DNA from: an uncultured Terracidiphilus sp.
GTDB lineage: Bacteria; Acidobacteriota; Terriglobia; Terriglobales; Acidobacteriaceae
Assembly (NCBI GenBank): GCA_964419175.1
Contig: CAYQOQ010000004.1
Coordinates: 115-64,114, forward strand
DNA length: 64,000 bases
Reading direction: 5' to 3'
Position 1 is the stretch's first letter. Each line of letters starts with the position of its first letter. The notes under the pieces are model-generated. The model saw nothing but the letters and a program-made list of their open reading frames with translations, had not been told where the DNA came from and searched no databases. Shown in pieces: positions 1-64,000 of this stretch. A program made the position numbers and the translations under genes.

Positions 1-407
1 CCACCCATGGTTCCGGCCCACACATCGCCGGTGCGCTTGTCCAGGGCCAGCGAGAGCACGGCTCGATGCGCAAGTCCGTCCTTGGTCGTGTAGGTCTTCC
101 ACGAGTGATTTTCGTAAACTGCGAGGCCATTCTCCGTGCCCGCCCAAACGCGATCTCCGTCCACCAGCACAGCGAAAACGTGATTGTCTGGCAGACCGTT
201 GCTGGTCGTAAAGTTCTCAAAGCGGAACCGTGGCATGCTCGGCGCCGACGATGCGGCTTGTGCGTGAACAGGTCTTGTGGAAGCTGCCTCCGCACTCTTC
301 GCGGGTAGTGTTTGTGCGCATGTCGCCAGCGGATTGGCCAGCCCCCAGCAGGCCACAACAAACGGCATTGCAATCGCCCACATCGTCTTGTGCACGCTCT
401 TCATCAT
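1..407 (-). CDS. Exported two-component-regulator propeller (Reg_prop) repeat protein, 5' part only (runs off the window edge)
   Basis: Not in the ORF track; translated by hand. ATG at 407 overlaps the TGA of the upstream gene (ATGA). Reads MMKSVHKTMWAIAMPFVVACWGLA...RFENFTTSNGLPDNHVFAVLVDGDRVWAGTENGLAVY...YTTKDGLAHRAVLSLALDKRTGDVWAGTMG: a signal peptide followed by typical Reg_prop repeats. Confidence 0.85.
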   Translation of the reverse strand, partial: MMKSVHKTMWAIAMPFVVACWGLANPLATCAQTLPAKSAEAASTRPVHAQAASSAPSMPRFRFENFTTSNGLPDNHVFAVLVDGDRVWAGTENGLAVYENHSWKTYTTKDGLAHRAVLSLALDKRTGDVWAGTMG

Positions 408-2329
408 TGCGTCCTCAGATATTCGATCAAGTCGTTGAGTTCGTCTTTCGTCAGGTCGTTGGTGCGGCCGTGTTTATCTTCAGGGTTGTAGACGGTCCAT
501 ATCTCTTCGAGCGTGCGCGCCGAACCGTCGTGCAGATAGGGCGCGGTAAGCGCAATGTTGATCAGTTGCGGCGTGTCAAAAGGACCGGGATTATCGGTCG
601 GCTTCTTCGTGCCAACATCGAAAGACTTCTGGCTTGTACCCTTCGGGCCGCTATGGCAATAGGAGCAGCGGTTGACCTCGGAAATCGGCTTGCCGAACCT
701 ATCGACAGCGCGCTCAAACAGCGCCTTGCCGCGTTCCTGACTCGGCGTCAGCTCGTAGCCCCGCAAGCGCCAGCGATTGGGCCGTGAATGCAGACTTCGC
801 ATGTAGAGTGTCAGATCCGCGAGGGTGTAATCGCCATACTGCTCCGAGCGCCAGAAATACATTTCCGTGCGCGGTCCACATTCGGTGGGAATGTTTGGAT
901 TGCCGCCATTCCACTTGTAGGGCTCAGTACCTTTGATGTCCTCGATCAGCCGGTTGTCCACGATGTCGCGGCCAAATCCGTCTGGCTCGAGGTCCCACGT
1001 GAGCCCATCGAAAGTGGAATCGATGTGGCAGCTTGAGCAGCTGATCTGCCCCTGAAATGAATAACGCGCTGTATAGAAGGTCTGTTCTCCGCGGCGCATC
1101 GCGCTCACAACTTTTGGCCCATCGAGCGAAATGGTAGAAGCAACACGGTTCGTACGAGTGTCGATGACGCTGATCGTGTCTTCGAGGCGGTTGGCAACAA
1201 ACAATCTGCGGCCATCACGGCTAAGTGCCAGGCCACGCGGATTGTGCCCAACCGCAATGCGCGCCATGATGTAATTCGCGCCGGCTGAAAGGTCTTGCGC
1301 AAAAGACCCGGAAGCTGGGCGCGGGTGCGTATTCACAAAGCGAAGTAATCGCGGTACGTCGATGGCGAGCACGCATTCCGACCCGCCGACCGTAACGTAG
1401 AGTCGAGATTTGTCCGTTGAAATCGCCACACCGAAGGGTTGCGAGGCGTAGCGTTCCAGCTCGTCCAGCGGAACTTCGACAGGCTTGCCTACATCGGCGC
1501 CGAAAAGTGTGAGGGTATACGCAAATGCGCCGCCGTGCTCAAGATGAGCAAGCGGAACCAGATTCTTTGGGTGGTACTCTGCCACTGCACCCAGCCGTCC
1601 ATCGTCCGAGAGTGCAAGGTGGAAGACGCCGGCGATGGCAGGAAGAGGAATTCGCTCGACAACGATGGCCCGCTTCACATCGATCACAGTAATCTCGGAC
1701 TCTGGAGCCGTGCGATGCGGTGTCGCGTTGGGATAGACGTGTGTAGCGTAGATGCGGCTGCCGTCGGGCGAAAGCGTAAGGTAGCTGGAGCCACGCCCGG
1801 CAAGCAGGCGCTTCTTTTCAACACCGGTTCTGGCATCGAGTACAGCCACGTCGTTTGAGATGCGATTCGCAACAAAAAGCTGGTTGCCTTCGCGATCTTC
1901 GACAACCCCGGACGGCTCCGCGCCAACGTTCCATGTTGCAACCACGGCCAGCGTTCGCGTATCGATAACCGACAGAGTATCGTCCCAGGAGTTGGTCACA
2001 AAAAGTCGGTCGCCATTAGAGGAAAGCGCCATGCCGCGCGGTGTCCGCCCAACTGCGATCACCTTGACCGGTGCATAGTTGGCGCCGTCAAGGACGCGCA
2101 CTTCCTGGCTCTCCTGGCAGAGTACGTAGAGCCGCGAACCATCGGGCGAAACCAGAACTTCAAGCGGCGACACATACTCCAACGGGAGGGGCGAACCGGC
2201 ACGCTCATCTGCTCCGGCGATGCGGTTCAGCAACGGCAACAGCGCGATGGCCAGCAGAAGCATGGCCGCGACCGGCCCGCCTGTTCGGCACAAGATCATT
2301 GCGCACTGCTTTGCCGAGGCTCTCGTCAC
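404..2329 (-). CDS. YVTN/YncE beta-propeller fused to a di-heme cytochrome c (CCP/MauG-like) domain; HZS beta-gamma-like architecture
   Basis: N-terminal hydrophobic segment, repeated blades (VGRTPRGMALS, VGAEPSGVV, VGHNPRGLALS, LFVANRLEDTISVID), two CxxCH motifs (CSSCH, CSYCH) and the peroxidase-fold motif FDTPQLINIALTAPYLHDGSARTLEEI. Confidence 0.85.
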   Translation of the reverse strand: MTRASAKQCAMILCRTGGPVAAMLLLAIALLPLLNRIAGADERAGSPLPLEYVSPLEVLVSPDGSRLYVLCQESQEVRVLDGANYAPVKVIAVGRTPRGMALSSNGDRLFVTNSWDDTLSVIDTRTLAVVATWNVGAEPSGVVEDREGNQLFVANRISNDVAVLDARTGVEKKRLLAGRGSSYLTLSPDGSRIYATHVYPNATPHRTAPESEITVIDVKRAIVVERIPLPAIAGVFHLALSDDGRLGAVAEYHPKNLVPLAHLEHGGAFAYTLTLFGADVGKPVEVPLDELERYASQPFGVAISTDKSRLYVTVGGSECVLAIDVPRLLRFVNTHPRPASGSFAQDLSAGANYIMARIAVGHNPRGLALSRDGRRLFVANRLEDTISVIDTRTNRVASTISLDGPKVVSAMRRGEQTFYTARYSFQGQISCSSCHIDSTFDGLTWDLEPDGFGRDIVDNRLIEDIKGTEPYKWNGGNPNIPTECGPRTEMYFWRSEQYGDYTLADLTLYMRSLHSRPNRWRLRGYELTPSQERGKALFERAVDRFGKPISEVNRCSYCHSGPKGTSQKSFDVGTKKPTDNPGPFDTPQLINIALTAPYLHDGSARTLEEIWTVYNPEDKHGRTNDLTKDELNDLIEYLRTQ

Positions 2330-3984
2330 TTTGGCTCCTCAACGGTGAGAACGCGGTCCACGGCAAGCTTCTCCAGCGTTTGCTCGCGCCCACTTGGCCA
2401 GTGAACAACAACTTTGTCTACGGTGGCTGCCGATCCCAGTCCGAAGTGCAAACGGCTATCGTTCTGAGAAAGATAACCAGAACCCGCTACGCGCTCTGCT
2501 GTCTGCCGTTTGCCTGCGGAGAAAACCTCCACGCGCGCGCCAATGCCGTCGCGATTGCTCTTTGTACCCACCAGCTTGATTGCGATCCAGTGGCCGGCAT
2601 CCGTAGTGACATTTCGAAGCAGCGTGCCTTGGTCGCCGAGATTCACCAGATAAGCGTCGACCTTGCCATCATTGTCGTAATCGGCAAAGCAGGCGCCGCG
2701 GGCCACCGTGCGATTGCTCAACACCGGGCCAGCCTGGCGTGAAACGTCCTCAAATTTTCCGTTTCCAAGTCCGCGAAACAAAGTGTGTTCTTGCGGAATC
2801 AGGTGAATCAACCCGCCATGGAAAATCAGAATATCCGGTTGCCCATCGTTGTCGAAGTCGTAGACACCGGTTCCCCAGCTGACATATTGTGCGTTCGCTT
2901 GCGAAATGCCGTTGGAGGCGCCCACGTCTTCAAAGCTCTTCGTCCCCGTATTCCGTAGGAAACGGTTGTAGTGTCCATCGGTCACCCACAGGTCAAGCAG
3001 CCCGCGCCCTTCGAAGTCTGTAAAGACGGGCCCCATCGACGACGTTGCTTCGCCATTCTGGCCAAAGGCCGTTTCGGTGTCGTTCGCAATCTCCTCGAAG
3101 GTCCCGTCGTGCTTGTTGTGGAAGAGAAAGTTTTCGGTGCGGTCATTGGCAACGTAGATATCGTCCCAACCGTCGTTGTCGAAGTCCGCGGCAGTTACTC
3201 CCATGGTGCGGCCGACACTTGCGCCGATGCCTGACTTCTCTGTCACGTCTGTAAATGTCCCGTTGCAGTTATTGTGAAACAACATGTTGGTTTCACCCGC
3301 GTAGTCAAGCGGCCCAGGGTAGTTATCCGCGGCGTAGAAGGCGCGGTAGCTGGGGTCGAATTTGACGTAGCGGCCCACAAACAGATCGAGACAACCGTCC
3401 TTGTCGTAATCGAGCCAGGTGGAACTGATCGCCCAGCCGTTCACCTTGATCCCAGCCTTTGCGGTCACATCGGTAAAATGGCCGTTGCCGTCGTTGTGAT
3501 AGAGAACGACCTTGCCGTATCCAGTAACCAGAAGGTCTTCAAAACCGTCGTTGTCGTAATCTCCCGCAGTGACGGCGACCGAGTACATGTCCGGATCAAG
3601 CCCGGACTGCTCGGTTACGTCAGTAAAATGTCCGTTCCCATCGTTGCGATAGAGATGGTTGTGGGGCAGTGAACTCGGCTTGTCCTTGAGGGGAAATGGA
3701 TGCATGGAATCGTCGAGCGGACGGCCGTTGACCACGTAAAGCGACTGCAGGCCTGAATTGTTGTAGTCCAACCAGACGCAGCCCGCGCCAGTTCCCTCGA
3801 GCAATGAGCCGAGTTGCCGTGAACCAAAGCTGTGAGTAAAGTGGATTCCCGCTTTGTTGGAAGCGTCTTCAAAGCGAATGACGGGCTGGTGCGGCGCCTG
3901 CGGTGCGGCTGCGGGTGCTTGTGCCACAGGACCTGTTCGCACCACGAAGAGCGTGCAAAGAATCAATAGAAAGACGCGCTTCAT
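2326..3984 (-). CDS. CRTAC1-family protein (FG-GAP repeats + ASPIC/UnbV domain)
   Basis: Signal peptide; repeats such as DYDNDGFEDLLV, DFDNDGWDDIYVAND and DYDNDGKVD; C-terminal SNRDGIGARV...GSGYLSQNDSRLHFGLG...VHWPSG. Confidence 0.9.
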   Translation of the reverse strand: MKRVFLLILCTLFVVRTGPVAQAPAAAPQAPHQPVIRFEDASNKAGIHFTHSFGSRQLGSLLEGTGAGCVWLDYNNSGLQSLYVVNGRPLDDSMHPFPLKDKPSSLPHNHLYRNDGNGHFTDVTEQSGLDPDMYSVAVTAGDYDNDGFEDLLVTGYGKVVLYHNDGNGHFTDVTAKAGIKVNGWAISSTWLDYDKDGCLDLFVGRYVKFDPSYRAFYAADNYPGPLDYAGETNMLFHNNCNGTFTDVTEKSGIGASVGRTMGVTAADFDNDGWDDIYVANDRTENFLFHNKHDGTFEEIANDTETAFGQNGEATSSMGPVFTDFEGRGLLDLWVTDGHYNRFLRNTGTKSFEDVGASNGISQANAQYVSWGTGVYDFDNDGQPDILIFHGGLIHLIPQEHTLFRGLGNGKFEDVSRQAGPVLSNRTVARGACFADYDNDGKVDAYLVNLGDQGTLLRNVTTDAGHWIAIKLVGTKSNRDGIGARVEVFSAGKRQTAERVAGSGYLSQNDSRLHFGLGSAATVDKVVVHWPSGREQTLEKLAVDRVLTVEEPK

Positions 3985-3985
3985 A

Positions 3986-5413
3986 TCACTTGCCTCCCGG
4001 CGCTGTGGTTTGCGATTGGGTAACGGCCTTCATGCCGGTCAGATCTACTGGGACGGTTGTCCGCAGCAGAACGGCCGGCACGCGGTTCTCTGACGCACGC
4101 TCGGGCCCCGTGTGGCAGCCGGTGCAGATGCGCTGTTCACCGCTGCGAATCCAGAACCATCCGTGCTCCTGGCGTACGACCGCGCCGCTTGCGTTGAGCA
4201 ATGCGAAGCGAATGGGCTTGTCCGCGGGAGTCTGCACAAAGAAAGAGCCATCGGCTTCCACCGGCGCAGTACCGTTTGCAACCACGTGGCCTTGCGAATC
4301 CAACGTCTCCAGCCGGATGGATGTGGGCGTTATCTTCAAATCGCCCTCGCGCGACAGGCGCGAATCGAGGGCAAGCAAGTTGGCGTAATTCCATGGATGC
4401 AGAGCGGAGGGATGATGATGCGGCCTCGTGCGCGGCGCAATCAGAACCGGCTCGACCAGATTCTCCCCGCTAATAGCAAGCACTGTTTGCTTCGAGATGG
4501 TAGCGGATTTCGCCGAACCCGGCTTCAGCAGCTCGATCGCATAGTGCGCACTGGGCAGCGTCCGCGCGCTTACCAGCCAATCTCCCAAAGCCGTCTCTGC
4601 AACTGCACCGGCGTATTCGGCTTGCGGCGCAACCACCGGGACTTCATGCGCGATGGGCGACGTAAAACGCGCAAGTGAACCTCCATGCGTAAAAACAACG
4701 TCGCCTGAGGCCAACTGCTTTCCGCCCCACCGCGCGCGCCCATGATCGCAACGGTACGATTCAACGCCTGAGCCATCGGTATAGACCAGGTAAAGCTCCG
4801 GTGTTGATCCCGCGCCAAGTGGGTAGTTGGCCTCAAACAAGATGCGGCCATCCTGCAGCACATCCAGGGGAATCGCACTCGAAGGAAAGTAGGAAATCGG
4901 AAGCAGCGTCGAACCTGCATTCGCCCAAATGCGGTCGAGAGCTGAAGCGTCTCTTTTGCCGGCAACTACGAGTTGAAAACCCGGGGCGTTTCGCAAAGCA
5001 TAAACAAACTGCCCGGCCGGCAAATAGTGAGGGCGAATGGCATCCGTCGGGCTGGCGATAAGCCTGCGCACGGAACCATCGGCAAGCGTTAGTTCCCAGA
5101 TTTGCCACGGATCGCCGGCGGCGCGCTTGCCTGCAAACAGCAGCGCCTTTCCATCAAACGAGACATCTGCGTCCGCGGTAGCGGCAAAGCCCTTGATCAA
5201 TGGCGCGGCTTTGCCCTCGTGAAGAAGTAACAGTTGCGCCCCGTCCGGGAAGCGTTCTTCTCCGCGCAAGGCAGCAAGCGGATGATAGATGGGCGCGGCG
5301 GTAACAACAACATCTACCTCGGGCGCATGCACGGCGCCAGGAGCGGACCCACATTTTGAAACCAGCATCGCAATCGCCGCGACCACAGATAGAGCCCGGA
5401 GCAACAACTTCAT
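3986..5413 (-). CDS. Hydrazine synthase alpha-subunit-like protein (TolB-like propeller + HZS-alpha middle domain, one c-type heme)
   Basis: Signal peptide; propeller segments ([30 protein letters not shown]); C-terminal [30 protein letters not shown]...[16 protein letters not shown], matching my recollection of the HZS-alpha middle-domain signature. Confidence 0.75.
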
Positions 5414-6360
5414 CCCACGGCCTCCAGGGGACAGCTTCCGGCATGGCCGTGCTCATCAGAGGTCTCTTCGCGCGCCGTGATACCGCGCAGCCTTATCCAT
5501 GGCTCAAGCGCAGCCATCATGGCTTCGAATTCCGCGAAATCCAGTGACTGGTCGCCGTCGCTCAAGGCTTTGTCGGGATTGGGATGCACCTCAACCAGCA
5601 AGCCATCCGACCCGGCGGCGATACCGATGCGCGCCAGCGCGGGAACCAGGTCGCGATGTCCGCATGCGTGGCTGGGATCGGCGATTACAGGAAGATGCGT
5701 AATCTGTTTCAGCAGCGCAATCCCGGCGGCATCGAAGGTATTGCGCAACGCTGTTTCAAAGGTGCGGATGCCGCGCTCGCACAGGATCACGTTGGGGTTG
5801 CCGTAGTCCAGAATCACCTGGGCTGAGCGCAGCAGATCGGCGATCGTTGCCACCATGCCGCGCTTCAGCAGAATGGGCCGTCCCGATCGCGCCACCGCCT
5901 CCAACAGCGAGACGTTCTCCATGCTGCGCGAGCCAACCTGCAGGATGTCGGCAAACTCGGCGACCACGGGAACGTCGCTCTCCGACATCACCTCGGTAAC
6001 GATGGCCAGCCCGGTTTCTTTGCGTGCGGCAACGAGCAGTTTGAGACCTTCAAGGCCCAACCCCTGGAAAGCATACGGTGAACTGCGAGGCTTGAAGGCG
6101 CCGCCGCGCAGCACGCGCGCCCCGGCACGCCGCACATGATGGGCAGTGGCCATCAGCTGTGGCTCGGATTCAACCGAGCATGGCCCTGCCATGGTGATGA
6201 ATTCGTCGCCCCCGATGGCGAAATCAAGCACTGGAACCACCGTCCGGCGGAGCCGTGCGCCGATCAGAACATCAGGGGTCTCGGCAAATCGTTCCTGCCA
6301 ACTTACACGCACCCGGTGCGCTCCATTCTGGGGAAGCGTCAGTGTAGCGCCTTCGCACAT
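5410..6360 (-). CDS. aroF: 3-deoxy-7-phosphoheptulonate (DAHP) synthase, class I-beta
   Basis: [46 protein letters not shown] and DPSH motifs. KPRS rather than KANRS argues for DAHP, not KDO8P, synthase. Confidence 0.9.
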
Positions 6361-6468
6361 CGGGACACATCAACCGAAAGGTGGAGATGTACAGGGACGC
6401 CGTGGGTGCTTTCCGCCCGTTTCCTATCGCTTAGCGAGGAATCCTGAAGAGCTACTCTCTGCAGCAAA

Positions 6469-7878
6469 TCAGCCTTGCGCCATTGGAGGTGGCCGAAAAC
6501 CAAAGGCCGCGTCCACGACGGCGGCGACAGCCAGCGCCATCTCGTCTTCGAAAGGCCGCGCGACAACCTGTACGCCGATCGGTAACCCCTCCGGCGAGCT
6601 TCCTACAGGGACCACCGCCGCCGGAGCGGCCAGCGCGTTGAACCATTGCGTGTACCGCACTGCATCCAGGTAGTTGACATGCTGGCCTTCGACAGTCCAA
6701 ACGCGCTCATCGTGACGAAAAGCGGGAATGCTGGCGACCGGACAAAGCAACACAGGGTATTCCCTCATTTCCTTCAACACCCTGGCGCGCAGCAGCTCCA
6801 AACCGGCCCAGGCGTTGAGCAACTCCGTAGCAGTGAGGGGGCTAACTTCTTCGCCAAAGGAGAGAAACTCTTTGAAGATCGGGCTGAGTTGATCGCGCTT
6901 TCCGCGAATCTCCGGCTCATAAAACATCGCTCCACATTGCACAAAAAAGGTCCACCACAGTTTGCGCAGTTGCTCCAGTTCGCTGGGACGGAAAGGTTCC
7001 ACGCGAAAACCCGCATCGCGTAGCGCCTGCGCCGCCGCCCGCACCGCGCTCCTCGTCTCTTCGGTAACCGGACACAGGCCGTCATCCTCAAAAAAGCCGA
7101 TCGTGTGCGCCCGCAATTCGTCGAGCGAAGGTTTGGTGAGCGCCAACGGAGGACTGACGGGATCGCCCGGATCCTGACCGGCGAGCGCGCCAAACAGCAG
7201 TTCAACATCGGCCATCGTGCGCGCCATCGGCCCTATGGCGCCCAAAATCGAGAAAGGGCCGACGCAAGGCGGAAGATGGCCGCGGCCCGGAATGCGGCCC
7301 GGTGTAGGTTTGAGCGAGCAGATCCCCGTGAAGTGCGCCGGAACCCGCACCGAGCCGCCGCTGTCGCTGCCCAACCCGGCCGATGAAAGCCCTGCCGCAA
7401 TGGCTGCTGATTCGCCCCCGCTCGATCCGCCTGGCGAACGACTCAGATCCCACGGATTGCGCACGCGCCCGTGGAGCAGATTCGCGGTCTCATATGCCAT
7501 CAGGAACTCTGGGCAGTTGGTCGTGCCCAGAATCAACGCTCCCGCCGCGCGAAGCCGCCCTACCACGACTGCATCTTCAGTCGGAATCTCGTCCTTGTGG
7601 AGCAGGCTGCCGATTTCGCAGCGGTACCCCGCTGTAGAAATCGAAGACTTGATCGTCATCGGCAGGCCGTGCAACAGTCCGTGTGGCTCCTTCGCTGCAT
7701 CTAGCCGCCGAGCGTGTGTGCGCACCCGCTCCGCGTTGAAGTCGGCGAACACGTTCAGTTCCGGGTTCAGCCGCTCGATCTGCTGGATATGGGCCTCTGC
7801 CAGTTCAGATACTGAAACCTGACCCGTGCGTAAGAGCTCTAACTGCTTCACTGCTGGCGCAAGCACAATCTCATTCAT
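6469..7878 (-). CDS. Amidase-signature family amidase
   Basis: GGSSGGE...GLGSDSGGSVRVPA signature and an upstream catalytic Lys (TIKSS). Start moved to ATG 7878, which overlaps the stop of the preceding gene. Confidence 0.9.
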   Translation of the reverse strand: MNEIVLAPAVKQLELLRTGQVSVSELAEAHIQQIERLNPELNVFADFNAERVRTHARRLDAAKEPHGLLHGLPMTIKSSISTAGYRCEIGSLLHKDEIPTEDAVVVGRLRAAGALILGTTNCPEFLMAYETANLLHGRVRNPWDLSRSPGGSSGGESAAIAAGLSSAGLGSDSGGSVRVPAHFTGICSLKPTPGRIPGRGHLPPCVGPFSILGAIGPMARTMADVELLFGALAGQDPGDPVSPPLALTKPSLDELRAHTIGFFEDDGLCPVTEETRSAVRAAAQALRDAGFRVEPFRPSELEQLRKLWWTFFVQCGAMFYEPEIRGKRDQLSPIFKEFLSFGEEVSPLTATELLNAWAGLELLRARVLKEMREYPVLLCPVASIPAFRHDERVWTVEGQHVNYLDAVRYTQWFNALAAPAAVVPVGSSPEGLPIGVQVVARPFEDEMALAVAAVVDAAFGFRPPPMAQG

Positions 7879-10800
7879 GGTTGTTGTCCTGGCATTGATC
7901 GAGGCGATTGATCCTCCAATGGAGTGGATGGAAGAAGCTGATAGTTGAATCGATAGGACCGCACAGGTTCCCCTGAATCGAACCGGTCGTTCCAATTCAG
8001 TTGGTAATCGAGTGCATCCGCATCGCTCGGATATTTCTCGCTCGCCGTATACGGATAAGACTTCATTCCATGAAACGGCAACTGGGCAACCGTGAACGGC
8101 AGCGCATCCCACCAATCCATGTCTTTCACAAACCCGTTGGCATAGAAAAAGTAATCGCGCTTCCAGTGGGTCGGCAAGGCGGGCAACTTGCCCGTGTCGA
8201 ACTCCGCTCGAATCTCCTCGCCACTGCCGAGGATCACAAATCGGTCATCGACACTGTTGAGCAACGGAGTCACGTCTCCCATATGCGTGTAGTTTCCGCG
8301 CTCCCGTTGGAACGGACCGGTCAGGCTTACCCGGCTGTAGTCATAGTCCAGATCGCCCGGGCTCGCGCCCTCAATCTGCTTCGGATACCCACGGAACTGC
8401 AGCGTCGCTGACGCCAGCGGAAGTTCACTTGTGAGCGCAGAAGCATCCTCGCTCTGGTCGATCAGCACCTGGTCCCAATAGACCTGCAGGTTCGTCATCA
8501 GCCGGATGCGTCTCGTGCCCGCGGGCATCTTTCCCGTAAGGTCAACAACGATCGTTCTCTCGAGGCCCGCCGGAAAACCAGCTTCACCAGGAATGCGTTG
8601 CCACGTGCCATCGCTCAACTCGGCTTCAACGTAGGGCGAAATCGGCTTGATGCCCGCCTGCCATGCGGCATAAAGCGAGGTCGCGCTGAAGTAGTTCACA
8701 TAGCCGGCCATCAGCAACCGCAGCGGAGCCTTTGGCTTTACGGCGCCCAGGTCCAGTGTGAGCGCGTGCAGGTTGGCGAAGCCGTCGTAGGGCACCACCG
8801 TGAATCCACTGGCAAAGATGTGATCGTGGCGGCTCAACTGGTCCAGAACATCGCGTCCCTCGCCGTCCCACGCGCCCAATGGCAATGTTGAATGCGCACT
8901 GGCCACCACGCGGCCCGAGGCAAATGGCGGATCGTCGAGGAAGCGTTCATCCGGATTCACTTCCACATCATCCGGATGATCAACCGCAAGCAGGCGCAGT
9001 TGGTCGATATAGTTCACCTCTTCCATTGGCTCCATAAAGCGCAGGCTCAGTTTGCCGTTGATCAGCGCGAAATCTTCGCCGTCCACCTTGATCCACTCTC
9101 CAGGATTCGGTATGTTGCGCCGCGTGGGCGTAAACCAGTGCCCCACAACTGCAGCGCCGATCACGTCCGTAACAAATTTATAGCGATGCCCATCCCACGC
9201 AAACAGCACCGGGCACGAACTGCCGCGCCGGTCCGCCTCCTTCATCGCGATTACCGGTTCATGCGGCAAGTCGATCTCGTCCTGCAACACTCCCGTTGGC
9301 CACAGAATGCGCAGCAAATCTATCCCCTTGGCATCGCCCAGGCCAGCCAGGATTTGTGGAGCAGCTTGAGTTCCATAACCGGACGCGCCCGCAAGTTCCC
9401 ACTTCTGCCACAGTCCGTTCGCAAATATCTCCACCTTCACGCCCAGCGCGGTCTTGTTGTCGGCCAGTCCAGTAAGGTCGAGACGCACAAAATGATTTTT
9501 GTTCGCTCCAACATTCCGCAGCAACACCGGCGCCGCATTCTCTTCGGTAACGATCAGGTCAGGCGCGCCGTCTCCATCCAAATCGGCAGCCATCAGTCCC
9601 CGCGGGGAATGCAGCGCAATCTTGTCCAGTCCAAGTCGCGAACTCACGTCCTCAAAGCTGCCGTCGCCACGATTGCGGAAGACGCGCACGCGCGCTCCCG
9701 CTTTTGTCTCCACAATCGCCGCCAGATCGACCCAGCCATCATTGTCAATGTCGATCGGTGTCAAGCCCCAACCGCGTACTGCGTCCTTCAGCGGTAGCTT
9801 GACGCGCACGAAGCGCCTGCCTGCGTGATCCGGAGCCTCCACGTTGCGCCACAACGTAAGTCCTGGTGCGCCCGCATGGGTCACGGCAATGTCCATCCAG
9901 CCGTCTTTGTTGTAGTCCAGCACCGCGATCCCCGTAGTGGGCGGCAACTTGACGCCTTCATAAAGCGGCTGCACAGGATACTTCCCCTCGCGCGGATTCA
10001 CATAGATCAGGGGCGCCGCTCCTTCGCCGGTCACTGCCAAATCCACGGCGCGATCATTATTGAAGTCGGTGAGAATTGCCGCGGCCGTGTTGCCGCTTCC
10101 ACCCAATCCCGTCGCCTCTGTCTGCTCCGTAAATGTTCCGTTGCCGTTATTCCGCCAGAGCACATTGGGCGCATCGCCCGGCTTGAGTGGCAGACCGGTC
10201 AGCAGCAAATCAAGATCGCCATCGTGGTCATAGTCCACAAACGTAATGCCCGTCGGCCGATTGCGCGCAGCGAGACCACTATCCGCTGTCACGTTCTTGA
10301 ACTGGCCGTGCCCGAGGTTGCGAAACAAAAGCACCGCACCATCGAGCGCCACGGCCAGGTCATTCAATCCATCGCCATCGTAGTCGCCTACCGCACAGGT
10401 CACAGCGCGTCCGCCAGCTTTCAATCCAGCCGCTGCCGCGTCAACCTCTTCAAACTGCCCATCGCTGCGAAGATGCAGAATCCGAATTGCCTGCGCGCCC
10501 GACTGCATCAGTATCAGGTCCATGCTCCCTGAGCCCGTCACATCCATCATGCAGGCCCCACCGGTCGTTGTGAATGCAGGTACTCCGGAGGCCGCACTTG
10601 TAGCTCGAGGAATCATTGGCACTGCCATGAGCCGCACGGGGATCATGGCAGGCTGAATCCTTTCCGGCTCTGCAACCGCTGTCACTAGAGAGTAGCGTCC
10701 CTGCTCTCCATAGGTCAGGCCGAGCGCCGATGAAACCTTGGTGCTGGTCAAATGCTGAAAGCGCGTAAAGTGCGCTCTCGCCTCCGCGGTGTGACCGGTG

Positions 10801-11330
10801 CGCTGCAACGCCTGCGCCAGGCCGAACTCAGCAGAAGCATGGAGCGGGTTAATCGCCAGCGTCGCCTTGAAGGTAGAAATGGCCTGGTCGAATTCCTTCA
10901 TCTGCTGATAACAGGCACCTTCAAAATAGTAGGAATCCGCATCGTGCGGATCGATTTTTGCCGCTTGCTGAAAGCTGGCCAGCGCCAACTCCAATTCGTT
11001 GCCCGCATGTTGTGCCAGGCCCAGGTTGTACCACGCCTGCGCGCTCTTCGGGTCCAGAGCAATGGCTTGTTTCAGTACAACCTTGGCTTCGTCCACCTTC
11101 TGCAGCGCCAGCAGTGCGATGCCTTCGTTTGCTGCTGCTTCGGCCAGCTTCGGATCCTTCTTGAAGGCTTCAGCGAAACTATCCGCGGCGCGCTCGGTAA
11201 ACTGCTGACTCATCTGCGCAACGCCGCGATTGTTCAGCCCGACCGCTTCGGCATCGTCGCGTCTCTGCGCCCCGCAAATCGTCGTCGTCCACGCCAGGAA
11301 CAGAACCGCCAATACCCAGGTTTTTCGCAT
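7875..11330 (-). CDS. TPR + FG-GAP + ASPIC/UnbV protein with a long C-terminal extension
   Basis: Signal peptide, about 5 TPR-like helical repeats (AWYNLGLAQ, AEFGLAQAL), FG-GAP repeats (DYDGDGLNDL, DYDHDGDLDL, DIDNDGWVDL), an UnbV-like block and a C-terminal SCPVLFAWDG domain. Confidence 0.85.
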   Translation of the reverse strand: MRKTWVLAVLFLAWTTTICGAQRRDDAEAVGLNNRGVAQMSQQFTERAADSFAEAFKKDPKLAEAAANEGIALLALQKVDEAKVVLKQAIALDPKSAQAWYNLGLAQHAGNELELALASFQQAAKIDPHDADSYYFEGACYQQMKEFDQAISTFKATLAINPLHASAEFGLAQALQRTGHTAEARAHFTRFQHLTSTKVSSALGLTYGEQGRYSLVTAVAEPERIQPAMIPVRLMAVPMIPRATSAASGVPAFTTTGGACMMDVTGSGSMDLILMQSGAQAIRILHLRSDGQFEEVDAAAAGLKAGGRAVTCAVGDYDGDGLNDLAVALDGAVLLFRNLGHGQFKNVTADSGLAARNRPTGITFVDYDHDGDLDLLLTGLPLKPGDAPNVLWRNNGNGTFTEQTEATGLGGSGNTAAAILTDFNNDRAVDLAVTGEGAAPLIYVNPREGKYPVQPLYEGVKLPPTTGIAVLDYNKDGWMDIAVTHAGAPGLTLWRNVEAPDHAGRRFVRVKLPLKDAVRGWGLTPIDIDNDGWVDLAAIVETKAGARVRVFRNRGDGSFEDVSSRLGLDKIALHSPRGLMAADLDGDGAPDLIVTEENAAPVLLRNVGANKNHFVRLDLTGLADNKTALGVKVEIFANGLWQKWELAGASGYGTQAAPQILAGLGDAKGIDLLRILWPTGVLQDEIDLPHEPVIAMKEADRRGSSCPVLFAWDGHRYKFVTDVIGAAVVGHWFTPTRRNIPNPGEWIKVDGEDFALINGKLSLRFMEPMEEVNYIDQLRLLAVDHPDDVEVNPDERFLDDPPFASGRVVASAHSTLPLGAWDGEGRDVLDQLSRHDHIFASGFTVVPYDGFANLHALTLDLGAVKPKAPLRLLMAGYVNYFSATSLYAAWQAGIKPISPYVEAELSDGTWQRIPGEAGFPAGLERTIVVDLTGKMPAGTRRIRLMTNLQVYWDQVLIDQSEDASALTSELPLASATLQFRGYPKQIEGASPGDLDYDYSRVSLTGPFQRERGNYTHMGDVTPLLNSVDDRFVILGSGEEIRAEFDTGKLPALPTHWKRDYFFYANGFVKDMDWWDALPFTVAQLPFHGMKSYPYTASEKYPSDADALDYQLNWNDRFDSGEPVRSYRFNYQLLPSTPLEDQSPRSMPGQQP

Positions 11331-11412
11331 TGCCATCGACCCCAATCACCCAGAATCTCGAACCAGAACAGAAAACACCAGTCTACTTGACTGCCCTTCC
11401 CGGCGCGCGTCG

Positions 11413-11733
11413 CTATCTCTTCAACTTCTCGCGGCACGAACGAAGGTAGGCTACCAGGTCTTTCACTTCGGCCGGTTCAAGATCCCCTGCAAATGGAGGC
11501 ATTTCATTGCCCCCGCGAAGAATCTGCTCCCGTATCTTGGTCTTCGTTAAAGTCCTGCCCACGCTGGAGAGATTCGGTCCCTTGTGGCCACCCGCGTTTT
11601 GAATGGCGTGGCAGTGCCGGCATCCGCTGGCGGCAAAGACCGCAGCGCCGCGCTCACGCTGACTCCGCGAAGACCCCAATGCGAGCGAACCGAATGATAG
11701 AAGTATGCAAATGACTGGAAGCCACAACCTCAT
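11413..11733 (-). CDS. Small mono-heme class I cytochrome c
   Basis: Signal peptide, CRHCH, GPNLS, distal Met in EMPPF; overlaps the stop of the upstream gene. Confidence 0.85.
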   Translation of the reverse strand: MRLWLPVICILLSFGSLALGSSRSQRERGAAVFAASGCRHCHAIQNAGGHKGPNLSSVGRTLTKTKIREQILRGGNEMPPFAGDLEPAEVKDLVAYLRSCREKLKR

Positions 11734-13955
11734 TGGCCGCTTCCTCCGCCGGCTTCAGCGTTCACGATCGCGCTATCTTTATGTACATGCCACGGCACAC
11801 TCTCCGCAGTCACTTCAGGATGCTTGCGCAAAAACTCGAGCGCATAAACATTGGCTGTCGGATCGTCCTTCTGGTCGGCAAAAGCCACGGCCTCCCGCGA
11901 GGCTTCCTTCTGCATTCCCAGCCGGCGGTACACGATGGAGAGAATGTAGTGCGCGGATAAGTCGTCGGGATCAATCGACTGCACCGTCTCGTACTCGGTG
12001 CGTGCCTCCTGATATTTATGCTGCTGATAAAACGAGAAGCCAAGCTCGCGGTGAGCGTCGCGCGAACGTGGAAACTGGGTGATTACTTCCAGCAAATCTG
12101 CGATCGCAGCGTCGGGATGGCCCTGGATGCGGTCAACCAATGCCAGATAGTAAAGCGCGCGTGCATTGTGCGGCGACAGCTTCAATGCCTGTTCCAGGTT
12201 GGTCCGCGAGGCGCCATAGCGCTGCCACGAGAAGTCTGCGATGGCGACGTTGGTGTAGGCGTCAGCGTAGTCCGGGCGCAACTGCGCCACATGTTCAAAG
12301 GCGCGTTCACTCTCCGCGTATTGTTGCGCATCGAGCAGGCCGATGCCGTAATTGTTCCACCGCATCCACAGCGGATTGTCCGCCGGATCGGGCGCCGTCG
12401 CTGGATCGGAGCCGAGCACCAGTGTTCGGGTGCGCGCAGCCATCTCCACCACGGGTTCGTCGTAGTGCTTGCCCATGGCAAAGTCGATGAAGTGCTGATT
12501 GAATCGGCGGTAATCCACCTTGGCGGTGACCGTAATCGGGCCCGTTGCGTCCTTGGGAATCCTGAACTCGTAGCGGACGATCTGCGAGCGGCCCGAGACG
12601 ATGCTGTTGTTATAGGCGATCACGCGCGTATCCCACACCTGGTGCAGATCGTTCAACTCGCCTTTCACATTAACGAGCCGGTTGGTAAAACTATGCGCGC
12701 TCGGATCGAGCGAGCCGTCAGACTGCAGGCCCCCGGAGTGCGTAAGCGTGCGCCCCGCGGCGTCCTTGGCCTCAAACTCCACCCAGCTCTCATAGAAATC
12801 GCGTTGCTCAGGGACGAGATTATGGGCGATCCCTTTGTTCTGGATCACAACGGTCACCGTGAGGTCGTCGCCGGGTGCAATTGTAAACGGCTCGTTACTC
12901 AGCGGCGCAAGGACTCCGCCGCCATTACGTTCCAGCGCAAAGATGTCTACGTTGAGAGCATTGTTGCGCAGGAAGGCGATCGTCTTTTCCATCTGCTGGT
13001 CGTAGCCGTAGTACTTTGACAGCAGCGTATTGGCGCCCAGCCAGCGATGCGAGGCCAGCTTGCCCGGCTCCGCGCCGTAATCGCGCGATGTGATCGGCTC
13101 CTGTTCCATGTGGCAGGTCTGGCAATTTGAGACCTTGTCCTTTACATAGAAAGGAAGCGGCGACTCCTTGCCGAATGAGGACTGCTGCCATTCGTCGTAA
13201 ACCGTGAAGGCGCGCTGCCACTTATAGTGATTCTCCTCGCGCGGCAGCGCCGCCTTGTGGCACGCGGCGCAGAACTCGCTGGTGCGATAAAAATCGCGCA
13301 TCACAGCCTTGGAATGACGATCGAGGTGGGCCAGGATCTCCTTGTCGGAGACTGGCCCATAGATCGGCTTGTCGTCGGCATCCACCAGCACCGCGGGCAC
13401 GCCCAGCACATAGCTTCCGGTACCGAGGGTCGTGACTTTCTGGATGGAGTGGCAAACGGAGCAAGTAACGCCATCATTGTCAAACTTGCGATCGATGGGT
13501 GAGGCGGCTGTCAGAGCGCCTGAAACCAGCGCGATTGGATTATGGCAGCCTTCGCAGTGCCGCGTATATTCAATGCCCCGCTCGCTGCTGAGCAGATTTA
13601 CGTTCTTCACGTACCAGGGATTGCGGAAGGCGTTGGCGTGAGCGGTCTGGCGCCACTCCGCGTGAGCTTGCTGATGGCAGTGCCCGCAGTACTCGGCCGA
13701 GGGAAAGCTCTTGGGATCGATGAATTCGCCGGTGTCGGTGGTTGCATTGGAGGGCAGGAACGGCCGGTCCGTGGCGAAGGGTAGTTTGTAATGTGCGGCA
13801 ACGCTTCTCGAATAGGCAGCGCGCTGTACCGCCGCATCGTCCGCCGCGTTCACTGTTGAAATGTGACCTGCGAAAAAGGGGCAGACAGCAGCCCCGGCAA
13901 GCAGACCGGCACCGAGCAAGCAAACGATTCGTAAGGCACTGCAGCGGGGAAGCAT
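11730..13955 (-). CDS. Penta-heme cytochrome c (c554-like) fused to C-terminal TPR repeats
   Basis: Five CxxCH motifs (CGHCH, CEGCH, CSVCH, CAACH, CQTCH) and C-terminal TPRs (RWNNYGIGLL, AHRELGFSFY). Start trimmed to the signal-peptide ATG; 13967 is an alternative. Confidence 0.85.
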   Translation of the reverse strand: MLPRCSALRIVCLLGAGLLAGAAVCPFFAGHISTVNAADDAAVQRAAYSRSVAAHYKLPFATDRPFLPSNATTDTGEFIDPKSFPSAEYCGHCHQQAHAEWRQTAHANAFRNPWYVKNVNLLSSERGIEYTRHCEGCHNPIALVSGALTAASPIDRKFDNDGVTCSVCHSIQKVTTLGTGSYVLGVPAVLVDADDKPIYGPVSDKEILAHLDRHSKAVMRDFYRTSEFCAACHKAALPREENHYKWQRAFTVYDEWQQSSFGKESPLPFYVKDKVSNCQTCHMEQEPITSRDYGAEPGKLASHRWLGANTLLSKYYGYDQQMEKTIAFLRNNALNVDIFALERNGGGVLAPLSNEPFTIAPGDDLTVTVVIQNKGIAHNLVPEQRDFYESWVEFEAKDAAGRTLTHSGGLQSDGSLDPSAHSFTNRLVNVKGELNDLHQVWDTRVIAYNNSIVSGRSQIVRYEFRIPKDATGPITVTAKVDYRRFNQHFIDFAMGKHYDEPVVEMAARTRTLVLGSDPATAPDPADNPLWMRWNNYGIGLLDAQQYAESERAFEHVAQLRPDYADAYTNVAIADFSWQRYGASRTNLEQALKLSPHNARALYYLALVDRIQGHPDAAIADLLEVITQFPRSRDAHRELGFSFYQQHKYQEARTEYETVQSIDPDDLSAHYILSIVYRRLGMQKEASREAVAFADQKDDPTANVYALEFLRKHPEVTAESVPWHVHKDSAIVNAEAGGGSGQ

Positions 13956-14442
13956 GGCGGTCACCATTCTATTAGTCCAGGGGACGGCCTGTATCCAGCC
14001 CAGGTTGAAGAGAAATCTCCATCGAAAGGTGTAGGCCCAGCCTGGATGAGTAACGACGGCGGTGGGCCGACTTCGAGTTTGAAAGCGAATCAACCAATTG
14101 AAGCCATCCACCTGCCCTACTGCGGAATCATCCTCCGGCAGTCGCTGGAGTTGAGATCTCTCAACCTATTGGATGAGAAGTCCATCCACATACCTGGCGA
14201 TGACAGCGGCGCAGTCGAACAGAGAGTATGGTGGTCATGATTCGTGTGGCCTTCCTGAGCCCCTTCTCGGGAAACCGCCTCTTGGATTTGGTCGGATTTT
14301 TCACTGCTTTCCACACCATCCCTTTCGATTAGCTCAAACCGAATCGAGAAGGTACGCAAGGTAAACACTTCTCCATGTGCAGAGCACTGTCCTTTGCAGC
14401 GACGACATTTGCATCCTTTAGAAGGCCCACCGAGGAGTTCCC

Positions 14443-17400
14443 ATGATCGGAAGATTGCCAGTCATTCTCGTCTGTATCTTTGCCACTGTCGCAGCGACTC
14501 ACGCGCAGAGCAATTACGCAGTTGTACGTGGATCGATTCTGGACCCGCAGCACCGCCCGATTGTCGGCGCGCAGGTTCAAATCCTCTCCAGCGAAACGGG
14601 CGCCGTCCGCGCAGTCATTTCCGATGGATCAGGACTCTATGAGATTGCCGGATTGCGTCCGGGCGAGTACAAGCTCACGGTGGAGCACTCCGGATTCAAG
14701 CAGGCCACCCATGCGGTCAACCTGGAAGTCGGCCAGCAGGCCACTCTCGACCTGCAATTGAGCCTTGGCTCCGACAATCAGACTGTCACGGTTCAGGCCT
14801 GGGGCGACCTACTCAAGACTCAGGATCCGAGCGTGGGCGAGGTGGTGGATCAACGCTCAGTGGATTCGCTCCCGTTGAATGGCCGAATGTTGATCGACCT
14901 GGTGCTGACCGTTCCAGGAGCGCACATAAGCCACGGCGCCGCGGCCGGTGACATGAATTCTCTCTATTGGAGACCGGGGCAGCGATCGGCAGTGAGCATC
15001 GGCGGAAGCCGCCCCAACGCGAACTACTTTCTGCTCGACGGGGCCACCAATACCGACCCCACGTTCAGCACTCAGAACCTCAGTCCATCGCCCGACGCCG
15101 TTCAGGAGTTCCAGGTGGAGACCGGCAGTTATTCTGCTGAAATGGGCGGCGCCGGCGGCGGACAGATCAACATCGTCACCCGCTCCGGGTCCAGTCATTT
15201 CCACGGAACTGCCTATGAGTTCCTGCGCAACGGCGCCATGGATGCTCACTCCTTCAACCAGATGGGCTCATCGAATTTCCTTGTCCAGAATAACTTTGGC
15301 GCATCGTTCGGCGGTCCGGTCAAGCGCAATCAAAAGACCTTCTTTTTCTTGAATTACGAAGCCCTGCGGCACGTTGAGATCGATGCAATGGTTGATACCG
15401 TGCCAACCGCACTCGAAGACTCCGGCGACTTCAGCCAAAGCGGCGTTGACATTTACGATCCGAGCACCACAACCGCGAATTCCGGCTATAACCCCAACCT
15501 GCCCACCAGCCTGTCAAATCCCCAATTCATCCGCCAGCAGTTCGTTTACAACGGCGTGAAGAATGTGATTCCGCCTTCGCGCCTGACCAAGGCAGCCTCA
15601 ATCATGCTGAATCAATACACGCCACTGCCGAACACCATGGACATGGGCAGCATGACCATGATGGGGCAGCCAACCGTAGTAGGCGCCGGCAACGATGCCA
15701 ACAACTACATGGATACGCGCAAGGAGCGCATGACCGACAACCAGGGAACGGCACGCGTGGATCACAGTTTTGCCAACGGCGATACCGCCTTTTTCCGTTA
15801 CTCGGCCGCCAGCGAATACGGCTTTATGCCGGAGGGCCTGCCCGGTTTCGGTTTCTATCACGACAATCTCTCGCAGCAAGCTATCCTGGCCTGGACCAGA
15901 ATTCTTTCCCCGCACATGGTCAACATGGCGTCCGTGGCCATCTCGCGCCTGGTCATGACGCACACTACCGAGAGCGCCAACAAAAACGATATCGTCGATC
16001 AATTGGGCATTACCGGAACCGGTTTTGGAGGACCGGGCGCCTGGGGCGCGCCCTACTTCAATGTCCAGGGATATTCGCCCTTTGGCGACAACTATCTGGC
16101 CACGCCGATGAGCGCCTGGGACACCGTCATCGAAGGCCGGGACTCCCTGAACTGGCAAATCGGCCGCCATAGCACCAAGTTTGGCGGTGCTTACCAGAAG
16201 TTCATCTGGCCCATGTGGGGTTTCTTCCAGAATCGCGGCTACTACCAGTACACCAACGGCTACACTACCCAATACGCGCTTAACGACGGCAGCTCCGGAT
16301 CGGCCCTGGCAAGCTTCCTGCTGTCAATGCCGGCGGCGCGGCAGGGCCAGGTAGGGGTGCCGCAAATGCAATTGCGTCAGTGGTACGCCGACGGATTTGG
16401 CCAGGATGCCTGGAGAATAACCTCGACCACGACTCTCAGTTACGGCCTCCGCTACGAGTTCATGAGCCCTCTGGTCGATCTTGATTACACCAACAGCAAT
16501 CTGGACCTCTCCAGCGGCGTGCCCCAGGTCTTCATTGGCGGGCAGAACGGCTACCCGCGCGGACTGATGTATGCCAACCACACCAACTTCGCCCCTCGGC
16601 TCGGTCTGGCGCAGAGCTTCCCCAGGCTCGGCGTAGTGGCGCACATCGCCTACGGAATCTTCTACACGCCGGTAGACATGAACACCTGGTGCAACCAGCG
16701 CCACAACGTACCCTATGTCTTCCCTGAGACCGCGCAGAGCGACCCTTACATTCCCTCGATCACCACGCTGAACTTTCCCTCCCCCGTGCTCGGCACAACA
16801 GCCGTCAGCTTCACGTCGGTCCAGTTGCATGCAAAGGCTCAATACGTCCAGCAGTGGAGCGCCTCGCTTGAAAAGCAGTTGGGTGTCGAGACCACAATCG
16901 AGGTCGGCTATCTGGGCGCAGGCGGCTTCCACTTGCAGCGCTCCCACCTCATTAATAACGCGCAGCCCGGACCGGGCCTGATACAACCGCGCCGTCCGTT
17001 TCCAAAAATCAGCTTCGTCCCCAATACGGTTTTTCCCGCCGCCGTAGCCAGCACAATGACCAGTTCCACATTCCCCGCGACCACCATCAACCTGCTCGAG
17101 AACACCGCGCAAAGCTGGTACGACGCGGGCTACGTCAACGTGCGGCGCCGCGCCTCCAACCGCCTCAGCTTCCTGGCTAACTACACGTTCGCCAAGGCGC
17201 TTGAGAACGCTCCTGACTTCCGTTCGCCCATGTTCGAGGCAGCAACTCCACAGAACAACAACGACCTGAACGCGGAGAAGGGCCCCGGCTGCGATATTCG
17301 CCATCGCGTTGCCGTAAGCGCGGTCTATAGCCCGCCGGTTCTGGCAAAGAACAACCTCACTCGGGCTCTAACCCGCGATTGGCGCGGCTCCGTCGAGTAC

Positions 17401-17829
17401 CAGGTCCAAAGCGGTTTTCCCCTGACGATTTCCGTGTTTGGCGATACGGCTAATGCCGGAACCGTCGTTGGCGAGAATCCTATTCGCGCAAACTCGACGG
17501 GCCAGAAGATCTTCCCGTCGGGCACCCGGAACTCGACCACATGGTTCAACCCGGGCGCATTCGCTGCGCCGCCTGCCTACACTTTCGGGAATGTCGGTCG
17601 GAACTCGGTCTATGGCCCCAGCTTGCAGACCATGGATCTTGCATTGGTCCGGAGTTTCAGCCTGGCAGAGAAGTCCAGATTTGAGACCCGCGCCGAGTTC
17701 TTCAACGGTCTCAACCACACCAACCTTGGAACTCCAAACCGCTTCGTGAACACATCCAGCTTTGGCAGCATCACCGAGGTTGCCACGCCTGGACGGGAGA
17801 TCCAGTTAAGCGCCCGTCTCTCGTTTTAG
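14443..17829 (+). CDS. TonB-dependent receptor (carboxypeptidase-regulatory-like N-domain, Oar-like type)
   Basis: Signal peptide, LPLNGR plug motif, DAVQEFQVETGSYSAEMG, GTAYEFLRN, and C-terminal GREIQLSARLSF ending in Phe. Confidence 0.92.
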   Translation: MIGRLPVILVCIFATVAATHAQSNYAVVRGSILDPQHRPIVGAQVQILSSETGAVRAVISDGSGLYEIAGLRPGEYKLTVEHSGFKQATHAVNLEVGQQATLDLQLSLGSDNQTVTVQAWGDLLKTQDPSVGEVVDQRSVDSLPLNGRMLIDLVLTVPGAHISHGAAAGDMNSLYWRPGQRSAVSIGGSRPNANYFLLDGATNTDPTFSTQNLSPSPDAVQEFQVETGSYSAEMGGAGGGQINIVTRSGSSHFHGTAYEFLRNGAMDAHSFNQMGSSNFLVQNNFGASFGGPVKRNQKTFFFLNYEALRHVEIDAMVDTVPTALEDSGDFSQSGVDIYDPSTTTANSGYNPNLPTSLSNPQFIRQQFVYNGVKNVIPPSRLTKAASIMLNQYTPLPNTMDMGSMTMMGQPTVVGAGNDANNYMDTRKERMTDNQGTARVDHSFANGDTAFFRYSAASEYGFMPEGLPGFGFYHDNLSQQAILAWTRILSPHMVNMASVAISRLVMTHTTESANKNDIVDQLGITGTGFGGPGAWGAPYFNVQGYSPFGDNYLATPMSAWDTVIEGRDSLNWQIGRHSTKFGGAYQKFIWPMWGFFQNRGYYQYTNGYTTQYALNDGSSGSALASFLLSMPAARQGQVGVPQMQLRQWYADGFGQDAWRITSTTTLSYGLRYEFMSPLVDLDYTNSNLDLSSGVPQVFIGGQNGYPRGLMYANHTNFAPRLGLAQSFPRLGVVAHIAYGIFYTPVDMNTWCNQRHNVPYVFPETAQSDPYIPSITTLNFPSPVLGTTAVSFTSVQLHAKAQYVQQWSASLEKQLGVETTIEVGYLGAGGFHLQRSHLINNAQPGPGLIQPRRPFPKISFVPNTVFPAAVASTMTSSTFPATTINLLENTAQSWYDAGYVNVRRRASNRLSFLANYTFAKALENAPDFRSPMFEAATPQNNNDLNAEKGPGCDIRHRVAVSAVYSPPVLAKNNLTRALTRDWRGSVEYQVQSGFPLTISVFGDTANAGTVVGENPIRANSTGQKIFPSGTRNSTTWFNPGAFAAPPAYTFGNVGRNSVYGPSLQTMDLALVRSFSLAEKSRFETRAEFFNGLNHTNLGTPNRFVNTSSFGSITEVATPGREIQLSARLSF

Positions 17830-17856
17830 GGAATTGCGCCAGGACTTCGAGGACTG

Positions 17857-17892
17857 CTTGAAGTTGCGCTCGTATCCCAGTGAGACTTCAAG
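17857..17892. terminator. Hairpin between convergent genes (possible bidirectional terminator)
   Basis: CTTGAAGT...ACTTCAAG inverted repeat between the TBDR stop and the CRTAC1 stop; long loop and no clear U-tract. Confidence 0.35.
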
Positions 17893-17926
17893 GAGAGTAG
17901 TTCTTTAGAGCCGGGGAACTCGCGTC

Positions 17927-19786
17927 TTACTTCCCCGATCCTTCGGCGAGATTGACGATGCGATCTACGCCGGGCATCGAAAAGTGCTCTACCTTTCCGT
18001 CGGGCCAGTGCACTTCGAGATCATCCACTTTGGTCGCCGGGCCTAGACCGAAATGCGGGCGCGGATCGCTGGTTGAAGCGTAGCTGCCGCCGCTCAGCAC
18101 GTCTCCGCGCTGCTTCATGCCATTCGCCGTCAGGTAGACAGTCGCGCCCACTGCATCGCGCGGGCTTTTTGGGCCACCAATGAGCTTGAGCTCGAGCCAG
18201 TGATTCTTGTCCGGTGAAACGTTACGCAGAATCACCGGATGACCATCCAGCACGTTAATCACTACATCCAGTTTTCCGTCGTTGAACAGGTCGCCCGCGG
18301 CCAATCCTCGTCCCTTGATGACGTCTGCCAGCCCCGAGCCTTCAACGGGTGGCACGGCCTCGAACTTCTTTCCGCCCATGTTGTGGAAGAGCATCGGCCG
18401 CTGTGCCCAGCTTGTGCCCCAGGGATGCTGGTCTACCTGCGGATAGACGTGTCCGTCTGCCATGATCAGGTCCTTCCAACCGTCGTTGTCATAGTCAAGG
18501 AACGCGTCGCCCCAGCCAAGAAACGGGACTGAAATCTCAGCGATGCCCAACTGGTAACTGATGTCCGTCAGGTTGGCATCGCCCTCGTTACGGTAGAGCG
18601 GCTTGTAATCGTCTGAGAAAGTCGTGTTGAAGATGTCGATCATGCCATTGTTTTCAAAATCGCCTGCCGCGATGCCCATGGACGCGGTCTCTCGTCCGGC
18701 CTCGTTCAGCGCATAGCCCGATGGATAGCTCGCGTCCTCGAATGTGCCGTCGCCTTTGTTCAGGTAAAGATAGTTGGGCGTGGAGTCGTCGGCTACCAGC
18801 AGATCCATCTTGCCGTCGTTATTGATATCGACGAACAGCGAACTCAGCCCATAGTAGCCGGGAGTGTCGGCAACGCCGGCCTTTTCGCTTACGTCTGTGA
18901 AGGTTCCATCGCCATTGTTGTGAAAGAGATGGTCGGGCTCGCCTTTGAGCCCTCTCGGCCCGCAATTCACCTGCACTCCGCGGAAGGTGCAGAATGTGTC
19001 GGGGACTCCGTTTTCACCACCCGACGGCAGGTTGTTGCGATCGAGGTGAACGTAGCCCGGCACGAACAGGTCCAGCCTTCCGTCGCCGTCGTAATCGCCC
19101 CACGTCGCTCCCGTGGACCAGTTGCCCAATTGCACCCCGGCTTTTTCCGCCACGTCGGTAAAAGTGCCGTCGTGGTTGTTGTGGAAGAGCCGGTTCTTGC
19201 CCCAGTTGGTGACGTAGATATCAGGCCAGCCGTCGTTGTCGTAGTCGGCGATCGCGACGCCGACTCCCCAGCGGTCGTTGGTTACGCCGGCCTTAGCCGC
19301 CACATCGGTGAAGGTTCCATCGTGGTTATTGTGGAAGAGCGCTGCATGAGGCGGCGTCTCCTTGCCATCCAGCGCATCGAACGTCGATCCATTCACCACG
19401 TAAATGTCAAGCCATCCATCGTTGTCGTAATCAATCAAGCCCACACCGGACCCATTGGTTTCGATAATGTATTTCTTTTCCGGTGAGCCCATCTTATGGC
19501 TCCAATGAGTCACCCCGGCTTTTTGCGAGATGTCGTCGAAGATGACGGGGCCGCTCTTCACAAAGCCGCCCGCAGTGATAGGGCGGCGCTGCTCATCGTA
19601 CTGAGCGGGATGCGCCGGGCCTGTATTCACGCCACCCTCTGAGGTTGCATGAGCACCTCCAGAGGGTTGTTCGGTCTGTTGCCCAGGGGCGGGCATTTGG
19701 GGATTTGTGACTTGCGCGGAAAGGCAAACAGCAGTACTTCCCGCCAGCAGTCCCAGAAGAGCGGCTGCGCGCAATGGCTCAAACAT
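17927..19786 (-). CDS. CRTAC1-family protein (FG-GAP + ASPIC/UnbV)
   Basis: Signal peptide, DYDNDGWLDIYVVNG repeats, GRGLAAGDLFNDG, SPRDAVGA...GGSYASTSDPRPHFGLG. Confidence 0.9.
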   Translation of the reverse strand: MFEPLRAAALLGLLAGSTAVCLSAQVTNPQMPAPGQQTEQPSGGAHATSEGGVNTGPAHPAQYDEQRRPITAGGFVKSGPVIFDDISQKAGVTHWSHKMGSPEKKYIIETNGSGVGLIDYDNDGWLDIYVVNGSTFDALDGKETPPHAALFHNNHDGTFTDVAAKAGVTNDRWGVGVAIADYDNDGWPDIYVTNWGKNRLFHNNHDGTFTDVAEKAGVQLGNWSTGATWGDYDGDGRLDLFVPGYVHLDRNNLPSGGENGVPDTFCTFRGVQVNCGPRGLKGEPDHLFHNNGDGTFTDVSEKAGVADTPGYYGLSSLFVDINNDGKMDLLVADDSTPNYLYLNKGDGTFEDASYPSGYALNEAGRETASMGIAAGDFENNGMIDIFNTTFSDDYKPLYRNEGDANLTDISYQLGIAEISVPFLGWGDAFLDYDNDGWKDLIMADGHVYPQVDQHPWGTSWAQRPMLFHNMGGKKFEAVPPVEGSGLADVIKGRGLAAGDLFNDGKLDVVINVLDGHPVILRNVSPDKNHWLELKLIGGPKSPRDAVGATVYLTANGMKQRGDVLSGGSYASTSDPRPHFGLGPATKVDDLEVHWPDGKVEHFSMPGVDRIVNLAEGSGK

Positions 19787-19792
19787 GCAGAG

Positions 19793-19820
19793 AGTATACG
19801 CGGGCCGAGATGCAATGCAA
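19793..19820 (-). promoter_or_regulatory. Putative sigma70 promoter giving a leaderless transcript
   Basis: TTGCAT-N16-TATACT on the minus strand; the -10 box ends 6 nt before the ATG at 19786 and no Shine-Dalgarno is present. Confidence 0.45.
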
Positions 19821-19938
19821 TATCAGTCAAAGGGTGGAGAAAGTATTCCCGCTATCCTGGCGAGGCGTAGATCTGAAGTCGCATCGTAACAATTGTGCTC
19901 TGATGAAAAAGTGAACCTTGCGCTCTTGGGCTTCGCTG

Positions 19939-20463
19939 TTATTCGCCACCCAACTTGTAAGGGATTCCAAACCGTCCAATCTGGATTAAAGCCTTCTCCT
20001 CCGGCGGCCAGATGTGCAGACTCTCCAATCGCGTTGAAGCCATGATCTTGTGCGCGTCCGTTGTTCCCACTAGAGCGCCCGTAGCCGCTAGATTGAAATG
20101 AACCCTGAGCGTGTCTCCCGCTTCCGCTCGCGTCCAGCCGAAAGCATACTCGCCCCGCTTCAGAGCGATGTCTCCGATGCGTACCGGTGCCTGCACAATC
20201 ATGTAATGCGAGTACTTCCCTTCTGCCGAGTATCCGGCGGTAATCAAGACAACTCCGGCGATAAAGTGGCCACGCTCATCCACAATGCCTGACGCGGTGC
20301 GCATCTCCGTCTCGATATGCTCATTCTCCACCGCAGCCCGCGACGGCAACACTGAGGCCAACTCCGCCTGTGTGGCCTGGCGCCACGCCGTCCGTTGTGC
20401 CGGCGCTCGCAGTGCAAGTAGCGATAAGACAACTCCGCACAAAACCGCACTTCTCGCGATCAT
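19939..20463 (-). CDS. Exported hypothetical protein (paralog of 24482..25000)
   Basis: Signal peptide; start overlaps the response-regulator stop; shares motifs (TAGYS, PVRIGDIALKRGEYAFG) with 24482..25000. Confidence 0.8.
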   Translation of the reverse strand: MIARSAVLCGVVLSLLALRAPAQRTAWRQATQAELASVLPSRAAVENEHIETEMRTASGIVDERGHFIAGVVLITAGYSAEGKYSHYMIVQAPVRIGDIALKRGEYAFGWTRAEAGDTLRVHFNLAATGALVGTTDAHKIMASTRLESLHIWPPEEKALIQIGRFGIPYKLGGE

Positions 20464-21110
20464 GACTTGGCCTTTCTCAGAGACTCAAGGGGAACAATGC
20501 CTCGCTGAATAGCCGCTGTAGCCGCCTGAGTGCGGTCCGTCACGCCAAGCTTGCCCAGCAAACTGTTGATGTGCGTCTTCACCGTCGCCTCTGAAACGCT
20601 CAACGCCGCCGCTATTTCCTTGTTGCTCTTTCCACGCACAATCTCTTGCAGCACATCGAACTCCCGCGGAGTTAGATCCTCGGTGCCCATGCGCTCAGCC
20701 AGTCTCTCTGCAATTGCGGGCGGAATGTGCGACTTGCCCGCGTGCACCGCGCGAATCGTGGTCACAAGATCTTCGCTCGTCATCCCCTTCAGCAGGTAGG
20801 CGCGCGCTCCGGCTTTCAACGCGCGATAGATGTCTTCGTCGCCGTCGTAGGTGGTCAGCACAATGAACCGGGCCTGTGGCGCTTCTTCCCGAATGCGCTT
20901 GATCGCCTCAACTCCACTCAGCCGGGGCAACCGAAGATCCATCAGCGTGATATCCGGTTGATGCTTGCGAAACTGATCGATGGCTTCAAGCCCATCGGCC
21001 GCCTCCCCCACCACCGTCAATCCGTCCACTACATTCAGCAGCGCAACCAGCCCCTGGCGAACCACGTTGTGGTCCTCCACAATGAGCACTCGAATCGATT
21101 CCGTCGTCAA
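20460..21110 (-). CDS. NarL/LuxR-family response regulator
   Basis: Receiver domain (IVEDH, LMDLRLP, AYLLK) and LuxR HTH (LTPREFDVL...SEATVKTHINSLLGKL). The TTG start at 21110 overlaps the kinase stop. Confidence 0.92.
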   Translation of the reverse strand: MTTESIRVLIVEDHNVVRQGLVALLNVVDGLTVVGEAADGLEAIDQFRKHQPDITLMDLRLPRLSGVEAIKRIREEAPQARFIVLTTYDGDEDIYRALKAGARAYLLKGMTSEDLVTTIRAVHAGKSHIPPAIAERLAERMGTEDLTPREFDVLQEIVRGKSNKEIAAALSVSEATVKTHINSLLGKLGVTDRTQAATAAIQRGIVPLESLRKAKS

Positions 21111-24100
21111 TGCTTTTCTCCCGTCTGTTCGCGCACTGCACCTGGCGCCGGTGCGCATAACCGTACTGTGGTTCCTGTTCCGCGCGCGCTGCTCACTTCA
21201 AGCTTCCCGCCGATCGCCGCCGCGCGCTCTCTCATGCCCGTCAACCCAAAGTGCCCCGATCCAAAGTTGCCTAGTATTGATCTGCCCGCCCCATCCAGTG
21301 CCCCTCCCCGCCCATCGTCGCGGACCTCGAGCTCAATCGTATCCGGACCATACTTCAACTCGACCCACAACTGACTGGCTCCAGCATGCTTCTTCACATT
21401 ATGGATGGCCTCCTGCGCGATCCGCAGCAATTCACGCTCTGTTTCGATCGGCAGCGGTCGATAAGCCCCAAAAACACTGTAATTGGCGGTCAATCCCTCG
21501 CCTCCGGCTCCTTCCGCCAGTCGTCTCAGTTTTACAGGCAGAGTTGTCTCATCCGCATCCTGTGTGCGCAGCGCCCAAATCGACTGGCGGGCGTCGGCCA
21601 GCCCTTCCCGTACATATGCGCGCGTCTGGTTCAGATGTTTTCCCGCATCGTCCAGCTTTCGCTGCCGCAGCAATTCCGCCAATACCTCCAACTGAACAGA
21701 GACGCCTACATAACCTTGCGCGAGCGTATCATGAATTTCGCGCGCGATCCGGCTTCGCTCGCCGAGCACTGCGCGAAATTCGCGCTCGGCCACGTTAAGC
21801 CGCCGCCTCAGCAACAGCACAACCGCCGCCACCACGCCCACCAAAAGCAGCGCGTAGAACCACAGCGTCTGATAGAAATGTGGCCGCAATTCAAAGCTCA
21901 GTGCCGCCCCTTCCCTGCTCCAGAGACCGTCGTTGTTGGCCGCCTGCACGCGGAAGGTGTATCGCCCTGGGGGAATATTCGTGTAATACGCTGTGCGCCG
22001 CGCACCGGCCTCGGTCCAGCCGTGGTCAAAGCCCTCAAGCATGTAGCGGTACCGAACCTTCAGCGGCGCCACAAAACTCAACCCCGCGTAATCGAACTCA
22101 AATCGCACATGTCCCGCTTGCACTTTCAACCAGGAATCAGCTCCGTGCAACGATTGACTTACATCGTCCACTTGAAACCTCTCCAGCGCCACCGGAGGCG
22201 GAATCGTGTTTACGGGAAAGTGCGCCGGGTCCACTTCCACCAATCCCTTGGGCGTGGCAAACCATAGATAGCCGTCCCGTGATTGCCAGGCTGAAGGGTG
22301 GCTGTTGGTCGCTGTCTCGCGGCTATGCAGTCCATCCGCGGCGCCGAACTCCATCCAGTGCTCATACTCTGCCGCGGAGTTGCTTCCACTCCTCACTCCG
22401 TAATTGCAGCGTGCGATTCCGTTGCCCGTGGCGAACCAGAGATGCCCTCCACCATCGGCGAGAATCGTGTGAATCGATGTCTGCTCAAGCCCATTTTGCT
22501 TTGCGGCGGAAAATCTGCGCCCGTCCCACACATTCCACCCGCGGTCCTGCGTCCCGACCAGCAGGGTCCCATCGCCGCGTGGCAGCAGTGCCGTAATCAC
22601 ATTGCTCGAAAGCCCGTTGGCCGTGGTGAAGTTTGAGATTGCGCCATCGTGCAGCCGCGATAACCCCGCCAGTGTCGCCACCCAAAGGTCACCCTTCACG
22701 TCACGAGCCATTGCACCAACCAAGTCGCTGCCCAGCCCGTTCTCATGCGTATAGGTCTCCATCGACGCGGCGGAAGGCACACCGCCCGCCTTGTTGTTTC
22801 CAATCTTCCAGTGCGTCAATCCGCGCCGGGTGCCAATCCAAAGCGAACCATCGGCGTCTATCAGCAGCGAACGGATGAAGTCGTCCGGGAGCCCATCGAT
22901 CGAGGTGAAGGTAGCAACGCTGTTGCCGCGAATCCGGTTGAGTCCGTCCGGAGTGCCCACCCAAACGTCGCCACTCGGTGCGGCCGCAAGCGACAAAATC
23001 ACATCGCTCGCCAAGCCATTCCGCACGGTCCAGTTCCGCGCCAGGCTCATTCCGTTACCGCTTCGCCGCAGCGCACTCAAGCCGTTCTCCTGGGTTCCCA
23101 CCCAAAGTGTCCCGCCGCCGTCTTCCATCACCGCGGTCGTGGCATCGGATGCAAGGCCCTCACGCACATCAAAGATGCGGAACCGCTGGTCGCGCAGAAT
23201 GTGCAGCCCATCGGATTCGGTTCCCACCCAGAGATCGCCCTCACGGTCTTCCATCAGCGCCAGCACCGACGCCGTGGCCAGCGGATCGGTCACCGGAAGC
23301 CGCTGCAGCTTTCCCTCCGCCCATCGAGCCAGCCCATCGTCGGTCCCGATCCACAAACTGCCTTCGCGGTCGGTGAACAATGCCTGAATTCGATTTCCAG
23401 GCAACTCCTTGCCCACCATCAGCCGCGCTGCGATGCGGTCACCATGCAAAATCACCAAAATATTCTTGTCGGCGAATGCGCTTCCTTCCCCGTTCAGCGC
23501 CACAAACTTGATGCCGTCTTTCGGCAATCCGGACTTCTCTGCGCCTTTTCTCCACGGCTCGCCCACGGACGCCGGCTTGTCCACCCAGAAACCGCTGCTG
23601 CCCTTTGTCGTCACCGCCGTAATGGCATTACCGGGACGCCACTCTCCGGCGGCGACAAATTTGCCGCCGCTCAGCCGTGCCAGTCCTTGATCTGTGTAGA
23701 CCCATGGTTCCCCGCCGGTTCCCTCTGCCAATGCCCGAATCCCATTCCCCGGCAGTCCATCGCGCGTCGAGTACGCTTTGATCTCGCCATCCTTCCATCG
23801 CGCCAGCCCCTCGCTGGTGCCCACCCACAATGCGCCATCCCGCGCCTCAAGAAGGCAACAAACATCGTTCCCCGGCAGAGCAGGATTCGAACTGCGATCA
23901 AAGACCTGGAAGCCAACGCCGTCAAAACGTACCAGCCCAGCTTCCGTCCCCAGCCACACAAAGCCGTCCCGCGTCTGCACCAGAGCCTGCACGGTATTTT
24001 GCGGGAGTCCGCTCTCCATGGCCCATATCTGCCGGCCAAAATTAGCCAGCGGCGTCGAGGGCTCGACAGCCAGCCCGGCAGGCACGCAGATGAGCAGCAC

Positions 24101-24130
24101 CGCAGCGGCACAGGCCAGGCACAACATCAT
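21107..24130 (-). CDS. Sensor histidine kinase: Reg_prop propellers + Y_Y_Y + HisKA_3 + HATPase
   Basis: Many WxGT/GLP repeats, RYRYMLEGFD...YTNIPPGRYTFRVQAAN, a TM helix, RIAREIHDTLAQG and HFGLTGMRERA. Start uncertain (24130 to 24355). Confidence 0.9.
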   Translation of the reverse strand: MMLCLACAAAVLLICVPAGLAVEPSTPLANFGRQIWAMESGLPQNTVQALVQTRDGFVWLGTEAGLVRFDGVGFQVFDRSSNPALPGNDVCCLLEARDGALWVGTSEGLARWKDGEIKAYSTRDGLPGNGIRALAEGTGGEPWVYTDQGLARLSGGKFVAAGEWRPGNAITAVTTKGSSGFWVDKPASVGEPWRKGAEKSGLPKDGIKFVALNGEGSAFADKNILVILHGDRIAARLMVGKELPGNRIQALFTDREGSLWIGTDDGLARWAEGKLQRLPVTDPLATASVLALMEDREGDLWVGTESDGLHILRDQRFRIFDVREGLASDATTAVMEDGGGTLWVGTQENGLSALRRSGNGMSLARNWTVRNGLASDVILSLAAAPSGDVWVGTPDGLNRIRGNSVATFTSIDGLPDDFIRSLLIDADGSLWIGTRRGLTHWKIGNNKAGGVPSAASMETYTHENGLGSDLVGAMARDVKGDLWVATLAGLSRLHDGAISNFTTANGLSSNVITALLPRGDGTLLVGTQDRGWNVWDGRRFSAAKQNGLEQTSIHTILADGGGHLWFATGNGIARCNYGVRSGSNSAAEYEHWMEFGAADGLHSRETATNSHPSAWQSRDGYLWFATPKGLVEVDPAHFPVNTIPPPVALERFQVDDVSQSLHGADSWLKVQAGHVRFEFDYAGLSFVAPLKVRYRYMLEGFDHGWTEAGARRTAYYTNIPPGRYTFRVQAANNDGLWSREGAALSFELRPHFYQTLWFYALLLVGVVAAVVLLLRRRLNVAEREFRAVLGERSRIAREIHDTLAQGYVGVSVQLEVLAELLRQRKLDDAGKHLNQTRAYVREGLADARQSIWALRTQDADETTLPVKLRRLAEGAGGEGLTANYSVFGAYRPLPIETERELLRIAQEAIHNVKKHAGASQLWVELKYGPDTIELEVRDDGRGGALDGAGRSILGNFGSGHFGLTGMRERAAAIGGKLEVSSARGTGTTVRLCAPAPGAVREQTGEKH

Positions 24131-24481
24131 CTTCAAGTGGGATTTCCCGGCCCGGGGTCGCAACCTTCGCCGCCCAACCGCGTGCGACAGTGCAAACGCA
24201 TGCTTCACAGCCTGTCGCCATGCGGTGTTTGCCGCCACATCGTTCGCGATGGTTCGAAGCTGGTTCATAAAAGCGGTTAGTGGACCCTTTATGCAGAATC
24301 CAGCCTGCATTGAAGATTGAAAGCCTCTGCCATTATAGGAGTCCATCGCCAACAAATGCCGGTTTCAGCCATCCGAGCGAGCGGCCCTGCCGAAGCGCTA
24401 GCGCGAGCTTTGGGCAAAGAGCAAGATCACACCAGGTTGCGCTATACTGCGGGACACGTAAGCAACAGGGAGGTTTTTGGG

Positions 24482-25000
24482 ATGCAAAACTGGAAAAGTA
24501 TCAAGAAAGCAGCCGGGGTCCTCGCCGCTCTGGTGATAGTGACATCGATGTCTGCTTTGGCGCAGGGCGGCGCAACGCTTCTCAAGCCGGCCGAAATGAA
24601 CAAGCTCATGCCTCAATCCGTGTTCTATCGCGGGCAAACGGCGAGCACGCAACTGCGGAATTCCGCCGGCATCAAGTTTGCCGACGGGTTCTTTGTTTTA
24701 GCCAGTCTGGTGGACACCAGCGGATATTCCACTGGCGTCGCTGCCAAATACCAGGCCTATTTCATCACCGAGGTTCCTATCAAGGTGGCGGGCCAAAGCC
24801 TTGCTGCAGGCGCTTATGGGATCGGGTTCATCGACGGCGACAAGTTCCTGGTCACCGACCTGGGCGCACACGAGATACTGAGTGTGGCCTCTGCCACTGA
24901 TACCGACATGAAACGCCCGGTGCCGCTCCAGATCCTGTCCGAGGCAAGCGGTGGGTTCCGCCTTTATACCGGTCGCAAGTATGTCGCCTTGAGCCGCTGA
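24482..25000 (+). CDS. Exported hypothetical protein (paralog of 19939..20463)
   Basis: GGGAGG RBS before ATG 24482, a signal peptide, and TSGYS...EVPIKVAGQSLAAGAYGIG. Confidence 0.8.
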   Translation: MQNWKSIKKAAGVLAALVIVTSMSALAQGGATLLKPAEMNKLMPQSVFYRGQTASTQLRNSAGIKFADGFFVLASLVDTSGYSTGVAAKYQAYFITEVPIKVAGQSLAAGAYGIGFIDGDKFLVTDLGAHEILSVASATDTDMKRPVPLQILSEASGGFRLYTGRKYVALSR

Positions 25001-25146
25001 ACTGGGCACGATTGTATTGACCGGTGGAGTTCCGAGCTTGATGCGGGAATCCACCGGATTCACTACGCCACCGGGTCCTGGTTTTACTCCGCCGGTGGCG
25101 CCCATCGGGCAGTTCACAATCCGATGAGCGCTCTCATCGGATTGTG
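24999..25146. other. Multi-hairpin structured intergenic element ending in a perfect 14-bp stem (probable bidirectional terminator)
   Basis: Stems CCGGTGGA/TCCACCGG (25021-25057), GCCACCGG/CCGGTGGC (25067-25099), outer TGAACTG/CAGTTCA, and CACAATCCGATGAG-cgct-CTCATCGGATTGTG (25115-25146). Confidence 0.7.
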
Positions 25147-25229
25147 TTTAGGGCTCGGGCAAATCTGGACTTGCCTGCAGTACATGCGCAAGCTGATCCC
25201 GATTCAGGCAACTGCCAGACCAGCTTTGG

Positions 25230-26474
25230 TTACCAGTACTCAACCGCAACGATTTGTGGTGGTCCAGAATTGCCTTGAATGACCGGGGTGGCCAAAACAA
25301 CTTCCACGTTCTTTCCGCTCCAATTGGCCGGCGCCATTCGTTTCAGGGCGTCCAGGTTGCTCCGGTCCATGAGGAACTCGCTGGCGGCCATCGTTCCATT
25401 CGGCCCAATCCCTGCAGCTACGACCAGAGGTTGATTGAGCGTGTCATCGTGAGTAATCGCCGCGATTGCATAGTCCTGGGTCCTATCGGAATAGGGGACA
25501 TGAAAATTGACGCTCCAGCGCCCATCCGGTTTCGCCTTACTGTCGACGATCTCGCCTTCCTCTGCGTCTGTGCCTCTGAAGTGGAAGCGCAGCTTCTCGG
25601 TCAATCGCAGCGTCCAAGGATTATCCAGAGCGCCAATCAGGATGGCCGGCCCAGCCCGCAGATCGTCGAACGTCGTATTCCGCGCGAGCTGTACCCGATT
25701 GGCTTTGCGGTGGCTATTCAGCAGCACTTGAAAGCGGGAGAGCGCCACGGCGTCTGAGAGTGGTATCACCGTGTTGTTTGCGGTCGGCTGACCCAGTGCC
25801 GTTGCTTCCGCCTGATCGTTGACTCCAGGCTGGTTTTGAGCAAGCAGGGGCGACCCGATACAGAGGATGACATCGTTGGGACTCTTCCATAGAGGCCTCA
25901 GCAGGTCTCGTTGCGTTGGCGGCCAATCCATGTATTGGCTTCCAAGCGCAATTGCGAACGCGACCACCATGAGCGATCCGGTTACGATAGCGAGCCTCAT
26001 CCAGCGCGAGTGGCGTGTGCTCGTCTGTGCCTGCTCCATGGAATGGTCTGTTGGGGAAATCGCAGAGGCGTCGGTTCCTGCAACAACTTCCGGTATCTTC
26101 CCGAGCGGGCGCCGAAAACGTGCCGCATACGACCCGGATGGCAGATCTATCCGCAGCTCGTCTTCGTGGCCGTCTTCCTGGTAGTACTGCGCGATCCGCT
26201 TTCTTACCTCGGCTGCGGCGACTCGAACGATGGAGTCTCCAGCAGTATCGAAACCTGGCTCGCGTCCAAACACCTCGATGCCCAGGGTGCGCTCTTTCAA
26301 GGTGTCGGAGTGGCCATCGATGGTCTGTTGCACCACGTAGCGCAGCAGATCGGTATACCGGCGGCTGTTCTTGAAATGGGGGCTAGCAAGCAGCCGCTCA
26401 GTCTGCAGCAGCACAGCGTCCTTGTCTGCAAGGGATAATTCGATCAATTCCGCGCTCTTCTGAGGACTCACCAT
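25230..26474 (-). CDS. Membrane-anchored putative transcriptional regulator (N-terminal wHTH-like domain, TM, periplasmic domain)
   Basis: LASPHFKNSRRYTDLLRYVV...LKERTLGIEVFGR...DSIVRVAAAEVRKRIAQYY, one TM helix and a C-terminal extracytoplasmic domain. Start set by alignment with its paralog (MVSPQ vs MATPQ). DNA-binding function is inferred. Confidence 0.75.
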   Translation of the reverse strand: MVSPQKSAELIELSLADKDAVLLQTERLLASPHFKNSRRYTDLLRYVVQQTIDGHSDTLKERTLGIEVFGREPGFDTAGDSIVRVAAAEVRKRIAQYYQEDGHEDELRIDLPSGSYAARFRRPLGKIPEVVAGTDASAISPTDHSMEQAQTSTRHSRWMRLAIVTGSLMVVAFAIALGSQYMDWPPTQRDLLRPLWKSPNDVILCIGSPLLAQNQPGVNDQAEATALGQPTANNTVIPLSDAVALSRFQVLLNSHRKANRVQLARNTTFDDLRAGPAILIGALDNPWTLRLTEKLRFHFRGTDAEEGEIVDSKAKPDGRWSVNFHVPYSDRTQDYAIAAITHDDTLNQPLVVAAGIGPNGTMAASEFLMDRSNLDALKRMAPANWSGKNVEVVLATPVIQGNSGPPQIVAVEYW

Positions 26475-26494
26475 GCTCGGGTTCATTCGGAAGC

Positions 26495-26506
26495 AAGTAT
26501 ACCCCC
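26495..26506 (-). promoter_or_regulatory. GGGGGTATACTT motif (-10 region) shared with the paralog upstream region
   Basis: The identical 12-mer sits 20 nt upstream of this ATG and 22 nt upstream of the ATG at 39064. Confidence 0.55.
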
Positions 26507-26742
26507 GGCCCATGAGACACGCACACAGGAGCTGCTTGTGAACCTGGTCTTACCGAAGCCTCAAACAATGTTCCTATCGTTCCAACGGCGAACGCATATC
26601 CACTTTAAATACATTACCTTACAGATTCCACATGGCGTCAAAGGCGATCAACCGAGCGAAACGGCGCCGCCCACGAGCTCACTTTGTTGGTGGGGCGCAC
26701 AGTTGGGTGAGATGAGTTCGGCGGCACTCATGAGAGAGGCTG

Positions 26743-26775
26743 GCCGCACCCTCCACTCTTAGTGGAGGGTGCGGC
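26743..26775 (-). terminator. Perfect 15-bp hairpin downstream of GH106
   Basis: GCCGCACCCTCCACT-ctt-AGTGGAGGGTGCGGC, about 20 nt after the stop codon. Confidence 0.7.
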
Positions 26776-26795
26776 GAATATCTTCCCTTCTCTCT

Positions 26796-29700
26796 TTACT
26801 CAGCAGCAATGGCATACAGGCGCACCGGCCCGAGCAGCCCGGAAGGCAGCAACTTTGAACTGGCCTTGTAGGGTTTCACGGTGGTGAATGTGACCTTGGT
26901 TGCGCCCGGCTGTTGGTCGCCAATGAGGCGGTTTACCCACGCATTGGTTACCTTGACCGATATTTGGTTAGCGCCGGGCTTCAGAGCGGCAGTTGCATCG
27001 ATGCGATAGGGCGTGTGCCAGACAGTGCCCAGAGACTTGCCGTTGACTGTAACCTCGGCCAAGTTCTTCACATCGCCCAGATCGATCCACACATGCGCGC
27101 CTTTTTTGAACCATTCGGGGTTGGCGTTGATGGTCTTCGTGTAAGTGCCGGTCCCGGAGAAGTACTTCACTCCGGCATCGGTGCTTTCGCTCCAGGATGA
27201 GAGGTTGTCGAGCGTAATGGACGGCGGAGCGCCTCGATCGGCCTGGAACGCGACGGCCCACGGACCTTCAACGGTGACGAGTTCCTTCTCTGTTTGAACG
27301 GGAAGCGTGTGAGCGGTCGCATGGGCCGCCTTGCGGAAGACCACGAAGACCGTGCCCCAGGGTTCCAGCTTCAACGGCACGTTGGTTCGGCCGTTCGCGA
27401 TTTTGAAGGAGACCGGCTCTGATTTGCCGGTTTCAGCAAACCATAACTCTGGCGCCTTGCCTGTAACTCTAAAGCTGGCGTCCACGGTTTCGCTGCGGTC
27501 GCGGCGGTTGTCGATAAAGTAGAGGTCGCCATCGCTCAGTTTGCGATGGACAAAGAGAATGCTCGTGTCGTTTTCCGGCTTGCTGTAGTCGAAGTCGGGC
27601 GCCACGTGGAGGGCGGCAAAGACATCGGTCAAACTCTGTCCTGCATAAACCGCGCCCTTGCCAACAGAGTGCACACCCGTGCCATCGCCGAATAACTCGG
27701 CGCTCAGCTTTTGGAACTCGGCCTGATTGTCAGACAGGCTTGGATCGTCGATCGGCTTCGGTCCGGCGACAACGGCGCCTGCCGTCACCAGTTTGTGAAT
27801 GGCGCGCAGCACCGGCAGCGACATATGCTGGCTATACGGATCGAGCCCCAGCACTTTGTAGCTCATCCCGCTCTTGGTTGTTACCTGACCATTCGCAACA
27901 TTCAGTTCGTGGATCAGGGCATCCGCATTCACGTAGTCGAAGCCATATCCGGCTGGAATGTCAGGCGCCTTCTCGTTGAAGATCGCAGTCAGGTTTGAGT
28001 CTTCGCCATAGAAGTAGATCAGGTCCGCACCGAAGCGGCCCTGCTGCAGGAGAAAGCTGGTGCGCGCCAGATAGTTAACCCACGGACCTGCTTGTTCGGC
28101 CCAGGTCTCGTTGCGGTTGAACCATTGACCGAACGGTCCCAGGGTCAGGCCGGGGGCAGTTCCCTTGCCCACCAGCGGCTGATGGGCCGACTCGTGAATT
28201 ACAAAGCGATTGATGCCGTTCAGAAACTCCTGATCGGCTGTAGGTTTCAGCGTTGACGGCGACCAACCCCAGGGCGCCGCTGCCGCGGTCATGGATTCGG
28301 CGGCAGCAAGGTTCTGGCCATAGATGTGCGCTACAGAGGCCGATTCGCGATCATCCGCGTTGTACCCGTACTGCACGTTATTAACCCCTGGTGACTGCGT
28401 CCACATCGCACTCATGGGCACTTCGTTGAACTTCTTCACTTCCATGCCATCGGCAACAAAGGCGCGCCCGGACTCGTGCGACTCGCCGTAATGGCCCATG
28501 CCCCGCTCATGCAGCGTTGCTTCCAGTTGTCCGTAGTGCTCGTTGGCAATGAGGTCGGCAATCGTTTTGCGGAAATCCCATAGAAAGCGATCGCTGGCCT
28601 CAGACGACTCCACCACCTGGCCAGTGAGAACCGGCATCCATGGAACGGGATCGTAGCCGCGCAGTTTCTTGAACTGCTCGACCATGTTGTCGGTCCAGTT
28701 CTGCGATCCGGCTTCCCAGCTATCGTTGATCACATAGTGAATCCCCTTCTTCCCCATCAGTTCAGGACCCACTGTTTCCTTATAGCTGTCCAGATATTTA
28801 TCGAAGTAATCTTTCACATACCGGCGGTCGAGTTTATCCACTTCCAGTCCGGTTGCCTCCGCAGTCGCGGGATGGTTGGTGATGCCAAGCAGTGAATACC
28901 CGAACCGAAGCACCACCCAATCGCCGGCTGGAGGCGTCCAGTTCAACGTTCCATCGGGGCCCACCTTCGACGTCAGATCGATTACATCGGATTTTGCTAC
29001 GGCTTCAGAGATGGCAACCGCCGGCGTCGCGAGGGGGTAGATGTCTCCCGCGGAAGAAAAAGCGGCCTTGTCTTCAAACAGGTTTACGCGTGCTCCGGCG
29101 TGCAGCACCAGCTCGGCAATCGCATAATTCGGGTCTGGGTCGTGACCGGCGAATCCAAACGAACTCGTATCCACATCGCCCATCCACGAGGGCAACGGAG
29201 GAGGAGGCGATGGCTTGAAGGTGACGCGGAAATACTTCGCCGTCACTGCCGGAAAAGCATAGGTGTGTTCGGCCGCGTCGCCACCTGTCAACTTTGCCAC
29301 CTCTTTGAAGTTCTTCCCGTCGTCGCTCGCCTCAAGGGCTCTGTCCACCCTGCCAGTGAACATGGCGGCAAAACCGGTAGGATCGTTGCCGGCAATGGTC
29401 ACAGACCGGATACTCTGCGGCTTGGCAAACTCATATTGTATCCAGGAGCTCGCGCCAGCAGCAGGTTTTGGCAGCTTGGTCGTCTTCTGCAAGTCGCCAT
29501 CCCGCAGCATCGCAAAATCCGGAGAGCCTCCGCTGGCGGTCAACTTCGGGTGCAGCGCTTCAATGGGCGTATCGACGGACGACCTGCGGTAGGCCACTAC
29601 CACGGAATCGGCGTAAAACTGCGGAATCGGCGCCGCACCGGCCGGTGCACTGAGAGCATCTTGTATTCCGATGTTTTGAAACGCTCCTGTATTTCCCGGC

Positions 29701-30185
29701 GGATTGGGAAGTTTGCCGCTGAAGGGTTTACCCCCTTCAACCGATGTTTCGCTCCATACATATTTCTTCATGCCCTGGGAGGCTGGCACCCAAGGCCCAC
29801 CGGACTCGCTCCAGCCGGGAGAGCCTGCGATCGCCTCTTCCATCCCCAACTGGTTGCCAAAAGTAATCGCGTATTTAAATGCATCCTTCCACTCCGGGGT
29901 CATATAGGCAAGCCGATGATCGACGACCTTTGGAGTTTCCAACGCGGCATCAAAGTTCTGGAAGCCACCGAGTCCAACGCGATGCATCCATTCCAAATCC
30001 AGCTTGATGCCGTCCTTGGTGATATTGCCATTCATCCAGTGCCACCACACGCGGGGGCGAGCACTCTCCGGCGGATTCGCAAAGCCGCTCTTGAGCGGAT
30101 CGGGTTGGTTCTGCGCACAGGCGGCACCTAAGGCAAGAACCGTCACCAAACCTGTCGAGATCAGTCCTCTTGTCCAGAAACTCAT
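26796..30185 (-). CDS. GH106-family alpha-L-rhamnosidase-like glycoside hydrolase
   Basis: Signal peptide, GFANPPESARPRVWWHWMNGNITKDGIKLDLEWM, YVINDSWEAG, EFLNGINRFVIHESAHQP and LPSGLLGPV. Confidence 0.88.
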   Translation of the reverse strand: MSFWTRGLISTGLVTVLALGAACAQNQPDPLKSGFANPPESARPRVWWHWMNGNITKDGIKLDLEWMHRVGLGGFQNFDAALETPKVVDHRLAYMTPEWKDAFKYAITFGNQLGMEEAIAGSPGWSESGGPWVPASQGMKKYVWSETSVEGGKPFSGKLPNPPGNTGAFQNIGIQDALSAPAGAAPIPQFYADSVVVAYRRSSVDTPIEALHPKLTASGGSPDFAMLRDGDLQKTTKLPKPAAGASSWIQYEFAKPQSIRSVTIAGNDPTGFAAMFTGRVDRALEASDDGKNFKEVAKLTGGDAAEHTYAFPAVTAKYFRVTFKPSPPPPLPSWMGDVDTSSFGFAGHDPDPNYAIAELVLHAGARVNLFEDKAAFSSAGDIYPLATPAVAISEAVAKSDVIDLTSKVGPDGTLNWTPPAGDWVVLRFGYSLLGITNHPATAEATGLEVDKLDRRYVKDYFDKYLDSYKETVGPELMGKKGIHYVINDSWEAGSQNWTDNMVEQFKKLRGYDPVPWMPVLTGQVVESSEASDRFLWDFRKTIADLIANEHYGQLEATLHERGMGHYGESHESGRAFVADGMEVKKFNEVPMSAMWTQSPGVNNVQYGYNADDRESASVAHIYGQNLAAAESMTAAAAPWGWSPSTLKPTADQEFLNGINRFVIHESAHQPLVGKGTAPGLTLGPFGQWFNRNETWAEQAGPWVNYLARTSFLLQQGRFGADLIYFYGEDSNLTAIFNEKAPDIPAGYGFDYVNADALIHELNVANGQVTTKSGMSYKVLGLDPYSQHMSLPVLRAIHKLVTAGAVVAGPKPIDDPSLSDNQAEFQKLSAELFGDGTGVHSVGKGAVYAGQSLTDVFAALHVAPDFDYSKPENDTSILFVHRKLSDGDLYFIDNRRDRSETVDASFRVTGKAPELWFAETGKSEPVSFKIANGRTNVPLKLEPWGTVFVVFRKAAHATAHTLPVQTEKELVTVEGPWAVAFQADRGAPPSITLDNLSSWSESTDAGVKYFSGTGTYTKTINANPEWFKKGAHVWIDLGDVKNLAEVTVNGKSLGTVWHTPYRIDATAALKPGANQISVKVTNAWVNRLIGDQQPGATKVTFTTVKPYKASSKLLPSGLLGPVRLYAIAAE

Positions 30186-30336
30186 CTTTCTCCTTCTTCA
30201 CGATCACTTGCTGCTAGTGTGTTTTTTGGCTGAAGTGAGTTGTTTCTTCAGTCCTGAAAAAGCTGGCCAGTACGATGGATGCGAATCAAATCATCTGTCA
30301 TCGCATGTTTTAGATTGAGTTACAAATCTCTTGTCG

Positions 30337-33300
30337 TCACTTCACGTCTGCTACATCAAATCGATAGGTGCCGGCAGGGAGTTCGTAGCCTGTCTGTCCT
30401 TCTTTTGTCGACGGGGTTGCTAAATTGTTGTTTACCAGAGGGGCACCATTGAGTACATACGTTGCGGCTTCGGCATTCGTCGCGCGCAGCCAACCGGTCG
30501 CATTCGCCGGAATGGTCAGCATCCAGTGCGCTTTATCGCCGTCCACGTTCCAGCTTGAGTGAATTTCGCCGTAGGGCGATTGAAAACGCAGATCAAGACT
30601 GCCGATCTTGCGATCGAATACCGGATGCAGATAGACGGTGTGGAAGCCTGCATCGAGGGGAGTCGCATCAACTCCAGCGCCATAGCGGTAAATCCAGTCG
30701 GCGACTGCACCGTAGGCATAGTGGTTGAAGGAGTTCATGCTTGGATCGCCCATCATCTGATCGCCGTTCCAGCGCTCCCACATGGTGGTTGCGCCATGGT
30801 CCACCAGATAACCCCACGATGGATAATCGGTATTCAACATCAGTTTGAATGCGAGATCGCTATGGCCGGTCTCGACGAGAGTGGCGAGTAAATAGGGCGT
30901 ACCGAGAAATCCGGTGCCGAGCATGCCGTGGTTGGCTTCGATTTTTGCCACGAGCCTTGCAGCAGCGGCAGAACGCAAATCATCGGGCACCAGGTGCATG
31001 TTGAGCGCCAGCACATAGCCGGTCTGCGTGTCGCCGCCTTTTGCCTTCGCGTCGGGATTGTTGATCTGTCCGAAGGGGGACGGTCCACTGTCCGCGCCGG
31101 GGATGAAACCATCTGCGTGCACATACTTTTGCGCGAACGCGGCACGGATATGTTCGAAGAGTTTTTGGAAGCGCGCCTCTTCGTCACGTTTGCCGACGGC
31201 GTGGGCCATCTGGCGCATGAGTGTGACGTCATAGGCCCAATAGGCTGTGGCCACAAGTGAAGAACTCGTGGGCCCTTCAGGCGAAAGCCAATCGCCGAAG
31301 GGTATGCCCGCATCGTGCATCCACAAGCCGTCGGGATTAGCCTTCTCGATCGCGCCCAGGTACTTCTCCATCGCATCCCAGTTCTGCTCGATGATTCTTG
31401 TGTCGCCGGATTGCAGCCATGAGGTCCATGGGATAATGACGCCTGCATCGCTCCACCCAGCGCCGGAAGCCTGCGAACTCATGCCCGTTCCCGGCGCCAT
31501 GATGCCATAGTACGGAGTGCCGTCCTGGGTTCCGCGCAGATCCGAAGCGAACTTGCGCGAGAAGGCCGCGAGATCTGCATTGTAGGAGGCGGCGCGCCAG
31601 AAGACCTCGGCATCGCCCGTCCATCCCATTCGCTCATCGCGCTGGGGACAGTCGGTTGGCACCCCCACAAAATTCGACCGTTGCCCCCACAGGATGTTGC
31701 TCCATAACTGATTGAGCATTGCACTGCCCGTCTTCAGTTGCGTTGTAAAGGGCGCGTCGGTATGAAGGACAATTGCCTCGACAGCTTCTTTGGCGGGCGC
31801 TACGGTCAGGCCGCTGATTTCGAGAAAGCGGAAGCCGTGGAAGGTGAAGCGAGGCTGGAACTCTTCCACGCCCTTTCCGGCGAGAATGAAATGGTCTGTC
31901 GCCTTTGCGGTGCGCAGGTTGTCCGTGTAAAGTGTGCCGTCTGGATTTGTGACCTCGCCCATGCGCACTTGCACGTCAGCGCCGGCAGGTCCTTCAACAC
32001 GAATGCGCTCGACTCCGGTCATATTCTGTTCGAAGTCGTAAAGATAGACGCCGGGTTTCAGCACCTTCATCGTTTTCGCATGCAACACGGATTCGGCGCG
32101 TATTGGCTGGAAGTCTTGCGCTTCAATGACCACCGGCTTGGGCGCGATCACGGTCGCAGGTGTCCAGCCTGCCTCATCGAATCCGGCGGTATCCCATCCA
32201 GGTTGCGCCAGCCGCGCATCGTAGGTTTCTCCGTCATAAATCTCGGCCTTGAGAATGGGCGACTGCCGCGCCTTCCACGCGCCATCGGTCGCAATCCACT
32301 CCACTCTGCCGTCGGCACGTTCAATGCGCAACTCGGCAAGCAGTGAGGGCGGCGTCAAACCGTAGCTATTGGGCTGTTGAAACCACTTCAACGGCGTTGA
32401 GTACCAGCCCGGAGCAAGCAGCGCCGCAAGCACGTTGGCGCCGCTCAGAATGTTCGCGGTTACATCGAAAGTTTGATATTCGACCCGCTTGCGATAGTCC
32501 GTCCATCCCGGCGCCAATGCATCGTTGCCAACACGTTTTCCATTCAGGAAAACCTGATACGCCCCCAAAGAAGTGACATATAACCGCGCCGAGCGCACTT
32601 CCCCTGCGCTTTTGAAGCCACGGCGAAATGCTTTCACCGATTCCGCTGGCCACGGGGCGCCAAGGGGATCGTCTCCCATCGCCTTGGCGTTCGAATCCTC
32701 GGTCCACTGGATTGCATTCTTCCATCCGCTCTCGTCGAAGTTCACGCCCGTCCATCCTTCGACGGGACGCTGCGAGACCTTCCAATCAGCGCCACTGCCC
32801 CAACTCTGCATCGAACCATCTGTATACCAAACGACCAACGTCGTCTGCATTGGCGGGTTACTGACTGCCGGGTTCCCACTAGGACTTATGTTGTAGTGAA
32901 TCGAATCGACTGCAATAACATTGGCGCCGATGCTGAGCGCGGCCGTGACTTCCTGCGGCACGTACTTTTTCCATGGAAGTTGCTTCCAGGCAGGTAGCGG
33001 CTTGCTCTTCATAACTTGCTGGCCGTTGATCCAGGCCGAAGCCGTATCCTCGGCCGAGACATACAGAGTGGCACGACGGACCGGCTTGGTCAGTTCCACA
33101 TGCGCCCGGTAGGTGATATGTTCCTCTGCGTTTTGCGGCTGATTGACATCCGGCTTTGGACTCGTGATCCACTTCGCGCCGGAATGCCGAACTGCGCGCT
33201 CTTCTGCCGTTTCATAACCAATCCATTGCGCGCGCCATGCCTGATTCAATAGCCCCGACTCCCACCAACTGACCGGGCTCTCGGGTGCGAGTTTGTTCTC

Positions 33301-33693
33301 TTGGTCCCAAAGCAGAACTTTCCAAAAATAGCGCGTCGAAGGAGCGATACTCGCCCCAGCGTAAGGAACGGCCACCGACTGCCCGCTTGCAATACGCCCG
33401 CTATCCCACACGTTCACTTTGCCCACTGCCAGCAACTCCGGCTTCGACGCAACGAGCAGCCGGTAAGCTGTCTGCCGCGCGCCTTGTCGATTGTCCCGCA
33501 ATTGCCAGGAAAACCTCGGCTGCGCATCGTCGATGCCAAGTGGCGTGACCATTTCGTCTACGCGCAGAGCCGCGGGACTGAGCGCCTGTGCGCGTGCGGA
33601 GGGGGTGAACAGCACAGTTCCAAGCCCTGCACAAGCTGCGGCAACTACGAGCCACAGGCCCGCGCGGTGTATTCCCTTCGCCATTCCGATCAT
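30337..33693 (-). CDS. GH78-family alpha-L-rhamnosidase
   Basis: PRFSWQL, LAPGWTDYRKRV, FTFHGFRF, PTDCPQRDERMGWTGDA, TTMWERWN and MNSFNHYAYGAV motifs. Confidence 0.92.
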   Translation of the reverse strand: MIGMAKGIHRAGLWLVVAAACAGLGTVLFTPSARAQALSPAALRVDEMVTPLGIDDAQPRFSWQLRDNRQGARQTAYRLLVASKPELLAVGKVNVWDSGRIASGQSVAVPYAGASIAPSTRYFWKVLLWDQENKLAPESPVSWWESGLLNQAWRAQWIGYETAEERAVRHSGAKWITSPKPDVNQPQNAEEHITYRAHVELTKPVRRATLYVSAEDTASAWINGQQVMKSKPLPAWKQLPWKKYVPQEVTAALSIGANVIAVDSIHYNISPSGNPAVSNPPMQTTLVVWYTDGSMQSWGSGADWKVSQRPVEGWTGVNFDESGWKNAIQWTEDSNAKAMGDDPLGAPWPAESVKAFRRGFKSAGEVRSARLYVTSLGAYQVFLNGKRVGNDALAPGWTDYRKRVEYQTFDVTANILSGANVLAALLAPGWYSTPLKWFQQPNSYGLTPPSLLAELRIERADGRVEWIATDGAWKARQSPILKAEIYDGETYDARLAQPGWDTAGFDEAGWTPATVIAPKPVVIEAQDFQPIRAESVLHAKTMKVLKPGVYLYDFEQNMTGVERIRVEGPAGADVQVRMGEVTNPDGTLYTDNLRTAKATDHFILAGKGVEEFQPRFTFHGFRFLEISGLTVAPAKEAVEAIVLHTDAPFTTQLKTGSAMLNQLWSNILWGQRSNFVGVPTDCPQRDERMGWTGDAEVFWRAASYNADLAAFSRKFASDLRGTQDGTPYYGIMAPGTGMSSQASGAGWSDAGVIIPWTSWLQSGDTRIIEQNWDAMEKYLGAIEKANPDGLWMHDAGIPFGDWLSPEGPTSSSLVATAYWAYDVTLMRQMAHAVGKRDEEARFQKLFEHIRAAFAQKYVHADGFIPGADSGPSPFGQINNPDAKAKGGDTQTGYVLALNMHLVPDDLRSAAAARLVAKIEANHGMLGTGFLGTPYLLATLVETGHSDLAFKLMLNTDYPSWGYLVDHGATTMWERWNGDQMMGDPSMNSFNHYAYGAVADWIYRYGAGVDATPLDAGFHTVYLHPVFDRKIGSLDLRFQSPYGEIHSSWNVDGDKAHWMLTIPANATGWLRATNAEAATYVLNGAPLVNNNLATPSTKEGQTGYELPAGTYRFDVADVK

Positions 33694-34910
33694 TGCTGTT
33701 GGGCCTCCGAGCCCAGTTCCTGCGGTGTGACGCTATCCTTCGATTGCGTGGATGCTGCCTGGTTCCGCTCGGCAGCTGAACGATTGCGCAGCTTTTGAAA
33801 TGCCGCTAGGGCCTGCTTTTGAGCCTGCGAATTGCCTTGCTGACGCTCGGCCTGCGCCAGGCGATACCAGGCCACTTCGTCATCTGCTCGAAGTGCGGTC
33901 GCTCGTCGCAGGTGGTCTGCAGCCAGCGATGGCTTCTGTTCATTAAGCAGAATGCCGGCCAGACCCACCTCCGCTTCCTCAAATTCAGGGTAGTAATGAA
34001 TTGCGGATTCGTAGAGCTGTTGAGCCGCGACTTGGTCGCCACGCTTGGAGCGCAATCCAGCCAATTCATAAGCTGCATTGGCATTTCCTGGATTGATTTC
34101 CAACTCCTTTGCAAACTCCGCGTCGGCAGCAGCGAGATCTTCGGCAGACTGGCTTGATCCCCATTTCGATAGATAGGCCCGTCCCATGCGGTAATGCACA
34201 TTCACGCGTTGCGGATCGATCTCCAGCACACTGCGATAGCTATTGATTGCATCCATATACTGGCCTTGGCTCTCGTGCGCTTCGCCCTGTGCCAACCGCG
34301 CCCACACGGAACCGCCGGCACCATGAAAGAGACTTTGCATCGTAAGATATGCCGAATTGCCAAGGACCTTTCCCACCGTGTAGAGCACTTCGGGATCGTC
34401 CTTATAGAGATCGCGCAGAGCCAGCGCAGTTTCAGCAGCGCGGCGATCCATCTGGAGGCGCCCGTAGACCGCGGTGAGTTCAAGCCCCGCCTGCCGTCTT
34501 ACTTCCGGGTCGGCGGCTGAATGAAAAGCCTTCTCCAGACCCGGCAATGCCTCGCGATTTTTGCCGCTTTCCGCAAGGGACATGGCCAAAAGCGATTCGA
34601 GTCCAGGCAGAGCGGGCTTAAGCTTGCGTGCTGCGCGTATCTCTTCCACAGCGCGATCGAAGCTGCCCAGTTTGAAGTCGATAACGCCGAGCGTAGCATG
34701 AACCTCGGCGACGGACGCATCCATCTTTTCCAGCCGTTCGAAGTCGGCGCGAGCCTCGTCGAATCTACCCGCGGCCATGGCCGCGCGGCCGGTGTTAAAA
34801 AGTTGTGCGAAATTGTCTCGATCCGAAGCACCCTGCGCCAGGGCTTGGGCCGCAATGCATCCAGCAAAAATCAATGCACTGGAAATCCAGGCTTTCCTTG
34901 TGGCTGTCAT
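33690..34910 (-). CDS. Exported tetratricopeptide-repeat protein
   Basis: Signal peptide (MTATRKAWISSALIFAG...) followed by repeated TPR helices over the whole length. Confidence 0.85.
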   Translation of the reverse strand: MTATRKAWISSALIFAGCIAAQALAQGASDRDNFAQLFNTGRAAMAAGRFDEARADFERLEKMDASVAEVHATLGVIDFKLGSFDRAVEEIRAARKLKPALPGLESLLAMSLAESGKNREALPGLEKAFHSAADPEVRRQAGLELTAVYGRLQMDRRAAETALALRDLYKDDPEVLYTVGKVLGNSAYLTMQSLFHGAGGSVWARLAQGEAHESQGQYMDAINSYRSVLEIDPQRVNVHYRMGRAYLSKWGSSQSAEDLAAADAEFAKELEINPGNANAAYELAGLRSKRGDQVAAQQLYESAIHYYPEFEEAEVGLAGILLNEQKPSLAADHLRRATALRADDEVAWYRLAQAERQQGNSQAQKQALAAFQKLRNRSAAERNQAASTQSKDSVTPQELGSEAQQQ

Positions 34911-34943
34911 AGGTGCCCAATCATAGCGAAGAGGAGATGCGAC

Positions 34944-34967
34944 CCGCCACCTGGACAAGCGTGGCGG
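34944..34967 (-). terminator. Hairpin after the TBDR gene (terminator or stabilising stem)
   Basis: CCGCCAC-N10-GTGGCGG about 20 nt downstream of the TBDR stop; no strong U-tract. Confidence 0.4.
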
Positions 34968-34989
34968 ATCGCGGTTTAGTTAGTTGAAG

Positions 34990-37900
34990 TTAGAAGGTGA
35001 ACTTGCCGCCTAGTTGCACGATGCGCGCTGGCCGGTACGAGGTAATCTGGCCAAAGGTTGTAGATGTAACGTTAGTGGATTCCGCTGTCGCGCCTGGTCC
35101 CACGGAGCTATTTGCATCAACGCCGAACTGAGCGTGGTTGAAAGTGTTGAAGGTTTCTAGACGAAGCTCAAACTTGGCTCTCTCGGAGATACTCACATTC
35201 TTCACCATGCCCATATCCCAATTGTTGATGCCAGGTTCATTCAGGGTGTTGCGCCCGCTGGTGCCGAACAGACCACCCTGCGGGACTGCGAAGGCGGCTG
35301 TGTTGAACCATTCTTTGGCATTCTTGACTGATCCGGAATGCGGGTTCCCGACGAGGTCGGCGCGTTGGATCGGTGTACCCAGCAACGAATTGGTGTCGTT
35401 GGCCATCACGGAGAAGGGGAAACCGGCCTGGAAAGTGCCGATGCCTGTGAACTCCCAGTCCCCCACCGCAGCGTCCACTGCGCGATTCATGTTTGCGCCA
35501 AACTTCTTGCCGCGGCCAACCGGCAGCACATAGGCATAGCTGGCGACGAAGCGCTGACCCACATTGAAGTCAGAGCGCCCGTAATCCCGGTGCGGATTAG
35601 CGGAGTCCATCGGACCAGCGTAGCTGTTAGTGGCGCCGATGCCGGCAGCTGCTGACTTGCTGTCCATGCTCTTGGCCCAGGTGTAGACCAGCAAGATGGC
35701 GTTGTTGGATGCGCGATGCTCTAACTTCACGTTGCCCGAGTTGTAATTGGAATAGCCAATCCACTTGCTATCCAGGAATCCATTCGAACTGCTGAAGTTT
35801 TGCAGTGGCTGGCGTGAGTGTGGAGCACAGTTATACAGGCCGCCTGTCGCTACTGTGATTGTCGAATTGGCATTGCAGTATGCCACTTCGTTTGTCGGCA
35901 GCGCGCCCGGCTGGTCAACATTGAAGCGCTCCAGAAGGTGCGTACCCTTGTTGCCAATGTAGTTGATCTCAAGGGTTGTGTTCCTGGCCATCTCCCGCTC
36001 GACGGACACGGTCCACTGCTGTACGTACGGATTTTGCGGGTTTTCAGAAAGGATCACCGCGGTAAAGGCTCCGCCATTGGCGGCGGCCGACACCGGAGCA
36101 ATTGCGCTCATCGGGGCGAACAACTGATCTGTCGACTTTAACGTTTGGCCGGCACTCGCCGTCAAACTGGTACGGATCAAGTACGGATACTGATCTCCCG
36201 AGTTGTCCATCTCGCGCGTTTCAGAGGAGTCATAGAATATGCCGTAGCCGCCGCGAACCACGTATTTGTCTGCGGGACGATAGGCAAAGCCAAAGCGCGG
36301 AGCAAGGGGTAACGGCCTGCTCGGGTTGGGGTGCTGGCCGCAGTAGCGGTAGAATCCGTTGCCTGCCGGCGCAATGCCGTCGGTCAGCAGAGTCTGATCC
36401 GCGAAGCAGAGTCCGCCAGCGGCGTTCTGCGTATCCAGCCAGAACAGTTGGTTGGTTTGCGCGTACGGAATCGTGCGTAGATCAGCGCGCAGGCCCAGGT
36501 TGAGAGTCAACTTGGCGCTAACCTTCCAGTCATCCTGGACATAGGGTGCCGCGTATTTGAAGACATAGTCGTTCTCATGGCCCGGTGCTGCTCCCGTGGC
36601 CGAGAACGGACCCGGCTGGAAGGTCGAGGCTCCGCTGTAGTAACCCAGCAGATAATCCGCATATGAGTTGCCGGTTCCGCAATACTTGTTGCCCGCCGGA
36701 CACCCATTGACGCCGCTGGTTCCATTCTGGTTGATCAGGTTGCTGCTATACGAATACGATCCGAGGAAATTGGTGGCCAGGTTGCGCTTCTGCACCCAGC
36801 TACGATAGTCGAAACCGAACTTGAACGAGTGCGCTCCCCACTGCTTCATAACCGAATCGGCGAACTCCCATACGGGAATATCGCTGGTGGTCGGATCGTT
36901 TCCGGGGCTGCCGGCAGAAACGGCATTCGAAACACTGAAACCCAGGTTCGGATAGCCGGCCGCATACGCAGGGAGATTCGTAAAGATGCCGCTGAGGTTG
37001 AGCGTTGAGATATCCGCTGCGCTGGCCGCACTGTCGCCCTGAATTGCTTTTGCTTCCAATTTGCCGAAGCGGAAGTCGTTAACGAAGCCGCGTGGCAAGG
37101 CTACCGTATAGGCGCCAGTCCAGCTGGTCGAGTTTTCCGAGAAGATGTTTGCCCCGGCATTAGCTTGGGCAGCGAGCGAGGAGGTCCCGAAGTTTGAAGA
37201 AGCGTAATTCGCCCTGGTATAGCGGAAGAAAATCTGCCCCCACTTCTGGAAGGTCTGGTCAGCACGATAGGTCTGTTGATCGGTGTTGGTTGTCGCGTTC
37301 GCCGTTGCAAACCAGTTCAACACGCCGTTGGTGTCCGTGGCTGCGGTCGGAATCGTCTTCACGGTTGCCTGGGCCATGTGAGAGAACCGGCTTGAGGGAA
37401 TCTTGTTCCCGGGAAACGGCAGCCCGGTCAGCGGATCGACAGGTGTGCAGTTCTGTGTGCCCGAACCCGAGATCGCTATACAAGCTGGCGTCCCGGCCAG
37501 CGGGAAAAGGGCCGAGTTCGCGGCAATTGCGGAAAAGTCGCCGCCAAGTTCAGCCGCCGTCGGCGCGGCTCCCGAGGTGTGGCCGCCTAAAATCGCGCGC
37601 CGCCCCTCGTAATTGGCCAGAAAGAAAGTCTTGTTCTGGGCGTTGTAGAGCTTGGGAATTGAGGCCGGGCCACTCAAAACGTAGCCAAACTGATTATCCC
37701 GCCATTCGGTAGCCTTATTACTGGTATTGCTCACACTCTGATGCGGAATGGCGTTCATGAAGTCATTACGGAGGAATTCAAAAGCAGAGCCGTGATACTG
37801 GTTTCCGCCGCTCTTGCTGACGATGTTGACCTGGTTGGCGCTGAATCCGTAGTCGGCCCCGTAGGTCGCGCTCTGTACTTTGAATTCCTGGATGGCGTCC

Positions 37901-38541
37901 TGCGACAGAATTACCGCCGGCGTATTGAGGGCCGTATCGGTGTTTATCAGGCCGTCGAGGGTGTAGTTGTTCGACTCCGGGCGGGAGCCGTTGATGCTGA
38001 TCGCATCGCCTTCGTTGGACCGCATCTGGCCTTGCTCGCCAACCGTCTGGACCGCGCCCGCGCCAACGAACAACAGCGAGGTAAAGTTACGGCCGTTGAT
38101 CGGGAGTTGCGACATCTGCCGCTCGCTGACTACCTGCGACACCGAAGACGAGTCTGTGTCCAACGCGACCGCGCTGGCGCTAACCTCGATTGTCTCGGAG
38201 ACGGCGCCCGCCTTCAATTGCAGGTTGACGCGCTGATCCTGTGCGACCGCCAGCACGATGCCACTGACCATCGTCTTGGAGAATCCGGCCATTTGCACAG
38301 ACACTGTGTAGTGTCCTGGAATCAGGTTGGTTGCCGTGTAATCGCCTGTTCCTGTTGAAGTTACCCTGGCGACTACGCCTGTCGAAGTGTTGGTGATTTC
38401 TACTGGTGCGCTCGCAATCACAGCACCTGTACTGTCGGTAACTGTTCCCAGAATCGTACCGGTTGTTCCCGCTTGTCCCCATAGGGTGTGGGCGAACACC
38501 AGCACAATTGTGAGCATCGAAAAATACTTCAGAATTCTCAC
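34990..38541 (-). CDS. TonB-dependent receptor (Oar-like type)
   Basis: GTG start with an AAGGAGG RBS; LPINGRNF, DAIQEFKVQS, GSAFEFLRND, and C-terminal RIVQLGGKFTF. Confidence 0.92.
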   Translation of the reverse strand: MRILKYFSMLTIVLVFAHTLWGQAGTTGTILGTVTDSTGAVIASAPVEITNTSTGVVARVTSTGTGDYTATNLIPGHYTVSVQMAGFSKTMVSGIVLAVAQDQRVNLQLKAGAVSETIEVSASAVALDTDSSSVSQVVSERQMSQLPINGRNFTSLLFVGAGAVQTVGEQGQMRSNEGDAISINGSRPESNNYTLDGLINTDTALNTPAVILSQDAIQEFKVQSATYGADYGFSANQVNIVSKSGGNQYHGSAFEFLRNDFMNAIPHQSVSNTSNKATEWRDNQFGYVLSGPASIPKLYNAQNKTFFLANYEGRRAILGGHTSGAAPTAAELGGDFSAIAANSALFPLAGTPACIAISGSGTQNCTPVDPLTGLPFPGNKIPSSRFSHMAQATVKTIPTAATDTNGVLNWFATANATTNTDQQTYRADQTFQKWGQIFFRYTRANYASSNFGTSSLAAQANAGANIFSENSTSWTGAYTVALPRGFVNDFRFGKLEAKAIQGDSAASAADISTLNLSGIFTNLPAYAAGYPNLGFSVSNAVSAGSPGNDPTTSDIPVWEFADSVMKQWGAHSFKFGFDYRSWVQKRNLATNFLGSYSYSSNLINQNGTSGVNGCPAGNKYCGTGNSYADYLLGYYSGASTFQPGPFSATGAAPGHENDYVFKYAAPYVQDDWKVSAKLTLNLGLRADLRTIPYAQTNQLFWLDTQNAAGGLCFADQTLLTDGIAPAGNGFYRYCGQHPNPSRPLPLAPRFGFAYRPADKYVVRGGYGIFYDSSETREMDNSGDQYPYLIRTSLTASAGQTLKSTDQLFAPMSAIAPVSAAANGGAFTAVILSENPQNPYVQQWTVSVEREMARNTTLEINYIGNKGTHLLERFNVDQPGALPTNEVAYCNANSTITVATGGLYNCAPHSRQPLQNFSSSNGFLDSKWIGYSNYNSGNVKLEHRASNNAILLVYTWAKSMDSKSAAAGIGATNSYAGPMDSANPHRDYGRSDFNVGQRFVASYAYVLPVGRGKKFGANMNRAVDAAVGDWEFTGIGTFQAGFPFSVMANDTNSLLGTPIQRADLVGNPHSGSVKNAKEWFNTAAFAVPQGGLFGTSGRNTLNEPGINNWDMGMVKNVSISERAKFELRLETFNTFNHAQFGVDANSSVGPGATAESTNVTSTTFGQITSYRPARIVQLGGKFTF

Positions 38542-38954
38542 GATACTGCCTCCTTGAAGGTTGAGTTGCGTTTCAATTACATGGCATTGGTCCGGTGACT
38601 CAGCAGCCGTCAAAGATCAAGCTCCGGCAGCCATGGATCCAGCCCCGAACAGTCCCGCTGCGAATGCAAACCTCGCAGCAGAGCTTGGAATCAAAATGCA
38701 TCATTTAGTTGGTCTCATAGATTCGGATTCAGGCTGCTCTCTACCGCCTAATGGAATGCGCGGCTCGATAGTTGCGTTCAAGATTCTCAAGCGGAACATT
38801 TCTAAACCGAAACTAATTCAAATGCAAAATCAGACCGAAAACTATGCGCGTATGCAGAGAATCGTCCAGTGCCATACGGTAATGCTCTCGTTAGAAGCGC
38901 GCGCAAAACGCTTAAGATCTATTTTTTGAATTAGATACGAAAATATCCTAGAGA

Positions 38955-38976
38955 TGTTAGGAGCTTTGTTAGGAGC
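38955..38976 (+). repeat. Tandem direct repeat TGTTAGGAGC (period 12), candidate operator
   Basis: TGTTAGGAGC-tt-TGTTAGGAGC in the AT-rich divergent promoter region between the TBDR and the regulator. Confidence 0.6.
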
Positions 38977-39011
38977 GTAGAGGTAGGACCAGTCTCCTCT
39001 TCGATTCCAGT

Positions 39012-39041
39012 TTGAATGCAATGCTTGGTGGGGGTATACTT
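39012..39041 (+). promoter_or_regulatory. Sigma70-type promoter
   Basis: TTGAAT-N17-TATACT followed by an AGGAG RBS and the ATG at 39064. Confidence 0.65.
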
Positions 39042-39063
39042 CACTTCGCTAGGAGCTAAGGCA

Positions 39064-40338
39064 ATGGCGACTCCTCAAACATTGGCGGAAATGACCAAAC
39101 TACCCGATTTGGACAAGGAGACTGTGCTGCTCCAGATGGAGCGGATTCTTTCCAGTTCCCACTTCAGGAACAGCCGCCGGTACACCGACCTTCTGCGATT
39201 CGTGGTGCAGCAGACGCTTGATGGCCATGCGGACATTCTGAAAGAGCGGACCCTCGGGATCGAGGTCTTTGATCGGTATCCAGGCTTTGACACTTCCGGA
39301 GATTCCATCGTTCGTGTAGCCGCGGCAGAGGTGAGAAAACGGATTGCGCTGTATTACCAAGAGGAAGGCCACGAACATGAGCTTCGGGTTGATCTGCCAT
39401 CCGGCTCATATGTGGCGCGCTTTCGCCCCCCGTCGGAGCCATCGCCCACAAACGTCACTGCGCCCGAAGCGTCTGAGCCGGTGCAGACCGAGAAGGCAGC
39501 GGATTCTGAACAGAAGAGCGCAACTGCTCCTTGGAGAAAGAAGCTAGCGTTCGTTGCTGTGGCGCTCCTGTTCATCGCAATTGCGAGCGTTATTGCGCTG
39601 TGGGGCAGATCCGACAGCGGTCTGAACCGGTTTTGGGGTCCGGTCTTTGAATCTTCCAGTCCAATTCTGGTCTGTGTTGGAACGGTTGAACCGTCGCATA
39701 TTGCTCCGGATTTTCGAAAGCGATTTACGCTCCAGATGGCAGACACCGTCAACGGAGCGGCACAGCCTCCAACTCCAGAGTCCGGTTTCATGGATTGGCC
39801 TGCGCTCACCCTGACCGATGCTGTCCAGATAACGCGCATCACCGAAATGTTGACAAAGCACCAAGTGCATTCTCTGCTGCGCTCCTCTGAGAATGTCACC
39901 CTGGCCGACCTGCGGGGCGGCCCGGTGATTTTGGTCGGCGTACTGGAGAATTCCTGGACGCTGCGGCTGGTTTCAACACTCCGATTCCATCCGCGGATGG
40001 ATTTTGCCAGCCAAAAAGTATGGATTGAAGACTCGCAACATCCAGAGCGCAGGAATTGGAGTACCCTGTGGGGACTCCCTTACTCGGAATCCAGTGACGA
40101 TTACGCACTGGTTACCCGAACCAGGAATCCGCTATCAGGCCAGATCACGGTTATTGTTGGCGGCCTGGCGATGCATGGGAGTCAAGCTGCCGGTGAATTT
40201 GTAACCAATCCTGCCTATTTGAACACTTTGTCTAGGAGCTTGCGCGATCCAAACAAAAATGTGCAGATCGTTTTGAAGATCGACGTCATCAAAGGCGAGC
40301 CTGGTCCGCCGCAAATCGTTGCTGAATACTATTGGTAG
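39064..40338 (+). CDS. Membrane-anchored putative transcriptional regulator (paralog of 25230..26474)
   Basis: 87 of 107 N-terminal residues are identical to the paralog by hand alignment; a TM helix and a more divergent periplasmic domain end in GPPQIVAEYYW. Confidence 0.75.
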   Translation: MATPQTLAEMTKLPDLDKETVLLQMERILSSSHFRNSRRYTDLLRFVVQQTLDGHADILKERTLGIEVFDRYPGFDTSGDSIVRVAAAEVRKRIALYYQEEGHEHELRVDLPSGSYVARFRPPSEPSPTNVTAPEASEPVQTEKAADSEQKSATAPWRKKLAFVAVALLFIAIASVIALWGRSDSGLNRFWGPVFESSSPILVCVGTVEPSHIAPDFRKRFTLQMADTVNGAAQPPTPESGFMDWPALTLTDAVQITRITEMLTKHQVHSLLRSSENVTLADLRGGPVILVGVLENSWTLRLVSTLRFHPRMDFASQKVWIEDSQHPERRNWSTLWGLPYSESSDDYALVTRTRNPLSGQITVIVGGLAMHGSQAAGEFVTNPAYLNTLSRSLRDPNKNVQIVLKIDVIKGEPGPPQIVAEYYW

Positions 40339-40596
40339 GGTGAAGATCAGAGTTTGTCCGTCTCTCTATAACAGGCAGAACAACAAGAAACAAGCCGGCA
40401 ACGGACCTCGGATAACTGGGTATTCGCTCGCCAAGAATAACAGTACGATAGCTCAGTTCACTTTCTCGGCAACTTTGCCATGCCATCTGGGGGAGTGGAT
40501 GAGGGCCATGCACCAACACATGCGGACCGTGAGCGCGGAGTCCTACAACTTTTGCAGCGAGAGAGCTACGCTTATACGAGTCTATGGGAGTCACCA

Positions 40597-40611
40597 CCTC
40601 TGAATCAGAGG
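40597..40611. promoter_or_regulatory. Palindrome CCTCTGA-A-TCAGAGG, candidate operator
   Basis: Perfect 7-1-7 inverted repeat upstream of the TBDR; an extra half-site TCAGAGG follows at 40619. Confidence 0.4.
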
Positions 40612-40940
40612 CGACCGCTCAGAGGTCTTGCCATGGTGGATGCGCCTATCGCTACGTTCAGCTCCGCATTCACCTCAAAATTCATCCTCGGTTGGGCATC
40701 GAGAAGCCGCGCATGAGTGCGTTGATGCCTCCCTACCTGCGGGTAATCGAGGCCGGTTTCCACAATGCGCAGAGCAGCTTATTGAAACGCTATGATCGAA
40801 TTCGCCCGGCAAAAGATGAACCGGCTTCCTTGACGTGCCCCGAACAGAAATATAGGATAGGTCAAATGCCGTTGATCTCTGCCGCACTTTCCTTCTGATT
40901 CGGCATTCCACCTTTATCTTGGTTGTATTTTGGAGGTTCC

Positions 40941-43900
40941 ATGCCAGCATCGCGCATTCGTGTACTCACTCTCAGAATCGTACTCACATTCATCGCCTTG
41001 CTTTTCATCGGGCAATGGGTTAGTGCGCAATCGGTCGGTTCGATCGCCGGCTCGGTTGCAGATACGGCCGGTGGTGCTCTGCCCGCATCCAGCGTTACGT
41101 TGACAAATCAACGAACGAATGAAGTGCGCCGCGCAACCACCGATGGATACGGATCGTTCTCGTTCACACTGCTGCCCATCGGTGTTTATAGCATCAAGGC
41201 GGAGCACGAGGGCTTCCAGCCGCTCGAGATCACGAACACCGCGCTGGAAGGCCAGCAGCATCTTACCCTGTCGCTGGTTCTGCATCCCGGGGGGATAACC
41301 ACCACAGTAAGCGTCGAGGCGGCTGAAACGCAGGTAGAGAGGGCCGATCCGACGCTGAGCCAAACCGTTCACGCTGAGCAGGTGGCCAACCTGCCGCTGA
41401 ACGGGCGCGACTTTGCGCAACTTGCCCTTCTGACTCCGGGAACGGTTCGCGGGGAACAGACAACCGACTTTCTGAATCAGGGCACCAGCAGCGAAGTGTC
41501 TTTCCGCGGCTCGGTATCCCTGTCGGTACAGGGCATGGCTGAGAACACGAACGACTGGCGGTTGGACGGCGTCGACGACAACGAATTGACGGGCGGCGGC
41601 GTCGCCTTTTTGCCAGAGGTGGACGCGATTCAGGAATTCAATGTGCTAACGTTCAACTACTCGGCGCAGTACGGAAGCCGTGGCGGCAGCACGGTGCTGG
41701 TGTCGACCAAGTCCGGCAGCAACAGTTTTCACGGTTCGGCATTCGAATTCTTGCGCAACGACTATCTGGATGCAAGAAACTACTTTGACCCGGTGAAGAA
41801 GGGCAAGTACCGTCAGAATGAGTTCGGCGGATCCATCGGCGGCCCGATCTTCCACAACAAGACCTTCTTCTTTACCGATTACCAAGGCAACCGCGTTCGG
41901 CAGGGCGCGCCGATTCTCAGCGTGGTTCCGACGACGCAGCAAACGCAGAATCACATCTTCACTAATCCTATCTTCGATCCGACCACTTCGCTGGCGGCCA
42001 GCAACGCCTCGTCGCGCAAGAGTTACTACAACACGACGCTCGCGACCTACCAGATTCCCGCCGGCGAGATCAGCCCCGTTGGCCAGGCAATTCTGAATCT
42101 TTTCCCCGCGCCGTCCCCGGCCGGGACTTCAGGCCTGACCGGTTCTTACAACTACACGGCAAGCCCGGTGCGCACGATGAACGACGACGAGTTTGATGTG
42201 CGCATCGATCACCAATTGAGCGCAAACGATCACTTGTTCGGGCGGTTCAGCTGGGACAATGGCCAGCAGTTCAATCCTTCGGGCCTGCCTGGTTTCGGCG
42301 CCAAGTCGTCTTACACCAGCACCACCTACTTCCGGGCTCGGGTGCGGAACTTCGCACTCTCCGATACGCACATCTTCTCCGCCCACGTTGTAAACCAGAT
42401 GGCCGCCGGATACAACCGCGATTACAACACGATTCGCGGCATCGGGTACGGCATATCGGAGGCGGCGAACCTGGGCATTAACGGCGCGAACCTGGGCGAC
42501 CTTGCAACCTCTGGCATGACGCTGATCAGCATGACAGGATTCAACCCGATTGGAGATCGGCTGTATTCGCCGTATCAGGGTGGAACCAATATCTTCCACT
42601 ACTTCGATTCGCTAAGTGTGGTGAGGGGAAAACACAGCTTCACTTTCGGATTCGATTTCAGGCCGATGCAGAACAACGGTCTGGGAGAAACGTATTTTCA
42701 TGGCCAGATGGGGTTCACCAAGAACTTCACGGCCTATAGCACGAGCACATCCTTTGCCGCGACGATTACGGATCCGGCCAGCGGCATCACCGGCGCCAAC
42801 GGCAATCCGATCGCGAGCGTGCTGCTGGGCTATCCGAGTTCGGGCAACCGCCAAAACCAGGTGAACAGCGGCATCATCGGACGGCGCTGGAAAGAATACC
42901 GCGGCTATGCGCAGGACAACTGGTCGATTACGCCGTCACTTACGCTGAACCTGGGCGTGGCCTACATGGTAGCAACTCCGCTGACCGAAGCGCAGGGACG
43001 CATTGCCAATTTCGATACGCAAACTGGGACCTATTACGTTGCCGGGCGTCAGGCATCAACCTATACCGGCACGGTGGCTTCTGACAAATACGCCGGTATC
43101 CATACGGATTTCTCGAACATTCAGCCGCGCTTCGGATTTTCTTTCAGTCCGTTCGGTCCCGAACACAACACCGTGATCGGTGGCGGCTACGGCATCTTCA
43201 ACGATTCCTCGCACCTCGGGCAGTCGGCCGGCATCCATCAGAACCCGCCGTATACCAACACCTATACGTTCACAACCAACGACATCAATCCCACGCGCAC
43301 GCTGATCGTAGGCGCTGCGAACAACGGCTTCCCTGACAACAGCCCGCCGGCAAACCCAACCACCTATACCGGATCCATTGTCGCCATGAACCGCAATTTC
43401 AAACAGGGCCTGGTGCAGCAATACAACCTCCATCTCCAACAGGGCTTGAAAGGCGCGGTCATGAGTGTGTCCTACGCTGGAACCCATGCGACGCGGCTAT
43501 TCAACAACATCGGCTCGTTCAACGGCTCGGCTCCAGGCGCAGGCAACAACACCGCCGCACGCCGTCCCTTCACCACGCTGAACACGATTGCCGATATCGA
43601 TTCAAACGGATGGCTGATCTACAACTCCCTCCAGGCCAAGGTCGAGCGCCGCATGAGCGGGTTTTATCTCCTCGGTTCCTACACCTACAGCCAGGCGTTA
43701 ACCAACGGCTACTCAGAGGCGGTAACAACTCTTCCTGGGTCCACATATTTTCCGCTCACCCTGGGACCGAGTTTTTACCACAGCAGCCCGGTGCTTGTTT
43801 CCTCTCCGGGTAATCCCGCCGGCACAGCAATTTCTCCGTTGGCCGACCGCGGTTCGTCGCCACTGCAGTTGCGCAACAGCTTTACGGCGAGCGTGCTCTA

Positions 43901-44408
43901 CGCGCTTCCCTTCGGCACTGGCCACCGTTTCCTGAATCACTCCGGCCGCGTGCTCGATGAAGTTGTCGGCGGATGGCAGGCAAACAGCATTATCACTTCG
44001 CACGGCGGCTTCCCGATGGCGTTTACGCAGGCCACTAACACATCGGGCTCGGGCGTCACCAACCGCCCCGACTTTGTTTCTGGATGCAGCCTGTATGCGG
44101 GGGCCAAGACGGTGAGCCACTGGTTCAATACCTCGTGCTTTGCCACACCGACGTCTCAACAGCTCGGCAACTCGCCGCGTACACTGGGCTCTGGGCCGCA
44201 GCGGACCAACTTGGACTTCTCGATGTACAAGAAGTTCAGAACCTTCAAAGAGCAGAATCTGGAGTTCAGAGGAGAGTTCTTCAACATCCTGAACCACTCG
44301 CAATTTGGGCTACCCGACCAGGGATACGGCGACGCGACCTTTGGTCAAATTTCGACGACGGTCATGTCAAATCGGCAGGTTCAGTTCGCGCTGAAGTACC
44401 TGTACTAA
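40941..44408 (+). CDS. TonB-dependent receptor (Oar-like type)
   Basis: GGAGG RBS, signal peptide, LPLNGRDFAQL, DAIQEFNV, GSAFEFLRND, and C-terminal RQVQFALKYLY. Confidence 0.92.
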   Translation: MPASRIRVLTLRIVLTFIALLFIGQWVSAQSVGSIAGSVADTAGGALPASSVTLTNQRTNEVRRATTDGYGSFSFTLLPIGVYSIKAEHEGFQPLEITNTALEGQQHLTLSLVLHPGGITTTVSVEAAETQVERADPTLSQTVHAEQVANLPLNGRDFAQLALLTPGTVRGEQTTDFLNQGTSSEVSFRGSVSLSVQGMAENTNDWRLDGVDDNELTGGGVAFLPEVDAIQEFNVLTFNYSAQYGSRGGSTVLVSTKSGSNSFHGSAFEFLRNDYLDARNYFDPVKKGKYRQNEFGGSIGGPIFHNKTFFFTDYQGNRVRQGAPILSVVPTTQQTQNHIFTNPIFDPTTSLAASNASSRKSYYNTTLATYQIPAGEISPVGQAILNLFPAPSPAGTSGLTGSYNYTASPVRTMNDDEFDVRIDHQLSANDHLFGRFSWDNGQQFNPSGLPGFGAKSSYTSTTYFRARVRNFALSDTHIFSAHVVNQMAAGYNRDYNTIRGIGYGISEAANLGINGANLGDLATSGMTLISMTGFNPIGDRLYSPYQGGTNIFHYFDSLSVVRGKHSFTFGFDFRPMQNNGLGETYFHGQMGFTKNFTAYSTSTSFAATITDPASGITGANGNPIASVLLGYPSSGNRQNQVNSGIIGRRWKEYRGYAQDNWSITPSLTLNLGVAYMVATPLTEAQGRIANFDTQTGTYYVAGRQASTYTGTVASDKYAGIHTDFSNIQPRFGFSFSPFGPEHNTVIGGGYGIFNDSSHLGQSAGIHQNPPYTNTYTFTTNDINPTRTLIVGAANNGFPDNSPPANPTTYTGSIVAMNRNFKQGLVQQYNLHLQQGLKGAVMSVSYAGTHATRLFNNIGSFNGSAPGAGNNTAARRPFTTLNTIADIDSNGWLIYNSLQAKVERRMSGFYLLGSYTYSQALTNGYSEAVTTLPGSTYFPLTLGPSFYHSSPVLVSSPGNPAGTAISPLADRGSSPLQLRNSFTASVLYALPFGTGHRFLNHSGRVLDEVVGGWQANSIITSHGGFPMAFTQATNTSGSGVTNRPDFVSGCSLYAGAKTVSHWFNTSCFATPTSQQLGNSPRTLGSGPQRTNLDFSMYKKFRTFKEQNLEFRGEFFNILNHSQFGLPDQGYGDATFGQISTTVMSNRQVQFALKYLY

Positions 44409-44531
44409 ATAGAAAAAGACGCAACGTGCCGCGGCATGCCGCAACATTGGCTGCTGCGGCACATTTGCGTAGCCCTGCACACCGGCAGACAATCTGACGG
44501 GCGCTCGATAACAAGAGAGGACAGCTTACCG

Positions 44532-46106
44532 ATGGAATCACATTACAAGCTCGCTAAGAGCGGTGTTGTGTTGGCCGGCATGGCAGCGATGTTTGCGGGC
44601 ATGACGGCCACGGGCTACGCCCAGACGCCAACCACGCCGTCATCGGACGAGGCTGGCGCCGCAGCGGTATTCAATCGCGTTGCCGCAGACCAGTCGCGCC
44701 TGCGTGTCTTTCTTCAGGCAATGCCAAAGGGCGCCAACCTGCACAACCATCTGGACGGCAGTGTCTACACCGAGAGCTACGTGAAGATGGCTGCGGAGCA
44801 CGGCTTCTGTGCCGATTTCACGGCCGCCAAGATCACCCCGCCGCCGTGCCGCACTCCCGAGGATGAATTGAAGGGCATGGGGATGCGCGATCCCGGCCGG
44901 TACGAGAGATTCATGGATGTGATTTCGAGGCGGACCTATCGCCGCGGAATCGGCTACGACGTTCCGGGCGGATCCACGGGAGGCGGGGGCTTCCCGGCAA
45001 TCTACGCGATTTCGGTTCTGGTGCCGAGCGAGAGCATGGTGCTGTCGCGCAGGCTGGCTGCCAACGATCACGAGACCTATACCGAATTCATCTACCAGCC
45101 AGACATTCTCGACAAAACAGCTTCGGCAGTGAAGGATCCACAATGGGATCCGAAGGACATGGAAGGCGCCTTTAACCGTGCGCTTCCCAAACTGAAGCCA
45201 GTGGTCCAGCATGCGATCGCGGATTTTGAAAGCTACAAAGCGAAGGCCGATAAAGTGTTGGGCTGCGGCACGCCCAAGGCGGAGCCGGCCTGCAATCTGG
45301 AAGTACGTTTTCTGAGTTATACCCGGCGGGGCGACCCTCAGGATCAGGTGTTTCAGGCTACTATGATGGCGTTCATGCTGGCCGATAGCGATCCGAATTA
45401 TGTCGGCTTTCATCTCGTGGGACCGGAGGACAAAGAGAGCGCTCTGGACGACTATGACCTCAACATGGAGATGATCGGCTTCGTGGGGTCAAAATTTCCG
45501 CGCGTCCACCGTGCGCTCCACGCGGGCGAACAAACTCTGGGCAAGGCACCGCCGTACGCACTCGTAGATCACCTGAAGAACGCCATCGAGATCGCTGGCG
45601 CCGAGCGGATCGGCCACGGCGCGTCGATCCCGTTCGAGGTCGACGCGGTTGGCACTCTCGCACGCATGGCCCGCGACAATATCGCCGTGGAGATTAACCT
45701 CACCAGCAATGATCGATTCGGGGCGAACGGCTCATATCATCCGCTCAATCTGTACCGCGCTGCTGGCGTACCGGTTACCATTGCCACCGACAATACCGGG
45801 ATGGCGCGCGTCGATCTCTCCAACGAGTATGTACGCGCCGCATATGAACACAAGCTGGACTACAAGGACCTCAAGTACGTCGCGCGCACAGGAATGCAGG
45901 TCACGTTTCTTCCCGGTCAGAGCCTATGGGAAAAGCTGCAGATTGGCGTGCCTGTAGAGGCCTGTAGCCACGACCAGCTTGGTTCCGACAATCCCTCGGC
46001 GGCTTGCAAGGCATTCCTGTCGAAAAGCACAAAGGCTACGCTACAATGGCGCCACGAGAAGCAACTAGCAAAGTTTGAACGCGACGTGCAACGCTGGCGC
46101 TTCTAA
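44532..46106 (+). CDS. Exported adenosine-deaminase-family metallohydrolase
   Basis: Signal peptide, MPKGANLHNHLDGS, ALHAGE, ERIGHG, VEINLTSN and ATDNTG (the canonical motif is TDD). Confidence 0.85.
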   Translation: MESHYKLAKSGVVLAGMAAMFAGMTATGYAQTPTTPSSDEAGAAAVFNRVAADQSRLRVFLQAMPKGANLHNHLDGSVYTESYVKMAAEHGFCADFTAAKITPPPCRTPEDELKGMGMRDPGRYERFMDVISRRTYRRGIGYDVPGGSTGGGGFPAIYAISVLVPSESMVLSRRLAANDHETYTEFIYQPDILDKTASAVKDPQWDPKDMEGAFNRALPKLKPVVQHAIADFESYKAKADKVLGCGTPKAEPACNLEVRFLSYTRRGDPQDQVFQATMMAFMLADSDPNYVGFHLVGPEDKESALDDYDLNMEMIGFVGSKFPRVHRALHAGEQTLGKAPPYALVDHLKNAIEIAGAERIGHGASIPFEVDAVGTLARMARDNIAVEINLTSNDRFGANGSYHPLNLYRAAGVPVTIATDNTGMARVDLSNEYVRAAYEHKLDYKDLKYVARTGMQVTFLPGQSLWEKLQIGVPVEACSHDQLGSDNPSAACKAFLSKSTKATLQWRHEKQLAKFERDVQRWRF

Positions 46107-46184
46107 TTACACTCTGCACAAGTTCCAAGCCAGTTCCCTGCTTGAATGGAATGATATGCCGAGTGCAAGGGCAATTAGGTCTGG

Positions 46185-46300
46185 CGATTCTGCTGGAGAC
46201 GTGCTTTTTGCAGCACTGGTTTAACCTGTCGGACCCCGGCGTGGAAGAAGCCTTCCACGATTCGCGCACGTTTCGCCGCTGGGCCAGTTTAGACGAGCGA
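46185..46300 (+). mobile_element. IS5-family transposase remnant (N-terminal DUF772-like fragment)
   Basis: Translates to LLETCFLQHWFNLSDPGVEEAFHDSRTFRRWASLDE, matching the IS5 motif FLQQWFNLSDPxxEEALYDS; no rest of the gene or IRs seen. Confidence 0.75.
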
Positions 46301-46503
46301 ACTCAGCTGTTCAGATCTGTCTTGCAATTACAAAAAGGCCCCACAGGTTTCCCGATGCGGGCCCGTATTTGTCCATGTATGGACAATAGTCAACGACGAT
46401 CATCGGCTCGTGCGTAATCAGGCCCGCAAGTTCCCGAGCAAGTGGGGACGCCACAGGAAACGGCAGGCGGCATCGACCTGAACCACCCCACGACCCGCTG
46501 TTC

Positions 46504-46540
46504 CACATGGCGCCAGCTTCCGCGGCGCCATGTGTGTTTT
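46504..46540 (+). terminator. Intrinsic terminator-like hairpin
   Basis: CACATGGCGCC-N9-GGCGCCATGTG followed by TGTTTT. Confidence 0.55.
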
Positions 46541-46580
46541 GAAAAAAACCAAGCATCCCGGTCACTTCTCTTGGATCTGC

Positions 46581-46967
46581 TTAGGTGAAGATTATCTGAC
46601 CGCCGGCCGCCTTCTCGTAAAACTGGCCCACCGAGATGGCACCATCCACCTCTTCGCAGAAGTCGTCTTTTTTGATGTGGAACATATCCACGATGGCGCG
46701 GCAGGCATAGATCTCGCAGCCCGCATCGTGAATCATGGTGATGAATTCACCGACCGGAGAAATGTCTATTTTCTCAATCTTTTTTCATCATCCTGGTAGC
46801 GAATGCCGACATTCCTGGTATCGCGCCGAGCAGCGTAGGCATACGCATGCCCGGATTGCCGACGGTGGCCACCTTGAGGCTGTTTATCCACTTCCTGATG
46901 ATGGCGTCGAGGCCGAAGAAGGTAAAAAGAGCGAAGCTTCAATGCCTTCCATGCGTGCGCCGTTGGA
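46581..46967 (-). pseudogene. DsrE/DsrF/DrsH-like (DrsE_2) protein pseudogene, 5'-truncated, two frameshifts
   Basis: Reconstructed: SNGARMEGIEASLF/TFFGLDAIIRKWINSLKVATVGNPGMRMPTLLGAIPGMSAFATRMMKK/IEKIDISPVGEFITMIHDAGCEIYACRAIVDMFHIKKDDFCEEVDGAISVGQFYEKAAGGQIIFT*. Both shifts lie in homopolymer runs (T5, A6). Confidence 0.8.
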
Positions 46968-46969
46968 CG

Positions 46970-47587
46970 CTACTGCTCCTTGTAAGCATGCACGACAAAT
47001 CGTTCCGGAGCAGCGCCGATAAGGTGGAATGGGTAGCAGGTTATGAGCGTAATGGAAGACTTAACCGAGGGGACGAGAATTCCGGTATCGTCAGGCGAGA
47101 CGATCCGTACCCAATCGACCTGGTAGCGAGAAAGGCCAGTTGCGGTCTGAATCTGGATCTCGTCGTTGACGCGAATGTCCTTGAGGGCGCGGAAGAACGT
47201 ATCGCGATGACCGGCGATTCCGGCGTTTCCCGGCTCACCAGGAAGAGCAGTGCCTTCAATGTGTCCTACACCGAGTCGCAGAGTACGCGCTGAGGTTCCC
47301 TCAAGAATTGCGGTCATCATCCTAAGGCGGGGAATCTCAATGCGGCCCAGGACGTCGCCGTGTTTGGCAACGACCGTTGACAGGTTCACTTCTTGTTGTT
47401 TTTGCGCAAAGATCTGTTCTTCAAGAGTGTTGTTCGCGGCGTCCTGGAAGAGCTTTGCATGGAGCAGAGTCAGCGCAACATAAGAGATCGCAAGGGCGCC
47501 TGTAAGGAAAAGCAGCCTCCGCGTCCAGCGAAGAAACAGACAGCCCCGTATTGCAATGACTTGCTTCGCAGTTACGGTCATCATCAT
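46970..47587 (-). CDS. Class D-like sortase
   Basis: N-terminal TM, GRIEIPRL, LRLGVGHIEGTALPGEPGNAGIAGHRDTFF and ITLITCYPF...PERFVV with the His/Cys/Arg triad intact. Confidence 0.92.
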   Translation of the reverse strand: MMMTVTAKQVIAIRGCLFLRWTRRLLFLTGALAISYVALTLLHAKLFQDAANNTLEEQIFAQKQQEVNLSTVVAKHGDVLGRIEIPRLRMMTAILEGTSARTLRLGVGHIEGTALPGEPGNAGIAGHRDTFFRALKDIRVNDEIQIQTATGLSRYQVDWVRIVSPDDTGILVPSVKSSITLITCYPFHLIGAAPERFVVHAYKEQ

Positions 47588-47671
47588 CGTGTGCCTCTGC
47601 CGTCACTGGGAGGAATGTTAAAGGCGGCGCTATCTCCGGTGCGGGTGAAGAACCTGCGCCGGAACGGGCAA

Positions 47672-47698
47672 AGGAGGCGACACTCGCGTACCGCCTCC
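47672..47698 (-). terminator. Hairpin between the sortase substrate and the sortase
   Basis: On the minus strand AGGAGGCG-N12-CGCCTCCT followed by TT, nested in an imperfect outer CCGGAA(A)CGG stem. Confidence 0.5.
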
Positions 47699-47757
47699 TG
47701 TTCCACAGACCGTTTCCGGATCGCGTAAGGCTCCGTGCAATCTAACTCTAGCTTGAT

Positions 47758-48792
47758 TTACACACGGCGTTTCACGAGACTCGTCAGAAGAAAGCCTGCA
47801 CCCAGCATAAGCAGTCCAACTAATCCAATAAGCGGAAGAAGACTAGCTGTCTGAGGCAGGGTGGCCGAGGCCACTTCAGGCGATACAGCAACCGCAGGCA
47901 CTGCTGTTACAGTTGGCGCTGGTGTGGCCACAGGCTCCACCACAGCAACGGGCGCTGGTGCCACAACAGGCTCTACTGCAACCATAGGAACTGGTGCGAC
48001 AGCAGGCTCTGCTGCAACCGTCGGCGCAGGTGCGGGCGGAGGTACAACCGCAACCGCGGGCCCAGCAGAAACTGTGGGCTCCGTTGCAGTTACCGTCTCA
48101 GCCGTGGGCACAGATGCAACTGCAACCGTAGTCGCTGGTGCGGACGGAGAGGCAACTACGGCCGCAGGCTCTACCGCAGCAACAGGCGCTGGTGAAGCCG
48201 TAGATTCTGCGGCAACAGCAAGCGCGGGAGCAACCGCGAGAGGAGCGTCCACAATCTGGGCCAGAGCAACTGTTTCCCTGGTTGGGCCAACTGCCCCGAT
48301 CGGAGCCGTTTTTAAAACTTCGACGGACGCAGCGGCTAGAGTGACAGAGGTGGAGAGGACCGGCTCATTAGTTTCCTTTGCCAGTTGGGTGGCCCTGGGC
48401 TGTTCATAAACAACCTGGTCGCCCCATGTACGACCCGGACAGTACCAAGCCTTCAGAGCTTGCGGATCTGAGGCAGGACGATTGGTAAACATGACCGTAA
48501 TCAAGTCAGGAGCTTTCAGACGAGAGTTCGGAACTCCCACAAATGTGGTGAACACATGAGTCCCGTCCGGATTGGAGATCTGGATGATGTCCCGATCCTG
48601 GGAGGAATCGAGAGCCTTGAAGAGGTAAGTGCCCGCCGGCAGAGTCTGGGCGCCAACGCCCGGGACTTCGACAGGCACGGTGAAGGTGACAACAGTCTTA
48701 CTGCCCTGCTCGTCGGCTTTTGTTTTCGGAGCCACGAGAAGACAGAGTACGCCGAGGCACAGTGCTATTCCTATTCCCTTGAGAAGTTTCAT
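47758..48792 (-). CDS. Sortase-substrate surface protein (LPQTA sorting signal, Pro/Ala/Val-rich stalk)
   Basis: Signal peptide MKLLKGIGIALCLG, a globular N-domain (TLPAGTYLFK...ALKAWYCPG), a low-complexity linker, and TLPQTASLLPLIGLVGLLMLGAGFLLTSLVKRRV*. Confidence 0.88.
   Translation of the reverse strand: MKLLKGIGIALCLGVLCLLVAPKTKADEQGSKTVVTFTVPVEVPGVGAQTLPAGTYLFKALDSSQDRDIIQISNPDGTHVFTTFVGVPNSRLKAPDLITVMFTNRPASDPQALKAWYCPGRTWGDQVVYEQPRATQLAKETNEPVLSTSVTLAAASVEVLKTAPIGAVGPTRETVALAQIVDAPLAVAPALAVAAESTASPAPVAAVEPAAVVASPSAPATTVAVASVPTAETVTATEPTVSAGPAVAVVPPPAPAPTVAAEPAVAPVPMVAVEPVVAPAPVAVVEPVATPAPTVTAVPAVAVSPEVASATLPQTASLLPLIGLVGLLMLGAGFLLTSLVKRRV
47879..48058 (-). repeat. Degenerate 36-bp (12-aa) tandem repeat in the stalk
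   Basis: Unit starts at 47915, 47951, 47987 and 48023; peptides TVAAEPAVAPVP/MVAVEPVVAPAP/VAVVEPVATPAP/TVTAVPAVAVSP. Confidence 0.8.
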
Positions 48793-49029
48793 TTCTCTCC
48801 GCGAGTTTCTCCGACTAATTTGCACTGCGGTTATGATGCAACCTCTTTGTGTTGTCGGCTTCACGAGAAGTTGCACGCCGGGAAATCCGGCAGGCCTGGG
48901 GTTAATGGCGTGCCAATCAAGGGCCAGTCTTACGCAGTCGCCCCGGGGATTGCTGGCCAATATTGACCGCAACGCACGCAGGGCCTGCCCTCCACAGCAG
49001 CGCAGTAGGATCTACCGAAAGCACAACGT

Positions 49030-50367
49030 TCAGGCGGTCAAGATTCTGCTTGCCGCGATCTTCCCGACAGCCTGGGCGGGGAAACCCAGGTGCGCAGGTT
49101 GCGCGTGTTGGAGTTGTGCCCGCGAGAAGGAGCGCATATAAGACTGCGCCACCTGGTTCCAGACCATCTTGCGTGCGTAGAGGTAGGCTCGCTTGCGCAT
49201 CGCGAAACGTTCCGCATCGTCGTCCAGCAGCTTAATCGCCGCAGCGGCGATGGCAGCCGGATTCTCAAAGGGAACCAGCACTCCGCGTCCGTCGTCGAGG
49301 AGTTCGGCGGCGTGCCAGTAGGGCGTGGAGATGATCGCCTTGCCGGCGCCCATGGCATAGGCCAGGGTTCCCGATACAGCCTGCGCCACGTGACAGTACG
49401 GCGTGATGTAGATGTCGGCTGAACCAACCAGTGAAGCCATCTCCTGTGGGGTGACGAAGCGGTTATGAAAGATCACCTGGCGCTCAACCCCGAGTTCCCT
49501 GGCCATTGCCTGCAACTGATCCCGATATCGATCTCCCTCGCGAGCCCTGACGTGCGGGTGAGTTGCGCCCGCGATGACGTAGACAGCGTTCTTGTGGCGG
49601 GCGAGGATGCGCGGCAGGGCTTGAATCACGTTTTCGAATCCCTTGTTGGGAGAGAGCAAGCCGAAGGTGAGCAATACAAGCTTGCCCCCGATGGCGAGCG
49701 CATCTTTGTAAACCTCCGGCTCCACAAAAGGCAAGTTGGGGATGCCGTGAGGAATCAAGTCGATCTTCGCTGCTGAAACTCCAAACACATCCTGCAGAAC
49801 GCGGGCAGAGTATTCGCTCATCACAATGAGCCGATCGGCGCGGGCGGCGATCTGTAGCATGACGTTGTGCTGATCGGGATCGGGCTGACAGAGAACGGTA
49901 TGGAGCGTTGTGACTACCGGCATGGTGAGGTACCGCAGCAACTCCAGGACATGGCTGCCAGCCTTTCCACCAAAGATCCCGTACTCGTGCTGCAAACACA
50001 CCACGTCGACATTGCGCGCATTGAGAGAATGGGCGGTTGCTCTATAGGAGGCGAGGTCGTCTTCGGCGATCTGGCTCCGCACCCTCGCGGGGTAGAGGTA
50101 CGTGGATTGCGGGTCGTTGACGGCTGCCACCTGCAGGGCAGAGGCTCCGTACTCGGCGGCGATCGCATCGCACAAATCGGTGGTGAATGTTGCGATTCCA
50201 CATTGCCGGGGAAGATGATTGCCGACGACCGCGATCCGGCACGGACGTGAAGGGCTGGGCGCCGTCAGCAGGGGCAATGCCGATTCTGTTCCAAATACCG
50301 CAGGCCATTGCACGCGCCGAATCGATGTGCCCGGTTGCGCATTCGTGGTGAGATTCGATGCGGACAT
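49030..50367 (-). CDS. Glycosyltransferase family 4 protein
   Basis: RIAVVGNHLPRQCGIATFTTDL, CLQHEYGIFGG, TFGLLSPNKGFE and QAVSGTLAYAMGAGKAIISTPY. Confidence 0.9.
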   Translation of the reverse strand: MSASNLTTNAQPGTSIRRVQWPAVFGTESALPLLTAPSPSRPCRIAVVGNHLPRQCGIATFTTDLCDAIAAEYGASALQVAAVNDPQSTYLYPARVRSQIAEDDLASYRATAHSLNARNVDVVCLQHEYGIFGGKAGSHVLELLRYLTMPVVTTLHTVLCQPDPDQHNVMLQIAARADRLIVMSEYSARVLQDVFGVSAAKIDLIPHGIPNLPFVEPEVYKDALAIGGKLVLLTFGLLSPNKGFENVIQALPRILARHKNAVYVIAGATHPHVRAREGDRYRDQLQAMARELGVERQVIFHNRFVTPQEMASLVGSADIYITPYCHVAQAVSGTLAYAMGAGKAIISTPYWHAAELLDDGRGVLVPFENPAAIAAAAIKLLDDDAERFAMRKRAYLYARKMVWNQVAQSYMRSFSRAQLQHAQPAHLGFPAQAVGKIAASRILTA

Positions 50368-50431
50368 TGCGACTCCTGACTTCTAAGGATGCGGGCGGCA
50401 TTGGGTGCTGCTGCAATTGCCCAGGTGTGAA

Positions 50432-50689
50432 TTAGTGGCGAAGCGCTACGACTGTTGCCAGTGCTTCACTGGCGATGAAGAACAACAGAAAAATTGCGGC
50501 GCCGATGCCGGCCAAAAGCTTTGGAGACCTGACCTTGCCGTGTACGGGCGATTCCGTGCCCAATTCTTCTTCGCCCCTTGCGACCAACCGGAAGCCGCGC
50601 GTGAAGACAAAGCAGCCGGCGGCCGAGGCAACAAGATCTCCCATAACCGGACCGAGTCTGGAGATGCTGCGAAGAAAGTGATTCATCAT
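50432..50689 (-). CDS. Possible small membrane protein
   Basis: 85-aa ORF with two hydrophobic segments, co-oriented with its neighbours; no family recognised. Confidence 0.35.
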   Translation of the reverse strand: MMNHFLRSISRLGPVMGDLVASAAGCFVFTRGFRLVARGEEELGTESPVHGKVRSPKLLAGIGAAIFLLFFIASEALATVVALRH

Positions 50690-51418
50690 GAGCCGACTCT
50701 AATTTGGATGGTCTGATGTGGCTGGTCAATTTTGGACAGCTTGGTCAGGCCCAGCTCAATCGAGTCAAAAGAGTAAATAAGCGATGGCAGCGAAGAAGGG
50801 ATGCTGCCTTCGGAGGAATGTAGCGATGTGACCAAGCATCGCTGCCGCCGCATTTGGTGGGAGCACCAGCACACATGATGCCGCTGCGACGACAAGAACG
50901 CTGTTCACTTTTGCTCAGTCACCATTGAACGATGAGCGGCCCAGGTCATATTGTCGCCTAGCCGGAGACTGAACTCTGTTGACGAACCATTTCTCGTGCG
51001 GTGTCGACAACACTTCAACTTTGAGCAAAGAGACTGTAAGTAAACGTCATCCTGCAACCGCGGTATTGCTCTGCATATCCCACAATTTGACATTCACCTA
51101 TGGCACAGCACTTATGCCGCCCAAACACACACCACCACGAGATGGCTTCCCCTTGTTCCCGATCAATTTAGCTCAGACGATCGACGGCGTAAATGGGAAA
51201 CTAGGTCCTAACTCCGGCAAGTTTGGTTTTGACAGTCCTGTCGCCAACACTTGTGGGAACCAGTCGCACGACATTGGCGAAACGATGCGCTAAAGTGCGC
51301 AACCTTCTGCTGTCTTCGCTTCTTCACCTTGACTGTTCATTCGGTTCCTTTGACTAAGCAGACGCGCACAGCATGCATTTGGATCCATACAGTAGCACCA
51401 AGTCAACGAAGGAGACGC

Positions 51419-52156
51419 ATGGTTACCGCAACTTTCCCCGTTTCATTGCTTGAGTCAACATGTAATTTCGCAGTCTCATGCAGCCTTCCCCAAGTTCCGG
51501 CCAAACGCCGGCAAGCCGATGCTGTAGTTCGTGCCCAGACTGGCGACCATGAAGCATTCTCAGAACTTTACCTGAAGCACAAAAGACGCGTCTTCGCCAT
51601 TTGTATGCGTATGGTACGAGACTACGCGCTGGCCGAAGACCTCACCCAGGACACTTTTCTTCAGGTACACCGCAAACTTACATCCTTTCGTGGTGACTCC
51701 GCTTTCACCACTTGGCTTCACCGATTAGCCGTCAATACGGTGCTAATGCATTTGCGTAAACGCGCATTAACTGTTGTATCGCTTGATTATTTGATGGAAG
51801 ATGTCCCTGAAGAGCATGTCGGGAGAAGTTTCGGCACTCGCGATCTAATGCAAGCTGGTGTCACCGACCGTCTGGACATCGGTCGCGCCATTGATGCCAT
51901 GGCGCCCGGGTATCGCAGCATCTTCCTCCTTCATGACATCCACGGGTTCGATCATGGCGAAATTGCCTCAATGCTCAAATGCACCCGCGGCAATACAAAG
52001 TCCCAACTACACAAGGCCCGCCGGATGCTACGTGGCGTCCTCACTTCAGGAAGCGGCCCGGCTTCCCAAACAAGAGATATGTTCCTGGTGCCGAGCCAGA
52101 AGGGCGTACCAGGCCTCTCCACAAAGTCGCGAAGCTCCACCGCCTTGAGAGCTTAA
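51419..52156 (+). CDS. ECF-type RNA polymerase sigma-70 factor
   Basis: AAGGAG RBS; region 2 (AEDLTQDTFLQV...FRGDSAFTTWLHRLAVN) and region 4 (YRSIFLLHDIHGFDHGEIA...NTKSQLHKAR). Confidence 0.9.
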   Translation: MVTATFPVSLLESTCNFAVSCSLPQVPAKRRQADAVVRAQTGDHEAFSELYLKHKRRVFAICMRMVRDYALAEDLTQDTFLQVHRKLTSFRGDSAFTTWLHRLAVNTVLMHLRKRALTVVSLDYLMEDVPEEHVGRSFGTRDLMQAGVTDRLDIGRAIDAMAPGYRSIFLLHDIHGFDHGEIASMLKCTRGNTKSQLHKARRMLRGVLTSGSGPASQTRDMFLVPSQKGVPGLSTKSRSSTALRA

Positions 52157-52624
52157 TCAACAGTAATCGTGCCGGCCAAGTAACGGGAACCATCGAAGGT
52201 GCGGTCACTCTGACATAGTCTCCCTCGTGGAGTGTATGGCTTATTGGAAGCTGGGCGGAGTCAAAGAAGATTTGGTAGTGTTTATCGTCTTGAGGATCGA
52301 CAAGTATCAATGAACCGGAATGCATATCGAGAGAGGAGATGTTTCCGCCGAACACAAAGGCGGATCCTGGACTTGCCACGATCGCGATACTACTTGCGAC
52401 GCCTCGAGCCTTTCTGTCAGATTCAAATGTGAGTGAGATGAGTGTTCCCTTGAGCAGATCTGACGGTTTGGAGTGCACCGAAGACAACTCCGCGTGGCCC
52501 TCGCGAAGGATGGGCGTATTCATGGGAACAAGCAGCTTGATTGGCTCACGAGACAGGACCGTACTAACCGTTAGCTCCCTCGTATCAGGGTTGTAGTTAA
52601 GCACTCAGCCTTGTTACTCGCCAC

Positions 52625-53821
52625 TAGTACCATGACCACATGAATAGGTAATCAACATAGGTACTTGTTGGAGTCCATTGCGGGTTGTATAGCTGAAGTA
52701 TGAGCAGAGGCAAGAGACTTGAGATTGAGTTAAAGCCGCGAGACAGGCAGCAGGTAGAGAAGTTGTTGGGCGGCGGTTTGCAAGCGGTGCGCACAACCTT
52801 GCGCGCCTTGGCCTTGCGTCAGATGGATCAAGGGCACTCCACACCCGCAGTGGGCGCCAACCTGGGGCTTTCCGCCAAGGCAGTATGGCAGATCGGAAAG
52901 CGGTATATCGATGGTGGTCTAGAACGTGCGTTGTTTGATGCGTCTCGTCCTGGCAAGGCAGCCGGTCTGGATCAGCAGGAGCAGCAGCGCATTATCGCAG
53001 TTGTCTGCTCGCCGCCTCCAGAGGGGCGGGTACGCTGGACGGTGCGTCTTTTGACCGAAGAAGTTATCAAGCGCAAACTTGTTCCCCGCGTGGGCAGAGA
53101 GACCATCCGGATTCTGCTGGAAAGCCATGACCTCAAGCCATGGCGGGAAAAAAATGTGGTGCGTGGGAAAGTTGGACGAGGAGTACATCTTCAAGATGGA
53201 AGACGTGCTCAAGATATACGAAAAGCCGCTGTCAGAAAATGAGCCTCTGGTTTGCGTCGACGAAAAGCCTGTGGCGTTGCATGAGGATACGCGGCCTTCG
53301 ATTCCGATGCGGCCCGGTCGGGTTGCGAGGCGGGACTATGAGTACAAGCGCTGCGGCACCGCCAACGTCTTTTGTGGCATCGAGCCTAAGGCGGGAGTTC
53401 ATTTCACCAAAGTGACACCCACGCGCTCGTCGCCCGAGTTTGCCGAATTTATATTGGAGATCGCCGAGCACTACCCCGCCGCCGACACTATCCATCTGGT
53501 CATGGACAACTTGAGCACCCATACCCGCAAGGCATTGGTGGATCGCTTCGGCGAAGAGGTGGGCGGATGGTTGTGGGATCGCTTTACCGTTCACTACACA
53601 CCGAAGCATGGAAGTTGGCTCAACCAAGCTGAGATTGAGATTGGCATCTTCAGTCGTCAATGCCTGGGAAGACGAAGGATTGGGGATGTCTCCACACTGC
53701 GCCGCCAAGCCAAAGCCTGGAATCGCCGCACCAACCGCGACAAACTCACAATCCGGTGGCGGTTCACCAGAAAGCAGGCGCGCCTCAAGCTTAATTACTC
53801 AATCAAGCGGTCACGGTACTA
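52625..53821 (+). mobile_element. IS630-family insertion sequence with TA target duplication
   Basis: TA at 52625-26 and 53820-21; imperfect terminal IRs GTACCATGACCACATGAAT and GTACCGTGACCGCTTGATT (15/19); about 1.19 kb. Confidence 0.92.
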
Positions 53822-53822
53822 G
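52700..53822 (+). CDS. IS630 transposase encoded in two frames (HTH ORF 52700..53242; DDE ORF to 53822), joined at an A7 run
   Basis: HTH part (RWTVRLLTEE, VGRETIR) and DDE part (VCVDEKP, LVMDNLSTH, SWLNQAEIE); GAAAAAAATG at 53147-53156. Confidence 0.88.
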
Positions 53823-54231
53823 GTGATCGCGAAAGCAAATGGATACTGAGAGCAAATACGTTTGTTTCGTCAAGCACAGCCTGAACCGAACCATGGTCGT
53901 TGGAACGTAGATTCTGCAGCGGAATCCCCTTGCCATCGAGATAGACCTGAGTCCGTTCGTCAAAATAGTATTTTCATCGGCCGCTGACCGAACACTTTCA
54001 AACGAAACTCATCACACACAGAGTCCACATCCTTAACTTAGCCCCCTACGATGGTGCTCTTTCCTCGGGGCACGGACGGCAATGCGGACACATCTCTTAC
54101 CGCACTCTCAGACCTGATGCAAGTTGCGAGCCTACAATCTGTTCTGACTTTGCACCTACAACGAACATTTGGGCAATTATCACACCACCCAATATGACTA
54201 CCGTGACAGAACGATCCATTTAGCTCACTCC

Positions 54232-54790
54232 TCACTTCTTGCAAACTTGCCAGACAAGTAGTTGGATGCGTCGAGCTAGTTTCGGTCGTCGGCCTGCAGA
54301 CCGTGGGAGCGCTGGGCGTTCCTTCACAAAGTTGGTCTCCGTGCCAGTACAGATGGCGAAGAGCAACCTACTCTGAGCTTCAATGACTAGAGACCGTGGA
54401 GCGGGTCCGGTGGGAATGCTGGCCACCATCTGGAGCGAGCGACGGTCGAAGACCTTTACTTGATCAGCTAGCCCATCGGTGATGTAACCAAACTCACCAG
54501 CGTCGTCTAGTACGATAGCGTGGGCCTCGCGCAAACCACCAATCTGGCCGGACAGCTCACCTGTGTCCAAATCGATGACCTGCACCACCGGTCCGTGTGC
54601 GATGAAGAGCCGGCGGGTAACTGGGTCTACGGTCAAGTAGTCCCAGTTACCCATGCCGCCTACGATTCGGATCTACTTGATGAAGAATGGTTTTGCCGTA
54701 CAGTTCTGTGGAGGCAGGAATCTGCTGCGCCGGAAGAACGGTTGTTGCCAACAGGCAGAAGACAAAAAGGATCTTGTCCTTCGCGGGCCG
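54232..54790 (-). pseudogene. YncE-family beta-propeller pseudogene
   Basis: VLPAQQIPASTELYGK/PFFIK*IRIVGGMGNWDYLTVDPVTRRLFIAHG...IPTGPAPRSLV; one frameshift, one TAG, and truncation after about 3 blades. Confidence 0.7.
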
Positions 54791-54800
54791 CTCCTGATGA

Positions 54801-55076
54801 CTAGACCTGCCTTCGTCTCATGACCCAGCCGAGCGCTACTCCAGCCGCAATGCCTGCTGCGAATGTCACCGCTACACTCTCAACCGGATGCAACCGAAGT
54901 TGCCTCTTGGTGTCATCAAACAGCTCAGCAGCGGCATCGCCGCTTTGTTTTGCAGCACGCCGTGCCGCTCCTACGCCATCCTCAAGTGCATCCGCAACAG
55001 CGGACGCCGCCCGAGAAGCCTTGTGCGCCGTATCGGCAATTTGCTCGCCAGTATGTTCCCATGTTGATTGCGTCAT
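54801..55076 (-). CDS. ElaB/YqjD/DUF883-like tail-anchored protein
   Basis: Helical Ala-rich body, then HPVESVAVTFAAGIAAGVALGWVMRRR. Confidence 0.75.
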   Translation of the reverse strand: MTQSTWEHTGEQIADTAHKASRAASAVADALEDGVGAARRAAKQSGDAAAELFDDTKRQLRLHPVESVAVTFAAGIAAGVALGWVMRRRQV

Positions 55077-55113
55077 GATCTCTTGACCTCTCTCGTTTTC
55101 GATTTCGATTTAC

Positions 55114-55293
55114 TTATGCTCCAACAACCTTTTCGATCTTGCCGATAACATTCTCAACCTTGCCGGCGTTCTTTTCGGCTATGCCATCAGCTTCCAGCTT
55201 CGGCTTCTTCGTAAGCTCGCCCGCCTTCTGCTTGATCGCACCCTTCAATTCGTGAAGCTTACCTTCTGTCTGATCATGCGTGCTGACTTTCAT
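55114..55293 (-). CDS. csbD: CsbD-family stress protein
   Basis: MKVSTHDQTEGKLHELKGAIKQKAGELTKKPKLEADGIAEKNAGKVENVIGKIEKVVGA with a GAGGAG RBS. Confidence 0.85.
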   Translation of the reverse strand: MKVSTHDQTEGKLHELKGAIKQKAGELTKKPKLEADGIAEKNAGKVENVIGKIEKVVGA

Positions 55294-55724
55294 TGTTATC
55301 TTCTCCTCTGTTTGGTGGATGGTTTCAATTCGTCGAGATCCATTGTGACCTCCCTGCGCCTTGAGTACTTGCGGTAAGCAACGACCCTCTTTTGAAGAAT
55401 CGTCCCTGCCGAGTGTCAAGCCCTGCAGTGGCAAGTATCAAATGGCGAGGTTGGTGAATGCTGATCGCAATTGCTCAACGAATCGCGAAAAGGAGTCTTT
55501 CGATCATAGGCAGGCCCCCTTGAAGTGAAGGTCGATTCTGACCGTTGCAGACAGCAGAATACGCATAGGCTAGTTCATTTCTGCGGTTGCGCCTGTTCGG
55601 AATGACTGCGCTCGGTAGCCCAATCGGGCCTTTGCAGTTTTATCGATTGGAAGTTCCACGGGCCGCCAGGTTACCGTGTGCTTTGAGATAGCTTGAACGG
55701 CCAAAGATGTTGCGAGCCATGCGA

Positions 55725-55877
55725 TCAGACAATCCCCAGCAGATAGCAGACGAGAACGATCAGCAGCACTGTGCCAAGCCCAATGCCAGCACCTCCGCCT
55801 ACGCCCCACCGGCCATAACCGTAGTATCCTCCGCCCAGGCCGAAGACCAACACCAGAACAATAATGAGTAAGAGCAT
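55725..55877 (-). CDS. DUF3309-like small membrane protein (50 aa)
   Basis: Below the ORF-track cutoff; translated by hand as MLLLIIVLVLVFGLGGGYYGYGRWGVGGGAGIGLGTVLLIVLVCYLLGIV*, with a GGAG RBS. Confidence 0.8.
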   Translation of the reverse strand: MLLLIIVLVLVFGLGGGYYGYGRWGVGGGAGIGLGTVLLIVLVCYLLGIV

Positions 55878-55947
55878 CTCATGTCTCCATTTCTCGGGAT
55901 TCCAAATCCCAGGTTGTGTCGCTGTTTAGATCGCGCCAACGGGCTAT

Positions 55948-56148
55948 TCAAGCCCTTAGTCGCTCCGGCGTTCGCCGCACAATTTCTTCCGTCTTCTCGG
56001 CGGCTTTTGCGGAATACTCTTGAGCCCTCGCGCTCAGTTCTCCCGCGGCCTCGTCATCACCCCGGCGGTGTGCGGCAGCTGCGGCGGTGTGCGCGTGGGC
56101 GGCATAGATGTGTAAGTTTGCTGCATAGTCCTCGTTGCTTTGGGACAT
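55948..56148 (-). CDS. Small Ala/His-rich helical hypothetical protein (66 aa)
   Basis: GGAGGG RBS; MSQSNEDYAANLHIYAAHAHTAAAAAHRRGDDEAAGELSARAQEYS... Confidence 0.6.
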   Translation of the reverse strand: MSQSNEDYAANLHIYAAHAHTAAAAAHRRGDDEAAGELSARAQEYSAKAAEKTEEIVRRTPERLRA

Positions 56149-56426
56149 TCTGCCCTCCATCGTCCGGCAAACTTGATCGCCCTGACATCTGGAGTCTCCC
56201 ACGTGGTCGCTGCAGACGCTGGTCAATGGGATACAGTGCAGATGGCTCCTTGTTATTCCTCCACAATGGCCCGGCGGGCAAGCGACAATCGACTCCGCAA
56301 AATGAGTCAATCGAACCGTCCAGACACAGCGACAATGTCCGGCACCTCGATCCTGGGGGCTTGGCGGGAACTTCCATAGCGCAGAACGCATTCCCTGAGG
56401 CCGAGCGAAATGCAGTTCTGCTTTGC

Positions 56427-57176
56427 CTAGTTTCCGATGTCTTGTGTCTGCTGAACGGGCAAGCCTTTGGAGTTGGAGAAGACAGGCGGCTTCTCCGCAT
56501 TGTGATCGGGTAACTGATCGAGCAGAACAACATTGAGCAGCGACTTGTGCACCTGGATGCGGCCGTTGTAACTAATAAATCCAAGAGTACGAAAGCGATT
56601 CATGAAGAAGCTGACGCGAGACCTTGTGGTACCGATCATCTCGGCCAGGGTTTCCTGCGTGATGGGAGGAATGAAGGTCTCCGGCTCTCCCGGCTTGCCG
56701 AACTCCGCCATGAGCAGAAGGATTCGCGCCAAACGCTTTTCGCTGGAGTTGAAAAGCTGGTCGACCAAATCGGCCTGCGTCCGCATGCTGCGCTCTAGCA
56801 GGAACTTCAGGAACAGATCGGATAACGCATGTTCCTGGTGCATGACGCGGATCATCTCGTCCCTGGTGATCTTGAGCGCTGTACATCTGTTAATGGCAGT
56901 GGCCGTGGACATACGTAGCCCTGGTATTGCCGCGAGCGCTCCCTCGCCCACAAAGTCACCGGCGGAGAGCAGAGTGATTGTTGCCTCCTTACCGGTTTGC
57001 GAAACGACGGTAAGCCTTGCCCGGCCACGCTGAAGATAATAGATGGAATCGGCCGGATCTCCCTGGGAGAAGAAGTTCTCCTTCTCATTCAATTCGACGA
57101 TTCTTCGTCCCAGGCCGGCGTTCGCAAGAAATCCTACAAGGTCAAACATGGAACTGCTTTTATCGGTTGTGCTCAT
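56427..57176 (-). CDS. Crp/Fnr-family transcriptional regulator
   Basis: cNMP-binding-like domain (FSQGDPADSIYY, AGDFVGE), FNSSEKRLARILLL, and HTH ITQETLAEMIGTTRSRVSFFMNRFR. Confidence 0.92.
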   Translation of the reverse strand: MSTTDKSSSMFDLVGFLANAGLGRRIVELNEKENFFSQGDPADSIYYLQRGRARLTVVSQTGKEATITLLSAGDFVGEGALAAIPGLRMSTATAINRCTALKITRDEMIRVMHQEHALSDLFLKFLLERSMRTQADLVDQLFNSSEKRLARILLLMAEFGKPGEPETFIPPITQETLAEMIGTTRSRVSFFMNRFRTLGFISYNGRIQVHKSLLNVVLLDQLPDHNAEKPPVFSNSKGLPVQQTQDIGN

Positions 57177-57463
57177 GGACCCTCCTTCGAGGCAGTTCGG
57201 GGGCAGATTGCTAGACTACTGCAGGTTGATCGAAGACCATCGGAGGGGTGCTTCAAAGATCAAGAGCAGAACACCTTTCGCAATCTCACGCCAACGGAGG
57301 GTGGTGAAGCTACACTTCTGCAGCCTGCATTTAGTTTGCCGCGCATGGAATTGTTAGACTATCGGGGATGCTGCTAAAAATTGGGGGCTTTGTCCGGGAA
57401 ACCCTTACAAATAGCGCATTCTGAACCTCTATAGGCAAAGAAGGACGGCTGGAAATGAACTCC

Positions 57464-58168
57464 CTAACGAACAGGGCTGCTCGGTTCGCTCTCCAACGCT
57501 TCCGGAGTCAATAGACCCAACTGCACCGCAAAGCGAATCAGATCGCTGCGCGTCTGAAGCCCGAGCTTCTCAATAATGCGCGAACGATATGTCTCGATCG
57601 TTTTCACGCCGACGAATATCTGCTTGGCAATCTCCGCGCTTGTGTAACCCTGCGCCACAAGTCCGAGCACCTGCAATTCACGGGTGCTGAGGAGGTTGGC
57701 CGTTCTTTTGGAACCGGCTCTAATCTTTCCCTTCGCCAGCACGTCCCCGACAAGGATGCTGGCCAAACGCGGATCCACGAAGATCCCTCCGCGATGTATA
57801 GCCCGAATGGCGGTGATCAACTCGGCATCCACGGCCCTCTTCAATAGGTAGCCGGAGGCCCCGGTAGCCAGCGCCGATCTCAAGTATGCAGGATCATCGT
57901 GCATCGTGAGGACGAGTATCCGGGTCTTGCTGCAATCTCGCGCTATCTGCTCTAGCGCCTTCATACCCCCAACCCGAGGCATGGTAAGGTCCAACAAGAC
58001 CACGTCCGGTCTCGTTTCCCTCGCCGTCTCAATCGCCTTCTCTCCATCAGCAGCTTCTGAGACGACTTCCATATCGGCCTGGGCATTGACCAGCATTTTC
58101 AGCCCTGCGCGGAGAATGGCATGATCATCTGCAATCATGACTCTGATCTTTTGTGAGTGCGCCGGCAT
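57464..58168 (-). CDS. NarL/LuxR-family response regulator
   Basis: IADDHAILRAG, LLDLTMP, GYLLK and LSTRELQVL...VKTIETYRSRIIEKL. Confidence 0.9.
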   Translation of the reverse strand: MPAHSQKIRVMIADDHAILRAGLKMLVNAQADMEVVSEAADGEKAIETARETRPDVVLLDLTMPRVGGMKALEQIARDCSKTRILVLTMHDDPAYLRSALATGASGYLLKRAVDAELITAIRAIHRGGIFVDPRLASILVGDVLAKGKIRAGSKRTANLLSTRELQVLGLVAQGYTSAEIAKQIFVGVKTIETYRSRIIEKLGLQTRSDLIRFAVQLGLLTPEALESEPSSPVR

Positions 58169-58169
58169 T

Positions 58170-59489
58170 TCAGGTGCTCCTCTGCCATGATTCGGGTTGT
58201 GAATCTTTATCGGCAAGCGGGACCTGCACCAGAATTTTGGCCCCCTTGCGCTGAGAAATAAAACTGACCGTTCCGCCCACCATTGCCGCTCTCTCGCGCA
58301 TACTGTGAATCCCCAAGCGGTGCGAGGAAGCAGCCACGGCCTCAGCGTTAAAGCCACAACCGTCATCGATTACTGCCACTTCAATAGCCGTGCCTGAACA
58401 GACAAATTGAATGTTGACCGTCTTGGCTCCCGAATGTCTGGCTACGTTGGTCAGAGCTTCCTGGATAATTCGATACAACGTGATCTGGGTTGTTGACGAC
58501 AGGTTACTGGTGTCAAGATTTCCGAGCGTGAGATCTACTGCAATGTCGTGGCTTTTTGTGTACTCAGCCGCATATCGGCTCAGTGCAACGCCCAGACCGT
58601 GGTCGTCCAGTACTGTTGGGTGGAGTCCGCGGGCGAGCCGGCCGACCTCGTCCATGGTCTGGACTGTGATTTCCCTGAGCCGTTGCCCTTGCGCTTTAAC
58701 ATCTGCAAGTTTCCTCGCGTCTTCCAGGGTACGCAGGCCCACAAGAAGAGCGGTTAGCAACTGACCTGCTTCGTCATGCAGTTCGCGCGCAATCCGGCGC
58801 CGTTCTTCCTCTTGAGCTGAGAGTGTGCGTTCCAAAATGAGCCTGCGCGTTGCTTCGGCCTGCTTGATTTCGGCGGCCTGCTTGATCTTTTGCTCCCGCA
58901 GATCGGTGATCACCATGCTCAGAGCCTTGCCCTTGAATCCACGAAGCCGATTAATCGACAAATAGACTGGAATCAAATTACCATCGGCGCAACACAGGCT
59001 GAATTCGCCCTTCGCAACCGCTCGCCAGCCATCGCTAAGCAAAGTTTCTAATCGGTTTTGCTCCGCTCCCGAAACCAGTGATTGCAATGTTGATCCAACA
59101 ACCTTGGCTGTCGACTTACGCACCAGTTGCGCAAACCCCCGATTGCAGTAAAGCACCAACCCGTCGCGCGAAAGCGTCGCCGCGCCTTCGCTCATAGCCT
59201 CCACAAGCATGCGATAGTTGGGTTCGCCTCCCTTCAGAGAGACCAGTTGCTCTCCGTGACGGCCGGAAACCATCAGTGCATCCACTTCGCCGGACTGTAT
59301 GGCGCGAAGAGTTTCCTCTGCTATCTTCAGGCGGGCGCGGAGATTTGCTTGCTGATTCGAAGGCATGGGTGACTGCAGTTTGCGCACAGAAGCTCCGGAG
59401 CTTCTGCGAGTTCCCGGCGGAGTATTGTCCTTGCGCGGCAGTTGTCGTTTCCGGGCCTGGCCATCGGAATGCGTTTGTGTGTCGGCCAT
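58170..59489 (-). CDS. Cytoplasmic PAS-domain sensor histidine kinase (HisKA_3)
   Basis: AEETLRAIQSGEVDAL coiled segment, PAS (LVEAMSEGAATLSRDGLVLYCN), EEERRRIARELHDEAGQLL, IDDGCGF and LGIHSMRERA; no TM helix. Start uncertain. Confidence 0.88.
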   Translation of the reverse strand: MADTQTHSDGQARKRQLPRKDNTPPGTRRSSGASVRKLQSPMPSNQQANLRARLKIAEETLRAIQSGEVDALMVSGRHGEQLVSLKGGEPNYRMLVEAMSEGAATLSRDGLVLYCNRGFAQLVRKSTAKVVGSTLQSLVSGAEQNRLETLLSDGWRAVAKGEFSLCCADGNLIPVYLSINRLRGFKGKALSMVITDLREQKIKQAAEIKQAEATRRLILERTLSAQEEERRRIARELHDEAGQLLTALLVGLRTLEDARKLADVKAQGQRLREITVQTMDEVGRLARGLHPTVLDDHGLGVALSRYAAEYTKSHDIAVDLTLGNLDTSNLSSTTQITLYRIIQEALTNVARHSGAKTVNIQFVCSGTAIEVAVIDDGCGFNAEAVAASSHRLGIHSMRERAAMVGGTVSFISQRKGAKILVQVPLADKDSQPESWQRST

Positions 59490-59509
59490 CTGCTCTTTGA
59501 GCCTTTATT

Positions 59510-59833
59510 TCAGGGCGCTGGTTGAAGATCCAACCCAACAATGACGCTCTCGGTCTTTGAGAGGTTCCCGATAATCTTTTTGACCGGCGGTGGCAGTCGT
59601 CTCACCAGGGTTGGAATGGCAATGATCTGATCGCCCTTGGCCAGTTGCGGCTTTTCAAGCAAGTCGACAACTTCAATGCTGTATTTGCCCTGCAGCTTCT
59701 CCTCACAGATCTTCTTGAGGTTGGCGATCGCAGTCATCGAATTAGGCGTTTGGCCCGCTATGTAAAGCCGCAAGATGAAAAAGTCACTGCGGCTGGTCTT
59801 GGCAGTTTTTTTCTTTGCTGTACTCTTCTTCAT
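59510..59833 (-). CDS. kaiB: Circadian clock-like protein KaiB
   Basis: [25 protein letters not shown]...[39 protein letters not shown]. Confidence 0.92.
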
Positions 59834-59891
59834 GCCCTGCTCGGTTTCCGGCCCAAAAGGGCCATGCCTGTCACTTGCCCTTCGCGGCTGT

Positions 59892-61367
59892 TCATTGACC
59901 CGCGACATGCGTGGCCACCGTATGATCGCTTAAAACCTCGCCCAGGTCCAGGCCTTTCTTACTTACAATCAGCTCCCGAACTACCCGCGAATGCTCCATA
60001 CCGCGGGATTTCAGAACATAAAGCTCGCGCCTCGGCCGCCCATTGGGTTTGCTGTCCCGCAACACAATCCAGGTGTCCATCAAAGAGGAGACCGCGGCCG
60101 CGGTTCTTTCCTGGGGATCTCCCGCGAAGGTCAGATTCGTGAACATCGATGTAATCTGTTCCACCTTGAGGAAATCGACAAGCCGCACCAGCATCGATTT
60201 GACGTCATAACTGCCCGAGGTCGAAATCAGATTTGTGATTGGGTCGATGACCACCACCTTTGGTCGAAGCTCTGAAATCTGCCTGTGAATAACAGCCAAG
60301 TGTCCCTCCAGGCCGGTGCTGGTTGGCCGCATCGCGTTGAAATGCAACAGGCCCTTTTTTACCCACCGCTCCATGTCAAGGCCAACCGAGCGCATGTTGC
60401 GAAGAATCTGGCTGGGCGATTCTTCAAAAGTGAAATACAGGCAAAGTTCACCGCGAGCGCATGCGGCTCGAGTAAAGTTCGCTGCCAGGCTCGATTTCTC
60501 TGTTCCGGCCGTGCCCGTAACCAGCACGCTGCTCCCGCGGAAAAATCCCTTGCCTTCCATCATCTCGTCGAGTTTGGCAATTCCTGTCGAGACGCGCTCA
60601 GTGAGAGCTTTGTGGGTAAGTGCGAGAGAGGTGATGGGTACCACCGAGATGCCATCTTCATCAATCAGGAATGGATACTCATCGGTGCCGTGAGAAGTAC
60701 CCCTGTACTTGACGATTCGCAGCCGCCGGGTCGAAATCTGTTCCGTCACGCGATGATCCAATGCAATCACGCAGTCGGCAATGTACTCCTCCAGCCCGTA
60801 ACGGGTCAGCGTGTCGACTCCCGCTTCCCCGGTAACAATAGCGGTAAGGTTGTGTTCGTCAAGCCAGCGGAACAGTCGCTGCAGCTCCGACCGCAGTATT
60901 GCGGTGTCGGCTATACCGGCAAAAAGCGCCTGAACGCTGTCGAGAACAACCCGCTTTGCTTTGATAGTTTTTACCGCGTGGGCCAAACGGACGAACAAGC
61001 CGTCGAGGTTGTATTCTCCAGCCTCGGTAATCTGGCTTCGTTCAACAAAGACATAATCGATCACGAGCTTCTTGCGTCTGGTAAGGTCGCGCAAATCAAA
61101 ACCCAGCGACGCCACATTGGCCGTCAACTTTTCTTCGGTCTCTTCGAAATTCATGCATACGCCAGGCTCGCCGTATCGAACCGCACCGTTCACAAGAAAC
61201 TGCATCGCCAGGAGGCTCTTGCCGCATCCTGCTTTTCCGCACACCAGCGAGACCCGGCCTTTGGGCAGGCCTCCTCCTGTCACTTCATCCAGCCCCTGAA
61301 TTCCCGTCGGGGTCTTGGCAAGCAAGGTGCGCGTAGGTTTCGACTTAGGCTTGGCTTGGGCCATCAT
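59892..61367 (-). CDS. kaiC: Double-domain KaiC-family ATPase
   Basis: CI Walker A GKAGCGKS and FEE; [11 protein letters not shown] and FEES; VSSLMDT phosphosite region; LKSRG motif. Confidence 0.92.
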
Positions 61368-61517
61368 AATACTCCAGAGATCCAGGTTGGTTCGGCTCGG
61401 GCGTCAAACTTCCGCCGTACCCCGAGTTGGCGGTGAATTCTGCGCAAATGCCGCTCGCACGGCTCCCGGCTCGCGAACAACTCGCGCGTCCACAGCAGGT
61501 GACGAACGGGAGGTTGT

Positions 61518-61860
61518 TCATCGCTGTCTGGGCGCCTTGATTGTGGAATTGAGGCGCGGGAGCTGGTCGTCGAGAACCGCAATGAAAAGTGAACTTCGAA
61601 TTCGCTGCCCACTTCTGCTATTGGTCAGGAAACCTGATTCTCTAAATCTCTTCATGAGGAAGCGAATGCTCGCCTTGGCTGTGCCTATTTTTTCGGCGAG
61701 GGTCTCCTGATTGAACCTGGGGATCACAGTCTCTGACTTACCTTCCTTACCGAAATCAGTGAGCAGGGCAGAGCCCGGTTTAGTCCCATGACGCTGCAAT
61801 CCAGGGGTTGGTAAACCAAATCGCCTCGCAATATTGGAGGAGTAGCGACGCAGAAACCTG
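61518..61860 (-). pseudogene. Degraded Crp/Fnr regulator remnant
   Basis: LLTDFGKEGKSETVIPRFNQETLAEKIGTAKASIRFLMKRFRESGF...SSLFIAVLDDQLP aligns with the C-terminus of 56427..57176; DLVYQ in another frame parallels DLVDQ. Confidence 0.7.
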
Positions 61861-62145
61861 CATCGCTGCTCCTTGAGGGAGGCCGCAACTCTTCGGGCAG
61901 AACTACCGCGTTTGAGACCAACTACATCAATATCTTAGTAAGTATGGCTGGATTCAAAGACCGCGTCTGTGCTGTTTTGCTCACTTTTGAAAGATTGCGT
62001 TGATCACGGATTCGGGCCGATTTGGATCGCGGCCGATAGATTTGTATTTTTTCGGCAAGTTATTCCGTCTTCTTAATCTCCAGCATTCAGCTCGCACCAA
62101 CCACGGACGGCGAATTGTAACCCTCGACCTCTCCCCTTCCCGCCT

Positions 62146-63336
62146 TCAGGTGGTTAATACTACCTCGCGCATTTCGGCGAAGTACGGTGTGCTCCGCTGA
62201 AGAACACACTCAGCAGCGTATAGGTACATAGCGGCTGACCAGGTTTGCCAATCCCGGCCGCTAGGCTTACCTGTTTGCGCGTGAATCCACTCGTTAAAAC
62301 CCCACTCCGCCGCGTTTTCATGCCACGGCTTAACCAGTTCTGTAAGCGCCAATAACTTTCGCTCCGCCAGATCCATCTGCCCTGCGGCAACGCAAGCCGA
62401 GACGTAGAAGCCACAAATAAAAGGCCACACTCCCCCGTTGTGATAGTCTCCCGGCCGGTTATAGCGCTCGTATCGAGGCAGCCAATCCACATGATGGGGC
62501 AGAATGTAAGGAAACAAGCAGGGCGGCAAATCCACGGCAAGTTCTCCGTGCCCCCGCATGGCCTCGCACTCGGCTTCTATCCATGTCAGCAGATTTGCAG
62601 CCCATTGCGGTGAAACAACTCCAGTCAGGATTGCAAGGCTGTTGCCAAGCAGATCGAAGCGGTCGCTGCTCATGATCTTGTACGAATAAAGTCCGTAGTA
62701 GGGCGCGGTCGGCTCAACAAGAGCCTCTTGCTCATAGCTTTTCTTTTGCTCCCCACTGACCTCTAGACGGCTCATCAATCCGCGCAGTTGCTTGGCGGAT
62801 TCGTCTTCGCGGTAAAGGCGGAGACAAGCATAGACGAGCATATTCACGTAGAGGCCATAGCCCATCACGTACTGTTCATCGCGCCAGTCGCTGGTGGGCA
62901 ACTGGGCAACCATCACCCGGTCATCCGGGCTCTGGTACTGCATCCACTTCCGGGCCTTCTCTGCTGCTTCAAGAAGAAACTCCGGCTGGTTCCTCGATAT
63001 TCTGTAGAGAGCCAATCCGAAGAGAAATAGAGGCGTCGAGTCACTGGAGCCGCGGTTATCTGGATCGTGCGCGAGGGATGGAATGTGGCCGTGCACCGTC
63101 TGATTGTCGGCAAGCGCCACCAGTGTACGTTCCAGAGCATCCGCAAGTTGCTCGTTACCAGTAACCAGAAAGCCAAGGGAGGAAATCATCAGGTCGCGCG
63201 TGTAGGGCTCCGGGTATCCCCAACCAGCGGTCCGAGGCAGTCCTTGAAATGGTCCCTTTGCGTTGTGCAGCAAAATCTGGAGAGCCGCCTCTTTGGCCTG
63301 CCCGATAGAGATGAGCGATTTTTCGTCGAACGACAT
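62146..63336 (-). CDS. (alpha/alpha)6 glycoside hydrolase, GH100/amylo-alpha-1,6-glucosidase-like
   Basis: YTRDLMIS, SSDSTPLF, DWRD, YHNGGVWPF and FNEW...QTWSAAMYL motifs. Confidence 0.75.
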   Translation of the reverse strand: MSFDEKSLISIGQAKEAALQILLHNAKGPFQGLPRTAGWGYPEPYTRDLMISSLGFLVTGNEQLADALERTLVALADNQTVHGHIPSLAHDPDNRGSSDSTPLFLFGLALYRISRNQPEFLLEAAEKARKWMQYQSPDDRVMVAQLPTSDWRDEQYVMGYGLYVNMLVYACLRLYREDESAKQLRGLMSRLEVSGEQKKSYEQEALVEPTAPYYGLYSYKIMSSDRFDLLGNSLAILTGVVSPQWAANLLTWIEAECEAMRGHGELAVDLPPCLFPYILPHHVDWLPRYERYNRPGDYHNGGVWPFICGFYVSACVAAGQMDLAERKLLALTELVKPWHENAAEWGFNEWIHAQTGKPSGRDWQTWSAAMYLYAAECVLQRSTPYFAEMREVVLTT

Positions 63337-63390
63337 AGACTCCTCGATGAAGTGCTGGGTTGAGGGGCAGCACTCAGGCCTCGTTGCTTT

Positions 63391-64000
63391 CTACTGAATA
63401 CCCATTCGATCAGAAACAATTTCAACGAACCGCCTGGCAACCTGGCGATAGTCGAATAGATCGACCACGCGTTTGCGGCCCGCTTCTCCCATACGCCGGC
63501 GCAAAGCTCTGTCCTGCATCAGAAGACGAAGGTACTTTGCAATGTCGGGCACGCTGGCTCGGTATTCAGCCGTCCGCGGATTTGGAAACACGATGCGATG
63601 ACTTTTCTGATAGTCGTGCCCTTCGCCGTAAAGTGCTTCGGTGATTTTTCTTTCCTCTGCCACTTTCGCCAGAAATGCCGTCTCGCCATGGACCATCGTG
63701 TCGCGAAATGCCATGGCATCGATGGCGATCACTGGCTTTTCGCAGGCGTTCGCCTCCACCTGAATCATGCCAAAACCCTCCAGCCGCGAAGGCGCAGCGT
63801 AAATGTCACAGGCAGACAATAAATAGGGCATGAAATTCTGCGAGACGACATTAGTCGAGAAAATAACCTTCTTGCCGATGCCCAGGTCTTCTGCCAGTTT
63901 GATGTCGATCAGATTTTGTTGGTCAGTGCGCGGTTGAGGCCAGACCTTGCAGACATATCTCCAGTCGGGGACCTCGCTATCGATCAGCGCTAATGCCCGC
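63391..64000 (-). CDS. Glycosyltransferase family 4 protein, 3' part (runs off the window edge)
   Basis: Frame is open to the edge; ACDIYAAPSRLEGFGMIQVEANACEKPVIA...RRRMGEAGRKRV. Confidence 0.85.
   Translation of the reverse strand, partial: RALALIDSEVPDWRYVCKVWPQPRTDQQNLIDIKLAEDLGIGKKVIFSTNVVSQNFMPYLLSACDIYAAPSRLEGFGMIQVEANACEKPVIAIDAMAFRDTMVHGETAFLAKVAEERKITEALYGEGHDYQKSHRIVFPNPRTAEYRASVPDIAKYLRLLMQDRALRRRMGEAGRKRVVDLFDYRQVARRFVEIVSDRMGIQ

What the first reader, a model, noticed from the sequence alone, without database searches (positions are those of the whole stretch)
1..19786. Large uncharacterised heme/propeller operon with its own TonB-dependent receptor: candidate new periplasmic pathway
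Seen: at least 9 co-oriented genes, most joined by 4-nt overlaps or a 1-nt gap (407/404, 2329/2326, 3984/3986, 5413/5410, 7878/7875, 11733/11730). They carry 9 CxxCH motifs in 4 proteins, two FG-GAP/UnbV proteins and a Reg_prop protein. A TBDR is divergent and a third CRTAC1 gene is convergent. Seven products look exported and two look cytoplasmic. Inference: a dedicated import, redox and scaffold system for an unknown small molecule. I know of no assigned function for such clusters.
Basis: partly seen in the sequence, partly recalled or inferred. Interest (0 to 1): 0.78.

Follow-up and report, generated by a model that had tools for sequence, protein, structure and literature searches.

The report
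Hydrazine-synthase-like heme–propeller operon
This is a real operon of a peat or soil acidobacterium built around distant relatives of hydrazine synthase, the anammox enzyme; a seven-gene core recurs in at least three bacterial phyla, it lacks the residues needed to make hydrazine, and its chemistry is unknown.

Summary
Window 1-14111 carries nine co-oriented minus-strand genes, mostly joined by 4-nt overlaps, with 9 CxxCH motifs in 4 proteins. g3 and g1 are distant homologues of hydrazine synthase (HZS) alpha and of a beta-gamma fusion, with a CRTAC1-type propeller gene (g2) between them. This arrangement was described in 2025 (Hagglund et al., PMC12758564) with no assigned function.

- **Extent:** the operon runs past position 1 into a Reg_prop propeller gene, an Arg105-less Rid-family gene and an orphan amino-acid-type solute-binding protein gene.
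- **Conservation:** the order g6-g5-g4-g3-g2-g1-g0-Rid-SBP is kept in 43 of 53 fully visible Acidobacteriaceae genomes.
- **Core:** seven genes (alpha-like, CRTAC1, beta-gamma-like, Reg_prop propeller, Rid-like, DAHP synthase, SBP) recur around alpha-likes only 25-30% identical, including in Gemmatimonadota and Bacteroidota/FCB-group contigs. I found no description of this wider conservation.
- **Optional neighbours:** the cytochromes g7/g8, the TonB-type receptor and g10.
- **Not a hydrazine synthase:** alphaTyr591 and the alphaII heme are absent, gammaHis144 is Trp, and scores lie far below the family cut-offs.

Best model: a periplasmic three-heme, two-site reductive enzyme complex with an unknown substrate.

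The parts
1..407 (-). g0, 5' part only (135 of 399 codons). An exported stand-alone Reg_prop beta-propeller that runs off the window.
   Evidence: - Pfam Reg_prop scores 27 bits against a cut-off of 20.4.
- The full gene on the parent contig is 399 aa (L081 11923-13122).
- It is present in 51 of 53 Acidobacteriaceae loci and 22 of 22 group-ii loci.
- A 331-399 aa protein sits at the same position in group i; it matches Reg_prop in L086 only.
404..2329 (-). g1, an HZS beta-gamma-like fusion: a seven-bladed YVTN propeller (about residues 50-400) joined to a di-heme CCP/MauG/HZS-gamma-like domain (CxxCH at 431 and 555). Exported.
   Evidence: - phmmer against PDB: 5c2v_B E=2.3e-34 across the whole beta subunit, and 5c2v_C E=5.4e-20.
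- Foldseek top hit is 5c2v_B with TM 0.87 on the target.
- NCBIfam hydrazine_BC scores 178 bits against a cut-off of 1250.
- C484 sits at the gammaCys165 position, W473 at gammaHis144 and T488 at gammaAsp168.
2326..3984 (-). g2, a CRTAC1-type FG-GAP propeller with a UnbV/ASPIC domain. Exported. It sits between the alpha-like and beta-gamma-like genes.
   Evidence: - Pfam FG-GAP_3 (six repeats) plus UnbV_ASPIC.
- Position conserved in 51 of 53 Acidobacteriaceae loci and 21 of 22 group-ii loci.
- The same arrangement is reported for clades I and II in PMC12758564.
3986..5413 (-). g3, an HZS alpha-like protein: an N-terminal propeller plus a middle domain with a single CxxCH (430-434). It has no alphaII heme domain. 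Exported.
   Evidence: - Pfam HZS_alpha scores 55 bits against a cut-off of 26.6.
- HZS alpha (5c2v_A) is the only PDB sequence hit; the family profile gives E=1.9e-14.
- The AF2 model (pLDDT 72.5) has 5c2v_A as Foldseek top hit at E=2.6e-19; the next hit is TolB at 1.5e-8.
- E438 sits at the alphaTyr591 position. None of 40 diverse family members has Tyr there.
5410..6312 (-). g4, a type I-beta 3-deoxy-7-phosphoheptulonate (DAHP) synthase. Cytoplasmic. The longest ORF would start at 6360.
   Evidence: - NCBIfam NF006421 scores 385 bits (cut-off 335) and TIGR01361 scores 350 bits (cut-off 268).
- The gene call gives 300 aa.
- It is present in the cluster in 47 of 53 Acidobacteriaceae loci, 18 of 22 group-ii loci and 5 of 5 group-i contigs.
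6469..7878 (-). g5, an amidase-signature amidase. Cytoplasmic. A clade-specific addition.
   Evidence: - Pfam Amidase at E=9e-100. It falls below every NCBIfam equivalog cut-off.
- Present in 48 of 53 Acidobacteriaceae loci.
- Absent from groups i and ii, where an asparagine synthase (L085) or a TRZ/ATZ amidohydrolase (10 loci) lies upstream instead.
7875..11336 (-). g6, a 1153-aa exported protein: TPR repeats, an FG-GAP propeller, a UnbV/ASPIC domain and about 450 aa of unassigned C-terminus. It is the first gene of the conserved Acidobacteriaceae operon.
   Evidence: - Pfam domains and gene call.
- Present in 47 of 53 Acidobacteriaceae loci.
- An equivalent TPR/FG-GAP/UnbV protein of about 1190 aa closes the cluster in group i; in L084 it is split into two genes of 580 and 621 or more aa.
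11413..11733 (-). g7, a small exported mono-heme cytochrome c. A facultative neighbour and a likely electron carrier.
   Evidence: - Pfam Cytochrome_CBB3 at E=1.6e-14, with CxxCH at residue 38.
- Found next to the cluster in only 5 of 80 related genomes.
- Never upstream of g6 elsewhere.
11730..13967 (-). g8, an exported penta-heme cytochrome (c554/c7-like) with a C-terminal TPR domain. It forms a movable module with g7, and usually with g10.
   Evidence: - Five CxxCH motifs; Pfam Cytochrome_C554 plus TPR; gene aa.
- The g10-g8-g7 module replaces g6 in L007 and L008.
- The module lies convergently downstream in L058, L072 and L079.
14443..17829 (+). g9, a TonB-dependent-receptor-like outer-membrane protein, divergent from g8. 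An optional neighbour, not part of the conserved core.
   Evidence: - Pfam OMP_b-brl_4 (654 bits) plus CarboxypepD_reg. The Plug match is only 20.6 bits, below the 23.9 cut-off.
- An ortholog lies near the cluster only in L007.
- The window holds two more such genes.
- TBDR or SusC/SusD genes recur near distant clusters.
17927..19786 (-). g10, a third CRTAC1-type FG-GAP/UnbV protein. Exported. It travels with g8-g7 or with the two-component module.
   Evidence: - Pfam domains.
- Synteny.
19939..24355 (-). g11 (small exported protein, no family match), g12 (response regulator) and g13 (Reg_prop/Y_Y_Y-type sensor histidine kinase). The candidate regulator of the cluster in this clade.
   Evidence: - ORFs and translations. 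The g12 and g13 assignments rest on reading the translated sequences; these two proteins were not scanned against family libraries.
- The module lies within 10 kb of the cluster in about 18 of 80 Acidobacteriaceae loci.
- g0 gives 24-27% identity matches to the g13 sensor region.

Best explanation
The region is the upstream two-thirds of a long operon from an Acidobacteriaceae (Terracidiphilus-like) bacterium.

**Conserved core (seven genes).**
- g3: a mono-heme homologue of hydrazine synthase alpha.
- g2: a CRTAC1-type FG-GAP/UnbV propeller.
- g1: a fused homologue of hydrazine synthase beta (propeller) and gamma (di-heme).
- g0: a Reg_prop propeller.
- A cytoplasmic Rid-family protein that lacks the RidA catalytic arginine.
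- g4: a cytoplasmic type I-beta DAHP synthase.
- A periplasmic amino-acid-type solute-binding protein with no transporter genes beside it.

Acidobacteriaceae add a TPR-FG-GAP-UnbV giant (g6) and an amidase (g5). The cytochromes g7/g8, the TonB-type receptor g9 and g10 are facultative neighbours.

**Proposed mechanism (inferred, not shown).** g3 and g1, probably with g2, assemble in the periplasm into a hydrazine-synthase-like complex with three c-type hemes.
1. Electrons from soluble or multiheme c-type cytochromes (g7/g8 here) enter at the second heme of g1, the gammaII equivalent.
2. They pass through the conserved Trp473 to the first heme, the gammaI equivalent. In this clade Cys484 sits where HZS forms a third thioether bond to that heme.
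3. A small oxidised substrate is reduced at the gammaI-like heme.
4. The product, or a second substrate, is then handled at the canonically His-ligated heme of g3.
5. The extra propellers and the orphan binding protein capture or present the substrate.

**What it is not.** It is not a hydrazine synthase. The small substrate (NO or hydroxylamine-type, or peroxide) and the roles of DAHP synthase and the Rid-like protein remain unknown.
For: **Homology with HZS**
- g1 matches 5c2v_B at E=2e-34 across the full beta subunit and 5c2v_C at E=5e-20. Foldseek top hit is 5c2v_B at TM 0.87.
- g3 passes Pfam HZS_alpha above its gathering score. Its only PDB sequence hit is 5c2v_A. Foldseek puts 5c2v_A first at E=2.6e-19, eleven orders of magnitude ahead of TolB.

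**Operon structure**
- 4-nt overlaps join most genes.

**Synteny**
- 43 of 53 Acidobacteriaceae loci keep g6-g5-g4-g3-g2-g1-g0-Rid-SBP.
- 17 of 22 group-ii metagenome loci (alpha about 30% identical) keep alpha-CRTAC1-bg-Regprop-Rid-DAHPS-SBP.
- 5 of 5 group-i contigs (alpha 22-30% identical; Gemmatimonadota and others) keep CRTAC1-alpha-bg-propeller-Rid-SBP-DAHPS-SBP-TPR/FG-GAP.

**Residues**
- C484 sits at the gammaCys165 position and is invariant in 36 close relatives.
- Trp at the gammaHis144 position is kept in all clades sampled.
- The 'HG' His620 aligns with a His of HZS gamma.

**Direction of electron flow**
- A paralogous tetraheme beta-gamma-like gene in the same lineage follows an operon for an NAD(P)H flavoprotein, a Rieske protein, cytochrome b and a hexaheme cytochrome c. 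This points to an electron-accepting, reductive catalytic module.

**Regulation**
- Group-ii clusters carry an Fnr/Crp-type regulator with N-terminal cysteines directly upstream in 17 loci.

**Published support**
- PMC12758564 independently reports the alpha-CRTAC1-beta-gamma arrangement, TM-scores of 0.6-0.9 to HZS, and loss of the key residues.
Against: - No experiment exists on any member. Complex formation, heme content, the third thioether bond and any activity are all inferred.
- The gammaI pocket differs from HZS: Asp168 is not kept (T488, with E489 adjacent), and His144 is Trp, as in peroxidases and MauG.
- The Cys165 equivalent is Asp in some clades (L084, L125, L151), so the cross-link cannot be essential family-wide.
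- The AF2 model of the di-heme domain is unreliable, with pLDDT below 50.
- The model gives no reason for the cross-phylum conservation of DAHP synthase and the Rid-like protein.
- Dedicated electron carriers (g7/g8) are absent from most versions of the cluster.
Confidence: 0.6

Rival explanations
1. MauG/MbnH/peroxidase-like reading. The di-heme domain of g1 uses H2O2 or O2 to form a high-valent state. It then either detoxifies peroxide or oxidatively modifies a partner, which could be a residue or cofactor in g2 or g3, or a small organic substrate presented by the propellers and the binding protein. The enzyme would be oxidative rather than a reductive N-oxide converter.
For: - Trp at the gammaHis144 position is the residue found in bacterial cytochrome c peroxidases and MauG. 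It is invariant across clades.
- g1 matches Pfam CCP_MauG above its cut-off and also gives weak MbnH and MauG NCBIfam hits. The PDB MbnH-type di-heme enzyme 6e1c matches at E=1e-11.
- Heme-plus-propeller periplasmic amine dehydrogenases are a precedent; 1jju_B is rank 16.
- The alphaI-type Tyr/Zn site needed for HZS chemistry is absent.
Against: - The gamma-like domain is closer to HZS gamma (E=5e-20) than to any peroxidase or MauG-type structure (1e-11 or worse).
- The position that carries the MauG Tyr or the peroxidase Met ligand appears to be Tyr/Phe-variable, while a His aligned with HZS gamma is invariant (ligand identity rests on my own knowledge and is unverified).
- The Cys at the HZS third-thioether position is kept in this clade.
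- A heme-bearing alpha-like partner has no counterpart in MauG or MbnH systems.
Confidence: 0.2
2. Outer-membrane-import (PUL-like) reading, close to the first reader's. A TonB-dependent receptor imports an organic substrate such as a glycan, a peptide or a phenolic or humic fragment. The CRTAC1, Reg_prop and binding proteins capture it, and the heme complex processes it oxidatively. The amidase, Rid-like protein and DAHP synthase then handle or respond to the product in the cytoplasm.
For: - A divergent TBDR plus a CRTAC1 gene lie next to the cluster in the window.
- SusC/SusD plus a large FG-GAP/UnbV gene lie divergently upstream in 2 of 5 group-i contigs.
- TBDR genes lie near the cluster in L124, L152, L157 and L160.
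- The binding protein is nearest to amino-acid binders and also matches binders of lignin-derived aromatics, such as 4ey3 and 3tx6.
- A Reg_prop sensor kinase is linked to the cluster in about 18 of 80 Acidobacteriaceae loci.
Against: - A TBDR ortholog lies within 10 kb in only 1 of 80 close relatives.
- The window alone has three such receptor genes, and I expect them to be numerous in Acidobacteria generally (own knowledge), so adjacency is weak evidence.
- No inner-membrane permease or ATPase gene accompanies the binding proteins in any clade.
- Most versions of the cluster have no receptor gene in view.
Confidence: 0.15
3. A genuine but cryptic hydrazine synthase: the organism makes hydrazine from NO and ammonium (anammox-type chemistry) outside the Brocadiia.
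For: - HZS is the only solved relative of g3 and the closest solved relative of g1's di-heme domain and, by fold, of its propeller.
- The three-module composition is kept (alpha, beta and gamma modules).
- A Cys sits at the third-thioether position of heme gammaI.
Against: - NCBIfam scores lie far below the equivalog cut-offs: 178 against 1250, 146 against 560, 77 against 625 and 51 against 800.
- The alphaTyr591 ligand is absent and the alphaII heme domain is missing.
- gammaHis144 is Trp and gammaAsp168 is not kept.
- PMC12758564 reaches the same conclusion for these clades.
- No hydrazine dehydrogenase or HAO-type gene was seen among the window genes I scanned.
Confidence: 0.02
4. A mosaic of unrelated genes. 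DAHP synthase, the amidase and the Rid-like gene are housekeeping genes that merely sit among periplasmic protein genes, so there is no single pathway.
For: - DAHP synthase is a normal biosynthetic enzyme and scores above the equivalog-domain cut-off.
- g4 is missing from the cluster in a few genomes (L028, L063, L064, L073).
- The g5/g4 junction has a gap of about 110-156 nt.
- The amidase is clade-specific.
Against: - DAHP synthase and the Rid-like gene stay inside the cluster in three deep clades. Their position shifts but their membership does not.
- The g4 stop overlaps the g3 start by 4 nt.
- The Rid-like protein shares a distinctive N-terminal motif and a Ser at the Arg105 position across phyla.
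Confidence: 0.03

Closest known systems
Hydrazine synthase (HZS alpha-beta-gamma) of anammox bacteria; Kuenenia stuttgartiensis structure 5C2V, and the Scalindua beta-gamma fusion
   Same: - The same three structural modules are present: an alpha propeller plus a heme middle domain; a seven-bladed beta propeller; and a di-heme CCP-like gamma.
- Beta and gamma are fused, as in Scalindua.
- The CxxCH motifs of hemes alphaI, gammaI and gammaII are kept.
- In this clade, a Cys sits at the position of the third thioether bond to heme gammaI.
- The products carry signal peptides.
   Different: - The alpha-like protein has 475 aa, against about 800 in HZS alpha.
- There is no alphaII heme, no Tyr591 proximal ligand and no evidence for the His587-Zn site.
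- gammaHis144 is Trp, and gammaAsp168 is not kept.
- Gene order is reversed (alpha upstream of beta-gamma), with a CRTAC1 gene in between.
- Sequence identity is about 15-26%, and all NCBIfam scores lie far below the cut-offs.
- The host is a heterotrophic acidobacterium, not an anammox planctomycete.
- The conserved partners (DAHP synthase, Rid-like protein, binding protein, extra propellers) are absent from the anammox hzs clusters as I know them; this point was not checked here.
HZS-homologue gene clusters, clades I-IV, of Hagglund et al. 2025 (Genome Biol Evol, PMC12758564); also the 'hzs-like' genes of Phycisphaerae MAGs (Dalcin Martins et al. 2023, PMC10732223)
   Same: - The window matches their clade II description: alpha upstream of a fused beta-gamma, a CRTAC1/FG-GAP gene between them, an alpha-like protein without alphaII and shorter by about 100 aa or more, and a beta-gamma-like protein with only two heme motifs.
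- Terracidiphilus hits appear in their supplementary tables.
- The distant clusters found here (one extra heme motif on beta-gamma, CRTAC1 upstream, two binding-protein genes downstream) match their clade III.
   Different: - In the sections I read, those papers treat the genes as evolutionary relatives of HZS and propose no function.
- Term searches of the first found no mention of the amidase. In the sections I read there was no mention of DAHP synthase, the Rid-like gene, the Reg_prop propeller or the TPR-FG-GAP giant as conserved partners.
- I could not read their figures, so clade membership is assigned from the text description only.
Bacterial di-heme cytochrome c peroxidases and MauG/MbnH-family di-heme enzymes
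   Same: - Two c-type hemes in a CCP fold.
- A conserved Trp between the hemes.
- The 'PY(L/F/M)HDG' region.
- Periplasmic location, with electrons supplied by c-type cytochromes.
   Different: - The di-heme domain is fused to a YVTN propeller and is genetically tied to a heme-bearing alpha-like protein.
- A Cys sits at the HZS cross-link position.
- It is closer in sequence to HZS gamma than to any CCP, MauG or MbnH structure.
Rieske/cytochrome b complexes with multiheme and NAD(P)H-oxidoreductase subunits (anammox R/b-type complexes)
   Same: A paralogue of g1 in related genomes (L035, L069) sits directly after genes for an NAD(P)H Fe-S flavoprotein, a Rieske protein, cytochrome b and a hexaheme cytochrome c. 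The likeness to anammox R/b complexes rests on my own knowledge.
   Different: That paralogue is not in this window. It has two extra N-terminal heme motifs and has no alpha-like, CRTAC1, Rid-like, DAHP synthase or binding-protein partner.

Membership tests
Hydrazine synthase (HZS), alpha subunit | Propeller plus a 'middle domain' carrying the CxxCH of heme alphaI | tested here: met
   - Pfam HZS_alpha scores 55.1 bits against a cut-off of 26.6, over residues 381-434.
- The family profile hits only 5c2v_A in the PDB, at E=1.9e-14.
- Foldseek top hit is 5c2v_A at E=2.6e-19 and TMq 0.59.
Hydrazine synthase (HZS), alpha subunit | Heme alphaI ligated by Tyr591, with His587 of the CxxCH diverted to a zinc ion (PMC12607021) | tested here: not met
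   - The residue four positions after the His is Glu438 here. It is invariant in 37 close relatives.
- That position is Glu, Ala, Ser or Lys, and never Tyr, in 40 diverse family members.
- The zinc site itself is not testable from sequence.
Hydrazine synthase (HZS), alpha subunit | C-terminal cytochrome c domain with the bis-His heme alphaII | tested here: not met
   - g3 has one CxxCH and ends 41 residues after it.
- All 40 aligned family members end there.
Hydrazine synthase (HZS), beta subunit | Seven-bladed beta-propeller of the HZS-beta type | tested here: met
   - g1 residues 50-392 align with residues 10-350 of the 352-residue 5c2v_B chain at E=2.3e-34.
- Foldseek gives TM 0.87 on the target, clearly ahead of generic YVTN propellers at 0.63.
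Hydrazine synthase (HZS), gamma subunit | Di-heme CCP-like domain with heme gammaI bound by three cysteines (CxxCH plus Cys165) | tested here: inconclusive
   - Both CxxCH motifs are present. Cys484 aligns with gammaCys165 and is invariant in 36 close relatives.
- The same position is Asp in L084, L125 and L151.
- The covalent bond itself cannot be tested here.
Hydrazine synthase (HZS), gamma subunit | Distal Asp168 (proton supply) and His144 between the hemes | tested here: not met
   - Asp168 aligns with Thr488. Glu489 is adjacent in this clade, but other clades have Ala there.
- His144 aligns with Trp473, which is invariant in all clades.
Hydrazine synthase (HZS), whole enzyme | NCBIfam equivalog scores | tested here: not met
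   Scores against cut-offs:
- hydrazine_BC: 178 against 1250
- hydrazine_beta: 146 against 560
- hydrazine_gamma: 77 against 625
- hydrazine_alpha: 51 against 800
Hydrazine synthase (HZS), whole enzyme | Hydrazine formation from NO and ammonium; partner hydrazine dehydrogenase | not testable with these tools
   - This needs biochemistry.
- No HAO or HDH-type gene was seen among the window genes I scanned, but the genome as a whole is not available.
HZS-homologue cluster, clade II of PMC12758564 | Alpha upstream of a fused beta-gamma, a CRTAC1/FG-GAP gene between them, an alpha-like protein without alphaII, and a beta-gamma-like protein with only two heme motifs | tested here: met
   - Gene order g3-g2-g1.
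- Heme motif counts.
- Description of the clades.
- Clade assignment comes from the text description, not from their tree.
Bacterial di-heme cytochrome c peroxidase / MauG | Two CxxCH motifs in a CCP fold with a Trp between the hemes | tested here: met
   - Pfam CCP_MauG scores 38 bits against a cut-off of 25.6, but covers only profile positions 23-79 of 149.
- Trp473 sits at the inter-heme position.
Bacterial di-heme cytochrome c peroxidase / MauG | His-Met (CCP) or His-Tyr (MauG) ligation of the electron-transfer heme | tested here: inconclusive
   - The candidate position is Tyr or Phe across clades, while a His in the conserved 'HG' motif aligns with HZS gamma.
- Which residue is the ligand rests on my own recollection, and the AF2 model of this domain is unreliable.
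Type I-beta DAHP synthase | Score above the curated cut-offs; 'GPCSVES' metal-site region | tested here: met
   - NF006421 scores 385.5 against a cut-off of 335, and TIGR01361 scores 350 against 267.75.
- The motif is visible in the translation.
- The L086 ortholog scores 431 bits.
RidA (2-iminopropanoate/enamine deaminase) | Catalytic Arg105 and a score above the Rid subfamily cut-off | tested here: not met
   - The aligned position reads 'PAS' where RidA proteins have 'PAR'. This holds in the window's organism and in L084 and L086.
- TIGR00004 scores 48.9 bits against a cut-off of 106.
- The role of Arg105 rests on my own knowledge of the family.
ABC-transporter solute-binding protein (HAAT family) | Peripla_BP_6 fold together with adjacent permease and ATPase genes | tested here: not met
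   - The fold is present at E=5e-47, and the closest structures are 4gnr, 3hut and 3td9.
- No permease or ATPase gene is adjacent in any of the three clades.
TonB-dependent receptor (g9) | Plug domain plus a 22-strand barrel | tested here: inconclusive
   - OMP_b-brl_4 scores 654 bits and CarboxypepD_reg is present.
- The Plug match is 20.6 bits, below the 23.9 cut-off.

The most novel reading that the evidence does not exclude
The seven-gene core is a phylum-spanning periplasmic enzyme system descended from the same stock as hydrazine synthase, and it carries out previously unrecognised nitrogen chemistry in ordinary soil, peat and sediment heterotrophs. One possibility is reduction of NO or a hydroxylamine-type compound at the gammaI-like heme, followed by coupling to an amine or amino acid delivered by the orphan binding protein (N-N or N-O bond formation), or by full reduction to ammonium. 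DAHP synthase and the Arg-less Rid-like protein (weakly chorismatase-like) would then supply a shikimate-derived co-substrate or mediator.
Probability: 0.1. Interest if true: 0.9.

Novelty: new variant of a known kind. Interest (0 to 1): 0.7.

Why it matters
Hydrazine synthase was long regarded as an enzyme without relatives.

- **Abundance.** The short alpha-like family holds about 1000 clusters at 50% identity with E<=1e-10. Relatives of g1 were found on 384 contig stretches among the GTDB species genomes scanned, the best 80 all in Acidobacteriaceae-type MAGs (a few genomes carry two copies). These organisms dominate peat and acid soils.
- **A testable gene set.** The family travels with a fixed set of partners across phyla. 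That turns 'distant homologues of unknown role' into a defined genetic system open to experiment, because cultured strains carry related genes: Granulicella sp. L46 and a Terracidiphilus RefSeq genome appear in the tables of PMC12758564.
- **What its chemistry would show.** It would indicate what the ancestor of hydrazine synthase did, and possibly reveal a new periplasmic redox reaction relevant to nitrogen or carbon turnover in peatlands.
- **An open puzzle.** The unexplained but conserved presence of a DAHP synthase and an atypical Rid protein in a periplasmic heme operon is a specific question in its own right.

Tried and rejected
1. **Promoter and terminator scan of 1-20000.** Counts equal those of shuffled sequence (6 against 6.2, and 21 against 19.0). 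Uninformative.
2. **Sigma-54 promoter pattern.** Fewer matches than chance, and none in the intergenic regions.
3. **Rfam, E<=1, on 1-25000.** No riboswitch or leader. The g5-g4 spacer is not conserved, apart from about 25 nt directly before g4, probably the ribosome-binding region.
4. **AF2 of g1.** The propeller is confident, but the di-heme domain has pLDDT below 50. No active-site geometry could be read.
5. **AF2 of g3 with close homologues.** It worked with distant homologues from the third protein search.
6. **Literature.**
   - Searches for 'hydrazine synthase-like', for FG-GAP with hydrazine synthase, and for 'CRTAC1 family protein' found only two relevant papers.
   - A peat multiheme-cytochrome preprint does not mention these genes.
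7. **Substrate clues from accessory proteins.** The closest solved structures of the amidase, the Rid-like protein and the binding protein are generic. The chorismatase hit of the Rid-like protein is weak (27-42 bits against a cut-off of 325), so I keep it only as a lead.
8. **Considered and rejected.**
   - True anammox-type HZS, because the defining residues fail.
   - A housekeeping hitch-hiker role for DAHP synthase, because of cross-phylum synteny.
   - The TBDR as an obligatory part, because synteny is sparse.

Full report
**1. What is in the sequence**

Window 1-14111 carries nine co-oriented minus-strand ORFs. I call them g0 to g8.

| Gene | Coordinates | Pfam / NCBIfam identity |
|---|---|---|
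| g0 | 1-407 (5' end only) | Reg_prop propeller |
| g1 | 404-2329 | YVTN propeller plus di-heme CCP/MauG-like domain |
| g2 | 2326-3984 | six FG-GAP_3 repeats plus UnbV_ASPIC (CRTAC1 type) |
| g3 | 3986-5413 | 'HZS_alpha' middle domain |
| g4 | 5410-6312 | type I-beta DAHP synthase, above the curated cut-offs |
| g5 | 6469-7878 | amidase-signature amidase |
| g6 | 7875-11336 | TPR, FG-GAP, UnbV and about 450 unassigned residues |
| g7 | 11413-11733 | mono-heme cytochrome c |
| g8 | 11730-13967 | penta-heme cytochrome plus TPR |

An independent gene call on the parent contig gives the same starts.
- The 9 CxxCH motifs in 4 proteins are confirmed.
- g9 (14443-17829, + strand) is a TonB-dependent-receptor-like barrel.
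- g10 (17927-19786, - strand) is a third CRTAC1-type protein.
- A hydrophobicity heuristic agrees with seven exported and two cytoplasmic products.

**2. Origin and true extent**

- The window is part of an 86.7-kb ENA metagenome contig.
- Beyond position 1 the operon continues with the rest of g0 (399 aa), a 166-aa Rid-family gene (4-nt overlap), a 663-aa Peripla_BP_6 solute-binding protein (SBP), and then a fourth CRTAC1 gene after a 416-nt gap.
- The closest genomes are Terracidiphilus and Acidobacteriaceae MAGs from peat, fen, bog and soil.

**3. The key identification**

g1:
- NCBIfam places g1 nearest the hydrazine synthase beta-gamma fusion, at E=2e-52 but 178 bits against a cut-off of 1250.
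- Against the PDB, g1 aligns over the whole HZS beta subunit (5c2v_B, E=2.3e-34) and with HZS gamma (5c2v_C, E=5.4e-20). Both are better than any peroxidase or MauG-type protein.
- The AF2 model of g1 has a confident propeller whose best structural match is 5c2v_B, at TM 0.87 on the target.

g3:
- Its only PDB relative is HZS alpha, in two stretches: a propeller blade, and the middle domain with the CxxCH.
- Its AF2 model (pLDDT 72.5) matches 5c2v_A at E=2.6e-19. The next hit, TolB, is at 1.5e-8.

**4. It is not a hydrazine synthase**

The features that define HZS are set out in PMC12607021 and PMC12758564. Most fail here.

| HZS feature | State in this cluster |
|---|---|
| alphaTyr591 proximal ligand | Glu438; never Tyr in 40 diverse family members |
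| alphaII heme domain | absent |
| gammaHis144 | Trp473, as in peroxidases and MauG; invariant in all clades |
| gammaAsp168 | not kept |
| gammaCys165 (third thioether) | kept here as Cys484, but Asp in some clades |

**5. Prior art**

- Hagglund et al. (2025) describe four clades of HZS homologues outside anammox bacteria.
  - In clades I-III, alpha lies upstream of a fused beta-gamma, with a CRTAC1/FG-GAP gene between them (clades I and II) or upstream (clade III).
  - Clade II and III alpha proteins lack alphaII.
  - They conclude that the key residues are not conserved and that these are not anammox enzymes.
  - Terracidiphilus proteins appear in their hit tables.
- Dalcin Martins et al. 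(2023) suggested that hzs-like genes form a broader enzyme family with other substrates.
- The window fits the text description of clade II.
- No function is proposed in either paper.

**6. Synteny in close relatives**

From 80 species-level genomes, 53 loci have full flanks.
- 43 keep g6-g5-g4-g3-g2-g1-g0-Rid-SBP.
- Most of the remaining ten lack only one or two genes, usually g4 or g6; two carry only a lone g1 paralogue.
- g7 and g8 are not upstream of g6 in any of the roughly 50 loci where that position is visible.
- A g10-g8-g7 module replaces g6 in two loci and lies convergently downstream in three.
- An ortholog of the receptor g9 is near the cluster in one locus only. The window itself has three such receptor genes.
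- The Reg_prop sensor kinase, response regulator and g11 module is nearby in about 18 loci.

**7. Synteny in distant relatives (the new result)**

The short alpha-like family is large: 2365 clusters at 50% identity with E<=1e-3, and 1010 with E<=1e-10. Two deep groups, whose alpha-likes are only 22-31% identical to g3, were examined.

Group i (named examples from Gemmatimonadota, Bacteroidota, Rhodothermales and FCB-group bacteria):
- All five long contigs examined read CRTAC1 - alpha - beta-gamma - a 331-399-aa protein (a Reg_prop match in L086 only) - Rid-like - SBP - DAHP synthase - SBP - TPR/FG-GAP/UnbV of about 1190 aa.
- Two of the five have a SusC/SusD pair divergently upstream.

Group ii (JGI metagenomes), for the 22 loci with enough flank:

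| Gene | Loci with it (of 22) |
|---|---|
| alpha-like | 22 |
| beta-gamma-like | 22 |
| Reg_prop propeller | 22 |
| SBP | 22 |
| CRTAC1 | 21 |
| Rid-like | 21 |
| DAHP synthase | 18 |

- 17 of the 22 share the order alpha-CRTAC1-bg-Regprop-Rid-DAHPS-SBP.
- An Fnr/Crp-type regulator with N-terminal cysteines sits directly upstream in 17 loci.
- A TRZ/ATZ amidohydrolase sits upstream in 10 loci.

DAHP synthase and the Rid-like protein are therefore integral partners, not hitch-hikers. The amidase is a clade-specific addition. No ABC permease or ATPase gene accompanies the binding proteins anywhere.

**8. Accessory proteins**

- The Rid-like protein has Ser where RidA has the catalytic Arg105. 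It shares the N-terminal motif 'VLNEA(F/Y)xYxKPSS' across phyla.
- It scores below all Rid cut-offs and weakly matches the C-terminal domain of FkbO/Hyg5 chorismatases. Given its pairing with DAHP synthase, this is a lead towards shikimate-pathway chemistry, but no more than a lead.
- The binding protein is nearest to branched-chain or aromatic amino-acid binders.
- The amidase has no specific assignment.

**9. A paralogue that hints at direction**

- Three related genomes carry a lone beta-gamma-like paralogue with four hemes.
- In two of them (L035, L069), where I listed the ORFs, it sits directly after genes for an NAD(P)H Fe-S flavoprotein, a Rieske protein, cytochrome b and a hexaheme cytochrome c (Pfam confirmation for L035 only).
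- This suggests the family acts as an electron-accepting catalytic end module.

**10. Interpretation**

Shown:
- homology to HZS subunits
- loss of the HZS-defining residues
- operon-like packing
- a seven-gene core conserved across phyla
- the optional nature of g7, g8, g9 and g10

Inferred:
- g3 and g1, possibly with g2, form an HZS-like three-heme periplasmic complex.
- Electrons enter at the gammaII-like heme from c-type cytochromes.
- A small oxidant is reduced at the gammaI-like heme.
- A second step occurs at the alpha-like heme.
- The propellers and the orphan binding protein present substrate.

Unknown:
- the substrate
- the roles of DAHP synthase and the Rid-like protein

I put about 0.85 on 'conserved HZS-like heme complex operon that is not a hydrazine synthase'. 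I put about 0.35 on the specific reductive two-site mechanism. The overall figure is 0.6.

**11. Negative results**

- The promoter and terminator scan and the sigma-54 search were at or below chance.
- No Rfam element was found.
- The g5-g4 spacer is not conserved, except for about 25 nt before g4.

**12. Verdict**

- The cross-phylum seven-gene core, including a DAHP synthase and an Arg-less Rid protein, is to my knowledge undescribed and makes the system experimentally tractable.

Noticed in passing
L035 4324-11806 and L069 4456-11782; probably also L061 (related Acidobacteriaceae genomes, not the window): A lone paralogue of g1 (793 aa, four CxxCH motifs: two N-terminal plus the usual two) sits at the end of an operon. 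The operon encodes an NAD(P)H Fe-S flavoprotein, a Rieske protein, cytochrome b and a hexaheme cytochrome c. This is reminiscent of anammox Rieske/cyt b complexes and suggests a quinol-fed terminal reductase.
   Followed up: partly
L087-L125 and others, about 0.4-1.3 kb upstream of the alpha-like gene (e.g. L110 2962-3711): In 17 group-ii metagenome loci, an Fnr/Crp-family regulator directly precedes the cluster on the same strand. Its N-terminus reads 'MGPxCxDCP...GC'. This hints at oxygen, redox or NO control in that clade.
   Followed up: partly
L114, L122, L127-L131, L133, L135, L138 (e.g. L128 736-2199): A TRZ/ATZ-family amidohydrolase (deaminase type) lies upstream of the alpha-like gene in 10 group-ii loci. 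The window's clade has an amidase-signature amidase near the cluster instead, and L085 an asparagine synthase. This may be a recurring need for amide or amidine chemistry, or it may be coincidence.
   Followed up: no
L084 12545-13471, L125 and L151 beta-gamma genes: The Cys aligned with HZS gammaCys165 (the third heme thioether) is replaced by Asp in some clades. In L084 the beta and gamma parts are separate genes, as in Kuenenia.
   Followed up: partly
window 26796-38613 (- strand) and 40923-46106 (+ strand): A second gene block encodes GH106 and GH78 alpha-L-rhamnosidases, a TPR protein and a TBDR-like barrel (34990-38613). A third TBDR-like gene (40923-44408) is followed by a 556-aa adenosine-deaminase-family protein. 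TBDR-like genes are thus frequent in this genome.
   Followed up: partly
window 1-407 versus 21107-24355; L059 and L077: The stand-alone propeller g0 gives 24-27% identity matches to the periplasmic Reg_prop region of the linked sensor kinase g13. The enzyme-associated propeller and the sensor might therefore recognise the same ligand.
   Followed up: no
window about 6313-6345 (- strand), directly upstream of g4: About 25 nt ('CCACCTTTCGGTTGA...') are conserved across 50 Acidobacteriaceae loci, within an otherwise unconserved g5-g4 spacer. This is probably the ribosome-binding or start region of g4. There is no Rfam match.
   Followed up: partly
L081 16033-17802 (parent contig, beyond window position 1): A fourth CRTAC1-type FG-GAP/UnbV gene follows the binding-protein gene after a 416-nt gap. 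In L001, L002, L004 and L005, an aldehyde dehydrogenase gene follows that.
   Followed up: no
L085 11403-11849: A PDDEXK_3-family gene is inserted between the alpha-like and beta-gamma-like genes of one FCB-type cluster. It is probably a mobile or selfish insertion.
   Followed up: no

What the first reader, a model, noticed from the sequence alone, without database searches (positions are those of the whole stretch)
25230..40338. Paired ToxR/CadC-like membrane-anchored regulators flanking TBDR loci: candidate acidobacterial PUL sensor-regulator family
Seen: two paralogs with the layout cytoplasmic domain, TM, periplasmic domain. The N-domains are 87/107 identical while the periplasmic domains are clearly divergent. 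One lies at the tail of the TBDR-TPR-GH78-GH106 run; the other is divergent from that TBDR and upstream of a second TBDR. No ECF/anti-sigma, HTCS or SusR-like regulator sits in these two loci. Inference: one-component transmembrane regulators with ligand-specific sensors; near-identical N-domains imply a shared operator and cross-talk.
Basis: partly seen in the sequence, partly recalled or inferred. Interest (0 to 1): 0.65.

Follow-up and report, generated by a model that had tools for sequence, protein, structure and literature searches.

The report
Membrane-anchored regulators of acidobacterial sugar-uptake loci
Two related inner-membrane proteins beside a rhamnose-sugar uptake locus belong to a very large, unnamed protein family that almost certainly switches such loci on or off in soil Acidobacteria, but their presumed DNA-binding part matches no known DNA-binding domain.

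Summary
P0001 (25230-26513, -) and P0002 (39016-40338, +) are paralogs with the layout cytoplasmic domain, disordered linker, one TM helix, periplasmic alpha/beta domain. Identity is 86/107 in the N-domain and 77/221 in the C-domain.

The "ToxR/CadC-like" label holds for topology only. The N-domain has no Pfam, NCBIfam, PDB-sequence or Foldseek match. Its resemblance to the OmpR-type winged helix is collinear but not significant (hhalign probability 8.5%).

The regulator reading is well supported by context:
- The genome has 13 family members. 7 of 12 scored are divergently adjacent to a TBDR-like gene, against 13 of 3207 other genes (P 1e-14). The operons encode GH2, GH28, GH106, GH27, GH88 and PcRGLX proteins.
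- In metagenome relatives, P0001-type or P0002-type genes (alone or in tandem) always sit beside the TBDR-TPR-GH78/GH106 rhamnosidase locus.
- The shared intergenic region holds conserved elements: an invariant 20-mer, a tandem GTTAGGAGC-N3-GTTAGGAGC repeat and a TTGAAT-17-TATACT promoter.
- N-domains are about 80% identical across both paralog types. C-domains fall into two classes.

Most likely two sensors feed one output. The N-domain family spans 21,588 clusters (50% identity) and is unannotated. DNA binding is inferred, not shown.

The parts
25230..26513 (-). P0001: family member at the tail of the rhamnosidase operon (427 aa as longest ORF; likely start ATG 26474 or 26486)
26106..26441 (-). 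P0001 cytoplasmic N-domain (residues ~25-136): four helices plus a beta-hairpin; pLDDT >90; no known family
25938..25994 (-). P0001 single transmembrane helix (residues 174-192)
25233..25901 (-). P0001 periplasmic alpha/beta domain (residues 205-427); weak fold resemblance to BcsB periplasmic domains
26496..26620 (-). Decayed copy of the family's regulatory region upstream of P0001: -10 TATACT (26496-26501) is kept, the repeats are degenerate (GATAGGAAC-ATT-GTTTGAGGC), and the 20-mer is lost
39016..40338 (+). P0002: family member divergent from TBDR1 (440 aa as longest ORF; likely start ATG 39064)
39097..39432 (+). P0002 cytoplasmic N-domain (residues ~28-139), 86/107 identical to that of P0001
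39544..39600 (+). P0002 single transmembrane helix (residues 177-195)
39634..40335 (+). P0002 periplasmic domain (residues 207-440), 35% identical to that of P0001; a separate conserved sensor class
38956..38976 (+). Tandem direct repeat GTTAGGAGC-TTT-GTTAGGAGC (period 12), about 71-91 bp upstream of the predicted start of P0002 transcription; conserved in 12 related loci; candidate operator
38860..38879 (+). Invariant 20-mer AATCGTCCAGTGCCATACGG in the divergent intergenic region; role unknown
39012..39040 (+). Conserved sigma-70-like promoter of the regulator gene: TTGAAT, 17 nt spacer, TATACT
26796..38613 (-). Putative target operon: TBDR-like (34990-38613), TPR (33690-34958), GH78 (30337-33693), GH106 (26796-30185)
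40923..46106 (+). Second TBDR-like gene plus exported adenosine-deaminase-like gene downstream of P0002; this linkage is not conserved in relatives

Best explanation
P0001 and P0002 belong to a large, unannotated family of bitopic inner-membrane proteins. The layout is a ~115-aa cytoplasmic domain (four helices plus a hairpin), a disordered linker, one TM helix and a ~220-aa periplasmic alpha/beta domain.

The family most likely acts as locus-specific transmembrane one-component regulators of TBDR-headed glycan-utilisation operons in Acidobacteriota. This pair belongs to the rhamnoside (GH78/GH106) locus.

Proposed mechanism:
1. Each periplasmic domain binds a different breakdown product that the TBDR imports.
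2. The signal crosses the membrane.
3. The two nearly identical cytoplasmic domains act on the same target in the divergent promoter region. That target is most likely the tandem GTTAGGAGC repeats upstream of the conserved TTGAAT-17-TATACT promoter.
4. This controls the regulator gene and the TBDR operon.

Shown here: the architecture, family size, gene linkage, conserved cis-elements and two sensor classes with one shared N-domain type.
Inferred: DNA binding, the ligand, and the sign of regulation.
Open: whether the N-domain is an extremely diverged OmpR-type winged helix or a new fold.
For: Architecture.

Family size:
- 13 members in this genome.
- More than 1845 full-length relatives, all named 'hypothetical'.
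- The N-domain is found in 21,588 clusters at 50% identity.

Gene linkage:
- 7 of 12 family genes are divergent and within 1 kb of a TBDR-like gene, against 13 of 3207 other genes; P 1.4e-14.
- Those operons encode GH2, GH28, GH106, PcRGLX, GH27 and GH88.
- In same-genus genomes, 15 of 40 members are divergent from a TBDR. Others are divergent from GH3, BNR or esterase genes.
- P0001-type or P0002-type genes sit beside TBDR-TPR-GH78/GH106 in at least 8 metagenome contigs despite rearrangements: tandem in L074, L124 and L129; P0001-type alone in L126 and L134.

Cis-elements:
- A 12-locus footprint shows an invariant 20-mer, the tandem GTTAGGAGC repeat and a sigma-70-like promoter.
- The exact 10-mer TGTTAGGAGC occurs 4 times in the genome, 3 of them in regulator|TBDR intergenic regions.
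- TACNGTA is present in 6 of 9 such regions, against 2.3% of divergent intergenic regions.

One output, two sensors: N-domains are about 80% identical across paralog types. C-domains are 70-76% identical within a type and 30-38% between types.

Hints of a DNA-binding module:
- The N-domain is collinear with Trans_reg_C helices a1-a2-a3 plus wing. It carries an invariant basic helix, VRVxAxExRKRIAxYY.
- The same N-domain heads the 'TolB-like/TPR' membrane proteins. The parallel with winged-helix, kinase or cyclase domains leading other such proteins rests on the JGI names there and on prior knowledge; the one comparison run here found no similarity.
Against: - No accepted test identifies the N-domain as DNA-binding. 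Pfam and NCBIfam give nothing. HMM against PDB sequences gives nothing. Foldseek against PDB and BFVD finds no match with E<=0.001 despite pLDDT 91.6. hhalign against Trans_reg_C gives P 0.004 and probability 8.5%.
- The N-domain is not basic overall (pI about 6).
- 17 of 40 members in related genomes have no TBDR within 6 kb.
- A Reg_prop/Y_Y_Y kinase with a LuxR-type regulator lies next to P0001 and could regulate the locus.
- The operator assignment rests on conservation and position only.
- The TACNGTA motif was found post hoc.
Confidence: 0.6

Rival explanations
1. The proteins are signal transducers that do not touch DNA. The cytoplasmic N-domain would hold or release a soluble partner encoded elsewhere (a sigma factor, RNA-polymerase subunit or other regulator), as FecR-type anti-sigma factors do next to TonB-dependent transducers.
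For: - The topology matches anti-sigma factors: a ~100-aa helical cytoplasmic domain, one TM helix and a periplasmic sensor.
- The N-domain matches no DNA-binding fold.
- Its pI is about 6.
Against: - No ECF sigma gene is adjacent to any of the 13 copies or to the relatives' loci.
- No hit to anti-sigma or FecR Pfam families, even at E<=10, in 146 members.
- The TBDRs show no STN signalling domain.
- The invariant residues are mostly basic and sit on one helix, in register with the OmpR recognition helix.
- Conserved tandem repeats lie at activator-like positions.
Confidence: 0.2
2. The proteins are not regulators at all. They would be inner-membrane accessory parts of the uptake machinery, for example a periplasmic glycan-binding or hand-over protein. 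Regulation would come from the neighbouring Reg_prop/Y_Y_Y kinase and LuxR-type regulator, or from other factors.
For: - The C-domain has weak fold resemblance to the glucan-guiding BcsB periplasmic domains and to parts of GH67/GH115.
- An HTCS-like sensor kinase lies 875 bp from P0001.
- XylR-type regulators neighbour some family members.
Against: - The kinase pair is not syntenic with the rhamnosidase locus in any related contig, whereas the family member always is.
- Divergent transcription from the target operon, with conserved elements in the shared promoter region, is typical of regulators.
- A structural role does not explain a highly conserved, folded 115-aa cytoplasmic domain that is shared between paralogs with different periplasmic domains.
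Confidence: 0.12
3. The proteins are true ToxR/CadC-family members. The N-domain would be a genuine homolog of the OmpR/PhoB winged helix that has diverged beyond current detection. It would have lost the N-terminal beta-sheet, gained an extra helix and acquired a 14-residue loop before the recognition helix.
For: - hhalign at low stringency aligns a2-a3-a4-hairpin with Trans_reg_C a1-a2-a3-wing in order.
- An unfiltered Trans_reg_C HMM hits many members weakly, always at the recognition helix.
- One member with two N-domains reaches E 0.0011 against Pfam Trans_reg_C, and one paralog reaches E 0.75.
- The conserved G-x-Y...F hairpin resembles the G-x-G-Y-R-F wing.
- Direct repeats with a period of about one helical turn are what OmpR-type domains bind (established knowledge, e.g. 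PMC5430869, PMC8517210).
Against: - Every significance test fails: probability 8.5% and no Foldseek hit to any of the many OmpR-family structures in PDB.
- The family members are related to each other, so the recurrent weak hits are not independent.
Confidence: 0.3

Closest known systems
ToxR-like transmembrane one-component regulators (E. coli CadC, Vibrio ToxR, TcpP, PsaE)
   Same: - Bitopic N-in/C-out layout: cytoplasmic effector domain, disordered linker, single TM helix, periplasmic sensor.
- Encoded next to the controlled operon.
- Candidate direct-repeat operator.
   Different: - The cytoplasmic domain is not a recognisable Trans_reg_C winged helix.
- The periplasmic domain is unrelated to those of CadC or ToxR.
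- No ToxS-like or LysP-like partner is evident.
- The family is expanded to about 13 copies per genome and tied to TBDR/CAZyme loci.
Bacteroidota PUL regulators (SusR, hybrid two-component systems, ECF sigma/anti-sigma pairs)
   Same: - One membrane-spanning sensor-regulator per glycan-utilisation locus.
- A periplasmic sensor presumably reads imported oligosaccharide.
- The family is expanded in parallel with TBDR loci.
   Different: - No sequence or domain relation: no Reg_prop/Y_Y_Y, kinase, receiver, AraC HTH, FecR domain or partner sigma factor.
- The loci lack SusD and have a TPR protein instead.
'TolB-like/TPR' membrane proteins of Acidobacteriota and other phyla (JGI names: TolB-like protein/TadD, serine/threonine kinase-like)
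   Same: - They carry the same N-domain at the N-terminus, followed by a TM helix.
- One copy is in this genome (C181, 794 aa).
   Different: - Their periplasmic part is a TolB-like/FlgO module plus TPR repeats rather than the 220-aa alpha/beta domain.
- The copy in this genome is not next to a TBDR.
BcsB periplasmic domains of bacterial cellulose synthase (fold level only)
   Same: Best Foldseek match of the full model: E 2.7e-3, probability 0.99, about 232 aligned columns. Both are membrane-anchored periplasmic domains that face polysaccharide.
   Different: TM-score is only about 0.25, sequence identity 9% and rmsd 7 A. This is a lead, not a classification.

Membership tests
ToxR/CadC-like receptors | Bitopic topology: N-terminal cytoplasmic domain, one TM helix, C-terminal periplasmic domain | tested here: met
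   One hydrophobic 19-mer per protein, no signal peptide, and an AF2 helix at 167-195 flanked by folded domains.
ToxR/CadC-like receptors | Cytoplasmic domain is an OmpR/PhoB-type winged helix-turn-helix (Pfam Trans_reg_C, PF00486) | tested here: not met
   - No Pfam or NCBIfam hit for P0001, P0002 or three paralogs.
- Genome-wide PF00486 search: 8 true hits, and only E 0.75 on one paralog.
- hhalign: probability 8.5%.
- Foldseek against PDB: best E 0.73.
- A collinear weak resemblance remains as a lead.
ToxR/CadC-like receptors | Binds DNA directly at the promoter of the adjacent target genes while membrane-anchored | not testable with these tools
   Indirect evidence only: conserved tandem repeats and a 20-mer in the shared promoter region.
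Hybrid two-component system (HTCS) PUL regulators | Reg_prop/Y_Y_Y periplasmic sensor fused to HisKA, HATPase, receiver and AraC HTH domains | tested here: not met
   None of these domains is found in P0001 or P0002. A separate Reg_prop/Y_Y_Y kinase with a LuxR-type regulator lies at 20460-24355 but is not syntenic in relatives.
ECF sigma / FecR-type anti-sigma trans-envelope signalling | Anti-sigma domain or FecR domain, an adjacent ECF sigma gene, and a TBDR with an STN signalling domain | tested here: not met
   - No anti-sigma or FecR family hit, even at E<=10, in 146 members.
- No small sigma-like gene next to any of the 13 copies or in L074 and L077.
- No STN hit in the TBDRs.
The unnamed family itself (N-domain, TM helix, ~220-aa alpha/beta domain) | Full-length match to the family profile, including the invariant N-domain motifs (KERTxG, VRVxAxExRKRIAxYY, PxGxYxxxF) and C-domain motifs (DNxW, QDYA, C-terminal W) | tested here: met
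   hmmsearch with the A1 profile gives P0001 3.9e-186 and P0002 4.9e-168. Invariant columns are listed.
The unnamed family itself | Encoded divergently from a TBDR-headed or glycoside-hydrolase gene | tested here: met
   - P0002 is divergent from TBDR1 at about 400 bp.
- P0001 is an exception in this genome (operon tail), but its orthologs in L126 and L134 are divergent from the TBDR.
- Family-wide: 7 of 12 against 0.4% background.

The most novel reading that the evidence does not exclude
The N-domain is a previously unrecognised DNA-binding (or otherwise transcription-controlling) fold. It would define a new class of transmembrane one-component regulators. The class is the main locus-specific control system of SusD-less TBDR/CAZyme loci in Acidobacteriota. 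The same output module is reused with other periplasmic sensors (TolB-like/TPR) in more than 20,000 protein clusters. Paralog pairs such as P0001/P0002 would integrate two periplasmic ligands on one operator.
Probability: 0.35. Interest if true: 0.8.

Novelty: new variant of a known kind. Interest (0 to 1): 0.66.

Why it matters
Acidobacteriota are among the most abundant soil bacteria and major degraders of plant polysaccharide. How they regulate their many TBDR/CAZyme loci is essentially unknown, because the regulators known from Bacteroidota loci are absent from these ones.

What this finding offers:
- A named, testable candidate regulator family with about 13 copies per genome, thousands of relatives and no annotation.
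- A concrete candidate operator and promoter, which makes the question open to experiment.
- A way to predict substrate-specific regulons from genomes.
- A large uncharacterised cytoplasmic domain family (21,588 clusters at 50% identity) that deserves a structure and a database entry.

Tried and rejected
- **Family and sequence searches.** Pfam and NCBIfam scans of P0001, P0002 and divergent paralogs gave nothing for either domain. HMM searches of PDB sequences with full-length and N-domain profiles found only chance hits.
- **Fold searches.** Foldseek with the N-domain model found nothing significant against PDB or BFVD. The full-length model gave only weak BcsB, S-layer anchor and GH67/GH115 hits from the C-domain.
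- **Profile-profile comparison.** hhalign of the N-domain against Trans_reg_C was run with shallow profiles and then with deeper ones (375 and 37 sequences). Probabilities were 5% and 8.5%. I rejected this as proof and kept it as a lead.
- **Pfam tally.** Over 146 N-domain proteins at E<=10 there was no recurrent family.
- **Shared motif across paralogs.** Simple k-mer counting found no long word shared by all paralog intergenic regions. Only the short TACNGTA core is enriched. Tandem 11-12 bp repeats occur in 3 of 9 regions, with different sequences.
- **18-mer scan of genome contigs.** The 13 hits lie in unrelated phyla, which is about the chance expectation.
- **Architecture comparison.** BLAST of the C181 TolB-like/TPR paralog against the genome's long Trans_reg_C proteins found no similarity. 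That argument therefore rests on prior knowledge, not on a test here.
- **Close orthologs of P0002.** None exist in same-genus reference genomes (best 41% identity). Orthologs came from metagenome contigs instead.
- **Literature.** Three keyword searches found nothing on this family.


Full report
**1. The observation.**
The two ORFs are present as described: 25230-26513 on the minus strand (P0001, 427 aa) and 39016-40338 on the plus strand (P0002, 440 aa).
- BLASTP aligns them end to end at 44% identity, E 6e-112.
- Each protein has exactly one strongly hydrophobic 19-mer: residues 174-192 in P0001 and 177-195 in P0002. Neither has an N-terminal signal peptide, and slightly more K/R lies on the N-terminal side.
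- AlphaFold2 with a 53-sequence alignment gives mean pLDDT 84.6. The N-domain is confident (helices 28-43, 51-65, 74-80 and 94-112, then strands 121-123 and 132-134). The stretch 141-166 is disordered. A long helix spans 167-195. Residues 205-427 form a confident alpha/beta domain.
- The layout cytoplasmic domain, TM helix, periplasmic domain is therefore confirmed. The N-in orientation is an inference from the positive-inside rule and the lack of a signal peptide.

**2. Surroundings.**
- Pfam identifies 34990-38613(-) as a CarboxypepD_reg + OMP_b-brl_4 TBDR-like protein.
- 33690-34958(-) is a TPR protein, 30337-33693(-) is GH78 and 26796-30185(-) is GH106.
- 40923-44408(+) is a second TBDR-like protein.
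- 44436-46106(+) is adenosine-deaminase-like.
- No other regulator domain lies inside 25230-46106.
- A Reg_prop/Y_Y_Y/HisKA_3 histidine kinase (21107-24355) with a receiver+GerE regulator (20460-21158) begins 875 bp beyond the 3' end of P0001.
- The kinase pair is absent from every related contig that carries the rhamnosidase locus, whereas a family member is always present.

**3. A large unannotated family.**
- P0001 finds more than 1845 relatives among the 8000 candidates scored. All are 'hypothetical', none has a precomputed Pfam domain, and the few named ones come from Terracidiphilus and 'Acidiferrales' MAGs.
- A family profile finds 13 members in the window's own 5.0-Mb genome. Eleven are full-length. 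One looks truncated after the N-domain helix (C51:14340-14939). One is a 794-aa protein whose N-domain and TM helix are followed by a TolB-like/TPR region.
- In 301 Acidobacteriota genomes the full-length form is concentrated in the window's own taxonomic family and class. The N-domain alone also appears on proteins of 300-750 aa in other families.
- An N-domain profile scored against 1.84 billion cluster representatives finds 21,588 at E<=0.001 and 18,007 at E<=1e-10.
- Relatives of the 794-aa protein are named 'TolB-like protein/TPR' or 'serine/threonine kinase' by JGI. None has a Pfam hit on the N-domain.

**4. Is the N-domain a ToxR/CadC-type winged helix?**
By every accepted test, no.
- Pfam and NCBIfam give nothing for P0001, P0002 or three divergent paralogs.
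- A genome-wide Trans_reg_C search finds eight bona fide domains and only an E=0.75 match on one paralog.
- HMM searches of all PDB sequences find nothing.
- The N-domain model is confident (pLDDT 91.6, pTM 0.85). Yet Foldseek finds no PDB chain with E<=0.001: the best is 0.73, and winged-helix proteins appear only at E 3-4. Nothing turns up in BFVD either.

A lead remains.
- hhalign of 375 N-domains against 37 Trans_reg_C domains gives P 0.004 and probability 8.5%. At low stringency it aligns helix 2, helix 3, loop, helix 4 and hairpin in order with OmpR a1, a2, loop, a3 (recognition helix) and wing.
- An unfiltered Trans_reg_C HMM touches many members, always at the invariant basic helix D-x-x-V-R-V-x-A-x-E-x-R-K-R-I-A-x-Y-Y.
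- One protein with two N-domains reaches E 0.0011 against Pfam Trans_reg_C.
- These hits are not independent, because the members are homologous to each other.

I therefore do not file the proteins as ToxR/CadC family members. I keep 'works like one' as the leading hypothesis. The overall pI of the N-domain is about 6, which does not help the DNA-binding case.

**5. The periplasmic domain.**
- It has no sequence relative of known function.
- The full-length model's best Foldseek matches are the periplasmic BcsB subunit of cellulose synthase (E 2.7e-3, probability 0.99, TM about 0.25), an archaeal S-layer anchoring domain and parts of GH67/GH115 glucuronidases.
- This is compatible with a glycan-facing domain but is weak.

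**6. Gene linkage.**
- In the own genome, 8 of 13 members are transcribed divergently from a TBDR-like gene, with gaps of 168-727 bp.
- With a uniform gene set, 7 of 12 members against 13 of 3207 other genes have that arrangement; binomial P 1.4e-14.
- The TBDR operons concerned encode GH2, GH28, GH106, a PcRGLX-like rhamnogalacturonan lyase, GH27, a GH42-like protein and GH88.
- In 40 members from same-genus genomes, 15 are divergent within 1 kb of a TBDR, 2 have a TBDR directly downstream and 17 have none within 6 kb.
- Ten divergent neighbours of members not next to a TBDR were scanned. They include GH3 in four genomes, a BNR/sortilin-type protein, a carboxylesterase, a TPR protein and two XylR-type regulators; one had no match.
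- So the family tracks glycan-degradation genes, not TBDRs alone.

**7. This pair and the rhamnosidase locus.**
- In the metagenome contig L074 the order is GH106, GH78, TPR and TBDR on one strand. On the other strand sit a P0002-type gene and, 80 bp later, a P0001-type gene.
- In L077 a P0001-type gene alone is divergent from TBDR-TPR and is followed by GH106.
- Scanning metagenomes for an 18-mer of the intergenic region returned 25 contigs. In 14 of them the match lies about 75-200 bp upstream of a family gene, usually with the TBDR1-type gene on the other side.
- Classifying those genes by their C-domain gives ten P0002-type, two P0001-type alone (L126, L134) and two further tandem pairs (L124, L129).
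- TPR, GH78 and/or GH106 follow the TBDR wherever the contig is long enough.
- N-domains are 78-87% identical to both P0001 and P0002 regardless of type. C-domains are 70-76% identical within a type and 30-38% between types.
- The two paralogs are therefore two conserved sensor classes on one conserved output domain, both tied to the same locus.
- The link of P0002 to the second TBDR and deaminase is not seen in relatives.

**8. Cis-elements.**
Aligning 12 distinct loci shows islands of conservation in otherwise variable sequence.
- The invariant AATCGTCCAGTGCCATACGG lies at window 38860-38879. Part of it was the search key, but three loci showed it before the scan.
- A CGTTAG element follows it.
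- The tandem CGTTAGGAGC-N3-GTTAGGAGC lies at 38956-38976, with period 12.
- TTGAATG, 17 nt and GGGGTATACTT follow. The promoter scan calls this a sigma-70-like promoter at 39012-39040.
- A conserved ATGGC start then follows, which places the P0002 start at 39064.
- The repeats then lie about 71-91 bp upstream of the predicted transcription start. That is a typical position for an activator.
- The exact 10-mer TGTTAGGAGC occurs four times in the genome. Three are in regulator|TBDR intergenic regions.
- The region upstream of P0001 (26470-26700, minus strand) aligns to the same regulatory region but is decayed. The -10 TATACT (26496-26501) and the ATGG start are kept. The repeats read GATAGGAAC-ATT-GTTTGAGGC. 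The -35 box and the 20-mer are gone. P0001 therefore moved with its own 5' region and probably starts at 26474.
- Across the paralog loci no long motif is shared. The heptamer TACNGTA (consensus ATACnGTAT) occurs in 6 of 9 regulator|TBDR intergenic regions, against 2.3% of all divergent intergenic regions (Poisson 5e-7, motif chosen post hoc). Several of its other intergenic occurrences also flank TBDRs.
- Strong 11-12-bp tandem repeats occur in three of nine regions, with different sequences. This fits diverged specificities but is thin evidence.

**9. Mechanism.**
Most likely (confidence 0.6):
1. Each protein is a membrane-anchored one-component regulator.
2. The periplasmic domain senses a product of the TBDR/GH pathway.
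3. The cytoplasmic domains, probably as a dimer or as a P0001/P0002 heteromer, bind the tandem repeats.
4. Binding controls the divergent promoters.

Proteins with two N-domains in tandem fit a domain that works in pairs.

What is shown and what is inferred:
- Shown: the architecture, the family, the linkage, the conserved elements, and two sensor classes with one output.
- Inferred: DNA binding, the operator identity, the ligand and the sign of regulation.

Rivals:
- A partner-binding, anti-sigma-like transducer (0.2). No sigma gene is adjacent and no such domain is detected.
- A non-regulatory uptake accessory with the neighbouring kinase as regulator (0.12). The kinase is not syntenic.
- On classification, a true but undetectable OmpR-type winged helix (0.3). 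This is compatible with the main model.

**10. Novelty and limits.**
- Three literature searches found no description of this family. The ToxR-like family as defined for CadC and ToxR has an OmpR-type DNA-binding domain (PMC5430869, PMC8517210).
- I rate this a new variant of a known kind: a transmembrane one-component regulator with an unrecognised output domain and sensor, serving SusD-less glycan loci.
- No structural superposition beyond Foldseek was possible.
- The adjacency counts use a simple ORF caller and two TBDR queries, so they are lower bounds.

Noticed in passing
own genome contig C51:14340-14939 (outside the window): A family member that loses similarity right after the conserved VRKRLAQ helix and ends at 199 aa. 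It is probably a frameshifted or truncated pseudogene. It is still divergent from a TBDR followed by a PcRGLX-like gene, and it keeps the ATACTGTAT element upstream.
   Followed up: partly
window 38860-38879: The 20-mer AATCGTCCAGTGCCATACGG is invariant across a dozen diverged loci, far more conserved than the surrounding promoter region. Its role is unknown: a second protein's site, a TBDR-promoter element or an RNA feature.
   Followed up: partly
window 38790-38840: A moderately conserved block (consensus AAATTCAAAACTGAAAnTAGTTCTTCTTTGAAAC in relatives) lies between the 20-mer and the TBDR start. It may hold the TBDR promoter. No sigma-70-like match was found on the minus strand.
   Followed up: no
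window 26745-26790 (minus strand, just after the GH106 stop): A GC-rich inverted repeat CCCTCCACT-AAG-AGTGGAGGG lies between GH106 and P0001, without a T-run. It may be a terminator or attenuator that separates P0001 from the operon.
   Followed up: no
window 20460-24355: A Reg_prop/Y_Y_Y/HisKA_3 histidine kinase with a receiver+GerE response regulator has an HTCS-like sensor split into a classical two-component pair. It is not syntenic with the rhamnosidase locus in relatives.
   Followed up: partly
proteins P0123-P0128 from the representative search (not in the window): Some relatives carry two N-domains in tandem, for example a 211-aa protein that consists of little else. This suggests the domain works as a pair.
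   Followed up: no
own genome, intergenic TACNGTA sites (C3:64355/64362, C21:3969, C137:215): Further copies of the rare ATACnGTAT-like palindrome lie directly upstream of other TBDR-like genes that have no family member called beside them.
   Followed up: partly
window 40923-46106: The second TBDR-like gene is followed by an exported adenosine-deaminase-family protein (Pfam A_deaminase, 2.7e-21). This is an unusual TBDR partner, and it is not linked to the regulator in relatives.
   Followed up: partly
loci L083, L088, L091, L097 (same-genus genomes): Four orthologous loci have a family member divergent from a GH3 beta-glucosidase instead of a TBDR. This looks like a conserved regulator-enzyme pair without a transporter.
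   Followed up: partly
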